Assembly: GCA_950097015.1 (NCBI GenBank)
Contig: CATNEN010000029.1
Location: 1,984,001 to 2,048,000, forward strand
DNA length: 64,000 nucleotides
Origin: Macrostomum hystrix
Lineage: Eukaryota; Animalia; Platyhelminthes
Direction: 5' to 3'
The position numbers and the translations under genes were made by a program. Shown piece by piece: positions 1 to 64,000 of the stretch. Below the pieces are notes generated by a model, which worked only from the letters and a program-made list of their open reading frames with translations, did no database searches and had not been told where the DNA came from. The number at the start of each line of letters is the position of its first letter. Within the stretch, counting starts at the first letter, position 1.

Positions 1-635
1 GGCTAGGGAGCCGGTGGGAGGCGCTACTGAATGCCACTCACAACTCTGAGAGATCCTTACTATTCATTCTTGAATCTTCTCTGAGTAACACTTTACACGG
101 AGATTGAGAAGGCTTCTAGACAGTAATGCTGCTTGAGTCCATTACTCAAACGAAGCTTTAGAAAGCTAGCATAGTGCTAAACAGAGGCGGGACCACATGC
201 GCTTACACAGGTAGACAGCCTGCGGTGTCATGCTGAGACTTATTAGAAGCCTACTACTTATACATAGTATTTTTATACTGAGAAGCCACACGTTCCATTA
301 AGTTCAGCTTGGATGGAGTGAAATAGTAGCCTTATATGCAGTCTGTCTCCAGAGCATAAAAGTGAATGAAAACAAAACTAATAATGCAATTTGTCTAGTT
401 TTTTTATTTCGCTGAGTATTTTGCCTATCTTGCTAGCTATTAAGAGGAGCGAAGTAAGTGAATGATTAATGGTTTCGCTTACGAAGATGGCTTGTGGGCG
501 GAATGGGTAATGCGTTTTACCGTGCGAGTGGAACAGTAATAATAATATTTTCATCGGACTTGCCACTAGAATTTAGCTCTAAGTGGCAATATAAGCGGGG
601 CTCTTAATGCTCATTGTATCACCAGAAATTTCTCG

Positions 636-1122
636 AGTCATAGTTGTACCACCTGACACCATCTAGAGTCATGTTTGTACCACCTGAAGCACATAGAGTC
701 ACGTTAGTACCAGCTGACACATCTAGAGCCACGTTAGTACCACCTGACACATCTAGAGTCACGTTAGTACCACCTGACACATCTAGAGTCGTGCTTGTAC
801 CACCTGACGCATCTAGAGTCACGTTAGTACCACCTGACACATCTAGAGTCATTTTAGTACCACCTGACACATCTAGAGTCATGTTTGTACCACCTGACAC
901 ATCTAGAGTCATGTTTGTACCACCTGACACATCTAGAGTCATGTTAGTACCACCTGAAGCACCTAGAGTCATGTTTGTACCACCTGACACATCTAGAGTC
1001 ACGTTAGTACTACCTGAAGCACCTAGAGTCATGTTAGAACCACCTGACACATCTAGAGTCATGTTAGTACCACCTGACACATCTAGAGTCATGTTAGAAC
1101 CACCTGACACATCTAGAGTCAT
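636..1122. repeat. 30-bp minisatellite (~16 copies; gtaccacctgacacatctagagtcatgtta) in intron 1 of the PKDCC-like gene
   Basis: Visible tandem unit; ORF translations repeat every 10 aa (MTLDVSGGTN). Begins ~12 nt after the splice donor at 1134. Confidence 0.95.
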
Positions 1123-1134
1123 TCAACGCCTCAC

Positions 1135-1692
1135 CTTTACAATGCCTTCAGCGCCGTCCAGAGCCTGCAGGAAGACCAGTTCACGCAGGAATTTGGCAGC
1201 CAGCTGGCGGTAGCAGCCGGCCGTGTCGCCAAGACGACTGCGGAGGCAGTCCAGCATGTCGCGACCTCCGCGATGCGGCCGCTTCAAAGCCACCGTCTCG
1301 CCAGTGTCGGCGTCAGCGGCTAGTTGAGTCGCCTTGCTCCAGCCGGCGCCGAGAGGCCGCAGCGAGCGGTAGCGCCGGCGACAGTTCGATTCTAGCAGCC
1401 GACGTTCGAGCTGACGGCGTTGCGCTTCGTTGCTGACAATGTCCAACAGCGCAGCCGCATATAGCTCAGACAGGCTTGTCGCCAAATCCATTCTCGGCTC
1501 AGCTGGGTCGTGAGGTGGCGTCAAGGACGACGAGGCGAACCCCAGCGACCGTGTCGCCTCTTCGCCCGCGAATTGATGACAAAGCAGCAGGCCCAGCAGG
1601 CCCAGCAGGCTCACAATGATCAACAGGAGGCTAGTGATGACCGCGACAGCTAGAGCCTGCACCGCAGGACGACGCGACTGCACCTCGCCCAT
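1135..1692 (-). CDS. PKDCC: Exon 1 of a PKDCC/VLK-like (secretory-pathway) protein kinase; remaining exons outside the window
   Basis: N-terminal hydrophobic anchor (ALAVAVITSLLLIIVSLLGLLGLLLC), then LGAGWSKA...VALKR..GRDMLDCL..LGDTAGCYRQLAAKFLRELVFLQAL, matching from memory the PKDCC N-lobe (GSGYTKAV..VALK..GHDLGSC..GCYRLAAHKLLKEMVLL). Phase-0 donor AAG|gtgagg at 1135/1134. Confidence 0.72.
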
Positions 1693-1795
1693 TGCTTCTG
1701 GGATGGTGGGAGAATGGGCGCGTGATTAAAAGCCAAGCTGAAAAACTATCCCCAATCTTTACTCGTAACCCTCACGCCTTTTAGCACCACCTTCC

Positions 1796-2040
1796 GTGTC
1801 TTATCTGTCTTCCTCTGTCTCACCTGTCTTTCTCTGTCTCACCTGTCTTTCTCTGTCTTACCTGTCTTCCTCTGTCTCACCTGTCTTTCTCTGTCTCACC
1901 TGTCTTTCTCTGTCTCGCCTGTCTTTCTCTGTCTCACCTGTCTCATCTGTCTCATCTGTCTCATCTGTCTCATCCGTCTCCCTCTGTCTCATCTGTCTCA
2001 TCCGTCTCCCTCTGTCTAATCTTTCTCATCCGTATCCCTC
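1796..2040. repeat. TC-rich ~19-bp degenerate minisatellite (ctcacctgtctttctctgt) upstream of the PKDCC-like start
   Basis: Visible tandem units grading into tgtctcatc repeats. Confidence 0.85.
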
Positions 2041-4500
2041 TGATGAATGGGCTTCCTAATATATAAAAGAATGTTTAACAATGCAGGATTTGACACTTCA
2101 GTCGGACCTTGTGGCCTCCTTTTGCATATTCAGCTGTTGGGTGTCATTTTTCATTAGATGTTACTGATCTTTCAACTTTGCTAATCAACGGACACCAGTC
2201 ATCGGCCATATTCTCTTCCCATTGATCCAATGTGGCCCTCAGCCAAGCGACACAGAAAAAAACGCATAAGGCGACCGATTGATTCAGGTAAGTAAGCGGT
2301 CGAGTCGGTGACCCTGTCTGTCAACTGCAATAACAGTTAGGACCATCCACTGCCCTCCCCTATGCTGGAACAGGGTGGTGATAGAACAGTGCAGATGCCA
2401 ATGCTTGTTAGTTAGAACTGAAAATAAGTTACCAAAAACTAAAGCCAAGAACACCAAGAGAGAGAGAATGTTCGGATTTCGCCCAGCAACAGAATCTATA
2501 GTCTATATTCTAGCTGCAGTTGCATGCAGTTTGCAATCAACGCCCAGAGCCTTGGAAATCCGAGAAATGGGAGAGATAATCGATATGGGATATTTTAACC
2601 AAAATTACAAAAACAGTATCGTGAGCAGAGCAACCCGGAGTACTTTTAGTGCAGTGTAAAAACTGTTGTAGTTTATTGAGTAAAAGGCTTGCCCAATGAT
2701 GCCCAACGAACTGTTGTTTGCTGTTGTTTTGCTTCTTAATTTTGAGATCACATGAAATTTTTTAGGCAGCGCCTGAATGCTAACAGCGTTGAGTGGTGAC
2801 TGAGTGATTGATTGACAGACTAGACGATGGTGTCCTGTGGTTGAGCTGCGCCTAGTATTTTGGCTTGATCAATGAAATTGGAGAAATTCGCGTCAGGGTG
2901 TCCATAGGTTGACCTATTTCCACCTGTTGTAACCCTTGAATGTCCAGCAAATCCGTCTAGATAAAGGTAGGTGACAACCGAAGACGGAGATGATGCAGGC
3001 ACATTCGGGTGACATGCTGATAAATTTTGAAGGCCTGACAAGGCCGCACTGAGATGCAGTGCTAATGCATATGTGTGTATGGAATACACTATAGCGCTTA
3101 TGGGAAAATTCACACCTTCGGCCACAAACATTGAGTATCTCAAATCTCTGAGGAGCTGGCGAGACTATTGTTGTTTTTGTGGTGCAGCACATTTTAAGTA
3201 CTTGTTTCAGGCTGGATTTTTTTAAAACAATGCTCACCTGCAGCAGATCGCATCATTGCCTTCTTACTTCTACCGTGCAGATTGTAACAATCTTTCTAGC
3301 TTTATATCGGGCCTCTTTAATACTTTGTATCGGGTCTTCTGTTTTTTACAAGTTGAGCCGCTAAGAAAAGAAGACGCTAATGAGGATTTTTGGGGACTTT
3401 TGTGTTCTATTGATTCTCGATTTCAAGTAGGCCTCAGATCTATTAAAGAAACGGGCGCTGAGCAGTTTCACGGGGCAATGCGGCTCTCCCTGGCTCAGTT
3501 TATCTATGTTTTTTTCTTTCTCGATGAGTATGTGTTGAGCTGGGAACAGCCGTTACAAATAGCTTGGAGGGAGATAAAGGATGGGATCGGGCGGAGATGT
3601 GAAGGAAATTGAGGCGTTGGGGCGTTTATAAATCCAACGCTGGCCTCCCAATTAACACTGGCTAGAGCTGTCACTCTTCCCTCTCCGCCTACCAAAGCTT
3701 CTACGCTAATGATGCGGTTGATGGTCACGTGACCTCATTGGTCGACACCGCGCCAGCCAATCCGACACTGCGGGTGTTTAGTAATGGCACTGAAACTCAT
3801 GCAGGCAATACAGAGAAAAAACTGTAGGCAAAAACCACACCAGCTCCACCACATTACAATGCGTGAGGATTTCATGAGCACTGCTGAGGCTGCAGCGTGG
3901 GTGATGGAGTGAAACTGAAAGCCCCTACGCCTTCCGGATCTTCCGTTTTTTGTAACGAAAAAAAGTAGATTCCACAACCATGGGCTGAAGGGAGAGTAAT
4001 GTTGAAAGTTTTTTTCTTAGAAAGGCCCAGTTAAGGCTTCTCTCTTAGCTTCTTTCTCATTCTCTTCGATAGCCTGCTAGTTTACAGATATTGTTGGCAA
4101 AGCTTTCAACACTGCGCCGCAGCTGGCAAGGTAGCAAGAAGGCTGCGTGCCACCGCAGCCTCACAAAATGGAGAAGGGAAGGAAGGAGTGGGTGGAGGGG
4201 AAGGAAGAGACGCGAAGAATGAATGGATGAGTTTGGGCAGCGACATTTGGCATGTGTGTGTCGCATCGTTTTTGTCTAGCTTAGGGCCTCCTACATCGCC
4301 CCCTGTGCGACATTGTTCCTGCTCCCATTATGCACCTGCTGGCCTGAGGCTCACCAATCAATATTCTGGGCTAAACTGTGCCTTCCGTTTGCTCACTCTC
4401 TCTCTATCCGTGTGCTGATTCTGTAACTTGCTTTGAGTCTCATCCAGCACTCTCTGCATTTCCTATTGCCATCATTTTACCCTCTATGACTATCATATAA

Positions 4501-4830
4501 CTCACCCTCTTCATCTCACCCTCTTCATCTCACCCTCTTCATCTCACCCTCTTCATCTCACCCTCTTCATCTCACCCTCTTCATCTCACCCTCTTCATCT
4601 CACCCTCTTCATCTCACCCTCTTCATCTCACCCTCTTCATCTCACCCTCTTCATCTCACCCTCTTTATCTCACCCTCTTCATCTCACCCTCTTCATCTCA
4701 CCCTCTTCATCTCACCCTCTTCATCTCACCCTCTTCATCTCACCCTCTTCATCTCACCCTCTTCATCTCACCCTCTTCATCTCACCCTCTTCCCCTGACT
4801 CTCCTACTCTCTTCATCTCACCCTCAGCAT
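4501..4830. repeat. 14-bp minisatellite (ctcaccctcttcat), ~21 near-perfect copies
   Basis: Directly visible. Confidence 0.97.
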
Positions 4831-5588
4831 CTCAACAGGATCTGCTACTTTGTAATCTAATCTAATCTGATAGAGATCAAACCAGGAAATTAATTCGTGC
4901 CAAGAACCGAAGTCATTTGTTGCGTGCAGCACTTTGCAATGCTCATTAACTTAACAGATATTGTGGGTAAGCTGTTGACGTACTATATTTAAATCATAAA
5001 GCTGCATTTCAGTAAAACAAAAATGGTGCCCACCGCAGTAGAACCAACCAGCAATAATTAAAGCAGCAGAAGTTACTCGAAATAATTGCAGGTGGTCCAT
5101 TATTAATAAATACGAGCTAGCTGTATAGAGCATGCTGTGGCACCCTCACATAGTTAAAATCGGTGAAAGCTAGCGCGCTGGGGTGTCTCCTAAAACACCG
5201 TCCCCTATTTCTCAATTGCAGTCTTCAACTGCCTGCAACGCAATCATTTGTGCAGGTGAACTAATATACTTCATACCTCGCAGCTTTTACTATAACTTCA
5301 CTCTACAAGCAATAATAGCAGAAAATGCAACAAACTTCTGACTATGCTGCTGATTTTGTGGACCATTGGTGGGGGCCGTGAACCTCGCGACGACGCCGCA
5401 GGGGGTCGCACTGCGATAGCGACACTGCATGTGGCGTGAAGAATTAAGGCCATGCAGGGAATTATAGAAGGATAGGTTGGAGCCTTGTCCGCCGCTCTGG
5501 CCCACATTGCATGGCCATTGGGGTGGGCGCTAGGCAGCTGCTGTCAGTCAGACCTGTCCGTCATTTAGAGGGGCAGGGCTTCTCTAGA

Positions 5589-5620
<32 letters not shown>

Positions 5621-8600
5621 TATAGAGGGGCCTCTCTAAATACGCGCACACTTCTCACATTGCTGCAGTGTGTAGCAAGACAATTTGTAGTATATAGAGG
5701 ATCTAGACAGACAGACAGGCAGACAGACAGTCGGATATGCAGACAGTGGGCTAGACGAATGGACAGAAATTAAGAAGAGACAGTGGTTAGTAATAGCAAA
5801 AGGCAACCAGTTTTTACCTCGCTAAAGCCACTCCATAGCGACCTTGCATCCGCGCAGACCGGCTATGAGCTGCCTGATTGACAAAGGAAATATAATCTCG
5901 ATGATACTATCCTGTAAAGTTAAAACAACTTGCGTTAACTGTTGGTTGCTAAGGCTTGCCGTTCTCTGTCACCTTTTGTCATTAAGTAGTTTGGCTTGTC
6001 TTCTGCAGTTAGAAACGAGAAATTGGGATTAAAAGCCTACGTCGTTTTCAACTTCTTACAAAATGCCCCTGCAGTTCAATAAACAAATTCACCGATGATT
6101 TTTGCCTTGATTCCAATAACGCTGTATTTTGGGTCCCCAAATAAGTAGAAAATAATGGAATCCTATAGCGGCAGCTTATTATGAAGGCCAAGTATGAAAT
6201 GCTTCTCTTCTGGATGTTGTTCGATAAATGCAAACTGTCCAACTCGGAGCGGGTGAGAGTACTGTCAGTATTTTGGCTGACTTGTATTTTTACTGTCTAA
6301 CAGCTCCTGATGTTCACCGTTACAAAAGGTTGCTGCGGTCCCAAGGATCCAGGTTCCATGAGATGAAGCTCAAAAGCAACCCTAGGCCTCGGCGTCAAGA
6401 TCTATGCTTCTATGCTCTAAAATTCTGGGCAGCAAAGCCTGAGCTTCTACGCCGATACATGACTCCAAGTAGTGAGCAGTGATTTTTGGCTAAAAGCTTA
6501 ATATGCGTAAAGATTTCCTCTATTGCTTGTTCCTCTATTCCTCCATGGATAAATTAAATTCTATTATATTATCAATTTTTTAACATTTCTGATGCTTCTA
6601 ATTCATTCTTTAATTAAGACGATTCTAATTAATCGTACTATTCGCGGATATACCCCTTAGCAGTCTTTGACCTGATTTTTCAGCTATATTACCGAGCGTT
6701 AATTGCTATAGATCCCTGATACTGGTTCCCGGGCAGGTGGTCCCAATTATTTATGCCAAACTGAGTGTAAGAGAGAGAAAAACGCAGTACGGTAATGCGA
6801 CCAGTATGGCAGTCCGACACCCAGCAAACATGTCCATCAGAAATCGCGCCAACGATACTTTCATTGCCTTGAAATTTTCTTTCTCTCTGAATAAGTTTTT
6901 ATTATCGACAAAATACCAAACTGTTTATTGCACGCTAAATATAAAACAAAGCAGTGTTGTTGTTAGAAAAAAATCGTTTAGTATTGAGTTCTCTCATAAA
7001 AAAATGCCCATGTTATTAGAAATAAAGAGCGAGCCTGAATACATCGTCACGTCATGAATACCGGCCTAATAAATCAATTTATATATCGTCAACATGTATG
7101 ATGAAACTAATTATAAAGGATCTTTCTAGTTTAAATTATAAAATTAATGAGTTTAGACTATTTTATTTAATTCGTAGCAAATTATGTATAAAGAAGACAA
7201 GTTTAATACTTTACGCTCAAGAGACACATTTTTGCTGATACCTGCTTATTCGATCAATTGTCGAGACAAGTCAAGATGTCAACATCACGGAGGGCAGTGA
7301 GGCGCATGCACAGCTGGCACAGAGTGCTGGTCTGACAAGTAAGATAAATTGTGGGTCTTATTAATAAATATTAATATTTACATTTGCTTTTATGCTACTT
7401 CTTCAGTAGTTGTCATGCTTTAGCTCAGTATCGAGAATCTGAGAAGTCCTAGACTTAGTTAGAATTTATAACAAAACAAATTATAGGTATTAAAAATTAT
7501 CAATACTTTCTAGAGTAGACGCTAACAGCTCTAAACACGTTATTTTTTTAACGCTGATTAGTAGCACTAAAAATGCATGATGTAAAATAAATTAGTTTCA
7601 AACTAAAATTTAAAGTTCAAATTTCCAACTAATGAACGGCGGTCGGCGGACCATGTTCATCATACGGAGCTTATAAAGCATTTTTGCTAAAAGCGCGCTA
7701 AGGCGCTGTCAGGATTTAGACATAATTTTTTATGTGAAGTAAGGGATCTAATTCATTTATTTTTATTTTACATTTTATACTATTGTAGAGCAAAGAATTC
7801 AAAATATGTAATCGTATGAGTCGTAGACCTAATCCCAGTCTTTTCTGGCCGAATGAAACACCACATAGCTCCACTGCCTTGATAAAATCTGGTTGATGCT
7901 CCTTGGCTTTGTAGCAGCATAGCTAGAAACAAAGGTAGGCCTAGTATATTGTAGTATAGGGGCAGTTGATTGGGAGCATCTATATCTGATATCTGTATCA
8001 TGTATGCTTGATGAGCAGCATTCTAATTTCAGGCAGGGCCTATTTAATGTCAGTGTCCATCAGTGAAGCATTGTTATTAACATTTTTGTTTTCATTTGCA
8101 TTTAATATAGTCTAGTGCTTGCTAATTTTTTTAAATTATAGTCAGAAGTGCTTATTACCATGGTCCCATGCCAATAATTTTCTGCTTATCCACGTGGCAG
8201 CTTGTATGAATAGGTCTACTTTTAAGTCCCTACCTATTCTTCTCTGAGCATTAGGCTTTTGCTTCAGAGTATAGTGCATAGTGTACACTACCAATGCATA
8301 GGGTAATGTATCATCAACCAAACAGTGTATCTTCAAAACCGAACAAGATTTTTGACTCCTTCCTTGGTCTTATGCAAGACAGAAACAAGCTATTGTATTT
8401 CACAGAACAACTATTTTGAATGTCAATGAAATTATTTACAAGCTAAGGCATGACATACAATGAAGCATTAAAAGGAAAGAAAGATATGGATGTTTCAGTA
8501 GAAATTTTTTATCACAAAAGCATACTTTTTGATAGCATTTTTTCAGCATGTACTTTAGACTAAGATTGTATGTGGTTGCTTTCCAATTAAATTATCATAA

Positions 8601-9586
8601 ATGTAGTTTTTTATGGAGCATGAAAAATGCTTTCAAATGATATAATTCATGATAGATCACTCCTTAAAATAAGATTAAACCACTCACTCAAATTTTAAAA
8701 CTGAACATCAAATTCTCTGTTTGGTTTGAAGATACATGAAAATCATTGTTTGGTTTTAGATGAAAAACATGAATAACTTTTTTCTATTTGACAAAATTGC
8801 AAAAGCAGATACCATTTAGAAAGACAAAACAGTTTTCTATAACTTGGCTTTTGATTTATCATGATATCTTAAATAGAAAATCTGTAGCTTAGGTTTGAAG
8901 TTTAAAAATGCATATTCTTGTTTGGTTGATGATACATTACCCTAGTGTAAAAGAATAACAATGATGTATAATGTGTGATGAGTTTGGTGCTGACTAGAAT
9001 TCTGCTGGTTGAGTTGTATGATTTTCTTTGATAGACTTTACTTTTTAAGTCAATATAATTCAAATGAAAACACGTAACAATGACAAAATATTTAGTAAGT
9101 TGTTATTAAAATAATTAAAACGGATAACATTAATGTTGGTTAATGAATGTGTAGGTCAAAATGTAGAACACAGTCATAACATACTGGCAACTTTGTTGAT
9201 CTATTGGCTTAAGGGTTCAACAAAACGTTCAAACCCGAAAAGGCCTCATTTCAAAGAACAGAACCATGTGGATAAAATTGAAATTAATGGCACCGCATTT
9301 TTATATATGAGTTTTAGACCTATTCATACAAGCTGCTGTGTGGATAAGCAGAAAATTATCAGCACGGCTCCGTGTGGATAAAATTGAAAATATCGGCATG
9401 CAACTGTGGGAATAAGCTCTGCCATTGCAGTCTCTATGTCAGTGACAATACATAGCAAACTCACATTGCTAGGCCTACCTTCAACTGATCAGACTGAAAT
9501 TCAGCTGTAAAATAGTGAACAATAGAAAATTAGCTACTAAGACTAAAAAAAGTCTAAGTCTAATCACAGCACTGATCATCAGTACC

Positions 9587-11890
9587 CAGTGTTGGGCCCA
9601 TTACTTAAAAAGTATCACTTTAAGATGATATTCCAGTACCAATACTCTAAAATGTATCAGTGAGATTTGTTGGTCCAATACCAAAAACTAAGTATCGCCA
9701 ATACTTTAAACTGATACTTAGTCCAATTACCAATATATAATTTCCTTACTTTCTGCATCTGTCAAGCCTAAAATTGAAGAAAAGTTTTTAATAAGTTCAT
9801 TCTTAGATGCTAAAGATTCTAGTGAGACATGGCTGACCAGAGAATAAGATTAAATTGGTAATATATTTTTATGAATTGAAAGTAAATTTATTTTAATTAA
9901 AGTAAAACTATAAGTTGCCATTGCAATAACTCACTAATTAAATTTAAGGTGACTATGTTCTAATACAGGTTAAAATAAAATAAATAAAATTAGAAAATAA
10001 CTTGATGTAGTAGTTTTAGTTGTATTTACTAACTAGTTAGTCAAAGTTGTGGACTCATTGTTAGTTGTCACTCATCAATAATGACAGTGAGTGTTCAGAA
10101 TCAGAACAGTAACTTAATATAATGTTTAATTTTGATCAATTAAACATTGATCAAAATCAAAATAAAAAAATTTACTGTTAAATTAGGTAATTAACATACT
10201 TTTGTATTTTTGTTACTATCTTTAATCCTTTCCAGGCTTTTTAGCCAAAAAGCTAAGATGTATTAGTACTAAAATAAATATATTAGATTATTGGACTATT
10301 GGCCAGACAAGAAAACAGCAAGGGACAGGCAAGCAGACAGGGAAGGCCATATAACAATACAACTTGCACTTTGACAGTGCTGTGGAGATCAATGTTATTT
10401 TTGTTTAGGTGCCATGTTGTAAAACTTCATGCAACTTCATGAGTCTTCATAGAAAAAAATTATGTGTTTAGTGTGACAGAATAATAAGCCCATTTGAAGA
10501 GGCTCATACCAGTGATATGGCCTACTTTTATTTAATAGAGAAAGAGGTTGAGCAAATTCTGGTTTAGACAAATCAAGGTGTTGACAGACCAGAGTGTATA
10601 GAGCATACAGGTGGTATAAATAAAGAGGGAGGGTTAGAAAGTGGGGTAGGTCCAAAGGGCACAAAGAAAATCAATAATTATGAACCAAACAGGCTGCAAG
10701 GTCAGGGCCATGGAATGGGATCAAAATACTAGTATCATGAAAATAGGCTACAATATTTCTGTATCAATATTGGTTATTTGCATAAAAGAACATAATAAAG
10801 ATCAACCAAGATTATTTAGAAGTTGATTGCTTTCTGTATCTTTCTAGTCAGTGACCAAGTGCAAGCAGCAGACCAGGCATATGGTTCATAATGGCTATTA
10901 GAAAATTGACAAGGTTTCCTAAGTCTGAAGAACTAATAGGTAATTGCTTTATACTTGTCAAAAGCCTGAATTTAAAACTTTCACATGGGCAATTTTCCAA
11001 ATGTTATTAACAACCTCAACAAAAAGAAAACAAAGTTAGCTATATCTGAATTTCTAATTGGCAATTGTCCATTAATATGTAGAGCAGCAACAAAAAATAA
11101 AAAATATCTAACATCAGCTTCACCTTTTGGCACTCTACTGAAAAGTCACCCATTTTGCTGGGTTTTTTTTCTTGCTTAATGAAAAATGGTTTCAGTGGAA
11201 GTCTGGATTTAAATTCCTGACCTAAAGTTATGATGATGCTATTATTTATGTCTGGTGTAAGAGGCAACACAATAGCTAGCAACATATTAAATGAACAAAT
11301 TAGGAAAATATTTAGGATGCATGGTAATACAAACAATGCAATATGTTACTAATACAATCAAAATATGCAAAAATAGCAAAAAACTTCAAGAAGCACTTGA
11401 TTGAAGAAAATTGATTATTATATCAAGATTCTTGGTAAAATTATATGCTTACTTTTATTTTATATTGGTGAAATCTTGTGCATTGCATTAAATTACATCA
11501 CATTGTATCTGGGTCCCCAGACTTACAAAGAATCAAGTGTCAAATTTATGCTTCCAAGTAATGTTAGTATTGTAGTCTAACTTTAATAGATTTCATTTGG
11601 GATGGATAAACATATTTGACTACAATTACAAGTACCTTAAGCTTTTTAATTATTAATCAACAGTTGAATTTTAATTGAACATTGAATCAAAGTAAGTATT
11701 CCACATTGCTCACAAATATAACATAGCATATATTCATATTTGACTGCAAATAAGAAGGTTGAGACTAGAGTTTTACCTAAACTTTTCTTAGTTTTTTAAA
11801 AACTTATATAATTGAAAGTAGCTACTATTGAAAGTAGTATGCTTAGCATAAAATGTTACTTTTTATAAGTAACTAGGTAACTGGGATTCC
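9587..11890 (+). mobile_element. Possible highly decayed hAT-like DNA transposon remnant
   Basis: AT-rich block starting cagtgttggg with repeated agtatc/ttact motifs; faint peptide traces (ISPFEEA ~10480; KYLTSAS and PKVMMMLLFM ~11100-11250) resembling hAT transposase motifs. No matching right TIR found. Confidence 0.2.
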
Positions 11891-13658
11891 TGGGAAGCTG
11901 ACAAGCTGTGTCTCTTTAGTTCTATCTTACCTTTCCCCACCACCTCTTTGCCTGATAATGATAAAAAGAGAAGGAACAAGTGGCTTCGCATTTTTCTAAC
12001 ACGGCATATTTCACAGGAGTTGTGTGTGTGTATGTGTCTAGCGCCTTGTGGACTCCTGGATTTGTCTTCGTTAGTCTTCTATGTTGGGTCTTCTTCAACG
12101 TCTTCATTCTAATCCTATCGTGTATGCCCGCTGGTATTTGTCTTATCAGGTAGGGAAGATTGGTAGCTAACCACTGTGCACACAGATTTTATGTTTTTAT
12201 TATGCTTTTCTATGCAGCATTGTAGTAAAAACTTTTGCCTTTTGGCCAAAGCCCCTCCCTAATGATAAACAGGGATAGGAAAGACAAAGTGGAGTGCATG
12301 TAGTTTGGTTGGCTATAATTCTCCTTCTCCTTTCTTTACATCATTCTTTACCTATGGCTACATCAGGATTTGCATTTACATAAGGGTCGGCATTTGCCTG
12401 TGTGTTTGTGTTTTTTCTTGTTCAATACATTGTGTAATGTCCGCTTCCTAAGCCAAGTTAATTGTTAGCCTATTTAATGTCTCTATAAGAAATTTAACTC
12501 TAACTGAATAAATATTTTTACCTACGTCATAAAACGCTATAAATATTGAACGGTTTTTTATCAACTATAATCAAACTTCGCAGTCAATGATCAGCACATA
12601 CTACTAGCAGACTAACTGACATTTTATTGACAAGCAGTACGACAACCGGAGTTTGCTCGGAGTAAAAGACGTGTGGGGTCTGGTGTCCATTTATTAATAA
12701 AGCTTCTCTCTGTCGCTGTCCCTCCCCCACCAACTCTAGCCACTACCATACCCATTTTACCCCCCCACCCTCTTGTAAGTCCGTTAAATGATTGACGCGC
12801 CCCGGAGCCGGGCAGTCGCGTGGCCATTGGTTGAAAGCCGACTCTCCAACCGAGGCCGCCTTGGCTTATAGACTGGGGGTGGGGGAGAGGGCTCTGAATG
12901 GCGCCCGAGCTGATCTGCCGTCGCTGATAACCAGAGGAGGGGCCGGTGCCTGAAAGAGAGAGACCTACGGGTCCCTAATAAGAGATAGAGAAAAAACTAG
13001 AAAGATAGATTGATATTATAGAAATCTAGGAGGTCCAACACGCCGGCTGTCCAGCCGCCCGCCTCTATTTCAGATTTGCTTTGCTGCTTCTTGGCTTTGC
13101 CCGAACTCTTTTTCTTTTTCATCCCTACTAGGGCCACCTTTGGACCACCTTTTCTTCTCCTCCTTCAGCTTCCTGATAGCAATCTCGACGCGCGCCAGCC
13201 CGACGGGGGGTTCTCTTCCTCCACCCGCCTCCTACGACTCTTAGCGGGCCTTTCTTTGGCTTTTCTAGTTGCTTTTTCCTCACCCCTGCCTTTCCTCCCT
13301 ATCAGGCGGCCTCAGGTCCCCCGCCCCTCCCTTCCTCCCTGCGTCAAAGCCTCGAATCGGTGGCCCAGTGAGAGAGGGCAGAGAGAGAGAGGCGCAAACG
13401 GGGCGAAGAAAAAGAAACACTAGCCTCCCGCCCCACCGCCCAGATAGGATAAAAACAAAAGGAAGTGGCAGAGCTGTGTAAGACCTGCTAAAAGTGTCAC
13501 TATAACTTGGACTCCGCAATCATTGCGTCTGGTTGATGCATTGTGCTCTGAATTGATTCCACAGTCACCGCAGTCAGTGTACGCTGGCAGAGCTGGCAGA
13601 CAGCAGCCCGCACCATCATCCTCATCATCGGCAGCAGCAACATTATACGTCGTCGCCT

Positions 13659-14175
13659 ATGTTCTCCTGCCTTGCCACATCGCCGAAGAAGAAGTTGTTG
13701 AGCAAGAAGCAGTTGCTGTCACCGTCGATTGGTGGCGGCGGAGGCGGCAAGATTTCAACGCGCAAGCTTCTAGCTCGCGTTCTGCCGCCCAGACCATTGC
13801 CTGCTGTCGATGCAGCCGACGATTCCGACAGCAGCGGCGGTGGCCGAGCCGGCGACGGTGACCTGCACAGTCAGCTGCACGCCCTATTGAAGCACATTCA
13901 ACGTAGCGGCGGAGACCGGCTGGCTAAGCTGGCGCACGCGATAGAAACCGGAGCATCCGGCGCCACCGACTGCGTCCGTCTTGACCCCGTTGGCCTCGAA
14001 CTGCAGCTTGGCCGACACCGGGTCAACGCTCGCCAGTTGTGCCTGCGCGCCTGGCGCTATCCGGACCTGTCCGCCGTTGAGATTCTGACACCGTTCACCG
14101 ACACCTGCTGCAGTAGGCGGGCTGGCCAGTGCATAAATCCGTTTCATTTTTACCGGACTGTGAGCGCCGCGCCTG
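13659..14175 (+). CDS. SMAD6/7: Inhibitory Smad (Smad6/7) exon 1, MH1-like domain
   Basis: LLKHIQ...LAHAIET...DCVRL...QLCLRAWRYPDL...CINPFHFYR resembles the I-Smad N-domain (WPDL, CCNPYHFSR). Phase-1 donor G|gtgagt at 14175/14176. Confidence 0.88.
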
Positions 14176-16274
14176 GTGAGTTCCTATGCCAGCCACTGGC
14201 GCTTGTAACTAATTGTAATTCATCCCAGTTACTGTAGGACTTATTTACGACAGTTCCCAGTGTGAATTGTCATCTTTGCCAAGAATGCTCTGCTGTATAA
14301 GCGTGTGTGAGTCACACTATATGTTAGGTAGGATCAAGAAATCACTAGTTGGGAGTAGTAGCGGATCTCGATATATTGCAGCAGGGAAATAGGGATTTAG
14401 CAGCATGGGATCGATCGTAAATAAGGAAATGGCCTTTTCTGTTTCCCCACTCCATGGCTATGTCTGCATTGCCCAGGCGCTCTCTCTCTTCTTAACTGAT
14501 ATCGCCCCGGTCCCAAATCCCAATTGAGGAGCGAGAGCGCGTGGGAGTCGCCTGACTGGAGCCATCGTTGGTCGGATTCTCCTCCCGCCTCTTTCCTTGC
14601 CTAAGCTCCCCCGTGTCTGCATGGTTCTGGGTCTGCAAAAAATACTCTGCCAGCCCCAGCCAGCCTGCTATAGTCTGGCCCTCACCTCACGAAGTCTCCA
14701 GGTATTACCTGTGTATAGCTAGATCTGCGTTAATTAAATCCGCAAACGCTTCGCATGCAGGCCAGGGCGCCATGCGTCTCGTTCGCTACCATCGCTTCCC
14801 CTATCAAATATATAGGCAAATCCCAGGGTTGAGGCCTCAATCTAGATGCGTCTCTTTCAAAAGCCTCATATAAAGTGTAATAATCCCACTTGCAGAATCC
14901 GGCGATAAATGTTTTTTCGTTTTTTTTCATTTGATATCTTTACTCTGTGGCGCCTTCTTGTCGTGTTTCGCCCCGTCTGTCTAATCTCTTGGGGATTATT
15001 CTGTTGATTTCAATCTCAAATTAGACTCTGAGACTGTCTACATCTGCGCTGCACGTGGCTGGCGGATTCGGTTGGTATAAAGCAACTACTAATAAAATTG
15101 TGTTAGACTTCTTTGTCTCACCTGCACCCTGACCTCTAGCTGTTGTCAGTTAGTTAGTCTTTGTATATGGAGACGCATTGCTATTGACTAGCCCTAATTT
15201 AGTCTCAGGTTATCAGCTAGAGCTCTTGAGCTCTCTCTCGCTTCTCTCTTTTCACGTCTTCATTCCCTTCAATAAAATAGCTTCATCGATCTTGAGTCCT
15301 GTCAGTCAGGTAGCTGTAGTATATGCGTGTCTGTCTCCAGTATCTGCATTGTGAACCCTGGACTTTCTAGACTCTAGGATACATACCAACCCTCCTTAAC
15401 TGTTCCGTCGCTTAGAATGTGGCGGTTCTTTTCTATACTTGTAACAGTCTCTTAATTTCGGTTAAAAAAATAAGGACGCGTGACGGGTCTATAAGTCGTC
15501 CAAGCTTGATTTATAATATTGCTTCCTGGTGTTATACATGTCTATTATAGAAGCTGTCCTATGGCGTGTGCGTATCTGTGCGTGCGATCATGTTATTCTT
15601 CTTATTGCTTCCTTCTAATTTAACCTAAGCGGTGGTCTCTGTTCCTTAGATCTTTCTTTCTGTCTGATCTGCGAGTCAAATCTGGCTCATTCTATACGAC
15701 AGCTCAAACTTTGCTGTCCATCAAACCGCCTGGGGGTCGGGGGTCGCGCCGATAATTTGAAGACCTTATCTGCCTTTCTGGCTTTTGCTGCTTTCTCCGA
15801 CAGTCATCCGCGTCTTCAGTGGTCTCTTTATTGCGCCGCTGTGTCTATGTGGAATGTAATTTGCGTGATTTCAACCCTATGGTCAAGCTAGAATACAAGA
15901 ACTTATCTCATCTTTTGTTATTTGACGACAAAAAGAGAGATTATTAAGTGCCAAGTGAGTTTTTTCTCTACGCGTCGCGTCTTGAAATAGAAACGTTGAA
16001 CAATAAAGCTAGTTCAAGCAAACATTGCTTTTAGATTAGCCATTTCGTTTTTTAGCCTGTAAATTTTTAGCTTGTTTCAAACCCATACAGCTAAGCCTGA
16101 TTTGATATTTGTTGAACTCTTGTCTTAATCTGTGACTAGACTAGATGATTGAAAAGTCTAAATATTTACAGAATAAGTTAGCTCATTTATACACGTACTT
16201 AGTCGAATAATCACCTCCATATCTTGCTTTGGTGCTTTGAGCTTTTAGTTGACGAAACTTCGTGTTTTTTTAGA

Positions 16275-16660
16275 AGCTTAGGGTTTTTTTATAGTTGGGG
16301 TTTTGTGAAGCTTAGGGTTTTGTGAAGCATATGGTTTTGTCAAGCTTAGGGTTTTGTGAATCTTAGGGTTTTGTCAAGCTTAGGGTTTTGTGAATCTTAG
16401 GGTTTTGTGAATCTTAGGGTTTTGTGAAGCATAGGGTTTTGTCAAGCTTAGGGTTTTGTGAAGCATAGGGTTTTGTGAAGCTTAGGGTTTTGTGAATCTT
16501 AGGGTTTTGTGAATCTTATGGTTTTGTGAAGCATAGGGTTTTGTGAATCTTAGGGTTTTGTGAATCTTAGGGTTTTGTGATGCTTCGGGTTTTTTGAAGC
16601 CCGGGTTTTTTTATGTTTGTGATTTTGTGAAGCCTAAGGTTTATGTGAGTTTAGGGTTAT
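16275..16660. repeat. 17-bp minisatellite (gaagcttagggttttgt) containing TTAGGG, in the Smad intron
   Basis: ~19 visible copies with 17-bp period. Confidence 0.92.
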
Positions 16661-17364
16661 TAGTTTTTTAGGTCTACGTTTTAGAAATACGAGCTTGTTT
16701 TCTATTAAGCTTTGTGATTCCTCATATTTGTGAATCTTCGCCTCTTTCTAAATAGTTAATGGAGTTCGCTTTTAGCAAAAGTGGCTAATGATCGAGTGTC
16801 TGTTCTTTTTATCTGTCTGTGTATACGACGTAATAGATAGATGGCTAGGAGGAAAGAATTGAGAGCAGAAATTGAGTGGAGTGGCTAACGAGCTAGTCTC
16901 CCTTTTTTAAGCCTTGAAAGACAAAAAAGTAAAGTAATTAAAAGCAATGGAGTTAGTTTGTTTTAGAGTTGGACAGGAAAGGAACAACAAACAGTAAATG
17001 AGAGGACAGAGAGGCAAGGAGCGGAGGCTAGCGAAAGCAAAGGTTAAAAACGAGAAGGCAGAGAATAGAAAAAGAGCGGACAGGCAGACGGTTAGCAACT
17101 GAGCGCCACTATACAAGAAGAGATTGCAATGCAATTGCCTTCAAACGCACCCCCCGCCGCAGGCTTTCAAAGCCAAATGAGCAGGTGAATGAGTGAAAGC
17201 TGTCCCGGTCTTTTTAAGCCTAGACGGCATGGCGGCGCCCTTAAGGACCGCCTGCAAAAACTATAGGGGCTTTCGATCCACGAGGGGAGTGAGGGGAGAG
17301 ACCGCGAAAGTTAAGGGGGTTCGTCCACCTTCTCCTCCTCTCTCCACTCAATCCGCCTGACGCC

Positions 17365-17369
17365 GCCGC

Positions 17370-17405
<36 letters not shown>
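17365..17405. repeat. (GCC)n tract
   Basis: Directly visible. Confidence 0.9.
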
Positions 17406-17407
<2 letters not shown>

Positions 17408-19239
17408 GCCACCGCCACAAAGTGGCTTAGCCGCACAGCCTGACGATACAAAGAATATAGAGATCCACAGAGAGACACAGAGTGGCGCTGGGGGTTTATG
17501 TTGGTTCGAAGATGCCTGATCGAGACGAGGATCGCTGGGGGGTGACCGCGGCTTTTTTGGCTGGGCTGGCGCCCCCTTAATGACGGGCCAGACAAGTTTT
17601 CTGGCGCGCTGCGCTTCCAGACTAGGGATGGAAATAAGTGGAGAATGGGGAAATGGGTGGAATGGAGAGGAGTGGTGGGGGCGAATCAGGCCTTCGCTTG
17701 ACCTCCCTGGAATTGGGAAGCGCCCCCCTCCATTCTTGGTTTTCGTTTTTCTAAGGTCTCGGCTGGGCGACTAATTGGCTTGGTTAAAGCACTTAAAAAT
17801 TGGGTCTCGTGGCTTTCGGTCTGAGACGGCTGGGAAATTTTTCTCTCATGAAAATCTTCGGGCCGTATTGTCCGCCATCTCTGTCAATCTTTCCTCTTTC
17901 GAGATCATTTCAAATTGGCGTTTTCTCAACCTGTTCTGTCTCCATGTTCTGTCTCCCTCTCTCCAAATCAGATCTGTCTCAGATTTCATCGGCGCGACTC
18001 TTGTCTGTCTGTACTGGTTGTTTCCCCACTTATCTTCTGGAGTGTGAGACACTGCTTAGATACCGACTATCCATCAATAAACCGCTTATGCGACTCGTAA
18101 TATAAATTATAAGGACAGTGCGCGATGGCACAATGGATTTTTCACCGAGAAAGTTAAAATGCGGTCAGTTCGGGCCATCGGGCTTCGGTTGGGTAGGCTT
18201 GGCGTCGCTGTCTGGTAGAGAAGCAGTCTAATGAAACATGACAGGTTTGCTTTTTTTGCAACCAGGCCGCTTATCTAACCCCGTTCCCCGCCGCCATTTC
18301 CCGAATCCCTATCAGGGATCTGCAACCCCATTTTTCTCTAGGCTTTTTTTTCTCCTGTTGCTCCTAATGACGCTGCCGACGTCGTCTGGCCCGGAGCTCG
18401 CTGCCATAATTCTTTGCGGCTAGCCGTGTGTTATTAGAGGCTTAAAATAATGGCGCCAAAGATTTAGGAAATTGGGAATAGCCTTACCCTAGACAGATCT
18501 CTCTATCCCCTGTCTAAAGCTCTGGCCTCGCAAAGTCTATCTCATGCCTGCGCCGGCGAGGGCCTTCCAACTATTTGTTGTTGCACTTATCATCGTCTTC
18601 GCTTTCTTATTCTCTGCATTATTCTTTTCTCGCTGGGTTTTGTGCTGCCATTGAGCCAAAGTGGCCGGAACCGAAACGCTAGTTATTAACCGCAAAACTG
18701 AGGGCCGGCCTCTTAAAACAAGCCGATAATGACGCGCACAGATACTGGCATTACTGTCAATTCTGCTATTTAAAATGAGTGGCGGCATTAGCTTAATGGG
18801 CAATCAACAGGCAGCGCACACTTGAAATGGTTTCTTATTTTTTATAAGGCGCCACCTCCTGCCCTCCATGGTGCGACAGGTCGGTTGGCGGGCCCCGAGG
18901 GTGGCCCGGGTCCCTGTTAGACTGTCTCTGCTTCTCCCCCCTCAATTCATTTTCTTCATTTGTCTGAACTGCTGCTAAACCATTCAGTCTCCTTTCGCCT
19001 CTTGCTTAGTAGCGGTGAGGAGGCCATGCAGAAAGAAAAAGTCGCAATTCGTGTTGTGTCTCGGTGTGTCTCTTTGGCCCTCCGCATGCCCCCTCATTCT
19101 CTGTCTGTCTCTTCTGTCCCTCACTGTTTAGTTAGGGACCCTCTCATAGCCAGAGAGAGAGAGAGAGAGAAAGACAGAGAACCCTCCGACAGACAGGCAC
19201 CTTGGCGTGAGGGGGTAGAAGAAAGAGGGACAGGGAGTG

Positions 19240-19255
19240 CTGCTGCAGCTGCGGC

Positions 19256-19287
<32 letters not shown>

Positions 19288-19315
19288 CAGCGGCGGCGGC
19301 AGCGGCGGCGGCGGC
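19240..19315. repeat. (GCG)n tract next to a GAGA run
   Basis: Directly visible; (GA)n at ~19152-19170. Confidence 0.9.
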
Positions 19316-19399
19316 TGGCTGGCTGGCTGGCCGGCTGGCGGGTGGGGCCACGCTGTCGGGCCTGGGAGCCGCCACCATGCGCCACGCGGGCGCGCTCTC

Positions 19400-19597
19400 T
19401 CCCTCCGCTGCCGCTGTCGGCCTCTCCCTCACTCACTCAAACATACACAAAACCAGCCACCCCCGGCTTGTCTATCCACTCCCATAGCTGCATTTCTCAC
19501 TGCCTGCTTTGCGCATTCACACGCCGGTGTCCCTGCCTACCCCCTCCCCGACTAAAGTGACCCCTAGGGGTCGGATGTGTGTGGGAAGCTAGAGCAG
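19400..19597 (+). other. Candidate alternative non-coding first exon inside the Smad intron
   Basis: GC/GAGA-rich promoter-like island followed by a consensus donor CAG|gtgagt at 19597/19598. Confidence 0.35.
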
Positions 19598-22125
19598 GTG
19601 AGTGAGCTTCTTCTAACTCCGTGTCCCCGCTCTTTTTTATGCCCAACTCAAATATATCTTGCTGCTCCCCGCCTCGCTTTCCTTATGAAACTCCTCATTT
19701 AACCCTGCTCCGCGGTTCCCGTCTCGCATCTGTAACCAGCGCCCCCACCTTATCCACCCCTCTATCTACTGCCGCCAGTCTGTCGGGTCGCCTCTACAGC
19801 GGGCCCGCTGGTTGGGGATAAGAAATAAAAATAGGCAAGCCAGTCAGTCATCTAGTCAGTCAGCGAGGTCGGGTGACTGGCAATAGAGGAGACTTTGATA
19901 ATAGTGAATTTGACGAGACTGGCGGGCAGCGAGTAGTTAAATGGGGTTCTTTTTGCCCTGCCTGAAAAGGGAGGCTAGCTATAAGGGGCTTCTCACTATT
20001 TTAGAGTAATTCTGTCTCCGCTCTTCGATGATGTCTGTCTGTCTGTCTGTCTCTCCCTCTTCATTCCTCTTCATTCAATTGGCTCTTTGCTTTTCACCCA
20101 ATTTCTGACACTGTCATCCGCAAGATAGAAGCGAAGTCTGAAGTAGTAGAGAGTGAATGAGTAGTTGAGCTTGTGCTCAAGAGCTCTGTCAAGGCTCCGA
20201 TGAGGATGAGGCACTGTTTGCAGATACTGACTGCAGTTCCTGTCTATTTACCTCCGCTTTTGTTGATTTGCTGCCTGGTTTTAGTTTTTAGTATCTTGTC
20301 ACCTTCAAGGTGTTGTTAAGTGTGCCAGTCTTTGCTAGGCTTGGAGGCTAGAAAACGTGGCCAGGCAGGTTTTAAAGAGCTGCGATGGAGAAGGGAACCA
20401 ACCACCTGATGAATAATAAAACAGTTCAGGTGTGCTTTGAGTCGGGGTGTAAATTGTGATTGCTATGCCTCTATCATCCCGATTATCGTGTGTCTTTCCA
20501 CATTAGCCTCTTAAAACTGCACCTAAATCTTAGAATGAATGAATTGAATTAGACGAGATTTTTATTCCATATAAAAAAGCGGGATCTTCATGCAGTTGAC
20601 GGCGTCACATTTGCCGGTAGCTAGGCTGTGACATGTTCTAGACCAGTTGGTACTGCATTTTATCACACTTCCGTCTGAGAGAGAAATAATTTATAACAAA
20701 AAGTATTTGGTGTTGTTTATTTTTTAAGTTGAAAAACAGTGAAAAGTTGCCGGTTGGATTTCTTGTGACACGGGCACCGCTTGATCCATTCTGAAAGAAT
20801 ATACTGTTGTATAGGGCACTGCCTATTGATTTGAACAGCTGCCTATATTCCCGTTGACTGCATACAATTTATTCTCCAATGTTGGTTAGCCAGGATATTG
20901 CTCAATAGGCGCAAGACCGCCTGCATGCGTGCCGATTCTCTTGCCTTAGGTGTGAAAAATGGGCGACAATCTTCCCACTCTTCCAGTTCTCCCCACTTTC
21001 TCTCGCACTTATTGTGTGCGTGTTTTAAGCACGCGCCAAAAGTAGAATGAAGAGTTAGGCTAACGTTAGGGGATTCACGCCTTAACCTATGTTTCAACAG
21101 CTGGAGGCCTGAGCCGCAGTCATTATCAACTTTTATTCTATTTCTCTCTATTTTTCAGTAGAGTTTACAGTTACGGGACTAGAAATTTAGTAGGGGATCA
21201 GATTATAAAACCCTAAAGTATAGTAGATTAGATTTCTGTCAGTGACCTTCCGGTACGAGTATTAATTAAAACAAAGAAAGTCCCATAAGCAATCCTATTC
21301 TATTCTAGACTCTAGATTTGAAAAAACGTCTGATTGCATTTTCAGATAATTGTTATCTTTCTCTTCTTGTTCCCCCATCCGAACGGATTCCCAACCGTTT
21401 GAATATTTTCCCCACGATCGCATTCATTCATTTGTGTCTATTTTTCTGTGACATGCCAGTCTCATTGGCCGGCTAGTTTAGCTGGGAGAAGTGCAGCTAG
21501 AAAACTTGTGTGTGCAAATACTATTGCTTTAGTATATGACCCAAGATAGCTTTGGTTGTAATGCCATCCCTGTCAATGCTTTGCGATTGCCCTTATATAC
21601 TGTCTCCACTATCCCCCTCTGTGTCTGTGTTAGCTGTTTAGTGTATATTTTTCTGGCCAAAGCTTGGCCTTATAAACTTTGCACGCAATCGGGAAACTAT
21701 CTCTATTTGGCGGTGCGTGTGTGCGTGTGCGTGTGTGTGTGTGTATGCGCGCGCTTTTAAATCGTTTTCCGCGAAACCACGCGGAAGCCATAGATACAGA
21801 CGATGGGTACTGGCAGAGAGAGAAGGCACAAAGATTGACTAGTTTGGGGGCATTGGGAAAGTGGCATCGCCGTGTTGGCCGTCGGCGCTTGGATTTTGCG
21901 GCCCAGATGACACCGACTATCGGACACAGATGGCAGGCTGTGGGGGGACAGGCGGGTTTAAAGTCAGAAGGGGTCCGGATGACGGAATCGAAATCTATTC
22001 CTATAAAACTGTCGCGTATCGCGTATTTGTGCCTCTCTATAGTCAGACTAGTGCGGCCTACCCTATCTGTTCTGTTTTTACCTCTGCGTGTTGTTCAGAA
22101 TGTATATATAAAAAAGTTTTCACTC

Positions 22126-22243
22126 GTGGCTAAACATCTCAATAATATCTGCAATGGCTTTGATTGCTTGTAGCCTGTCTGGGAATCCGCTACTCACTGG
22201 TGGCTAAACATCTCAATAATATCTGCAATGGCTTTGATTGCTT
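22126..22243. repeat. Two identical 44-bp direct repeats separated by 30 bp
   Basis: gtggctaaacatctcaataatatctgcaatggctttgattgctt at 22126-22169 and 22200-22243. Confidence 0.9.
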
Positions 22244-24618
22244 TAATCGATATTTCTGAGCAACATTCGTTGCCGTTTTGCCTGTCTTCTTCTTGAGTCA
22301 GCTTTGGCTTTTCTGGGTAGTGGGGGGAGGCGGCGCAGCGAGTCTACGGGGCCAGTGGCTGGCGACTCTTTGCTTTCTTTCTCTGTAATTTTTTTCCTGA
22401 CTTATTATGGCGCCGCAATGTCAGAAAATGCTCAGAGATAGAGAGACAGAGATAGCAAAGGGGCCGCTTGTCTGTTTGTGTGTCCGCTAATGTGTGTGGT
22501 GTATGTGTGTGGCGCGCCCGCGTTTATCTCCGTGCCATCAGACGTCAGACTAACCGGCGACTACTCAAACTTCACTGGACCCGATCGCCGTCCTTCCCAC
22601 CCCTTAGCTCCCCGACAGACGCAATCTGTTGTCCCACTGTTGCCACATTAACTAGCTCTGCTATTGAGTTTGTTTTCCTATAGAGATCTGACATCTATAG
22701 CTATCTGATATCTGGCGTCTCTTGTCTTCGTCTGTCCTGAGCCTTCCGCTTCGCCGTTTTTTCTCATTTACTGACGCTTCCGGCCTCCCCCCGAGGTTGG
22801 TCTCTGTCCATTGCTTCTTCAGTCAGTTTTCCAACAAGCAAAATAAAGTGTGCAGTCGGATTCAACTGACTGACTGCCGTCTAGTCTGGCCCAGTCTAGG
22901 CTTATTCGATTGGCTTATTGCTTGTGTTTTTCTCTTTAGTCATCCAATAGCCAGAGAAATTTCAACAGTAAAAAATGCATACATTCAGACTGTTGGCGAC
23001 GATTATGGTCGGCGTGACGGCGCAGCTGAGACGACTGCGTCCTCCTTGTAGTCTCCAGGGTATCTAATGGGATCTTTATGGGGGGGGATGCGGCTCAGCC
23101 TGGCGCCGCCGCCGTGCCGATCAAAGAGGATTAGCGATGCCACGATGGCTATAGCTTCGTTGCTTGCGATGGGGTCGGTTGACTGGATTTGGAGCCGGGG
23201 TATTAGTGGAGTGGAATCGCTCACTGCTAGCGAGTAAGCCCGTATCCAGTCTATTATTTTTTGTCTTCTCTTTGCTTTCATCCGTTTTAAAAAATCCCTT
23301 GTTTTAATTCATTAAGGCGGTTAAATTCTCCACCATTCTGTAATAGGATTGGGATGATAATGGATTTGAGAAGCGCATGAGAGAGCTTTGCATTGGAGTG
23401 ATAAAAAATGAATTTTTGCTTAAAATAACGCTAATTGTAGATCGGAGTGCCGATTGTTTGCTGAAATTCCATAGTTCGTTTTTTAGCTGCTTCATTCTTT
23501 TAAATCGAGACAACAAAAAATCTGAAATTCGCTTTGCCTATTTTCTGTTGCTGTCTCTGTTTTTTTTCGGGTGCCGCCATTTTAGTCTTTGAGATTTTCC
23601 TCCACCACCAGAGAGAACTGGCTAGGCTAGGATTTTAGAAATATATATAATCATTATGTTTTTGTAAATCGCTGATTCAACGTGTGTTTCGTTTGTTTTC
23701 TATAAAGCTCTTCAATCATTGTCCAGTAGCTGGGGCTTCCAGATGCATTAATTAATTCGTCATCAGCCCAATCATGTACACGTCAATTGTCAATGTCATT
23801 GTTTATACGCATATATTAGCCTCGTATATATATATATATATATATATTTATACAGTGTATGATAAACGAGCGATTTGGAAGGACGCTCTACGATCTAAAA
23901 TAATGATTGAGAATGCTAGCCATTTCTATTGAGAAGGTCGTCTCTCTCTTTCTCTCAAGTGTCCATTTAGGAACAGGCCGAAATGACGGATGACTCGAGA
24001 AAAATAGGCGGAGACTCGCGGTTCTGTTTGCCGAAGCTTATAGAAAAAATTCAGATGTCAGATGGGGATAGGGTCTGCTCCAAGTAGGAATTCAGCCCTG
24101 CCGCAAGTACATGGCATGTAGAACTAGCACAAACAAGGCACTGGTGCAGAGTGGTTAAGCAGCATAGAAAAACATTGTTTAGCTTGTTCTGTCCAGATGA
24201 CCGCAGAGGGATGTGAATTACTTAGCTATGCCACGATTTATTTATTAGCTTATTCTGTATTTGCTAATCCTATGTGCATTTGTTATCAGACCATTTTCTT
24301 CTTCTACTATTTAAACTTTAGGGAGTCTGTCCCAGGGGGGCATTGCCTTGGCCTCTGTCCTCTCCCCGTCCGGTTAGTTAGTCCTAAACAGGCCTAGAGT
24401 AAATAAACAGTGCACGATGCAGTGCATATGCGGGAAGGTTTAGTCCACTGAAATAATATTACTGTGCCTGAACTGTACGCATTGGCCAGGCTTACGCGAA
24501 ATATGGCTACGTGAAAATCAAATTTTCTTGTTCAAAGCTTCAGGGGTTTGAATTTAAGATTTTACTGCGAGAGCATAGTGAAATTGGTTTTATTTATTGA
24601 GTACATTCATTATTGCAG

Positions 24619-25826
24619 ACCTACACGGCTTGATGAATCGGCTTATTCAGCTGGAACAGAAGCTGCCTCTCATCTCCTTCTCTGACAATGAAGTGTCCTC
24701 GTCCGGCTGCAGCAGTGGTGAGTACTTTTTGAGCACACTGTTTAAGCAGTACCTGCGTTGGGATTCGAGCTCTCGACCTCCTAAGAGTGTATTTTTCTCG
24801 CCTTCGCCAGACTCGCTCCTGTCCGCAAGTCGCAAGAGCTGGCTAACCACTGGGAGCAGCGGATTGTCCAATCATCAGCATCAGCGAGACGGTCTGTTTG
24901 GCGGCGGCGGCAGCGGCAGTAGCAGTTGCAGCTCCTGTTGTTGCTGTTGCTGTTTAACATCCGATGCTCAATCCTCAACCGCCGCCGCTTCGTCATTGTC
25001 CGGTCCTAATCGACTTCTGTCGCAGCAGCGGGCACTGGCGCCGCCTTTAGCTGAAACAGCGTCCGAGAGCGAAGCGGAGCAGCCTGTGTCAGCCGCTGAA
25101 GAGGACCAGCAGGCCTGGTGCGCCATAGCCTACTGGGAGGGCCGCTGCCGCATTGGTCATTTGGTTCGCGTTCGCGATCCAGCGTTTCGAGTCTGTCAAC
25201 GAGCTGTCGCGACTGACGCCGCCGCCGCAGTCCTGTCGCTGGAGGCGCTGTCGGCCGAGTCTTCCTCATCGTCGTCATTGCTGGCCAATCAGCATCGCCT
25301 GACAGATCCGGACGGCGAATTGGCCAGGCAGGCGGCGAAGACGCGCGCCAAAATTGGCCCCGGTGTTGCTCTGGTCCGCCGCCGCCGCCGCAGCAGACGG
25401 CATCGAGTAGTTGGCGCCGATGACAGCGACAACGACGACTTCGGCGAGCACGAGGAGGCAACGATAGCGGCGGATGAGGCCACAGGCGAGAGCACAGAGC
25501 TGATCATCTTCAACCAGTCTGAGCACGCAGTCTTTGTTCATTCGCCAACCCTGCAGCCGCTGTCCTCCGGCGATATAACCGGATTGACCGCTCCCTACCA
25601 GGCCGTCAAGCTGCCACCCGGCTGCTGCTTGAAGGCGTTCGACTCGACCGCCGCCAGCCTGCTGTGCCGGGCCCGCAGGCTAGGCCAGTTGAACCAATGC
25701 GCTCCGGCTGCCGCCGACCCCTTCACTGTGCGGCTGAGCTTTGTGAAGGGCTTCGGCGCCGCCTACCAGAGGCAGGACATCATCTACTGCCCCTGCTGGC
25801 TGGAGATCATGCTGAGCCTTGGCTGA
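24619..25826 (+). CDS. SMAD6/7: Inhibitory Smad (Smad6/7) linker + MH2 exon(s); probable 93-nt in-frame intron at 24718-24810
   Basis: Acceptor ttattgcag| in phase 1, compatible with exon 1 (G+AC=Asp). WCAIAYWE, FNQSEHAVFVHSPTL, VRLSFVKGFG.AYQRQDIIYCPCWLEIML; no C-terminal SSxS. AATAAA at 25945 and 25959. Confidence 0.92.
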
Positions 25827-26860
25827 GCCCTGGGGCCTTACTAACTCCCCACACACCCAGCTACCCCCCTCCCCCCCGGTTGCTAATGCCTTGTCTGTGC
25901 GGTCTGAATTAAAGATTTGGCCATTTTGAATTCATTTCTCATCGAATAAATGCGTGTAAATAAAAATGAGCCAGCTAAGACTGCCTGTTGCCTTAGGTCT
26001 TGTAGGGTTACCTCACAAATCATGTTTTCTTTATCTATTTTTTTATTGTAAAGATGTGGTCATTTTTTCCACGATTGCATACTATTTTTTGTCAGTCATC
26101 TAGTAATTAAATTTAGATAGTAAAGATTTCGTTTTGAGAGTAAAGTGAACAGTTAAATTAAAAAACAATTATCATGCCGACTATTTAGTATGCTTTATAA
26201 TCTCCGCCTTCGCTAACTGTTTGTTATATTATTATTAATATTTCATAAGTCTGTATTAAATATATAGTGTTGCTCCTATTTTTACCCAACTAACTATGCC
26301 CCTACCGATCGCCTATGACATCATGCAATCATTCTTATTTTATCAACTTCTATTTTATAATAATTTCTCGTTGCTGCTTTTATTTTCGTTGGCGCAATTA
26401 ATAAACACTGTTCAAGCTACTATTAGTACTAGTAATAATAGTTGTTGTAGATCTATCAGTGTTTTAATCGGTAATTTGTGTTGTGCTTCGGTTAATAGAA
26501 TACAAACTTGTGAGTGCATCGTGTATAAACAAAATTGTCTTGTCCTTCTCGTCCTTCAAGGTTTCCACAACGGTGGTTAGACCTTTTAAACTTCGTAGGT
26601 GTAAATTGGCTAGGCTATTAGAGTTCTTATAAGTAAAACAACTTGCTGTCAACTTATTTAAATTTTCAGCCACGCAAAATTCTACTTACTAGAATTCTAA
26701 TAAATATTATAATTACTGCCATTATAATATTATTATATTATATTATAATTATTATAATTACTATAATTATATTACATATTATAATTACTATCGAATAGCT
26801 ATAGTAGAATTACATCCTCCGGTTTAGCGCCTGCTCGCGATAACACTGACCCTCTACTAA

Positions 26861-27075
26861 GTTCCTCTGCCCCTTCTACGCTTCCTCTGCCCCTTCTCTT
26901 AGTTCCTCTGCCCCTTCTATTACTTCCTCTGCCCCTTCTACGCTTCCTCTGCCCCTTCTCTTAGTTCCTCTGCCCCTTCTATTACTTCCTCTGCCCCTTC
27001 GCCCGCTTCCTCTGCCCCTTCGCCCGCTTCCTCTGCCCCTTCTATTAGTTCCTCTTCCTCCTCTTCCTCTGTTCC
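26861..27075. repeat. 21-bp minisatellite (cttcctctgccccttctatta) at the 3' end of a SINE copy
   Basis: Visible units; ORF repeats every 7 aa (GRGSGRR). Confidence 0.92.
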
Positions 27076-27081
27076 TCTGAA

Positions 27082-27341
27082 GTGGGCAGTTCGCCCACTT
27101 CACTGACTCCTGAGCACACACGCACACAGGGTGTCTATAAATGCCCTGACTTTCTCATCGTCAGGCAGTGTACATTTTCACTGTGCCTTGGAGGTTGGCC
27201 CTTAACGGTTTAAATTGCACGACAAGCCCCCAAGCCTTCTCTCCGCGGCTGCGACGCAAATGAATGTGGCCTCGCAGCCGAATAGAGCTTTGGGACATTG
27301 GAGCGTAGGCAAACGCGTTAACCTCTCTGCCACCCACCCCC
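27082..27341 (-). mobile_element. tRNA-derived SINE copy (3' truncated)
   Basis: Reverse complement aligns with 52811-53090; A-box-like TGGCAGAGAGG and shared body (gagaaggcttgggggcttgtcgtgcaattta...ccaacctccaaggcacagtg). Confidence 0.85.
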
Positions 27342-27529
27342 AGCCCCTTCACATAGTTCTTCTGCCAGTTCATCAGCCACTTCGTTTACCTGTCGCCTCC
27401 ACTGGCGTTCCCAAAATCGTTTCGATTCTTAGAAAACAGTTTATTTATGTGTAGGATGTATGCAATTTTTAGGAAATTATTTCAAATCTTCAAACTACAC
27501 TGCACGATACATTTATTTTTAGGATTAAC

Positions 27530-27950
27530 CCGCTAAAAATAGGGATGTTTCTTTGGGTGATTCCAGTTGGAATCTGCGGTGTTTCCAGAAAAAGAAACAG
27601 CCGAACGCTGGAAACAGGCCAATCGGATGATTCCATGCTTGGAATCAACCCAACTGGGCGGTTTCTCGGTGCTTCTTGGTGGCGAAATGGAATCACCCAA
27701 AGAATCCTCCAGTTCGGAAGATTCCATGCTCAGAAACCGCCGAGGAATCGCCCGTAAATAATTCTCTGATTGTCCCATGGGCCACTGGTTCGGGTGGTTC
27801 TTCGGCGGTTTCCGCACAATTTACGGTTACATCGGCTGCTTCCTGGGCGGTTTCTTTAACTCTTGCGAGATAGGGGGGATTTTGGTAGATTCCACTCCTA
27901 TTTTGCACACAAAAAACCGCCGAAGATGCAGCCGAATTTTTTACAGGGAA
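27530..27950. mobile_element. Possible decayed non-autonomous DNA element with short internal direct and inverted repeats
   Basis: cttcggcggttt (27800) is the inverse of aaaccgccgaag (~27914); gattccatgct occurs twice. No clear termini. Confidence 0.25.
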
Positions 27951-28629
27951 GGTTCTTTTTGTGTTAATTTTAATTGTTTAGTCACTGAATTAATTTGTAT
28001 CAGCATTTAAACCTGGCACTGTGTGTGGCACTTCTTACCTCTTTATATAAATGCATCGGCAGTGTTTTGTTATCGTGCTACATCAAATCGAACCATACCT
28101 TGAACTAAAAATCACACCAACTATGCTTACTCAGCAAATCGTCAGGTGTCTAGGATTTCCTAATCTAAGCTTTTGTATGACTTTTAGTCGATTAGTTCCG
28201 TCTTCGACCATGCAGCGAGATACGCGCCATTTGGACAAAACAAATCAGTATTTTCAGTATGTTTTCAGTTAGTTTTTTGCCTGTCTGTTTATCAGTTGCA
28301 ATGTATTTTATTGAGCACTTTGTAAAGCATTACAGCTGAGTTTGAAGTGCTTTGCATTCATCTTTTGTTATATCTTCGCGAAAATATATTTTATTTGTTG
28401 CACTTAGGGATCTCTCACTTAAAAATTGTAACATAACGGAGAGTTTTTCGATTGGCAGACTAAATATAAACATTTTGAATTGAGAAATACCTCCGTTTTT
28501 ATTTTCTTGTGTTTTCTACAGTTTTTTGTGCCAACTGCCATTCGAATCCTGTAAGTTAGCATTCTGAACTAAAATTTCTCAGAAAACTTACTCACTTAAT
28601 CCCATCCACTTACCTACCTGCAGTCAATT

Positions 28630-29345
28630 AGTCTCATCAATTTCCCCACCTCCAATCACTTAGTCCCATCCATTTCCCCACCTCCAATCACTTGGTCCCA
28701 TCCATTTCCCCACCTCCAATCACTTGGTCCCATCCATTTCCCCACCTCCAATCACTTGGTCACATTCATTTCCCCACCTCCAATCACTTGGTCCCATCCA
28801 TTTCCCCACCTCCAATCACTTGGTCCCATCCATTTCCCCACCTCCAATCACTTGGTCCCATCCATTTCCCCACCTCCAATCACTTGGTCCCATCCATTTC
28901 CCCACTTCCAATCACTTGGTCCCATCCATTTCCCCACCTCCAATCACTTGGTCCCATCCATTTCCCCACCTCCAATCACTTGGTCCCCTTCATTTCCCCA
29001 CTTCCAATCACTTGGTCCGATCCATTTCCCCATCTCCAGTCATATAGTCCCATCAACTTCCCCATCTCCAGTCATATAGTCCCATCAACTTACCCATCTC
29101 CAGTCACTTGGTCCGATCCATTTCCCCATCTCCAGTCATATAGTCCCATCAACTTCCCCATCTCCAGTCATATAGTCCCATCAACTTACCCATCTCCAGT
29201 CACTTGGTCCGATCCATTTCCCCATCTCCAGTCATATAGTCCCATCTACTTCCCCATCTCCAGTCACTTGGTCCGATCCATTTCCCCATCTCCAGTCATA
29301 TAGTCCCATCTACTTCCCCATCTCCAGTCAGTTAGTCCCATCCAT
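28630..29345. repeat. 32-bp minisatellite (~22 copies; ccacctccaatcacttggtcccatccatttcc) with a diverged right-hand domain
   Basis: Visible 32-bp period; ends ~55 nt before the likely MFAP1 ATG. Confidence 0.95.
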
Positions 29346-29398
29346 TTGGGATGTCCGTGACATGTAGTGTCAACCCCGCTGCCCGCAGCCCAGCAGCG

Positions 29399-30502
29399 AT
29401 GAGCTACCGCAGACAACTAGCCAACTGGCGCTCCCGAGTGCCCGTGCTCAGCACAGCCGGCGCTGTGCCAGTGCGCACGGAGAAAGGCGAGATGTACCTG
29501 GAGAAAGTCAAGGTTAAACGCTACGTGGCCGGCAAACGGCCGGACTTCGGCGACGCCCCCGGCGGCGGCGGAGAGGCCGACTCCGACTATGACGATGATC
29601 AGCAGGTTGAGCCGCATAGGCATCAGCGACTGTCTGCGGCTGCGGCGACTGGCGACGATCCGTTCGTTCGACCGAGGCGCGAGCCGGCCGCACTTGTTGG
29701 CGGCCATCAGGCAGCGTCTGCGAGGCCGGAGCTGACGGCGGATCCGCGCGATCGTCGGCTGCAGCGCCTACTGGCGGCTAGCAGCGGTGGAGCGCGCGCT
29801 GGTCGCCGATCGCGTCGGGCTGGCGAGGACGACGACGACGATTCGGAGTATGGAGACGAAGACGAAGCGTCGGACTCGGAGGACTCAGAGGAGGAGGAGG
29901 ATCGGCTGGAGCGGCACCGGCGCTACAGAGGTAAAGCGGTCGCGGAGTCCGGAGGCTACGACCATCACCATCATCACCAGCAGCAGCAGCGCGGAGCGGC
30001 GCCAGCCAATGAAGACGACGAGGAGCAGTTGGACGAGGCGGAGCTTGAGCACCGGCGCAGCATGCTGCGAATGCGCGCCAAGCAGCGCGAGGTCGAAGAG
30101 GAGCTGATGGCGCGCCAGGAGGAGCGAGGCGCCGCCGGCAGCGGCAGCAGCGACGCTGGCAGCGATGAAGATGACGAACTCACCGAGGAGGAGTACACCA
30201 GCGATGAGGATGAGGCGCAGCCGCGCCTTAAGCCGGTCTTTGTCCGGCGTCGCGATCGCGTCACGGTCGGTCAGGGCGACGCCGTCCCGGCTGCGGCTCC
30301 TGCTGCTCCGGCTTCCACTGCCGGCGGAATCACCCGCATAGCGGCCGCGGCTTCAACAGTCACGCCGGCGCACGTATCAGAGGAGCGTCGGGCGACCACG
30401 CTTCAGTTGGTGCGTCAAGAGGCTAGGCAAGAGGCCGAGGAAGCCAAAGCGCTGGCCGCTGCGTTTGACAATGTCGACTCTGCCGATGAGGAGGACGACG
30501 AG
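29399..30502 (+). CDS. MFAP1: Microfibrillar-associated protein 1 (spliceosomal B-complex factor), exon 1
   Basis: STAGAVPVRTEKGEMYLEKVKVKRYVAGKRPDF and PRLKPVFVRRRDRVTV are MFAP1 hallmarks; phase-0 donor GAG|gtgagt at 30502/30503. An in-frame upstream ATG exists at 29351. Confidence 0.95.
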
Positions 30503-30518
30503 GTGAGTTGTTCATTGT

Positions 30519-30694
30519 GGGCTTGTCGTGCAATTTACACCCTTGCGTGCCAACCTCTAAGGCTGTAAAAGTGTACACTGCCTGTGTTTGTGTGTGCTCA
30601 GTAGTCCGCGGAAATGGGCAGAACTGCCTCCTCTCTGACTGCGGGTCAAGTGTCACCAAATGATGTGCCCGTGGCCACAGCCCTCCTGCAATTA
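30519..30694 (+). mobile_element. 5'-truncated copy of the same SINE, inside the MFAP1 intron
   Basis: gggcttgtcgtgcaatttac...agtgtacactgcctg...gtgtcaccaaat aligns with ~52925-53150. Confidence 0.85.
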
Positions 30695-30725
30695 TCATTA
30701 ATTTGATTATGCCTCCTCCGCTCAG

Positions 30726-31226
30726 GTTGCCTACGAGGCGTGGAAGTTGCGCGAGTTGAAGCGGCTGAAGCGCGACAGAGAGGAGCGCGAGGCCCGCCAG
30801 CGAGAACAGGAGGAGCTGCAGCGGGTGCGCAATATGACCGAGGAGGAGCGCCAGGCCGAGCTGCGCCGTCGGCCAAAGATCGTCGACAACAAGGCCGACA
30901 AGGGCAAGTACAAGTATCTGCAGAAGTACTATCACCGCGGCGCCTTCTTCCTTGACGGCGACAACGACCTGCTGCGTCGCGATGTCAGCGGGCCGACGCT
31001 TGAGGATCACTTCGACAAGAGCGTACTGCCCAAGGTTATGCAGGTGAAAAACTTTGGTCGCGCCGGCCGCACTAAATATACTCACCTGGTGGACCAGGAC
31101 ACCACTGGTACTGACAACCCGTGGGCTGTGGACAGCGCTCAGGCTCAGCGCTTCCACTCTGTCAGGGGTGGCGGCATGCGGCCACTGACGCATTATCGGT
31201 CCGGCGCTAAGCGATCCGATGTTTGA
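30726..31226 (+). CDS. MFAP1: MFAP1 exon 2 (conserved C-terminal domain)
   Basis: Acceptor ccgctcag|; [59 protein letters not shown]. Confidence 0.96.
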
Positions 31227-31344
31227 AGATCTCAGTGCTTTTCTGCTTTTTTGAGTTCTCCGTATCTGCTTTTCACTGTCCATTTGCTCCTCGGTACGAC
31301 ACGGTCCATCTACCTGTAACTCCCCTCTCTCTACCTTTTTCCAT

Positions 31345-31500
31345 TCGTGCCTCTCCTCCCTTCCTCGATCCCTACCTCTCCTCCCTTCCTCCATCCCTGC
31401 CTCTCCTTCGTTCCTCCATCCCTGCCTCTCCTCCCTTCCTCCATCCCTGCCTCTCCTCCATTCCTGCATCCTACCTCTCCTCCCATCCTCGATGCCTGCC
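31345..31500. repeat. ~25-bp CT-rich repeat in the MFAP1 3' region
   Basis: ccatccctgcctctcctcccttcct units. Confidence 0.85.
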
Positions 31501-31862
31501 TCTCACCCATATCATGGCTTACAATAAGCCATGGTTAATTTATTGTTTTATCATTTCATTTGAAAAGCCTTGCATTGTAAGCATTGTCTGTCAGTTCAAT
31601 GTACAGATAGCAGTTAATTATGCTACCACAATTATTCGTTTATAAATATTCTTTGCTCACTTGTCCATTGAACCATTGAAATATATGCAATGGTTAAAAT
31701 AAAAAGCAAATAAAATGAAACTCTGCTTATTGAACTGCAAGGAAATGTTTTTTTGGCTTAAAGTTTTTTATACTCGTACGACAAGTTTTTTTAAGAAGTC
31801 TGGGTATGTGCTAGAGGGTCAGTGGAACTGACGAAATTGCCTTGTTCGGTCTGATAGTTCGA

Positions 31863-33500
31863 AGTCTAACAGGTGTATTGCTCATTAGTTCACAGTCTAA
31901 CAGGTGTATGGCTCATTAGTTCACAGTCTAACAGGTGTATGGCTCATTAGTTTACAGTCTAACAGTAGTATGGCTCATTAGTTCACAGTCTAACAGTAGT
32001 ATGGCTCATTAGTTCACAGTCTAACAGGTGTATGGCTCATTAGTTTAGTCTAACAGTAGTATGGCTCATTAGTTCACAGTCTAACAGTAGTATGGCTCAT
32101 TAGTTCACAGTCTAACAGGTGTATGGCTCACTAGTTCACAGTCTAACAGGTGTATGGCTCATTAGTTCACAGTCTAACAGTAGTATGGCTCATTAGTTCA
32201 CAGTCTAACAGTAGTATGGCTCATTAGTTCACAGTCTAACAGGTGTATGGCTCACTAGTTCACAGTCTAACAGTAGTATGGCTCACTAGTTCACAGTCTA
32301 ACAGGTGTATGGCTCATTAGTTCACAGTCTAACAGTAGTATGGCTCATTAGTTCATAGTCTTACAGGTGTATGGCTCACTAGTTCACAGTCTAACAGGTG
32401 TATGGCTCATTAGTTCACAGTCTAACAGGTGTATGGCTCATTAGTTCACAGTCTAACAGGTGTATGGCTCACTAGTTCACAGTCTAACAGGTGTATGGCT
32501 CATTAGTTCACAGTCTAACAGGTGTATGGCTCATTAGTTCACAGTCTAACAGTAGTATGGCTCATTAGTTCACAGTCTAACAGGTGTATGGCTCACTAGT
32601 TCACAGTCTAACAGGTGTATGGCTCATTAGTTCACAGTCTAACAGGTGTATGGCTCATTAGTTCACAGTCTAACAGGTGTATGGCTCACTAGTTCACAGT
32701 CTAACAGGTGTATGGCTCATTAGTTCACAGTCTAACAGGTGTATGGCTCACTAGTTCACAGTCTAACTGGTGTATGGCTCATTAGTTCACAGTCTAACAG
32801 GTGTATGGCTCATTAGTTCACAGTCTAACAGGTGTATGGCTCACTAGTTCACAGTCTAACAGGTGTATGGCTCACTAGTTCACAGTCTAACAGGTGTATG
32901 GCTCATTAGTTCACAGTCTAACAGGTGTATGGCTCACTAGTTCACAGTCTAACAGGTGTATGGCTCATTAGTTCACAGTCTAACAGGTGTATGGCTCATT
33001 AGTTCACAGTCTAACAGGTGTATGGCTCATTAGTTCACAGTCTATCAGTAGTATGGCTCATTAGTTTACAGTCTAACAGGTGTATGGCTCATTAGTTCAC
33101 AGTCTAACAGGTGTATGGCTCATTAGTTCACAGTCTAACAGGTGTATGGCTCATTAGTTTACAGTCTAACAGTAGTATGGCTCATTAGTTTACAGTCTAA
33201 CAGGTGTATGGCTCATTAGTTCACAGTCTAACAGTAGTATGGCTCATTAGTTCACAGTCTAACAGTAGTATGGCTCATTAGTTCACAGTCTAACAGGTGT
33301 ATGGCTCATTAGTTCACAGTCTAACAGTAGTATGGCTCATTAGTTCACAGTCTAACAGGTGTATGGCTCATTAGTTCACAGTCTAACAGGTGTATGGCTC
33401 ATTAGTTCACAGTCTAACAGTAGTATGGCTCATTAGTTCACAGTCTAACAGGTGTATGGCTCATTAGTTCACAGTCTAACAGTAGTATGGCTCATTAGTT
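31863..33500. repeat. 31-bp minisatellite (~53 copies; agtctaacaggtgtatggctcattagttcac) between MFAP1 and RMT2
   Basis: Period 31 verified (31881 to 31912); binary variants caggtg/cagtag and ctcatt/ctcact. Confidence 0.98.
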
Positions 33501-33748
33501 CAAATTCTAGCAGATGTATAACAATTTAGCTCATCTGTTCATCTGTTCAAAGCCTCACATGCTTCCGGTACTTGTGGTTCAAGGAACTCTAAAATACCGG
33601 ATCATTAGATGTTCTAATTCTGAAATGCTAATTTAGTCATAAGGATGGATTTTGGCTAATGTTAAAAATGCAAGACAAATAGGATTTTCACGTTTCTACT
33701 TTTTGATAAAATCCTGCACTAATTCTAGCGTAAGTTTGCCGTCTGGGC

Positions 33749-34259
33749 ATGGAGATCGAACAGCCGACCGAAACGCGCAAACGTAAAGCGCCCTCACCGT
33801 CGGAGCAGCAGCAGCAGGAAGGGGTAGGCGAGTCAGGCGACATTGTTGACGCCGCAAGTCAAGAGCCGTCTCCTGACGATGTTCAGCTCGTGCTGGCAGC
33901 CAGCCGGGGCGAGTGCCAGACGGTGCGCCGTCTGCTCGCCGAGACTCAGGCGGATCCGTGCTACCAGGACCACGGCACCGGTATGTCGGTGCTGATGGCA
34001 GCCGCCGCCTCTGGCAGCGCGGAGACTGTCCGCTGCCTGCTAGAGAATGGCGCGCCGTGGAATGCGGTAGATCGCAAATATCACTGCGCCGGCGAGTACG
34101 CCATGTGGAAGGGTCACCAGGCTGTGGTTGACCTGCTGCTAGACCATGCGGCCGCCTCCGAGCTACTGCTGGGCGCACTGATGAGCGACGAGCGCGCCCT
34201 GGGCGTCACCCAGCTGCAGAGAGAGTACATGCAGCAGCGGCTCACCTACTGCGGTGGAG
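33749..34259 (+). CDS. RMT2: RMT2-family arginine N-methyltransferase exon 1 (ankyrin repeats)
   Basis: Ankyrin-like GMSVLMAAAASGSAETVRCLLENGAPWNAVD..CAGEYA; phase-1 donor G|gtgagc at 34259/34260. Confidence 0.88.
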
Positions 34260-34429
34260 GTGAGCATCGGTGCTTCCCTGTTGAAGTTGCCATTGCTCAA
34301 TATACGCTCGGAGCATGCAGATTGACTCTGTCATGCAGGTGTTTGACAGCTCCATATCGGAGTTTCAAAGTGTCTCTGTCACAATTGCAGCATTTAAACT
34401 CCTTCCTCAATCTTCCTCGCACTACGCAG

Positions 34430-35076
34430 GCGACCTGCTCCTAGACGGCGAAGGCTACGCTGTGATGATGGCCTGGGAGCAGCCGCTGATGGAGCAGCAT
34501 GCCCGCTACGTGTGTCCCAGGCCCGGCTTGCGAGTTCTTAACGTTGGCTTCGGCATGGGCATCGTGGACACGGAGCTGCAGAAACTAGGTCCAGCTGAGC
34601 ACACCATTATTGAGGCCCACCCGGATGTTCTCAACCGCATGCGCGACCAGGGCTGGCCCGACAGGCCCGGTGTCCGCATCGTGCCCGGCCGTTGGCAGGA
34701 TGTCATCGCCCAGCTGGGACCATTCGACGGTGTCTTCTTTGATACGTACGCCGAGGACGACCTAGATCTGCACTCGTTCCACGCCCACCTGCCCAGACTG
34801 CTGGCCCCAGGCGGCCGGTACGCATTCTACAACGGCATGTGCCCGGACAATGTCTTCTTTCACGCTGTAGCCTGCGAAGTTGTCCGACTGCGCCTACTGA
34901 GGCTGGGCCTGCGCTGCAGCTTCAGGCCGCTGCCTGTCCGCGTTGACGACTCTAAACTCTGGCAGGGGGTGCGTGATCGCTACTGGCACTTCGACACCTA
35001 CTACCTGCCAGAGGTGTGCCGGCCGGAGGGCGACGAAGCCTCCACAGCTGCAGCCGTCGCTGAAACTTGGAATTGA
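34430..35076 (+). CDS. RMT2: RMT2-family arginine N-methyltransferase exon 2 (GAMT-like SAM domain)
   Basis: Acceptor actacgcag| in phase 1; VMMAWEQPLM, VLNVGFGMGIVD, HTIIEAHPDV, FDGVFFDTYAE, YAFYNG. Joined product ~385 aa. Confidence 0.9.
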
Positions 35077-36184
35077 AATAGCAGACACCAAGACTAAAAT
35101 GGAATTTTATTTAATTTATCTTTTAAGCAGGAAGAATCTTCCAGGAAATCGCACGATAGCAGCCGCAGTTTCTAGTCTTAGTCAAAGAATACTTAACTTC
35201 TAAAAGAAGTAATGAAAGATGTATGACCAATTAGGTGTCGAAGAAGTTCCATAAACCTCTAAGGGGTATAGTTACTCTCGCTTTAATGAAATGCCATTAT
35301 TTGTACTAATAAAGTGCCTAAATACTCACAATGGTTTCAGGATTTTTAGCTCCTGGTTGTAAGCAATTTTGTTCACATGTTCACGCTTGAGACTCAGGCC
35401 GCCCTGCGTTAGCAACTAGAGATAAAAAGTTCATATATTAATGATCTGTAGTCAGCTAAATGCTAAATCAACTGCAAGGCTGAAGGGCTGCATTTTGTGC
35501 ATTTTTGGATCAGAAAAAAAATAAATCCAAGTCTTTCCGTTCATTCTTTAAAAAATTCCTTTAAAAATCTGTCCCGCTACTGAACCAGTTAGTAGTCTGT
35601 ATAGGAAGTTGGTTAGGGGGACTTATACGTATTGCTAGGGCACGCATAGGCATTGACAAACACTGTCGCTATGCTGATTTACGAATCTATTTTAGCTGTC
35701 AGATTTACTCAATCGTCATTTCTAATCCTTTTTAAATAGAAAACAAAAGCAACGATTTAGCTTTTCTGCGTCATAGATAGTTGAAAGTGTGGCTAAAAAT
35801 AATCATTTCTCGAAAAGTCTATAATGTCTATAATGGAATCTACAAATATATAATGCAGCCAGGCTACAGCAGCAACAGCAAAGCCCTTGGAATCTGCTTC
35901 AGCGGCAGGAAATGTTTGACCCTGTCTGACCCCCCGCACTCTCTCTTAGAGAACGCGCTCTCGGATATTTGACCCTCTGGTTAGGCGGGTTGGAGCCTTA
36001 ATCTGCTTCATCTACAGCTGCTTCAACTAGATCGATTTGTTTAACTGCTTAGGGGATTTAAAGAGGCCATATTTGGCGGCTTGGAGACTGTTTTGTGCAA
36101 CTTTTCACTTTGCTGTTTGGAATCGGATAGTTCTATTCGATTTGCTAATTCATAACACGCTTCTATCTGCCATCTAATAGATTG

Positions 36185-36380
36185 TGTGGTGAATCCTTCC
36201 AGATTGAGTGGTAAATCCTACCAGATTGTGGTAAATCCTTTCAGATTGTGAGGCAAATCCTTCCAGATTGTGTGGTCAATCCTTCAGATTGTGTGGTAAA
36301 TCCTACCAGATTGTGGTAAATCCTTTCAGATTGTGAGGCAAATCCTTCCAGATTGAGTGGTAATTCCTTCCAGATTGTGT
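36185..36380. repeat. Degenerate ~20-22-bp repeat (aatccttccagattgtggt)
   Basis: Visible imperfect units. Confidence 0.8.
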
Positions 36381-36847
36381 GATAAATTATTTTAGACATC
36401 GTGTGTTGAATCCTCCCAGAACATCTGCAAAAATTCACATTTTTCGTCTGGCAAAAAGTGCTCCATCTTTTATTTGCACCCATTTGAAGGCTTAATGAAA
36501 GGAATGAAACTACGCTCGTAGATTCTGCTGCATTTTTCCAAATTACCATGTTGTAGCAATCAAACTTCATCAATGCATAGAGGATCAATCACTTAGACGT
36601 TAGTCTTAAGTCGTTAAACCGAATTAACAAAAAATGGCCAAGATGGAACAATATGAAAGCCTATGAATAGCTTGGCGTTGATGTCATCAGTAGCTAGCAG
36701 ATACGACTCCGACCTGTGCGTGGGCAAATCACTGAATACCAATAGTTTCCAAAAATAGCATACCTTTATGCACTCTCTCCGTGTGAAGTGTAGATGCGAA
36801 ATCTGCGAATCGCTTATCTCTGCAAAGCACAGATTTTTATTAGCTGT

Positions 36848-37020
36848 CCATTCTATTATATTCATCCATGAAGAGTAGATTAGCAATCCATTCTATTATA
36901 CTCATCCATGAAGAGTAGATTAGCAATCCATTCTATTATACTCATCCATGAAGAGTAGATTAGCAATCCATTCTATTATACTCATCCATGAAGAGTAGAT
37001 TAGCAATCCATTCTATTATA
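36848..37020. repeat. 40-bp tandem repeat (~4.3 copies; ccattctattatactcatccatgaagagtagattagcaat)
   Basis: Directly visible. Confidence 0.93.
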
Positions 37021-37345
37021 GCTTAGAAGTGCTAAGCCTTAACCACTGTGCCACAAACCTACTCTTACAAGTACGCTTCAAAGGTTAATCTCCGATGCTA
37101 GTTTAGCAATCCAGCGATTAGGTTTTTTATTAAAGAAAGAAATCAAGATGTTTCAGTTCTATTGAAGTATTAGTGTACTAATATGGACTATAATATTAAT
37201 CCATATTTTGAGATTAGTTGCCATAGGATATTGTGGGTGTATTTTCTCCAGAGCGTCAGTCAGTAGACTAGAACCCAGATCAACAGCTGAACTCAAAGCT
37301 GTCTGCATCTATGCTCAGCTCCCAGCTTCCCAGCTCACGCGCCAG

Positions 37346-37582
37346 TCAGGCGCAGATGATGGCCGCATCAGACGGCTGCACCAGTTGCACGTACAGCTGC
37401 GGATCGTCCTGCGCCAGCTGCAGCGCCCTGGAGCTGCGGTAGCAGAATCGCTTGCCGCTGCCGTCGGAGCCGACTTCGACGCACTCTGCTACGCTGGCGC
37501 AATTGAAGCGAAACACGTGCTTAGCGTTGTAGGCCTGCTGTTCCAGGTAGGGGAATTCCCGCGGACTGCCCATGTGCTCCAT
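37346..37582 (-). CDS. Secreted Cys-rich protein A, exon 2 (terminal)
   Basis: Acceptor ccgttgtcgcag| in phase 0; MEHMGSPREFPYLEQQAYNAKHVFRFNCASVAECVEV...QPSDAAIICA*; GC-rich coding-like composition. Confidence 0.7.
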   Translation of the reverse strand: MEHMGSPREFPYLEQQAYNAKHVFRFNCASVAECVEVGSDGSGKRFCYRSSRALQLAQDDPQLYVQLVQPSDAAIICA

Positions 37583-37619
37583 CTGCGACAACGGGTGGGT
37601 GGCGAGGCAAGGATTGACA

Positions 37620-37956
37620 ACTTCAGGAATATTTGATGGCTAACTTCAGGACTACTTCATGGCCTAACCTCAGGACTACTTCATGGCCTAACCTCAGGAC
37701 TACTTCATGGCCTAACCTCAGAACTACTTTATGGCCTAACTTCAGGACTACTTCATGGCCTAACTTCAGGAATACTTCATGGCTAACTTCAGGACTACTT
37801 CATGGCCTAACTTCAGGAAAACTTCATGGCTAACTTCAGTACTACTTCATGGCCTAACTTCAGGAATACTTCATGGCTAACTTCAGTACTACTTCATGGC
37901 CTAACTTCAGGAATACTTCATGGCTAACTTCAGGAATACTTCATGGCTAACTTCAG
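37620..37956. repeat. 24-bp minisatellite (ctaacttcaggactacttcatggc) filling the intron of secreted gene A
   Basis: ORF repeats every 8 aa (NLRTTSWP); some 23-bp variants. Confidence 0.93.
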
Positions 37957-38031
37957 TAGTGAGATTTCAAGGTATGCCTATCAACAGCCAGTGGGATTTT
38001 GATCGGAATAATCGGAAAACGCCAAGCAAAC

Positions 38032-38331
38032 CTTGCAACGGATGTCCTCCGACGGCACGTCGGGCCGAACCCGCCTGCAGTCCAGCTTCGGCGGACAGAC
38101 GGTGGCCGAATAGACAAAATCCGAGCTGTCGTGAATGTAGTAGCCCACTCGACAATGCGCGTCCGTGTCGGCTGGCGAAGCGACATTGTAGACTGCCACG
38201 GATGAGCTTCCGGTGACGCCGAAAGTTAGCATCAGGATCAGCACCAGCGGCATAGCTGACAGTCTTTGTAGTCGCTGCTGCTGCTGTTGCTGCCGCATTC
38301 GTTGATCCTTCAAGCTAGATGCCATCATCAT
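38032..38331 (-). CDS. Secreted Cys-rich protein A, exon 1 (signal peptide MPLVLILMLTFGVTGSSS)
   Basis: Hydrophobic leader followed by HCRVGYY..VCPPKLDCRRVRPDVPSEDIRCK; phase-0 donor AAG|gtttgc at 38032/38031. Alternative start at 38253. Confidence 0.68.
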
Positions 38332-38401
38332 TGACAAAACAGTCTGCTAAAAGTGGAAGTCGAAAAAAAGCGTGCAATTTAGCCAGCTGATGGCCGCCAG
38401 C

Positions 38402-38408
38402 TTATATA
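38402..38408 (-). promoter_or_regulatory. Candidate TATA box of secreted gene A
   Basis: TATATAA ~70 nt upstream of the first ATG. Confidence 0.4.
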
Positions 38409-39135
38409 GATGCGGATCAGATTAGGCTGGGGCGGAGTGGGAGAAGGTGGGGTGGAGAGTAAACTCTTCTCCAAGTCGTTGAGCGGGAAAGTATTTTTTG
38501 TTCAATTTGGAGCCGAAGGAATCGACTTTGATCGAAGAATTTATTTCCATTGCTTCCTTTGCGAGTTCGGTTGCTTTTTAGAGTTTGTTTCTTTTTTTGG
38601 ACGAAGAAGAGGACGGCTTATCTATGAGTGGCTCAACCAGAGATTAACGATGGACCGAGTCTGTCGCTCTCCATTGCTTTCAAAGCATGCGCCAGATGCC
38701 TGCAGGTCGATTTTTGAGCACCGCCGCCCACGCACCGTGGCTCCGCAATTCTTTTTTTATCAACTTCCTTCCGCCTCGCTCTTAGTGGCTAACCAGCTTT
38801 TGGTTCGAAGCCACCTTCATTATTTTGCTTTTTATTTCTTATCTCACAGCTGGCAAGGCACTGGCTCTGTGTTTGAATAATCCTTTTAAGCTCGGTTGCT
38901 GTGCCACTTTTGGACGATAAGAATTGGACAAACTTCGACAAAAGCAGACCTGAAATGAGATCAACTTCTGGTCATTAAACGGTTGCCGGCTCTGAGCTCA
39001 TGAGATCATCAGCTATGACCTCTGAGTGTCACTTAATTTTGGGAAGGGTTTCCTGGTGCTAGTTTCCTGATTCCATTTGAAGTATTAATTTAGCCGCTAT
39101 TCGTTTCACGACGAATCAGGACAAATCGACCCTTT

Positions 39136-42100
39136 GAGGAAGATTCGTCTCTGTTGTGAGGAATATTCGTCTCTTTTGGTGAGGAACGGCTCGCTACATC
39201 GACCGTCTTTTTGATGATGCACGAGCACGTCAGCACGAAGCACGTGAAGCACGTCAGAGACCTTGCCCTGAAGCGCGCGATTTGACGCCCCCCCTTTTTT
39301 GACCACTTGTGGTCGGCGCGGGGCGTGAGATTATTATTATTATTATTTGGTGAGGAAGATTCGTCTCTTTTGGTAAGGAAGATTCGTCCCTTTTGGTAAG
39401 GAAGATTCGTCTCTTTTGGTAAGGAAGATTCGTCTCTTTTGGTAAGGAAGATTCGTCTCTTTTGGTAAGGAAGATTCGTCTCTTTTGGTAAGGAAGATTC
39501 GTCTCTTTTGGTAAGGAAGATTCGTCTCTTTTGGTAAGGAAGATTCGTCCCTTTTGGTAAGGAAGATTCGTCTCTTTTGGTAAGGAAGATTCGTCTCTTT
39601 TGGTAAGGAAGATTCGTCTCTTTTGGTGGGGAAGATTCGTCTCTTTTGGTAAGGAAGATTCGTCTCTTTTGGTAAGGAAGATTCGTCTCTTTTGGTAAGG
39701 AAGATTCGTCTCTTTTGGTAAGGAAGATTCGTCTCTTTTTGTGAGGAAGATTCGTCCCTTTTGGTAAGGAAGATTCGTCTCTTTTGGTAAGGAAGATTCG
39801 TCCCTTTTGGTAAGGAAGATTCGTCTCTTTTGGTAAGGAAGATTCGTCTCTTTTGGTAAGGAAGATTCGTCTCTTTTGGTAAGGAAGATTCGTCTCTTTT
39901 GGTAAGGAAGATTCGTCTCTTTTTGTGAGGAAGATTCGTCCCTTTTGGTAAGGAAGATTCGTCTCTTTTGGTAAGGAAGATTCGTCCCTTTTGGTAAGGA
40001 AGATTCGTCTCTTTTGGTAAGGAAGATTCGTCCCTTTTGGTAAGGAAGATTCGTCTCTTTTGGTAAGGAAGATTCGTCTCTTTTGGTAAGGAAGATTCGT
40101 CTCTTTTGGTGAGGAAGATTCGTCTCTTTTTGTGAGGAAGATTCGTCCCTTTTGGTAAGGAAGATTCGTCTCTTTTGGTAAGGAAGATTCGTCCCTTTTG
40201 GTAAGGAAGATTCGTCTCTTTTGGTAAGGAAGATTCGTCTCTTTTGGTAAGGAAGATTCGTCCCTTTTGGTAAGGAAGATTCGTCTCTTTTGGTAAGGAA
40301 GATTCGTCTCTTTTGGTAAGGAAGATTCGTCTCTTTTGGTAAGGAAGATTCGTCTCTTTTGGTAAGGAAGATTCGTCTCTTTTGGTAAGGAAGATTCGTC
40401 TCTTTTGGTAAGGAAGATTCGTCTCTTTTGGTAAGGAAGATTCGTCTCTTTTTGTGAGGAAGATTCGTCCCTTTTGGTAAGGAAGATTCGTCTCTTTTGG
40501 TAAGGAAGATTCGTCCCTTTTGGTAAGGAAGATTCGTCTCTTTTGGTAAGGAAGATTCGTCTCTTTTGGTAAGGAAGATTCGTCCCTTTTGGTAAGGAAG
40601 ATTCGTCTCTTTTGGTAAGGAAGATTCGTCTCTTTTGGTAAGGAAGATTCGTCTCTTTTGGTGAGGAAGATTCGTCTCTTTTTGTGAGGAAGATTCGTCC
40701 CTTTTGGTAAGGAAGATTCGTCTCTTTTGGTAAGGAAGATTCGTCCCTTTTGATAAGGAAGATTCGTCTCTTTTGGTAAGGAAGATTCGTCTCTTTTGGT
40801 AAGGAAGATTCGTCTCTTTTGGTGAGGAAGATTCGTCTCTTTTGGTAAGGAAGATTCGTCTCTTTTGGTAAGGAAGATTCGTCTCTTTTTGTGAGGAAGA
40901 TTCGTCCCTTTTGGTAAGGAAGATTCGTCTCTTTTGGTAAGGAAGATTCGTCCCTTTTGGTAAGGAAGATTCGTCTCTTTTGGTAAGGAAGATTCGTCTC
41001 TTTTGGTGAGGAAGATTCGTCTCTTTTGGTAAGGAAGATTCGTCTCTTTTTGTGAGGAAGATTCGTCTCTTTTGGTAAGGAAGATTCGTCTCTTTTTGTG
41101 AGGAAGATTCGTCTCTTTTTGTGGGGAAGATTCGTCTCTTTTGGTAAGGAAGATTCGTCTCTTTTTGTGAGGAAGATTCGTCTCTTTTGGTAAGGAAGAT
41201 TCGTCTCTTTTTGTGAGGAAGATTCGTCTCTTTTTGTGAGAAAGATTCGTCTCTTTTGGTGGGGAAGATTCGTCTCTTTTGGTAAGGAAGATTCGTCTCT
41301 TTTGGTAAGGAAGATTCGTCTCTTTTGGTGGGGAAGATTCGTCTCTTTTGGTAAGGAAGATTCGTCTCTTTTGGTAAGGAAGATTCGTCTCTTTTGGTAA
41401 GGAAGATTCGTCTCTTTTGGTAAGGAAGATTCGTCTCTTTTGGTAAGGAAGATTCGTCTCTTTTGGTGGGGAAGATTCGTCTCTTTTGGTAAGGAATATT
41501 CGTCTCTTTTGGTAAGGAAGATTCGTCTCTTTTGGTAAGGAAGATTCGTCTCTTTTGGTAAGGAAGATTCGTCTCTTTTGGTAAGGAAGATTCGTCTCTT
41601 TTTGTGAGGAAGATTCGTCCCTTTTGGTAAGGAAGATTCGTCTCTTTTGGTAAGGAAGATTCGTCCCTTTTGGTAAGGAAGATTCGTCTCTTTTGGTAAG
41701 GAAGATTCGTCCCTTTTGGTAAGGAAGATTCGTCTCTTTTGGTAAGGAAGATTCGTCTCTTTTGGTAAGGAAGATTCGTCTCTTTTGGTGAGGAAGATTC
41801 GTCTCTTTTTGTGAGGAAGATTCGTCCCTTTTGGTAAGGAAGATTCGTCTCTTTTGGTAAGGAAGATTCGTCCCTTTTGGTAAGGAAGATTCGTCTCTTT
41901 TGGTAAGGAAGATTCGTCTCTTTTGGTAAGGAAGATTCGTCCCTTTTGGTAAGGAAGATTCGTCTCTTTTGGTAAGGAAGATTCGTCTCTTTTGGTAAGG
42001 AAGATTCGTCTCTTTTGGTAAGGAAGATTCGTCTCTTTTGGTAAGGAAGATTCGTCTCTTTTGGTAAGGAAGATTCGTCTCTTTTGGTAAGGAAGATTCG

Positions 42101-45100
42101 TCTCTTTTGGTAAGGAAGATTCGTCTCTTTTTGTGAGGAAGATTCGTCCCTTTTGGTAAGGAAGATTCGTCTCTTTTGGTAAGGAAGATTCGTCCCTTTT
42201 GGTAAGGAAGATTCGTCTCTTTTGGTAAGGAAGATTCGTCTCTTTTGGTAAGGAAGATTCGTCCCTTTTGGTAAGGAAGATTCGTCTCTTTTGGTAAGGA
42301 AGATTCGTCTCTTTTGGTAAGGAAGATTCGTCTCTTTTGGTGAGGAAGATTCGTCTCTTTTTGTGAGGAAGATTCGTCCCTTTTGGTAAGGAAGATTCGT
42401 CTCTTTTGGTAAGGAAGATTCGTCCCTTTTGATAAGGAAGATTCGTCTCTTTTGGTAAGGAAGATTCGTCTCTTTTGGTAAGGAAGATTCGTCTCTTTTG
42501 GTGAGGAAGATTCGTCTCTTTTGGTAAGGAAGATTCGTCTCTTTTGGTAAGGAAGATTCGTCTCTTTTTGTGAGGAAGATTCGTCCCTTTTGGTAAGGAA
42601 GATTCGTCTCTTTTGGTAAGGAAGATTCGTCCCTTTTGGTAAGGAAGATTCGTCTCTTTTGGTAAGGAAGATTCGTCTCTTTTGGTGAGGAAGATTCGTC
42701 TCTTTTGGTAAGGAAGATTCGTCTCTTTTTGTGAGGAAGATTCGTCTCTTTTGGTAAGGAAGATTCGTCTCTTTTTGTGAGGAAGATTCGTCTCTTTTTG
42801 TGGGGAAGATTCGTCTCTTTTGGTAAGGAAGATTCGTCTCTTTTTGTGAGGAAGATTCGTCTCTTTTGGTAAGGAAGATTCGTCTCTTTTTGTGAGGAAG
42901 ATTCGTCTCTTTTTGTGAGAAAGATTCGTCTCTTTTGGTGGGGAAGATTCGTCTCTTTTGGTAAGGAAGATTCGTCTCTTTTGGTAAGGAAGATTCGTCT
43001 CTTTTGGTGGGGAAGATTCGTCTCTTTTGGTAAGGAAGATTCGTCTCTTTTGGTAAGGAAGATTCGTCTCTTTTGGTAAGGAAGATTCGTCTCTTTTGGT
43101 AAGGAAGATTCGTCTCTTTTGGTAAGGAAGATTCGTCTCTTTTGGTGGGGAAGATTCGTCTCTTTTGGTAAGGAATATTCGTCTCTTTTGGTAAGGAAGA
43201 TTCGTCTCTTTTGGTAAGGAAGATTCGTCTCTTTTGGTAAGGAAGATTCGTCTCTTTTGGTAAGGAAGATTCGTCTCTTTTTGTGAGGAAGATTCGTCCC
43301 TTTTGGTAAGGAAGATTCGTCTCTTTTGGTAAGGAAGATTCGTCTCTTTTGGTAAGGAAGATTCGTCTCTTTTGGTAAGGAAGATTCGTCCCTTTTGGTA
43401 AGGAAGATTCGTCTCTTTTTGTGAGGAAGATTCGTCTCTTTTTGTGAGGAAGATTCGTCTCTTTTGGTAAGGAAGATTCGTCTCTTTTTGTGAGAAAGAT
43501 TCGTCTCTTTTGGTAAGGAAGATTCGTCTCTTTTTGTGAGGAAGATTCGTCTGTTGTTGTGAGGAAGATTCGTCTCTTTTTGTGAGGAAGATTCGTCTCT
43601 TTTGGTGGGGAAGATTCGTCTCTTTTGGTAAGGAAGATTCGTCTCTTTTGTGAGGAAGATTCGTCTCTTTTTGTGAGGAAGATTCGTCTCTTTTGTTAAG
43701 GAAGATTCGTCTCTTTTTGTGAGCAAGATTCGTCTCTTTTTGTGAGGAAGATTCGTCTCCTTTTGTGAGGAAGATTCGTCCATTGGTGAGGAAGATTCGT
43801 CCATTGGTAGGGAAGATTCGTCTCTTTTGGTAAGGAAGATTCGTCTCTTTTGTGAGGAAGATTCGTCTCTTTTGGTAAGGAAGATTCGTCTCTTTTGGTA
43901 AGGAAGATTCGTCTCTTTTTGTGAGGAAGATTCGTCCCTTTTGGTAAGGAAGATTCGTCTCTTTTGGTAAGGAAGATTCGTCTCTTTTGGTAAGGAAGAT
44001 TCGTCTCTTTTGGTAAGGAAGATTCGTCCCTTTTGGTAAGGAAGATTCGTCTCTTTTTGTGAGGAAGATTCGTCTCTTTTTGTGAGGAAGATTCGTCTCT
44101 TTTGGTAAGGAAGATTCGTCTCTTTTTGTGAGAAAGATTCGTCTCTTTTGTTAAGGAAGATTCGTCTCTTTTTGTGAGAAAGATTCGTCTGTTGTTGTGA
44201 GGAAGCTTCGTCTCTTTTTGTGAGGAAGATTCGTCTCTTTTTGTGAGGAAGATTCGTCTCTTTTGGTAAGGAAGATTCGTCTCTTTTTGTGAGGAAGATT
44301 CGTCTCTTTTTGTGAGGAAGATTCGTCTCTTTTTGTGAGGAAGATTCGTCTCTTTTGTTAAGGAAGATTCGTCTCTTTTTGTGAGGAAGATTCGTCTCTT
44401 TTTGTGAGGAAGATTCGTCTCTTTTTGTGAGGAAGATTCGTCCATTGGTGAGGAAGATTCGTCCATTGGTAGGGAAGATTCGTCTCTTTTGGTAAGGAAG
44501 ATTCGTCTCTTTTGTGAGGAAGATTCGTCTCTTTTGGTAAGGAAGATTCGTCTCTTTTGGTAAGGAAGATTCGTCTCTTTTGGTGGGGAAGATTCGTCTC
44601 TTTTGGTAAGGAAGATTCGTCTCTTTTGGTAAGGAAGATTCGTCTCTTTTGGTAAGGAAGATTCGTCCCTTTTGGTAAGGAAGATTCGTCCCTTTTGGTA
44701 AGGAAGATTCGTCCCTTTTGGTAAGGAAGATTCGTCTCTTTTTGTGAGGAATATTCGTCTCTTTTTGTGAGGAAGATTCGTCTCTTTTGGTAAGGAAGAT
44801 TCGTCTCTTTTTGTGAGGAAGATTCGTCTCTTTTTGTGAGGAATATTCGTCTCTTTTTGTGAGGAAGATTCGTCTCTTTTTGTGAGGAAGATTCGTCCCT
44901 TTTGGTAAGGAAGATTCGTCTCTTTTGGTAAGGAAGATTCGTCTCTTTTGGTAAGGAAGATTCGTCTCTTTTGGTAAGGAAGATTCGTCCCTTTTGGTAA
45001 GGAAGATTCGTCTCTTTTTGTGAGGAAGATTCGTCTCTTTTTGTGAGGAAGATTCGTCTCTTTTGGTAAGGAAGATTCGTCTCTTTTTGTGAGAAAGATT

Positions 45101-48100
45101 CGTCTCTTTTGGTAAGGAAGATTCGTCTCTTTTTGTGAGAAAGATTCGTCTGTTGTTGTGAGGAAGATTCGTCTCTTTTTGTGAGGAAGATTCGTCTCTT
45201 TTGGTGGGGAAGATTCGTCTCTTTTGGTAAGGAAGATTCGTCTCTTTTGTGAGGAAGATTCGTCTCTTTTTGTGAGGAAGATTCGTCTCTTTTTGTGAGG
45301 AAGATTCGTCTCTTTTGTTAAGGAAGATTCGTCTCTTTTTGTGAGGAAGATTCGTCTCTTTTTGTGAGGAAGATTCGTCTCTTTTTGTGAGGAAGATTCG
45401 TCCATTGGTGAGGAAGATTCGTCCATTGGTAGGGAAGATTCGTCTCTTTTGGTAAGGAAGATTCGTCTCTTTTGTGAGGAAGATTCGTCTCTTTTGGTAA
45501 GGAAGATTCGTCTCTTTTGGTAAGGAAGATTCGTCTCTTTTGGTGGGGAAGATTCGTCTCTTTTGGTAAGGAAGATTCGTCTCTTTTGGTAAGGAAGATT
45601 CGTCTCTTTTGGTAAGGAAGATTCGTCTCTTTTGGTAAGGAAGATTCGTCTCTTTTTGTGAGGAAGATTCGTCCCTTTTGGTAAGGAAGATTCGTCTCTT
45701 TTGGTAAGGAAGATTCGTCTCTTTTGGTAAGGAAGATTCGTCTCTTTTGGTAAGGAAGATTCGTCCCTTTTGGTAAGGAAGATTCGTCTCTTTTTGTGAG
45801 GAAGATTCGTCTCTTTTTGTGAGGAAGATTCGTCTCTTTTGGTAAGGAAGATTCGTCTCTTTTTGTGAGAAAGATTCGTCTCTTTTGGTAAGGAAGATTC
45901 GTCTCTTTTTGTGAGAAAGATTCGTCTGTTGTTGTGAGGAAGCTTCGTCTCTTTTTGTGAGGAAGATTCGTCTCTTTTTGTGAGGAAGATTCGTCTCTTT
46001 TGGTAAGGAAGATTCGTCTCTTTTTGTGAGGAAGATTCGTCTCTTTTTGTGAGGAAGATTCGTCTCTTTTTGTGAGGAAGATTCGTCTCTTTTGTTAAGG
46101 AAGATTCGTCTCTTTTTGTGAGGAAGATTCGTCTCTTTTTGTGAGGAAGATTCGTCTCTTTTTGTGAGGAAGATTCGTCCATTGGTGAGGAAGATTCGTC
46201 CATTGGTAGGGAAGATTCGTCTCTTTTGGTAAGGAAGATTCGTCTCTTTTGTGAGGAAGATTCGTCTCTTTTGGTAAGGAAGATTCGTCTCTTTTGGTAA
46301 GGAAGATTCGTCTCTTTTGGTGGGGAAGATTCGTCTCTTTTGGTAAGGAAGATTCGTCTCTTTTGGTAAGGAAGATTCGTCTCTTTTGGTAAGGAAGATT
46401 CGTCCCTTTTGGTAAGGAAGATTCGTCCCTTTTGGTAAGGAAGATTCGTCTCTTTTGGTAAGGAAGATTCGTCTCTTTTGGTAAGGAAGATTCGTCTCTT
46501 TTGGTAAGGAAGATTCGTCTCTTTTGGTAAGGAAGATTCGTCCATTGGTGAGGAAGATTCGTCCATTGGTAGGGAAGATTCGTCTCTTTTGGTAAGGAAG
46601 ATTCGTCTCTTTTGGTAAGGAAGATTCGTCCATTGGTAGGGAAGATTCGTCTCTTTTGGTAAGGAAGATTCGTCTCTTTTGGTAAGGAAGATTCGTCCAT
46701 TGGTGAGGAAGATTCGTCCATTGGTAGGGAAGATTCGTCTCTTTTGGTAAGGAAGATTCGTCTCTTTTGGTGAGGAAGATTCGTCTCTTTTGGTAAGGAA
46801 GATTCGTCTCTTTTGGTAAGGAAGATTCGTCTCTTTTGGTGGGGAAGATTCGTCCCTTTTGGTAAGGAAGATTCGTCCCTTTTGGTAAGGAAGATTCGTC
46901 CCTTTTGGTAAGGAAGATTCGTCTCTTTTGGTAAGGAAGATTCGTCTCTTTTTGTGAGAAAGATTCGTCTCTTTTGGTAAGGAAGATTCGTCTCTTTTTG
47001 TGAGGAAGATTCGTCTGTTGTTGTGAGGAAGATTCGTCTCTTTTTGTGAGGAAGATTCGTCTCTTTTGGTGGGGAAGATTCGTCTCTTTTGGTAAGGAAG
47101 ATTCGTCTCTTTTGTGAGGAAGATTCGTCTCTTTTTGTGAGGAAGATTCGTCTCTTTTGTTAAGGAAGATTCGTCTCTTTTTGTGAGCAAGATTCGTCTC
47201 TTTTTGTGAGGAAGATTCGTCTCCTTTTGTGAGGAAGATTCGTCCATTGGTGAGGAAGATTCGTCCATTGGTAGGGAAGATTCGTCTCTTTTGGTAAGGA
47301 AGATTCGTCTCTTTTGTGAGGAAGATTCGTCTCTTTTGGTAAGGAAGATTCGTCTCTTTTGGTAAGGAAGATTCGTCTCTTTTTGTGAGGAAGATTCGTC
47401 CCTTTTGGTAAGGAAGATTCGTCTCTTTTGGTAAGGAAGATTCGTCTCTTTTGGTAAGGAAGATTCGTCTCTTTTGGTAAGGAAGATTCGTCCCTTTTGG
47501 TAAGGAAGATTCGTCTCTTTTTGTGAGGAAGATTCGTCTCTTTTTGTGAGGAAGATTCGTCTCTTTTGGTAAGGAAGATTCGTCTCTTTTTGTGAGAAAG
47601 ATTCGTCTCTTTTGTTAAGGAAGATTCGTCTCTTTTTGTGAGAAAGATTCGTCTGTTGTTGTGAGGAAGCTTCGTCTCTTTTTGTGAGGAAGATTCGTCT
47701 CTTTTTGTGAGGAAGATTCGTCTCTTTTGGTAAGGAAGATTCGTCTCTTTTTGTGAGGAAGATTCGTCTCTTTTTGTGAGGAAGATTCGTCTCTTTTTGT
47801 GAGGAAGATTCGTCTCTTTTGTTAAGGAAGATTCGTCTCTTTTTGTGAGGAAGATTCGTCTCTTTTTGTGAGGAAGATTCGTCTCTTTTTGTGAGGAAGA
47901 TTCGTCCATTGGTGAGGAAGATTCGTCCATTGGTAGGGAAGATTCGTCTCTTTTGGTAAGGAAGATTCGTCTCTTTTGTGAGGAAGATTCGTCTCTTTTG
48001 GTAAGGAAGATTCGTCTCTTTTGGTAAGGAAGATTCGTCTCTTTTGGTGGGGAAGATTCGTCTCTTTTGGTAAGGAAGATTCGTCTCTTTTGGTAAGGAA

Positions 48101-51100
48101 GATTCGTCTCTTTTGGTAAGGAAGATTCGTCCCTTTTGGTAAGGAAGATTCGTCCCTTTTGGTAAGGAAGATTCGTCCCTTTTGGTAAGGAAGATTCGTC
48201 TCTTTTTGTGAGGAATATTCGTCTCTTTTTGTGAGGAAGATTCGTCTCTTTTGGTAAGGAAGATTCGTCTCTTTTTGTGAGGAAGATTCGTCTCTTTTTG
48301 TGAGGAATATTCGTCTCTTTTTGTGAGGAAGATTCGTCTCTTTTTGTGAGGAAGATTCGTCCCTTTTGGTAAGGAAGATTCGTCTCTTTTGGTAAGGAAG
48401 ATTCGTCTCTTTTGGTAAGGAAGATTCGTCTCTTTTGGTAAGGAAGATTCGTCCCTTTTGGTAAGGAAGATTCGTCTCTTTTTGTGAGGAAGATTCGTCT
48501 CTTTTTGTGAGGAAGATTCGTCTCTTTTGGTAAGGAAGATTCGTCTCTTTTTGTGAGAAAGATTCGTCTCTTTTGGTAAGGAAGATTCGTCTCTTTTTGT
48601 GAGAAAGATTCGTCTGTTGTTGTGAGGAAGATTCGTCTCTTTTTGTGAGGAAGATTCGTCTCTTTTGGTGGGGAAGATTCGTCTCTTTTGGTAAGGAAGA
48701 TTCGTCTCTTTTGTGAGGAAGATTCGTCTCTTTTTGTGAGGAAGATTCGTCTCTTTTTGTGAGGAAGATTCGTCTCTTTTGTTAAGGAAGATTCGTCTCT
48801 TTTTGTGAGGAAGATTCGTCTCTTTTTGTGAGGAAGATTCGTCTCTTTTTGTGAGGAAGATTCGTCCATTGGTGAGGAAGATTCGTCCATTGGTAGGGAA
48901 GATTCGTCTCTTTTGGTAAGGAAGATTCGTCTCTTTTGTGAGGAAGATTCGTCTCTTTTGGTAAGGAAGATTCGTCTCTTTTGGTAAGGAAGATTCGTCT
49001 CTTTTGGTGGGGAAGATTCGTCTCTTTTGGTAAGGAAGATTCGTCTCTTTTGGTAAGGAAGATTCGTCTCTTTTGGTAAGGAAGATTCGTCTCTTTTGGT
49101 AAGGAAGATTCGTCTCTTTTTGTGAGGAAGATTCGTCCCTTTTGGTAAGGAAGATTCGTCTCTTTTGGTAAGGAAGATTCGTCTCTTTTGGTAAGGAAGA
49201 TTCGTCTCTTTTGGTAAGGAAGATTCGTCCCTTTTGGTAAGGAAGATTCGTCTCTTTTTGTGAGGAAGATTCGTCTCTTTTTGTGAGGAAGATTCGTCTC
49301 TTTTGGTAAGGAAGATTCGTCTCTTTTTGTGAGAAAGATTCGTCTCTTTTGGTAAGGAAGATTCGTCTCTTTTTGTGAGAAAGATTCGTCTGTTGTTGTG
49401 AGGAAGCTTCGTCTCTTTTTGTGAGGAAGATTCGTCTCTTTTTGTGAGGAAGATTCGTCTCTTTTGGTAAGGAAGATTCGTCTCTTTTTGTGAGGAAGAT
49501 TCGTCTCTTTTTGTGAGGAAGATTCGTCTCTTTTTGTGAGGAAGATTCGTCTCTTTTGTTAAGGAAGATTCGTCTCTTTTTGTGAGGAAGATTCGTCTCT
49601 TTTTGTGAGGAAGATTCGTCTCTTTTTGTGAGGAAGATTCGTCCATTGGTGAGGAAGATTCGTCCATTGGTAGGGAAGATTCGTCTCTTTTGGTAAGGAA
49701 GATTCGTCTCTTTTGTGAGGAAGATTCGTCTCTTTTGGTAAGGAAGATTCGTCTCTTTTGGTAAGGAAGATTCGTCTCTTTTGGTGGGGAAGATTCGTCT
49801 CTTTTGGTAAGGAAGATTCGTCTCTTTTGGTAAGGAAGATTCGTCTCTTTTGGTAAGGAAGATTCGTCCCTTTTGGTAAGGAAGATTCGTCCCTTTTGGT
49901 AAGGAAGATTCGTCTCTTTTGGTAAGGAAGATTCGTCTCTTTTGGTAAGGAAGATTCGTCTCTTTTGGTAAGGAAGATTCGTCTCTTTTGGTAAGGAAGA
50001 TTCGTCCATTGGTGAGGAAGATTCGTCCATTGGTAGGGAAGATTCGTCTCTTTTGGTAAGGAAGATTCGTCTCTTTTGGTAAGGAAGATTCGTCCATTGG
50101 TAGGGAAGATTCGTCTCTTTTGGTAAGGAAGATTCGTCTCTTTTGGTAAGGAAGATTCGTCCATTGGTGAGGAAGATTCGTCCATTGGTAGGGAAGATTC
50201 GTCTCTTTTGGTAAGGAAGATTCGTCTCTTTTGGTGAGGAAGATTCGTCTCTTTTGGTAAGGAAGATTCGTCTCTTTTGGTAAGGAAGATTCGTCTCTTT
50301 TGGTGGGGAAGATTCGTCTCTTTTGGTAAGGAAGATTCGTCTCTTTTGGTAAGGAAGATTCGTCTCTTTTGGTAAGGAAGATTCGTCCCTTTTGGTAAGG
50401 AAGATTCGTCCCTTTTGGTAAGGAAGATTCGTCTCTTTTGGTAAGGAAGATTCGTCTCTTTTTGTGAGGAAGATTCGTCCCTTTTGGTAAGGAAGATTCG
50501 TCTCTTTTGGTAAGGAAGATTCGTCCCTTTTGGTAAGGAAGATTCGTCCCTTTTGGTAAGGAAGATTCGTCCCTTTTGGTAAGGAAGATTCGTCTCTTTT
50601 TGTGAGGAATATTCGTCTCTTTTTGTGAGGAAGATTCGTCTCTTTTGGTAAGGAAGATTCGTCTCTTTTTGTGAGGAATATTCGTCTCTTTTTGTGAGGA
50701 AGATTCGTCTCTTTTGGTAAGGAAGATTCGTCTCTTTTTGTGAGAAAGATTCGTCTCTTTTGGTAAGGAAGATTCGTCTCTTTTTGTGAGAAAGATTCGT
50801 CTGTTGTTGTGAGGAAGATTCGTCTCTTTTTGTGAGGAAGATTCGTCTCTTTTGGTGGGGAAGATTCGTCTCTTTTGGTAAGGAAGATTCGTCTCTTTTG
50901 TGAGGAAGATTCGTCTCTTTTTGTGAGGAAGATTCGTCTCTTTTGTTAAGGAAGATTCGTCTCTTTTTGTGAGGAAGATTCGTCTCTTTTTGTGAGGAAG
51001 ATTCGTCTCTTTTTGTGAGGAAGATTCGTCCATTGGTGAGGAAGATTCGTCCATTGGTAGGGAAGATTCGTCTCTTTTGGTAAGGAAGATTCGTCTCTTT

Positions 51101-51450
51101 TTGTGAGGAAGATTCGTCCATTGGTGAGGAAGATTCGTCCATTGGTGTGGAAGATTCGTCCATTGGTGAGGAAGATTCGTCCATTGGTGTGGAAGATTCG
51201 TCCATTGGTGAGGAAGATTCGTCCATTGGTGTGGAAGATTCGTCCATTGGTGTGGAAGATTCGTCCATTGGTGTGGAAGATTTGTCCATTGGTGTGGAAG
51301 ATTCGTCCATTGGTGTGGAAGATTCGTCCATTGGTGAGGAAGATTCGTCCATTGGTGTGGAAGATTCGTCCATTGGTGAGGAAGATTCGTCCATTGGTGT
51401 GGAAGATTCGTCCATTTGTGTGGAAGATTCGTCCATTGGTGTGGAAGATT
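39136..51450. repeat. ~12.3 kb array of a 23-bp unit (ggtaaggaagattcgtctctttt), ~525 copies, with higher-order duplications and a 21-bp terminal variant
   Basis: Period 23 verified; ORF translations repeat every 23 aa (3 units); 21-bp variant gtccattggtgtggaagattc at ~51110-51450. Confidence 0.99.
39187..39347 (+). mobile_element. 161-bp insertion with an (ATT)6 tail, splitting the first units of the 23-bp array
   Basis: Flanked by tggtgaggaa at 39177-39186 and 39348-39357 (candidate target-site duplication). Confidence 0.55.
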
Positions 51451-51879
51451 CCTCTGTTTTGAGAAGTGTTCATCCCATTTAGGAAAACAATTATTTAGGA
51501 ATGTTGCTGCTGAATTCAGAAGCATGGTCTAAAAGAATTCCCATTATATGTCATGTTACTCGGGACTCTAGCGAAATATAAAATTTTCTAAAGCCTAATC
51601 TAGAACAATGATTCGTTTTTAATGAAGCATCACCGCTGCATTCATAAACATTTTTACTTATAGACTCAGGAATCCGCATGCATTGCCGATTCGCATTGTG
51701 CTTAAAATTACCGAACCATTCAGACGGTCTTGTCGGCTCTTCGTCAATTCAGTTTAGAAATTAACTCGTAGCAACCAAGATCCCCTTGATAAGTCATGCT
51801 TTCCCATCGATGACTCCTTGGATACCCCTTGGATATATCATTCCACACCTTGACAAAGCTGCCCTCTCAATATTTTATG

Positions 51880-52740
51880 CAACCCCCTCAATTTTTGCTT
51901 CCTCTCGATAATTCATACTACACCATTGATAATTTAGCTACCTCTCGGAAATTTATGCTTCCTTCTCGATTTTTCATGCTACCCCCCAGATAATTTGGAC
52001 CATACCTCGATAATTCATTCTACTTCCTCGATAATTCATTCTACTTCCTCGATAATTCATTCTACTTCCTCGATAATTCATTCTACTTCCTCGATAATTC
52101 ATTCTACTTCCTCGATAATTCATTCTACTTCCTCGATAATTCATTCTACTTCCTCGATAAAACATTCTACTTCCTCGATAAATCATTCTACTTCCTCGAT
52201 AATTCATTCTCGATAATTCATGCTTCCCTTAAGCCTACCCCTTCAATAATTTTGTCTACCCCTTCGATGATTCATGATGCCACTTCGATAGTTCATGCTT
52301 CCCCCTCCATAATTCATGCTTCCCCTCCATAATTCATGCTTCCCCTTTGATAGTTCATGCTTCCCCCTTGATAGTTCATGCTTGCCCCTTGATGGTTCAT
52401 GCTTCCCCCTTGATAGTTCATGCTTCCCCCTTGATAGTTCATGCTTCCCCCTTGATAGTTCATGCTTCCCCCTTGATAGTTCATGCTTCCCCCTTGATAG
52501 TTCATGCTTCCCCCTTGATAGTTCATGCTTCCCCCTTGATAGTTCATGCTTTCCACTCGGTAATTCATGCTTCCCCTCCATAATTCATGCTTCCCTCTCG
52601 ATAATTCATGCTTCCCTCTCGATAATTCATGCTTCCCTCTCGATAATTCATGCTTCCCTCTTGATAATTCATGCTTCCCTGTCGATAATTCATGCTTCCC
52701 TCTCGATAATTCATGCTTTCCTCTCGATAATTTATGCTTG
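51880..52740. repeat. Series of related 21-bp arrays (cctcgataattcattctactt; ttcatgcttcccccttgatag; cgataattcatgcttccctct)
   Basis: ORFs repeat every 7 aa; shared gata(a/g)ttcat core. Confidence 0.93.
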
Positions 52741-52810
52741 CCATCAATTTCTTCAATGACCTACAATTAGTCACTCAAAATGGCACTAGTCACAATGGTA
52801 ATGGCCTACA

Positions 52811-53142
52811 ATGGGGGTCGGTGGCAGAGTGGTTATCGCGTTTGCCTTTCGCACCAAGGTCCCTAAGTTCGATTCCACGGCGAGGCCACAGTTATTTAGA
52901 GCGCAGCGGCGGAGAGAAGGCTTGGGGGCTTGTCGTGCAATTTACGCCCTTAAGGGCCAACCTCCAAGGCACAGTGAGAGTGTACACTGCCTGACGATAG
53001 GGCAGATGTACACACCTGTGTGAGCGTGTGCCTGCGTAAAGTATCTGTGTGCGTGTGTGCTCAGGAGTCAGCGAAACGGGCAGAATTGCCTCCTCGCTGG
53101 CTGCGGGTCTAGTGTCACCAAATTATGTGCCACTGCCCGCAG
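52811..53142 (+). mobile_element. Full-length tRNA-derived SINE flanked by 51-bp imperfect direct repeats
   Basis: A box TGGCAGAGTGG and B box GTTCGATTCC in the head; two further copies in the window; repeats at 52760-52810 and 53143-53193. Confidence 0.88.
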
Positions 53143-53654
53143 CCTACAATTAGTCGGACAAAATGGCACCCGTCACAATGGGAGTGGCCTACAGTACATG
53201 AAAGATTATTCCCACTGCTTCTCGTCGAACTCAATTAGTATAATAGCCAATGCAGTCAAGTTGCTAATCTCCACCCCGAATCTACAGATTAGTGCCGCCA
53301 GCTCTATCAGGATATCAGGTTCAAAGCTGCACCTGTTCTTGCAATTAAATTGTTAATCTGCAGTCTGTCCATTCGTGTGGGCGAAGGCGGAGCTCGATTG
53401 TGATAAATCAAAGAAATTAACCGGATGCACTGTAACTGCAGTGAATGGATGTTAACGGCCATGCTGTGAGTGGGCTAGCTTGCTTCAGATCAAACCCGGT
53501 GCGTTCGTCACGTTATATGCAAATATCAATGATCAATTGAGTCACCTTCGGGCTATGAACAGTTTCGGTGCTTTTTTGAATAAAAGAAGATTCGTGTAGC
53601 AGTTGCTAAGAAATTAATTCATTGCCAGACGTCTTACATCCGTCTCAAATGCTT

Positions 53655-55965
53655 TTGGAATCGAAGCAGGAACTGCAGTTGGAATCGAAGCAGGAACTGT
53701 ATTTAGAATCTAAGCAGGAACTGTATTTAGAATCGAAGTAGGACCTGCAGTTGGAATCGAAGCAGGAACTGTATTTAGAATCGATGCAGGAACTGCAGTT
53801 GGAATCGAATCGGGAACTGTAGTTGGAATCGATGCAGGAACTGCAGTTGGAATCGAGGCAGGAACTGTAGTTGGAATCGATGCAGGAACTGCAGTTGGAA
53901 TCGAGGCAGGAACTGTATTTAGAATCGAAGTAGGAACTGCAGTTGGAATCGAAGCAGGAACTGTATTTGGAATCGAAGTAGGAACTGCAGTTGGAATCGA
54001 AGCAGGAACTGCAGTTGGAATCGAAGCAGGAACTGTATTTAGAATCGAAGTAGGACCTGCAGTTGGAATCGAGGCAGGAACTGCAGTTGGAATCGAAGCA
54101 GGAACTGCAGTTGGAATCGAATCGGGAACTGTAGTTGGAATCGATGCAGGAACTGCAGTTGGAATCGAGGCAGGAACTGCAGTTGGAATCAAGGCAGGAC
54201 CTGCAGTTGGAATCGAAGCAGGAACTGTATTTAGAATCGAAGCAGGAACTGCAGTTGGAATCGAATCGGGAACTGTAGTTGGAATCGATGCAGGAACTGC
54301 AGTTGGAATCGAAGCAGGAACTGCAGTTGGAATCGAAGCAGGAACTGTAGTTGGAATCGATGCAGGAACTGCAGTTGGAATCGAGGCAGGAACTGTAGTT
54401 GGAATCGATGCAGGAACTGCAGTTGGAATCGAGGCAGGAACTGTATTTAGAATCGAAGTAGGAACTGCAGTTGGAATCGAAGCAGGAACTGCAGTTGGAA
54501 TCGAAGCAGGAACTGTATTTAGAATCGAAGTAGGACCTGCAGTTGGAATCGAAGCAGGAACTGCAGTTGGAATCGAAGCAGGAACTGTATTTAGAATCGA
54601 AGTAGGAACTGTAGTTGGAATCGAAGCAGGAACTGCAGTTGGAATCGAGGCAGGAACTGTATTTAGAATCGAAGTAGGAACTGCAGTTGGAATCGAAGCA
54701 GGAACTGCAGTTGGAATCGAAGCAGGAACTGTATTTAGAATCGAAGTAGGACCTGCAGTTGGAATCGAGGCAGGAACTGCAGTTGGAATCAAGGCAGGAC
54801 CTGCAGTTGGAATCGAGGCAGGAACTGCAGTTGGAATCGAGGCAGGAACTGTAGTTGGAATCGAAGTAGGAACTGCAGTTGGAATCGAAACAGGAACTGC
54901 AGTTGGAATCGAAGTAGGAACTGCAGTTGGAATCGAGGCAGGAACTGTAGTTGGAATCGAAGTAGGAACTGCAGTTGGAATCGAAACAGGAACTGCAGTT
55001 GGAATCGAGGCAGGAACTGTAGTTGGAATCGAAGTAGGAACTGCAGTTGGAATCGAAACAGGAACTGCAGTTGGAATCGAGGCAGGAACTGCAGTTGGAA
55101 TCGAGGCAGGAACTGCAGTTGGAATCAAGGCAGGAACTGTAGTTGGAATCGAAGTAGGACCTGCAGTTGGAATCGAAGCAGGAACTGCAGTTGGAATCGA
55201 AGTAGGACCTGCAGTTGGAATCGAAGTAGGACCTGCAGTTGGAATCGAAGCAGGAACTGCAGTTGGAATCGAATCGGGAACTGTAATTGGAATCGATGCA
55301 GGAACTGCAGTTGGAATCGAGGCAGGAACTGCAGTTGGAATCAAGGCAGGACCTGCAGTTGGAATCGAAGCAGGAACTGTATTTAGAATCGAAGCAGGAA
55401 CTGCAGTTGGAATCGAATCGGGAACTGTAGTTGGAATCGATGCAGGAACTGCAGTTGGAATCGAAGCAGGAACTGCAGTTGGAATCGAATCGGGAACTGT
55501 ATTTAGAATCGATGCAGGAACTGCAGTTGGAATCGAAGCAGGAACTGTAGTTGGAATCGATGCAGGAACTGCAGTTGGAATCGAGGCAGGAACTGCAGTT
55601 GGAATCAAGGCAGGACCTGCAGTTGGAATCGAAGCAGGAACTGTATTTAGAATCGAAGCAGGAACTGCAGTTGGAATCGAATCGGGAACTGTAGTTGGAA
55701 TCGATGCAGGAACTGCAGTTGGAATCGAATCGGGAACTGTAGTTGGAATCGATGCAGGAACTGCAGTTGGAATCGAGGCAGGAACTGTATTTAGAATCGA
55801 AGTAGGAACTGCAGTTGGAATCGAAGTAGGAACTGCAGTTGGAATCGAAGCAGGAACTGTATTTAGAATCGAAGTAGGACCTGCAGTTGGAATCGAAGCA
55901 GGAACTGTATTTAGAATCGAAGTAGGAACTGCAGTTGGAATCGAAGCAGGAACTGTATTTAGAGT
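53655..55965. repeat. 24-bp minisatellite (~96 copies; agcaggaactgcagttggaatcga)
   Basis: ORF repeats every 8 aa (SSCFDSNC); many units contain the palindrome AACTGCAGTT. Confidence 0.98.
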
Positions 55966-56509
55966 CGAACATCAAAGAATAAAGTCTGAGTACAGATTTG
56001 CATTCTCAGTTAAAAAACGCTCTTTTATTTTTTTCTGAAAAAGAATTAGACGCAAATTTTTGAACCATCCATTTTTGAATTTTTGAATGTTATATTTTTG
56101 AGTAATTGGATAGTTACTCTTTAGCGTGATATGCAACTACTTTATGCGATATTTTAAGGTCTCACCGACTGAATTCCACACGCAGGTATATTTAGATCAT
56201 TTTATCTATCGATTTAGATCATTGGTTTCTCTAAAAACAATTTAATTATCTAGTTACATTCAGGGCTGCTTATCTAAACACATGTTATTGGTCTGGTCTG
56301 GTCTGGGAACCGCCACCTCAATCTAAATACCAATCTCACTCCGCACGGGTAGCTCTCATTGGCGGTCAGCACCCTGACCAATCATATTTCAGCTTAGATA
56401 AAGTAAACTTAAATCTGGAAACCTATTTCTTTGTTGTCTGCCTTAATTTAATTTAACACGACTATTGCTTTAAAAATCAATTTAGCGTTGCACAATCAGC
56501 GCCAACCAA

Positions 56510-56716
56510 TCAGAGATCGACTAGACGGCGAATGCAGGCCAAATCGTGCGGCTGGCAGCAGCCAACCATCTCCTGCGCGTAGATGAGGGCGCCGTCCTCA
56601 GGCGAGTAGCCTGGATGCAGGAGCAGGCCCTGACACTGCCTGTCGGTGATGCACTCGCTGCGAATGTACTGCACAACACTGCCATAACCCGGTTGGATAA
56701 TTAGACGCTTCGAGAT
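56510..56716 (-). CDS. Secreted Cys-rich protein B, exon 3 (terminal)
   Basis: Acceptor ttctcgccaatgcag| in phase 0; ISKRLIIQPGYGSVVQYIRSECITDRQCQG...GCCQPHDLACIRRLVDL*. Confidence 0.8.
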   Translation of the reverse strand: MSKRLIIQPGYGSVVQYIRSECITDRQCQGLLLHPGYSPEDGALIYAQEMVGCCQPHDLACIRRLVDL

Positions 56717-57191
56717 CTGCATTGGCGAGAAAATGCACTCTTAGTCTGGTACATTATTAAAACGGATTCATAGTCTAGACAGAGTTTTCGTACAGTTTCA
56801 TTGTAAATTTGTTGAGTATGATAGATTGAAACAGCTAGTCAGATTAGTGGATAACTAATTCTATATATTAATGAAGTTGAAGGCTTTGATGTCAACTTTG
56901 ATTCCAAAGTCCAACTAAAAGGCGCCATTGCGTGAATCGTTCTTTAAGCCCCGCAAAGTCTGTGTTATTCTCTGCAATAGTATGAAGCATTTCCTCTTAT
57001 AGTGTCTGGGCTGAGTGTATTTCCTGGAATCAAACAAAAAACCCGCATGACCTAAGAATTAGCAGAAATAGAAACTATAAGGATAAAGGAAATCCGTGTT
57101 ACCCTAGGGCGTCAAGGTAATTTCAAGAAAGTTTTCTCAAGAAAGAGAAAAAGCTACTTTGTTGATATTCAAAGATAACTAAGTAATTTAC

Positions 57192-57328
57192 CTGGCACTT
57201 GATGTCTGTCTCGGGCAAATCCTTCAGGTGTTTGCACTCGGCGAACATTGGCAGACGCGGCTGCAGATCATATTTTCGGTCGAAGATCTCCACACCTTGG
57301 GGACACGAGACGATGGCAGCGCTGCGAT
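57192..57328 (-). CDS. Secreted Cys-rich protein B, exon 2
   Basis: Acceptor tatcaaacag| (phase 1), donor CAG|gtaaat (phase 0); DRSAAIVSCPQGVEIFDRKYDLQPRLPMFAECKHLKDLPETDIKCQ; 137 nt keeps the frame. Confidence 0.8.
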
Positions 57329-57383
57329 CTGTTTGATAATAGTTTGAGGAATTCGAGTGGTTTGTGAAGGTCCCTCAAAACAA

Positions 57384-58030
57384 ATCACCTGACAGACACT
57401 CCCGGCTGAACCATCACACTCACCTGACAGACACTCCCAGATGAACCATCACTCACCTGACAGACACTCCCAGATGAACCATCACTCACCTGACAGACAC
57501 TCCCGGCTGAACCATCACTCACCTGACAGACACTCCCAGATGAACCATCACTCACCTGACAGACACTCCCGGCTGAACCATCACACTCACCTGACAGACA
57601 CTCCGAGATGAACCATCACTCACCTGACAGACACTTTCAGATGAACCATCACACTCACCTGACAGACACTCCCGGCTGAACCATCACTCACCTGACAGAC
57701 ACTCCCGGCTGAACCATCACTCACCTGACAGACACTCCCGGCTGAACCATCACTCACCTGAAAGACACTCCCAGCTGAACCATCACTCACCTGACAGACA
57801 CTTTCAGATGAACCATCACACTCACCTGACAGACACTCCCGGCTGAACCATCACTCACCTGACAGACACTCCCGGCTGAACCATCACTCACCTGACAGAC
57901 ACTCCCGGCTGAACCATCACTCACCTGAAAGACACTCCCAGCTGAACCATCACTCACCTGACAGACACTCCCAGCTGAACCATCACGCACCTGACAGACA
58001 CCCACGGCTGAACCATCACTCACCCGACAG
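57384..58030. repeat. 33-bp minisatellite (~20 copies; tcacctgacagacactcccggctgaaccatcac) in intron 1 of gene B
   Basis: ORF repeats every 11 aa (VCQVSDGSAGS); some 35-bp variants. Confidence 0.96.
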
Positions 58031-58077
58031 ACAACACATCTCACTTGATCGACTTAAGGCAGGTTTAGATTACTCAC

Positions 58078-58132
58078 CCGAGCAGAAGGCCATGCAGATG
58101 ACAGTCAGGAGTAGTGAAGCACGATGGGCCAT
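58078..58132 (-). CDS. Secreted Cys-rich protein B, exon 1 (signal peptide MAHRASLLLTVICMAFCS)
   Basis: ATG at 58132; 55 nt; donor G|gtgagt in phase 1, matching exon 2. Total product 132 aa. Confidence 0.8.
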
Positions 58133-58287
58133 TCTTTATCGACGTTAAATGAATTTAAGAATTTCTAGAACTCAGGAACGCAATATGTCAAAGCAGGGAA
58201 TGTCGGTGACCACGCTAACAAACTTCAACCCTCTATGCTAGAATGGAAATCTAACGGCGCCCATTGCAGCCACGGCCACCCGCTATC

Positions 58288-58295
58288 TTTTTATA
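58288..58295 (-). promoter_or_regulatory. Candidate TATA box of secreted gene B
   Basis: TATAAAAA ~160 nt upstream of the ATG. Confidence 0.35.
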
Positions 58296-59038
58296 CCAAT
58301 TGAGAAAAACGCGCCATAGGAAACTGGGGTATAGAAAGGGAAAGTGAATTGCATGGAAACTGCGCCTTCTCCAATCACAGATCACTTGGAGACGCGATCC
58401 CCATATGACGCAGTCAAATTAGTTCTCATTTAGTGAATTGTCTGGCTTAATTGATTTATTTTAATTAGCCGTTATAATCGTCCAGAGGGGAGATTAAAAT
58501 GTTCGGCATTCGATGGCGGTTCAGGCGCAACAGCATCAGTTAATTATCTCCCGATTGCAAATACAGAATTGAGTAAATTTAATATTCTCAGATTTTGTTG
58601 AAATCTTAAATAAGGTGAATAAAGCTAGGCCTGTTTGTCTCCATTCACCGCCTTGCTCTAAATTTTTATTGTTTAATGTTTCGTGTTTAATCGCCTTTTG
58701 TCTTTTGAAGTCTAAATTAGGAGTTGTTGTTTTTAATTAATTTTCTACGAGCGTAGCATTCAGCTCAAAGGCTGACTGATCAAAGATAGTCTAGATTTTC
58801 TAGAAAAGAAGACTTTTCAACAATTTCAACAAATGATGAGAACTGGACTGGTTTCATTCGGTGCGTTTGCAAACTGGTCATGCGTGGTAAACAAGGAGCA
58901 GGACGTGATTTTTTCAGAACATTTTTCGTCTTTGGCTGCAGCCTGTGGATTTATTTCTGATCACAAAATTCACATGTGAAAGATGGGGTCTACGAAGTTA
59001 TTTAGCAAGCGGGGACATTTGCTAGCGGGACATTTGCG

Positions 59039-59393
59039 GCCAGCCGACGTTTGCCAGCAAAGCGGTGTGTCTTTTCACTATGACCCTGACTAAAAAGTCA
59101 CAATATAAAGCATCGAAGATTCAGAGGCTGCGTCTAAATGTGCCTTTATCTTTTAAGGTACTACTAAGTTGCACTCTCATATCCTAACTGCAAGAGTATT
59201 TGTTTTACGATACCGTATGATATGCTCAATGATTAAGTAAAATTACAAGTGTGATGCATTAAAAACTATAACATGCTTAATTATTCTCCACACATGTGCC
59301 ATTTATCTTCAAACAAAAAACTAGCTGAATACCTCAAAATACAAAATTTACAAGCTTTGCTAGCTAATGTACCACTAGCAAACGTCGGCTGGC
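59039..59393. mobile_element. MITE-like element with 16-bp inverted repeats
   Basis: gccagccgacgtttgc (59039-59054) is the inverse of gcaaacgtcggctggc (59378-59393); AT-rich non-coding interior. Confidence 0.55.
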
Positions 59394-61029
59394 AAAATTC
59401 GCTATCCCGTTCAAATTAATCACGGCAAGTGCTTATGTGTAATATTTAAAATGTTCCTATCATACTACTGCTATTTGCGTAGGCAAGCTAAACTGTAAAA
59501 ATAGCACGACAATTTTTTTTGCTACTTTTCTGCCTCATCTAGATGTACGCGTGCAGGTAATATACTAAAAGCTGAGTTACATGTCTAAGAATAGATATTA
59601 TTTGGATTCTTATGTGTGTCCGACTGGCATAGATCGGAGGCAGACCCACCGTTTACACGTGGTCTTCACAGAGATGCAATAATCAGCGCCATTATACGAC
59701 TTTCAGTCTGAGCCCATGCAACTTTGGAGCAAAGGCTGTTTGCTATAGAGACCTTGTCACGCTTTTTAAAAGACGTTTTTAAAATTCGTCAAAATTTAGC
59801 ATTGGCAAAGAAACAATATCCTTAAAAATGAAAAACGCAAATGTTTACCCAACAAACTAATGAATTCAATATTATTGGAATCTGGTCAATTAAAAACAGT
59901 TTGCCTTGTGAAAGCGACGAAGCAAACAAGTCTAATAAAATCTGCACACTTGTCAAGCAAACAGTAGCCTGATAATGTTATAAAAAACGAGTTTTTGTAT
60001 GTTAGAAACTATTTTTTTATGGTTATTATCTTGCCTAAAAAGACACGTTTTTTGTTAAAAATGATCTCTTTGTCAATAGACATAAATTTGAAAGTAAAGG
60101 GCTCGTGTATTTTAAATATATAGTCATTCATTGTACTCTCTTTTGTTCCTATTTATGGAAGCTAACGTATTACAAGTATTGAAACACCCATTATCATTTA
60201 CTGAAAATAGTTTCAGTGATGACTTGAAATCTCTTATGTCTAGACTGATTTCTCTTGTCGTTATATATTTCTTCTTTAGTTGCCCTTGCCTTAGGCTTAT
60301 CCTTAGGCCTAAGCCTAATCATAATTCATAATGCATTTCATTCGGCCTAGCTAAATAATGCAGTGCTTTAGTGTCTGACGGCATGGCATTACACGTATAT
60401 ACAAAAAATACTGACTTTAGTAATTTGGATTATCCATATTTTTTTCTCTTAAGCTATATTGCTATCATTATCAATAATCTGTATTGTTCATTGATTATCA
60501 TAAATCATGTTGTCATGCTAATATAGGCCTACACAAAAATAATTTTAAAATATGTAATTTGTCTTTATTTTGGTGCAACATGAGTTGTTATAATTTATGT
60601 CAGTGATGTCAGTTTGTAAGTGATGTAATTATAGAATTAAAACATTGAAGCCCTGAACTAGAAACAGTGGTGTGACTGTGTGACAGGCTGCGTTTTTAAT
60701 GTAGTTGCATTATTTTTATGATTTTGTGCGTTTCTGTGTTTGTTTCAGGGTTTTTTATTCTTGCGTTTTTTGTTATTCCAGTGTAGCAATCCCATTTTGT
60801 GTTTGAGAGCCTCGTCAGGCTTTTATATTTTACTGTTGTTACATTGACTAATGAATATGTTCTCTAAATGAATCATTGGTATTGAAAAGGAGTTATACCA
60901 GAATGATTTTGTTAACTGTTAATTTATCTTCTTTTTCGGAGGCATAACTAGGTATGCATGTATTCTAAAGGTATTTTACCTAGAATTTATTTATGTAGGT
61001 ATTATAAGTGTATGTAGTGTAGGAGATTG

Positions 61030-62813
61030 TTGAAAATGCTGGCAGTGGCTTCTTCAGTTTGGCTATTGACAAATCAAATGAAGTCATGAGTGCCAGGAAG
61101 TTTCTTGTGATTGTCATCACCTTCATTTTCATTAAGCATTGTCAACTTCTGGCTGTGCCAATCAAGACTGTAAAAGTTTGGGATGGAAGAGTTGCAACGC
61201 TTGAGACAGTAGTGGTTGATGAATATGCCAAGCTTGGAATCTTTCTGCTCAATAGTATCTCGATCATGTCAGATGGACCATCGGTCATGGTTAGGCGTGA
61301 CAAGGGCTTTCATGTCCTTATCAGGAAGCATGTGCCTTAGCTACTGGAGCTCACAACATGCATTTTGCAATGTGTCCAATGGTGTCTGACGCGCTTGTGA
61401 TAAGCTGGGGAGTGAGTGTGAGAGTCTGGCTGACTTAGTCCACTCGTACTTCATATACACATCGCGGTGGTCTCGCTACGAGCATGTACAGGACTTGCTG
61501 GACCTCCAGCGTCACTGCTTTCTGTTGTCTAGAGACTCGCTGGGTCTAGCTGCTGCCTGTAGTTAACAGACTAGTGGAGCAATTACCAGGGTTGCAAGAG
61601 TTTTTTCAAAAGCGCAACAGCCAAGAGCCTACTGGCAGCCTTGAGAAGAAGCAGGTTCAGCAGATTTGTGATCTGCTATAGAACAAGAAAGTCGAGTTTG
61701 ACCTTCTGTTTCTTCAGTCTGTCTTGCCAATTCTTGACAAGTTTGAGATGCATTTTCAGCAGAGAATGGTCCTAATTCACTCAATATATGCAAATGTGCC
61801 TCAGATCTTTAGGGAACTTCTGAGCTGCTTTGTTCAGTTAGACTACGTGAGTGCCAATTTATCTCACTTGACAACCATGCAAATTGATTTTGAGCACTAT
61901 GCCTCTGACCTCGAAATGTTTGTTGGTGAGAAGACCAAGTCCTTGCTTCAGCAATCCAGTGAGACTCCAGAAATAGTGCTTTGTTTGAGCAAGGCAATTT
62001 TACATGGCACTTGCAACTTACCTGCAATCCCACCTACCACTAGCGGATGCGACACTATGCTAGGCGCAGTTTTTGGACCCAACCAGAGTTGAGAACCTGT
62101 CGTCCAAATTTGCAATGAAGATGGCCAAAGCATTGAGATTTCCTGAAGACAGCATTACAGCAATCGATAGAGAATGGAGGCAGCTGGTACTGGCCATTGC
62201 TACCAATGAGATCAGCATTCCTGATGAGAATTTGACTGTGCTAGACTTTTGGCTCACTGTAGGGAGTTTGAAGGCATCAACAGAGGAGTTTAGATTTCCA
62301 ACAGTGTGGCGACTTACCTCTGCTGCTCTAAGCATACCACATGGAAATTCTCGAGCCGAATGTGAGTTCTCTAGCCTGGCAGATCTGCTAATGCAAAAGC
62401 GCAATTCACTACATGCATTGACTCTGTACTCTAGCCTGCTTATAAATGGGTTTCTGAAGTCCACTGCTCTCACATGTGAGACCTTCATTTTTGATGACCG
62501 TTACATTGCCGAAAGACTCAACGCCCGACAAAATCAGGCTGCTTGGCAAAGGCACATGCAGAGAGAAGAGGAGCTGCACAAGGAGCAACTTGCTCAAGAG
62601 GCTGCCAGTACAAGCAATACAAAAGATGTTGATGCAAAGGTGACAGAGATTCAGGAAAAGAAGCGGCTGCTTGAATTGGAATCGAATAAGGCGAATGCCT
62701 TGCTAAGCAAATACCAGCAGAAGATGCTGGCCCTGCAGGTGGAGAGGAAGAATCTGGATAAGGCAGAGAACAAACTGGCCAAGAAGAAGAGCAAATTGGA
62801 GGCCAAGCAATGA
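61030..62813 (+). pseudogene. Decayed hAT-superfamily transposase (stops and frameshifts)
   Basis: FSLAIDKSN (first catalytic Asp), SDGPSVM (second Asp), ETRWV*, and dimerisation-domain motif FW...FPTVWRL..AALSIPHGNSRAECEFS..KRNSL, spread over several frames. TIRs not found. Confidence 0.85.
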
Positions 62814-64000
62814 AGTATAAACTTAATGCATTAGCTTCTGCTATTTGACAAGCGACTATTTACTAAGTCTGTGACTATTCCCTCATTCATTTGCTTGTAT
62901 TTGCTTTTGGAATGTCTTCGCAAATATTTTTACTGTACTCACAAATTGTACATGCGAAAATATACGTCTAGTACTTATCAATGCCACTTTATCAAAAAAC
63001 AGTCTTGTGCTCACTTGAGCAGGAATTTTTTGCTGCATTTTTCCTTCCTTGTTTTTTTCCAATTCCCTCTGTCACACCACTGACTAGAAGCTAACAAGCT
63101 CACTGTAACCCAAGCCTAATTACCTACAGAAATTTCAACTTGCTATAGTATAAGTGTACAATATTGAATTTCAAAATGAGTTTGGTCTTGTCTATGTAAA
63201 AAAACAAAAATGGACTACAATAGACCACAACAGATTACAATAGACTATAGTAGGACTGAAGTAGTTGACCAGCATTTCAGTGCCAGGAATTTCGGTGCCT
63301 AGTCTTGCTCTTTGGTACCATTTTGATGCATTTTGCCATTTTTGTTCCTATATAAAACATGATAAAACATATAAAACATAAAACTTAATTTAAGGCCTTC
63401 TTTGCACCCACATAAATAAATAAATAAACAAAAAACTGAAGATCATTTATTCATAAATAAAGCATTTTCAAATTCATTGAAGCAACATGTTTTGCAGGTT
63501 ATGTTAAAAGAACAGCATTGGATCTGCTTCCAATAAAAAGTTATACACATTTAAATGTGTAAAATGTGAAAAGTTCATGTCTTGCTATTTTTTGTGAAAA
63601 TCAGTCTGTAATAAAATGTCTTAGAAAGAAAGTTTTCCAAGAAACACATAGAAACTATGTACATGCACATAACACACTATTCAAAGCTTGCTACTGTATT
63701 AGTAGAACAATAGGAATTCCAACAGTTGTAAGCTATGAGCATTTGCAACTAAAATGGTTTGATGTATTAAAAAAACAAAATAATAAGACAGACAAATGGC
63801 TAGTAATGCATTGTAATATTATATAATGTATTTTGCTTTGTGTTTTTTTAACCAAATGCATTAAAAAGGCACAGAATAGCCTAGTACCAAAAAGCATAGG
63901 GACCAAAATGTTTAGCAACCACTAAAGCAGTAATTTTTTTACATTTTACAATATGGCTTAAAGAGCTCTGTTAATTTCTAGTAATATTCATTGTAATTTA

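Follow-up and report, generated by a model that had tools for sequence, protein, structure and literature searches.

Secreted single-domain members of the LU (Ly6/uPAR, three-finger) superfamily include SLURP-1/2, water-soluble Lynx and the three-finger toxins, and in flatworms, SmLy6B of Schistosoma is an example of a known LU protein. The LU fold consists of a disulfide core and three beta-hairpin loops (PMC6600238). The domain contains 10 Cys, or 8 once the 2-3 pair has been lost, as is common; Cys8 and Cys9 are adjacent, and the residue that follows the last Cys is invariably Asn (PMC6600238). At the gene level, a signal-peptide exon precedes two domain exons, the first intron is in phase 1, loop 2 is interrupted at its tip by the internal intron, and the genes occur in small clusters (PMC6600238).

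Two genes for small secreted proteins, A and B, were identified in the flatworm Macrostomum hystrix within a window of 64,000 nucleotides, the whole stretch of DNA analysed. The product of gene B resembles LU proteins in its order of 8 Cys, its adjacent CC pair, its short terminal loop and the absence of a GPI tail. The LU gene plan, in which a phase-1 intron follows the signal peptide and two exons encode the domain, is likewise seen in B and in A2 and A3, two paralogues of gene A, and the small clusters of LU genes have a parallel in the placement of A and B 18 kb apart on the same strand. Unlike LU proteins, however, B and its Macrostomum lignano orthologue read Cys-Ile at the last Cys, with no Asn, and have no Pfam match. 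The loops between the Cys of B are also much longer (22, 12, 24, 5, 24 and 6 residues), and its internal intron, one residue past the third Cys, is predicted to lie away from the loop 2 tip. The A family departs further, lacking the CC pair and having Cys at two other positions.

Gene structure and the intervening satellite arrays

Both genes are encoded on the minus strand, and about 15 kb of the 18 kb between them consists of satellite and minisatellite arrays (Table 1). The first-pass annotation had placed a satellite block between the two genes, and the 23-bp array together with the 21-bp and 24/48-bp repeats confirms it. The features that it ascribed to each gene, namely a TATA box, a signal peptide, minus orientation and a minisatellite-filled intron, are present in both A and B, and reading of the gene models bears out its count of 8 Cys per mature chain. 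A2 and A3 likewise have TATA boxes and signal peptides, so that these features are present in all four genes; poly(A) signals were identified in A and B. Comparison of the upstream regions of the genes revealed no common promoter motif beyond the TATA box.

Table 1. Features of genes A and B and of the interval between them, numbered along the 64,000-nt window
Feature	Position	Strand	Remarks
Gene A AATAAA poly(A) signal	37126..37131	-	~215 nt 3' of stop
Gene A exon 2 CDS, 78 aa + stop	37346..37582	-	stop 37348-37346
Gene A intron, 449 nt, GT..AG	37583..38031	-	acceptor AG at 37584-37583
Gene A exon 1 CDS, 100 aa	38032..38331	-	ATG at 38331
Gene A candidate TATA box TATATAAG	38401..38408	-	read in sequence; ~70 nt 5' of first ATG
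23-bp satellite between genes A and B, ~531 copies, 12 kb	39346..51461		repeat analysis
Further minisatellite arrays between A and B	51890..55969		21-bp repeats 51890-52739; 24/48-bp 53655-55969
Gene B ATTAAA poly(A) signal	56447..56452	-	~60 nt 3' of stop
Gene B exon 3 CDS, 68 aa + stop	56510..56716	-	stop 56512-56510
Gene B intron 2, phase 0	56717..57191	-	CAG/GTAAAT ... AG; junction collinear with P0001
Gene B exon 2	57192..57328	-	mature N-terminal half, three Cys; DIKCQ motif last; phase-0 end
Gene B intron 1, phase 1	57329..58077	-	33-bp minisatellite 57385-58033 fills intron
Gene B exon 1 CDS, signal peptide, 18 codons + 1 base	58078..58132	-	ATG at 58132
Gene B candidate TATA box TATAAAAAG	58287..58295	-	~160 nt 5' of ATG

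Exon 1 of gene A encodes a poly-Q N-terminal extension, then the signal peptide, then the N-terminal half of the protein, which includes Cys1-4. The exon has a phase-0 end one residue past Cys4 and is conserved in both paralogues. The donor at 38031 (AAG/GTTTGC) is weak and non-consensus, and a 24/47-bp minisatellite (37619-37956) fills the intron. Exon 2 supplies the C-terminal half with Cys5-8 and the terminus ..IICA. Translation from the first ATG would give a product of 178 aa; a start at Met27, the residue immediately ahead of the hydrophobic core of the signal peptide, would give one of 152 aa. The mature chain carries 8 Cys without a CC pair.

Gene B has three exons and encodes a product of 132 aa with 8 Cys in the mature chain. 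Exon 1 ends in phase 1, at a CS/D junction that agrees with M. lignano protein P0001. Exon 3 contributes five Cys, arranged as C-x5-C ... CC-x6-C, and lacks a hydrophobic tail of the GPI type. The full Cys pattern, common to B and P0001, is C-x22-C-x12-C-x24-C-x5-C-x24-CC-x6-C. Each copy of the minisatellite repeat unit in intron 1 of gene B reads ..TGTCAG/GTGAGT...

Conservation and predicted fold of the gene B product

Genes A and B were compared exon by exon, and full-length work was carried out on the database protein P0001. The M. lignano orthologue of B (P0001/P0006; A0A1I8ITI6 / A0A1I8ILR5, PAA73184.1, BOX15_Mlig029122g1) has 136 aa versus 132 aa, is 76-79% identical, keeps 8 of 8 Cys and is collinear over both exon junctions. 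Identity to P0001 is 76% for exon 2 and 79% for exon 3 (P0001 residues 69-136). A further M. lignano copy, P0004, diverges from P0001 past C-x5-C and looks frameshifted. In an exhaustive search of representative proteins with exon 3 of B, the M. lignano orthologue was the sole real match; matches to P0002, P0003 and P0005, which comprise bacterial repeat proteins of 2,500-3,500 aa and a repeat ORF, were dismissed as artefacts of low complexity or repeats. Gene B is present in a single copy and is conserved in M. lignano. The description of the family as unrecognised needs qualification: there is no family name, but UniProt/NCBI already list the M. lignano orthologue of B as a protein without a name, labelled only "Secreted protein" or hypothetical and carrying no Pfam domain.

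Sequence searches link neither gene to a named family, in agreement with the first-pass annotation. Pfam, including UPAR_LY6, Toxin_TOLIP and Activin_recp, gave nothing meaningful at E up to 10 for the four exons searched or for P0001/P0006, and PDB sequences matched the B alignment and the two A-family exon alignments only at chance level. When PF00021 was run against the whole genome, a single weak match was obtained, located elsewhere than the A/B locus.

The language-model (ESM) look-alikes of B, which score 0.76-0.84, come almost entirely from clusters of LU proteins, of activin/TGF-beta receptor ectodomains or of three-finger toxins. AlphaFold prediction of P0001 with A-family N-half sequences in the alignment reached a pLDDT of 65.7 and a pTM of 0.58 and gave one usable model, of medium confidence, out of five; with a B-only alignment, the pLDDT was 35. 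When the P0001 model was compared with 48,161 chains, the top 15 matches were all three-finger domains, at Z values below the level that the tool considers safe, and the Foldseek listing agrees with these matches. The predicted structure is beta-rich and can be superposed on Lynx2, GPIHBP1, PSCA and bucandin (Z 4.8-6.0). Lynx2 aligns over 78 of 86 residues at 3.2 A (Z 5.9, Z ~6 being under the safe level), and GPIHBP1 over 75 of 81-83 residues at 2.8 A (Z 5.9-6.0, again below that level). Activin/TGF-beta receptor ectodomains, which have the three-finger toxin fold and are among the ESM look-alikes, also match the P0001 model (Z 3.4-4.7), although more weakly than LU proteins do; B differs from these receptors in lacking a transmembrane or kinase part and in its Cys pattern.

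The product of B is therefore most likely, on the strength of its Cys order, the ESM look-alikes and one medium-confidence AlphaFold model, a secreted, long-looped three-finger (LU-like) domain. Both of these predictions, ESM and AlphaFold, may simply reflect the Cys pattern and are thus not independent. As a lead, the loose three-finger/Ly6 likeness noted earlier for B gains backing from both. The span from first to last Cys in B is 99 residues, versus 60-90 for an entire LU domain. Intron 2 maps after P0001 residue 68, at the start of a strand (65-76) predicted in the medium-confidence model; the tip of loop 2 is predicted at ~77-80, so the intron would lie within loop 2, at its base, some 10 residues away from the tip.

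The A family and its probable kinship with B

Gene A has two unlinked paralogues in its own genome, A2 (contig C38) and A3 (contig C25). In both, none of the 8 Cys is missing, the signal-peptide exon has a phase-1 end, and a phase-0 intron follows Cys4. All 8 Cys are invariant among the three proteins at only 34-45% identity. The family framework reads C-R-x-G-h-Y-[IV]-H ... C-P-P-x3-C ... [IV]-R-C before the intron and C-x5-C ... C-Y-R ... C-x-stop after it; the C-termini are Cys-Ala or Cys-Pro, and CC is absent from all three members. The phase-1 first intron, which gives A2, A3 and B three exons each, has been lost in A.

The first-pass annotation had called for family members to be counted by genome search, and the count came to A, A2, A3 and B only, with no others found in the same genome by any exon, by the profiles or by P0001. 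A six-frame HMM scan limited to 164 kb surrounding the four genes gave only noise. Searches of a word-indexed protein set with the exon-1 ORF of A and with the A-family N-half and C-half alignments produced no match; these covered lengths of ~60-203 aa and would have missed longer or shorter relatives. As seen so far in these sequence searches, the A family is confined to this genome.

The proposal that A and B are two paralogues of one family holds for the N-terminal exon (p about 1e-3) and the intron position but not for the C-terminal halves, whose similarity does not exceed chance, and the A-family profile does not find B. The N-terminal halves match by BLASTP at E 0.002. The A-family HMM scores exon 2 of B at 9.9 bits, a value equalled by 1 of 2000 free shuffles and by none of 2000 in which Cys was held fixed, and hhalign of the A family against the N-terminal half of B gives P 2.7e-4 to 1.7e-3. 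Global alignment of a 41-residue core requires one gap of a single residue (z 5.1 with free and 4.2 with Cys-fixed shuffles), and at most 3 of 3000 shuffles reach the real score. Among 3,421 natural open frames ranked with the A N-half profile, exon 2 of B is second of those outside the family. B has in common with the A family the motif C-x2-G-h-x-I-x-D, followed by [DE]-C-x..-P-x2-D-I-[RK]-C and then the intron position. The claim of an identical phase-0 intron position proved correct, since in both genes the intron falls one residue past the Cys of DI[RK]C, where the N-half alignment also stops.

Beyond the intron, the C-terminal halves of A and B are similar only at chance level. The motifs listed earlier as common to the two proteins all occur in the stated order, but the C-x5-C match and the pairing of DDPQLYVQ..QPSD with EDGALIYAQ..QPHD do not rise above chance. 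A ten-row MAFFT alignment that included the A-family C-terminal halves was misaligned and was set aside. Three A-family Cys, those of the CPP and CYR motifs and the one at the terminus, have no counterpart in B, and the frameworks differ at 2-3 positions. Profiles of A and its paralogues did not recover B in a genome-wide search.

Genes A and B are probably related, weakly and distantly, as judged from the N-terminal exon and intron position that they have in common, which suggest an old local duplication. The main competing explanation, which we consider somewhat unlikely, is that they are unrelated orphan secreted Cys-rich genes that are neighbours by accident, so that the likeness over 17-41 N-terminal residues and the intron position would reflect chance or convergence, with B perhaps three-finger-like and A of another fold. 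The dissimilar C-terminal halves and Cys frameworks are as expected for unrelated genes, as are the recovery of A, A2 and A3 alone by A-family profiles in 220 Mb, the one random open frame that equals exon 2 of B against the A N-half profile, and the lack of a B-like neighbour beside A2 and A3. However, the N-half likeness survives Cys-fixed shuffling (0-3 of 2000-3000), its spacing is nearly gapless, and it ends at a phase-0 intron in both genes. Moreover, A2, A3 and B have in common the three-exon plan with its phase-1 first intron, A and B lie close together on one strand once the arrays are discounted, and it was the addition of A-family sequences that rescued the fold prediction for the orthologue of B.

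Possible functions and wider meaning

For the overall explanation, that A and B are genuine genes, that B is likely a three-finger protein and that the two are probably distant relatives by old local duplication, we see about an even chance. Under this explanation, A and B would encode small, non-anchored, secreted, disulfide-rich proteins from TATA-driven spliced genes, and after the duplication, the C-terminal half would have diverged between them past recognition. By analogy with secreted LU proteins, B may act as a soluble extracellular binder whose loops contact a receptor or other protein. The disulfides of B are predicted to pair 1-3, 2-4, 5-6 and 7-8, whereas the absence of CC and the two Cys at new positions imply a different final disulfide in A. 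It is conceivable, if doubtful, that the A family is a Macrostomum-restricted three-finger derivative with a rewired LU topology, or else a wholly new small disulfide fold. A rewired LU domain would keep the first three disulfides and lack the hallmark CC...C-N end, and its 30-residue C-terminal tail would be tied to the new Cys in the CPP motif of the N-terminal half, a topology not yet described.

A less probable account casts A and B as reproduction-related secretions of the prostate, the seminal fluid or another gland of the tail region that evolve fast under sexual selection, which would account for the missing homologues. The proteins are small, secreted and lineage-restricted, which is circumstantial evidence in its favour. 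Additionally, reproduction-related genes of Macrostomum are reported to show rapid turnover and homology-detection failure (PMC10468722), and among the LU proteins of vertebrates are several from sperm, prostate or testis (PMC6600238). Against it, B does not seem especially fast-evolving, judging from its identity to the M. lignano orthologue. An expression look-up for Mlig029122 found no entry in the full text searched or in the supplementary tables tried. It is very improbable that one or both genes are non-functional, whether as decaying duplicates, chance ORFs beside the satellite or, for A, a mis-modelled gene: the non-consensus GTTTGC donor, the lack of A-family proteins in the public sets searched and the apparently frameshifted P0004 would fit, but the reading frames are all intact, intron positions and the 8 A-family Cys are conserved, TATA boxes, signal peptides and poly(A) signals are in place, and B closely matches an annotated M. 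lignano protein.

Flatworm genomes commonly harbour lineage-restricted genes that encode small secreted Cys-rich proteins, and given this, the finding of A and B is no major surprise. A, A2, A3 and B are nonetheless cleanly defined and TATA-driven, and each of the four encodes a small secreted protein. Since Macrostomum is a genus in which RNAi, in situ hybridisation and positional RNA-seq are in routine use, tests of their roles would be cheap. Should B prove to be a three-finger protein, a free-living flatworm would have supplied a highly divergent, secreted LU-like protein, without the signature Asn and invisible to Pfam, and this would illustrate how much of the LU superfamily in flatworms escapes sequence profiles. 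The A family would then show that the scaffold is able to lose its hallmark C-terminal disulfides.

Gene models and surrounding repeats

Genes A and B, two spliced genes for secreted proteins, were modelled from a minus-strand reading of the window, which is animal DNA rich in minisatellites. The gene anatomy described in the first-pass annotation (TATA box, signal peptide, repeat-filled intron and eight Cys) is accurate, and each mature protein has eight Cys. The product of A comprises 178 aa counted from the first ATG, or 152 aa from Met27, and carries a poly-Q stretch N-terminal to the hydrophobic signal core; that of B comprises 132 aa. The weakest point of the gene A model remains its proposed donor, GTTTGC, which is weak and non-consensus.

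Features of genes A and B, the intervening satellite and the gene A paralogues
Feature	Location	Strand	Remarks
Gene A TATA box	38408-38401	minus	TATATAAG
Gene A first ATG	38331	minus
Gene A exon 1	38331-38032	minus	100 aa; C-terminal residues ..DIRCK
Gene A intron		minus	449 nt; nearly filled by 24/47-bp minisatellite 37619-37956
Gene A exon 2	37582-37349	minus	78 aa
Gene A stop	37348-37346	minus
Gene A AATAAA	215 nt past stop	minus
23-bp satellite	39346-51461		between A and B; 12 kb, ~531 copies, 93% matches
Gene B TATA box	58295-58287	minus	TATAAAAAG
Gene B ATG	58132	minus
Gene B exon 1	58132-58078	minus	signal peptide, 18 codons, phase-1 end
Gene B intron 1		minus	749 nt; filled by 33-bp minisatellite
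Gene B exon 2	57328-57192	minus	phase-0 end, residues ..DIKCQ
Gene B exon 3	56716-56513	minus	followed by stop and ATTAAA
A2	contig C38, locus L003
A3	contig C25, locus L002

The 23-bp satellite and two more repeat arrays separate A from B. The base composition of this satellite is strongly strand-asymmetric (GC skew +0.33, AT skew -0.33), and its minus strand reads as stop-free ORFs of 2,400-2,600 aa, which are artefacts. In the minisatellite of B intron 1 (57385-58033, minus), each 33-bp unit reads ..GTCTGTCAG/GTGAGTGATGG..., so that an acceptor-like site lies directly against a consensus donor, ~19 times in one intron; the unit would thereby resemble a recursive (zero-length-exon) splice site. 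Intron 2 of the gene A paralogue A2 (L003 1247-1488, minus) is likewise built from short degenerate repeats (GTGAGT.., GGAATGGTATAAGTG..), which suggests that introns filled with repeats are a general trait of the M. hystrix genome, not a peculiarity of the A/B locus.

The genes near A and B are ordinary animal genes. On the plus strand, ORFs for SMAD MH1 (13659-14234, E 1.5e-9) and MH2 (24600-25823, E 8.9e-29) domains lie ~10 kb apart and probably belong, as exons, to a single SMAD gene whose long linker is rich in Ser, Cys and Ala. These are accompanied by a gene for the pre-mRNA processing protein MFAP1, in two ORFs (29351-31226, plus), and an ankyrin-repeat and methyltransferase gene (33749-35076, plus), previously noted as an RMT2-type candidate.

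Relatives of A and B

In an exhaustive HMMER search, the sole real relative of B exon 3 is P0001, a 136-aa orthologue whose cluster (Macrostomum lignano A0A1I8ITI6 / A0A1I8ILR5 / PAA73184.1) is labelled only 'Secreted protein' or 'hypothetical protein'; its M. lignano gene id gave no hit in the searchable full text or supplementary tables. B aligns to P0001 without gaps over both proposed junctions (..CS/D.. and ..C-Q/ISK..), with 76% identity in exon 2, 79% in exon 3 and 8/8 Cys kept. A second M. lignano entry, P0004 (A0A1I8FDG8), is named '40S ribosomal protein S26' in UniProt; the entry is mis-named and is actually a 100-aa copy of the B orthologue. P0004 diverges from P0001 past the C-x5-C motif, apparently via a frameshift; it may represent a duplicate that arose in the genome duplication of M. 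lignano and is now decaying, or else an error of assembly.

Searches of the M. hystrix genome (220,453,370 bases, 42 contigs) provide the count of family members: B is single-copy, and A-family profiles recover A, its two unlinked paralogues A2 and A3, and nothing else. No A-like proteins were found in a large protein collection by word-seeded, length-limited searches, which could miss relatives. A2 and A3 each have a TATA box and three exons: one for the signal peptide (phase-1 end), a middle one with four Cys (phase-0 end) and a final one with four Cys and a Cys-x-stop terminus. An intron interrupts the domain in all three A-family genes; its phase-0 position falls one residue past the fourth Cys in A3 and four residues past it in A2. 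The three proteins share only 34-45% identity, yet 8/8 Cys are invariant, as are flanking motifs including C-R-x-G, C-P-P and C-Y-R. This pattern of residues indicates a folded, disulfide-bonded protein under selection.

Ancestry of A and B

The original observation is correct and careful; its claim that A and B are paralogues has partial support, from the part of the domain before the phase-0 intron (N-half; A exon 1, B exon 2) and not from the part after it (C-half; A exon 2, B exon 3). The only match in exon-against-exon BLASTP covers 17 residues where the N-terminal exons end (E 0.002); the C-terminal exons give none. An A-family N-half HMM gives B exon 2 a score of 9.9 bits and its M. lignano orthologue one of 11.2 bits; 1-2 free shuffles in 2000 come up to these values, and no shuffle does so among 2000 with the Cys fixed. 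In a comparison with 3,421 natural open frames from 164 kb, B exon 2 comes second once family frames are set aside (p ~6e-4). Moreover, hhalign of the N-halves gives P 2.7e-4 to 1.7e-3. A 41-residue core, from C-x2-G-h-x-I-x-D to [DE]-C..L-P-x2-D-I-[RK]-C, aligns globally with one one-residue gap (z 5.1 with free shuffles and 4.2 with Cys-fixed shuffles, equalled by at most 3/3000); in A, A3 and B alike, the alignment stops exactly at the phase-0 intron. C-half similarity scores at chance level, including the C-x5-C and '..PQLYVQ..QPSD' motifs formerly listed as shared. Common ancestry of A and B is somewhat likelier than not, and the comparisons show it for the first domain exon only.

Fold and likely role of the proteins

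Pfam has no match to any A or B exon or to the full-length M. lignano protein, and PDB sequences have none to the B alignment or the A-family exon alignments. The Cys order of B, C...C...C...C-x5-C...CC-x6-C, is that of the eight-Cys scaffold of the Ly6/uPAR (LU) three-finger domain. Almost all ESM Atlas look-alikes of P0001, whether whole or as the mature part alone, belong to uPAR/Ly6, SLURP1, LYPD6, activin or TGF-beta receptor ectodomain, DUF753 and cobra-toxin clusters, at scores of 0.76-0.84 that the tool itself rates as a lead only. AlphaFold reaches pLDDT 35 with the B-only alignment; when three A-family N-half rows are added, one of five models is beta-rich and reaches pLDDT 65.7 and pTM 0.58. 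In structure searches with this model, three-finger proteins make up most of the Foldseek list, yet with no significant E-value, and the top 15 of 48,161 chains in a Foldseek-independent search are LU, three-finger-toxin and receptor-ectodomain chains. The best-placed comparisons, with Lynx2 (Z 5.9, 3.2 A over 78/86 residues) and GPIHBP1 (Z 5.9-6.0, 2.8 A over 75 of 81-83 residues), have Z values near 6, which the tool itself does not treat as safe.

In LU genes the signal exon precedes two exons that encode the domain, the first intron is in phase 1, and the genes occur in small clusters (PMC6600238); the B gene plan fits. However, Asn 'invariably' follows the last Cys of the LU domain (PMC6600238), whereas B has Ile there; its domain is longer than the 60-90 residues of an LU domain, and its internal intron lies ~10 residues off the predicted tip of loop 2. 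Additionally, the Cys pattern may be what gives rise to both the ESM and the AlphaFold signal. On balance, the product of B probably folds and acts as a secreted three-finger domain of LU type; it is not filed as an LU family member.

The A family has B's first exon pattern and, instead of the CC...C end, the Cys of the CPP motif, that of the C-Y-R motif and a C-terminal Cys in the penultimate position; an economical interpretation would be that a three-finger core has had its last disulfide rewired. The 'unrecognised family' of the first-pass annotation softens to a very divergent pair, probably three-finger-like, and a small lineage-restricted family. A, A2, A3 and B have TATA promoters and conserved Cys frameworks, and all four proteins carry signal peptides, with neither a GPI-type nor a transmembrane tail. 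They would be soluble, extracellular proteins and may, like secreted LU proteins, use their loops to bind partners.
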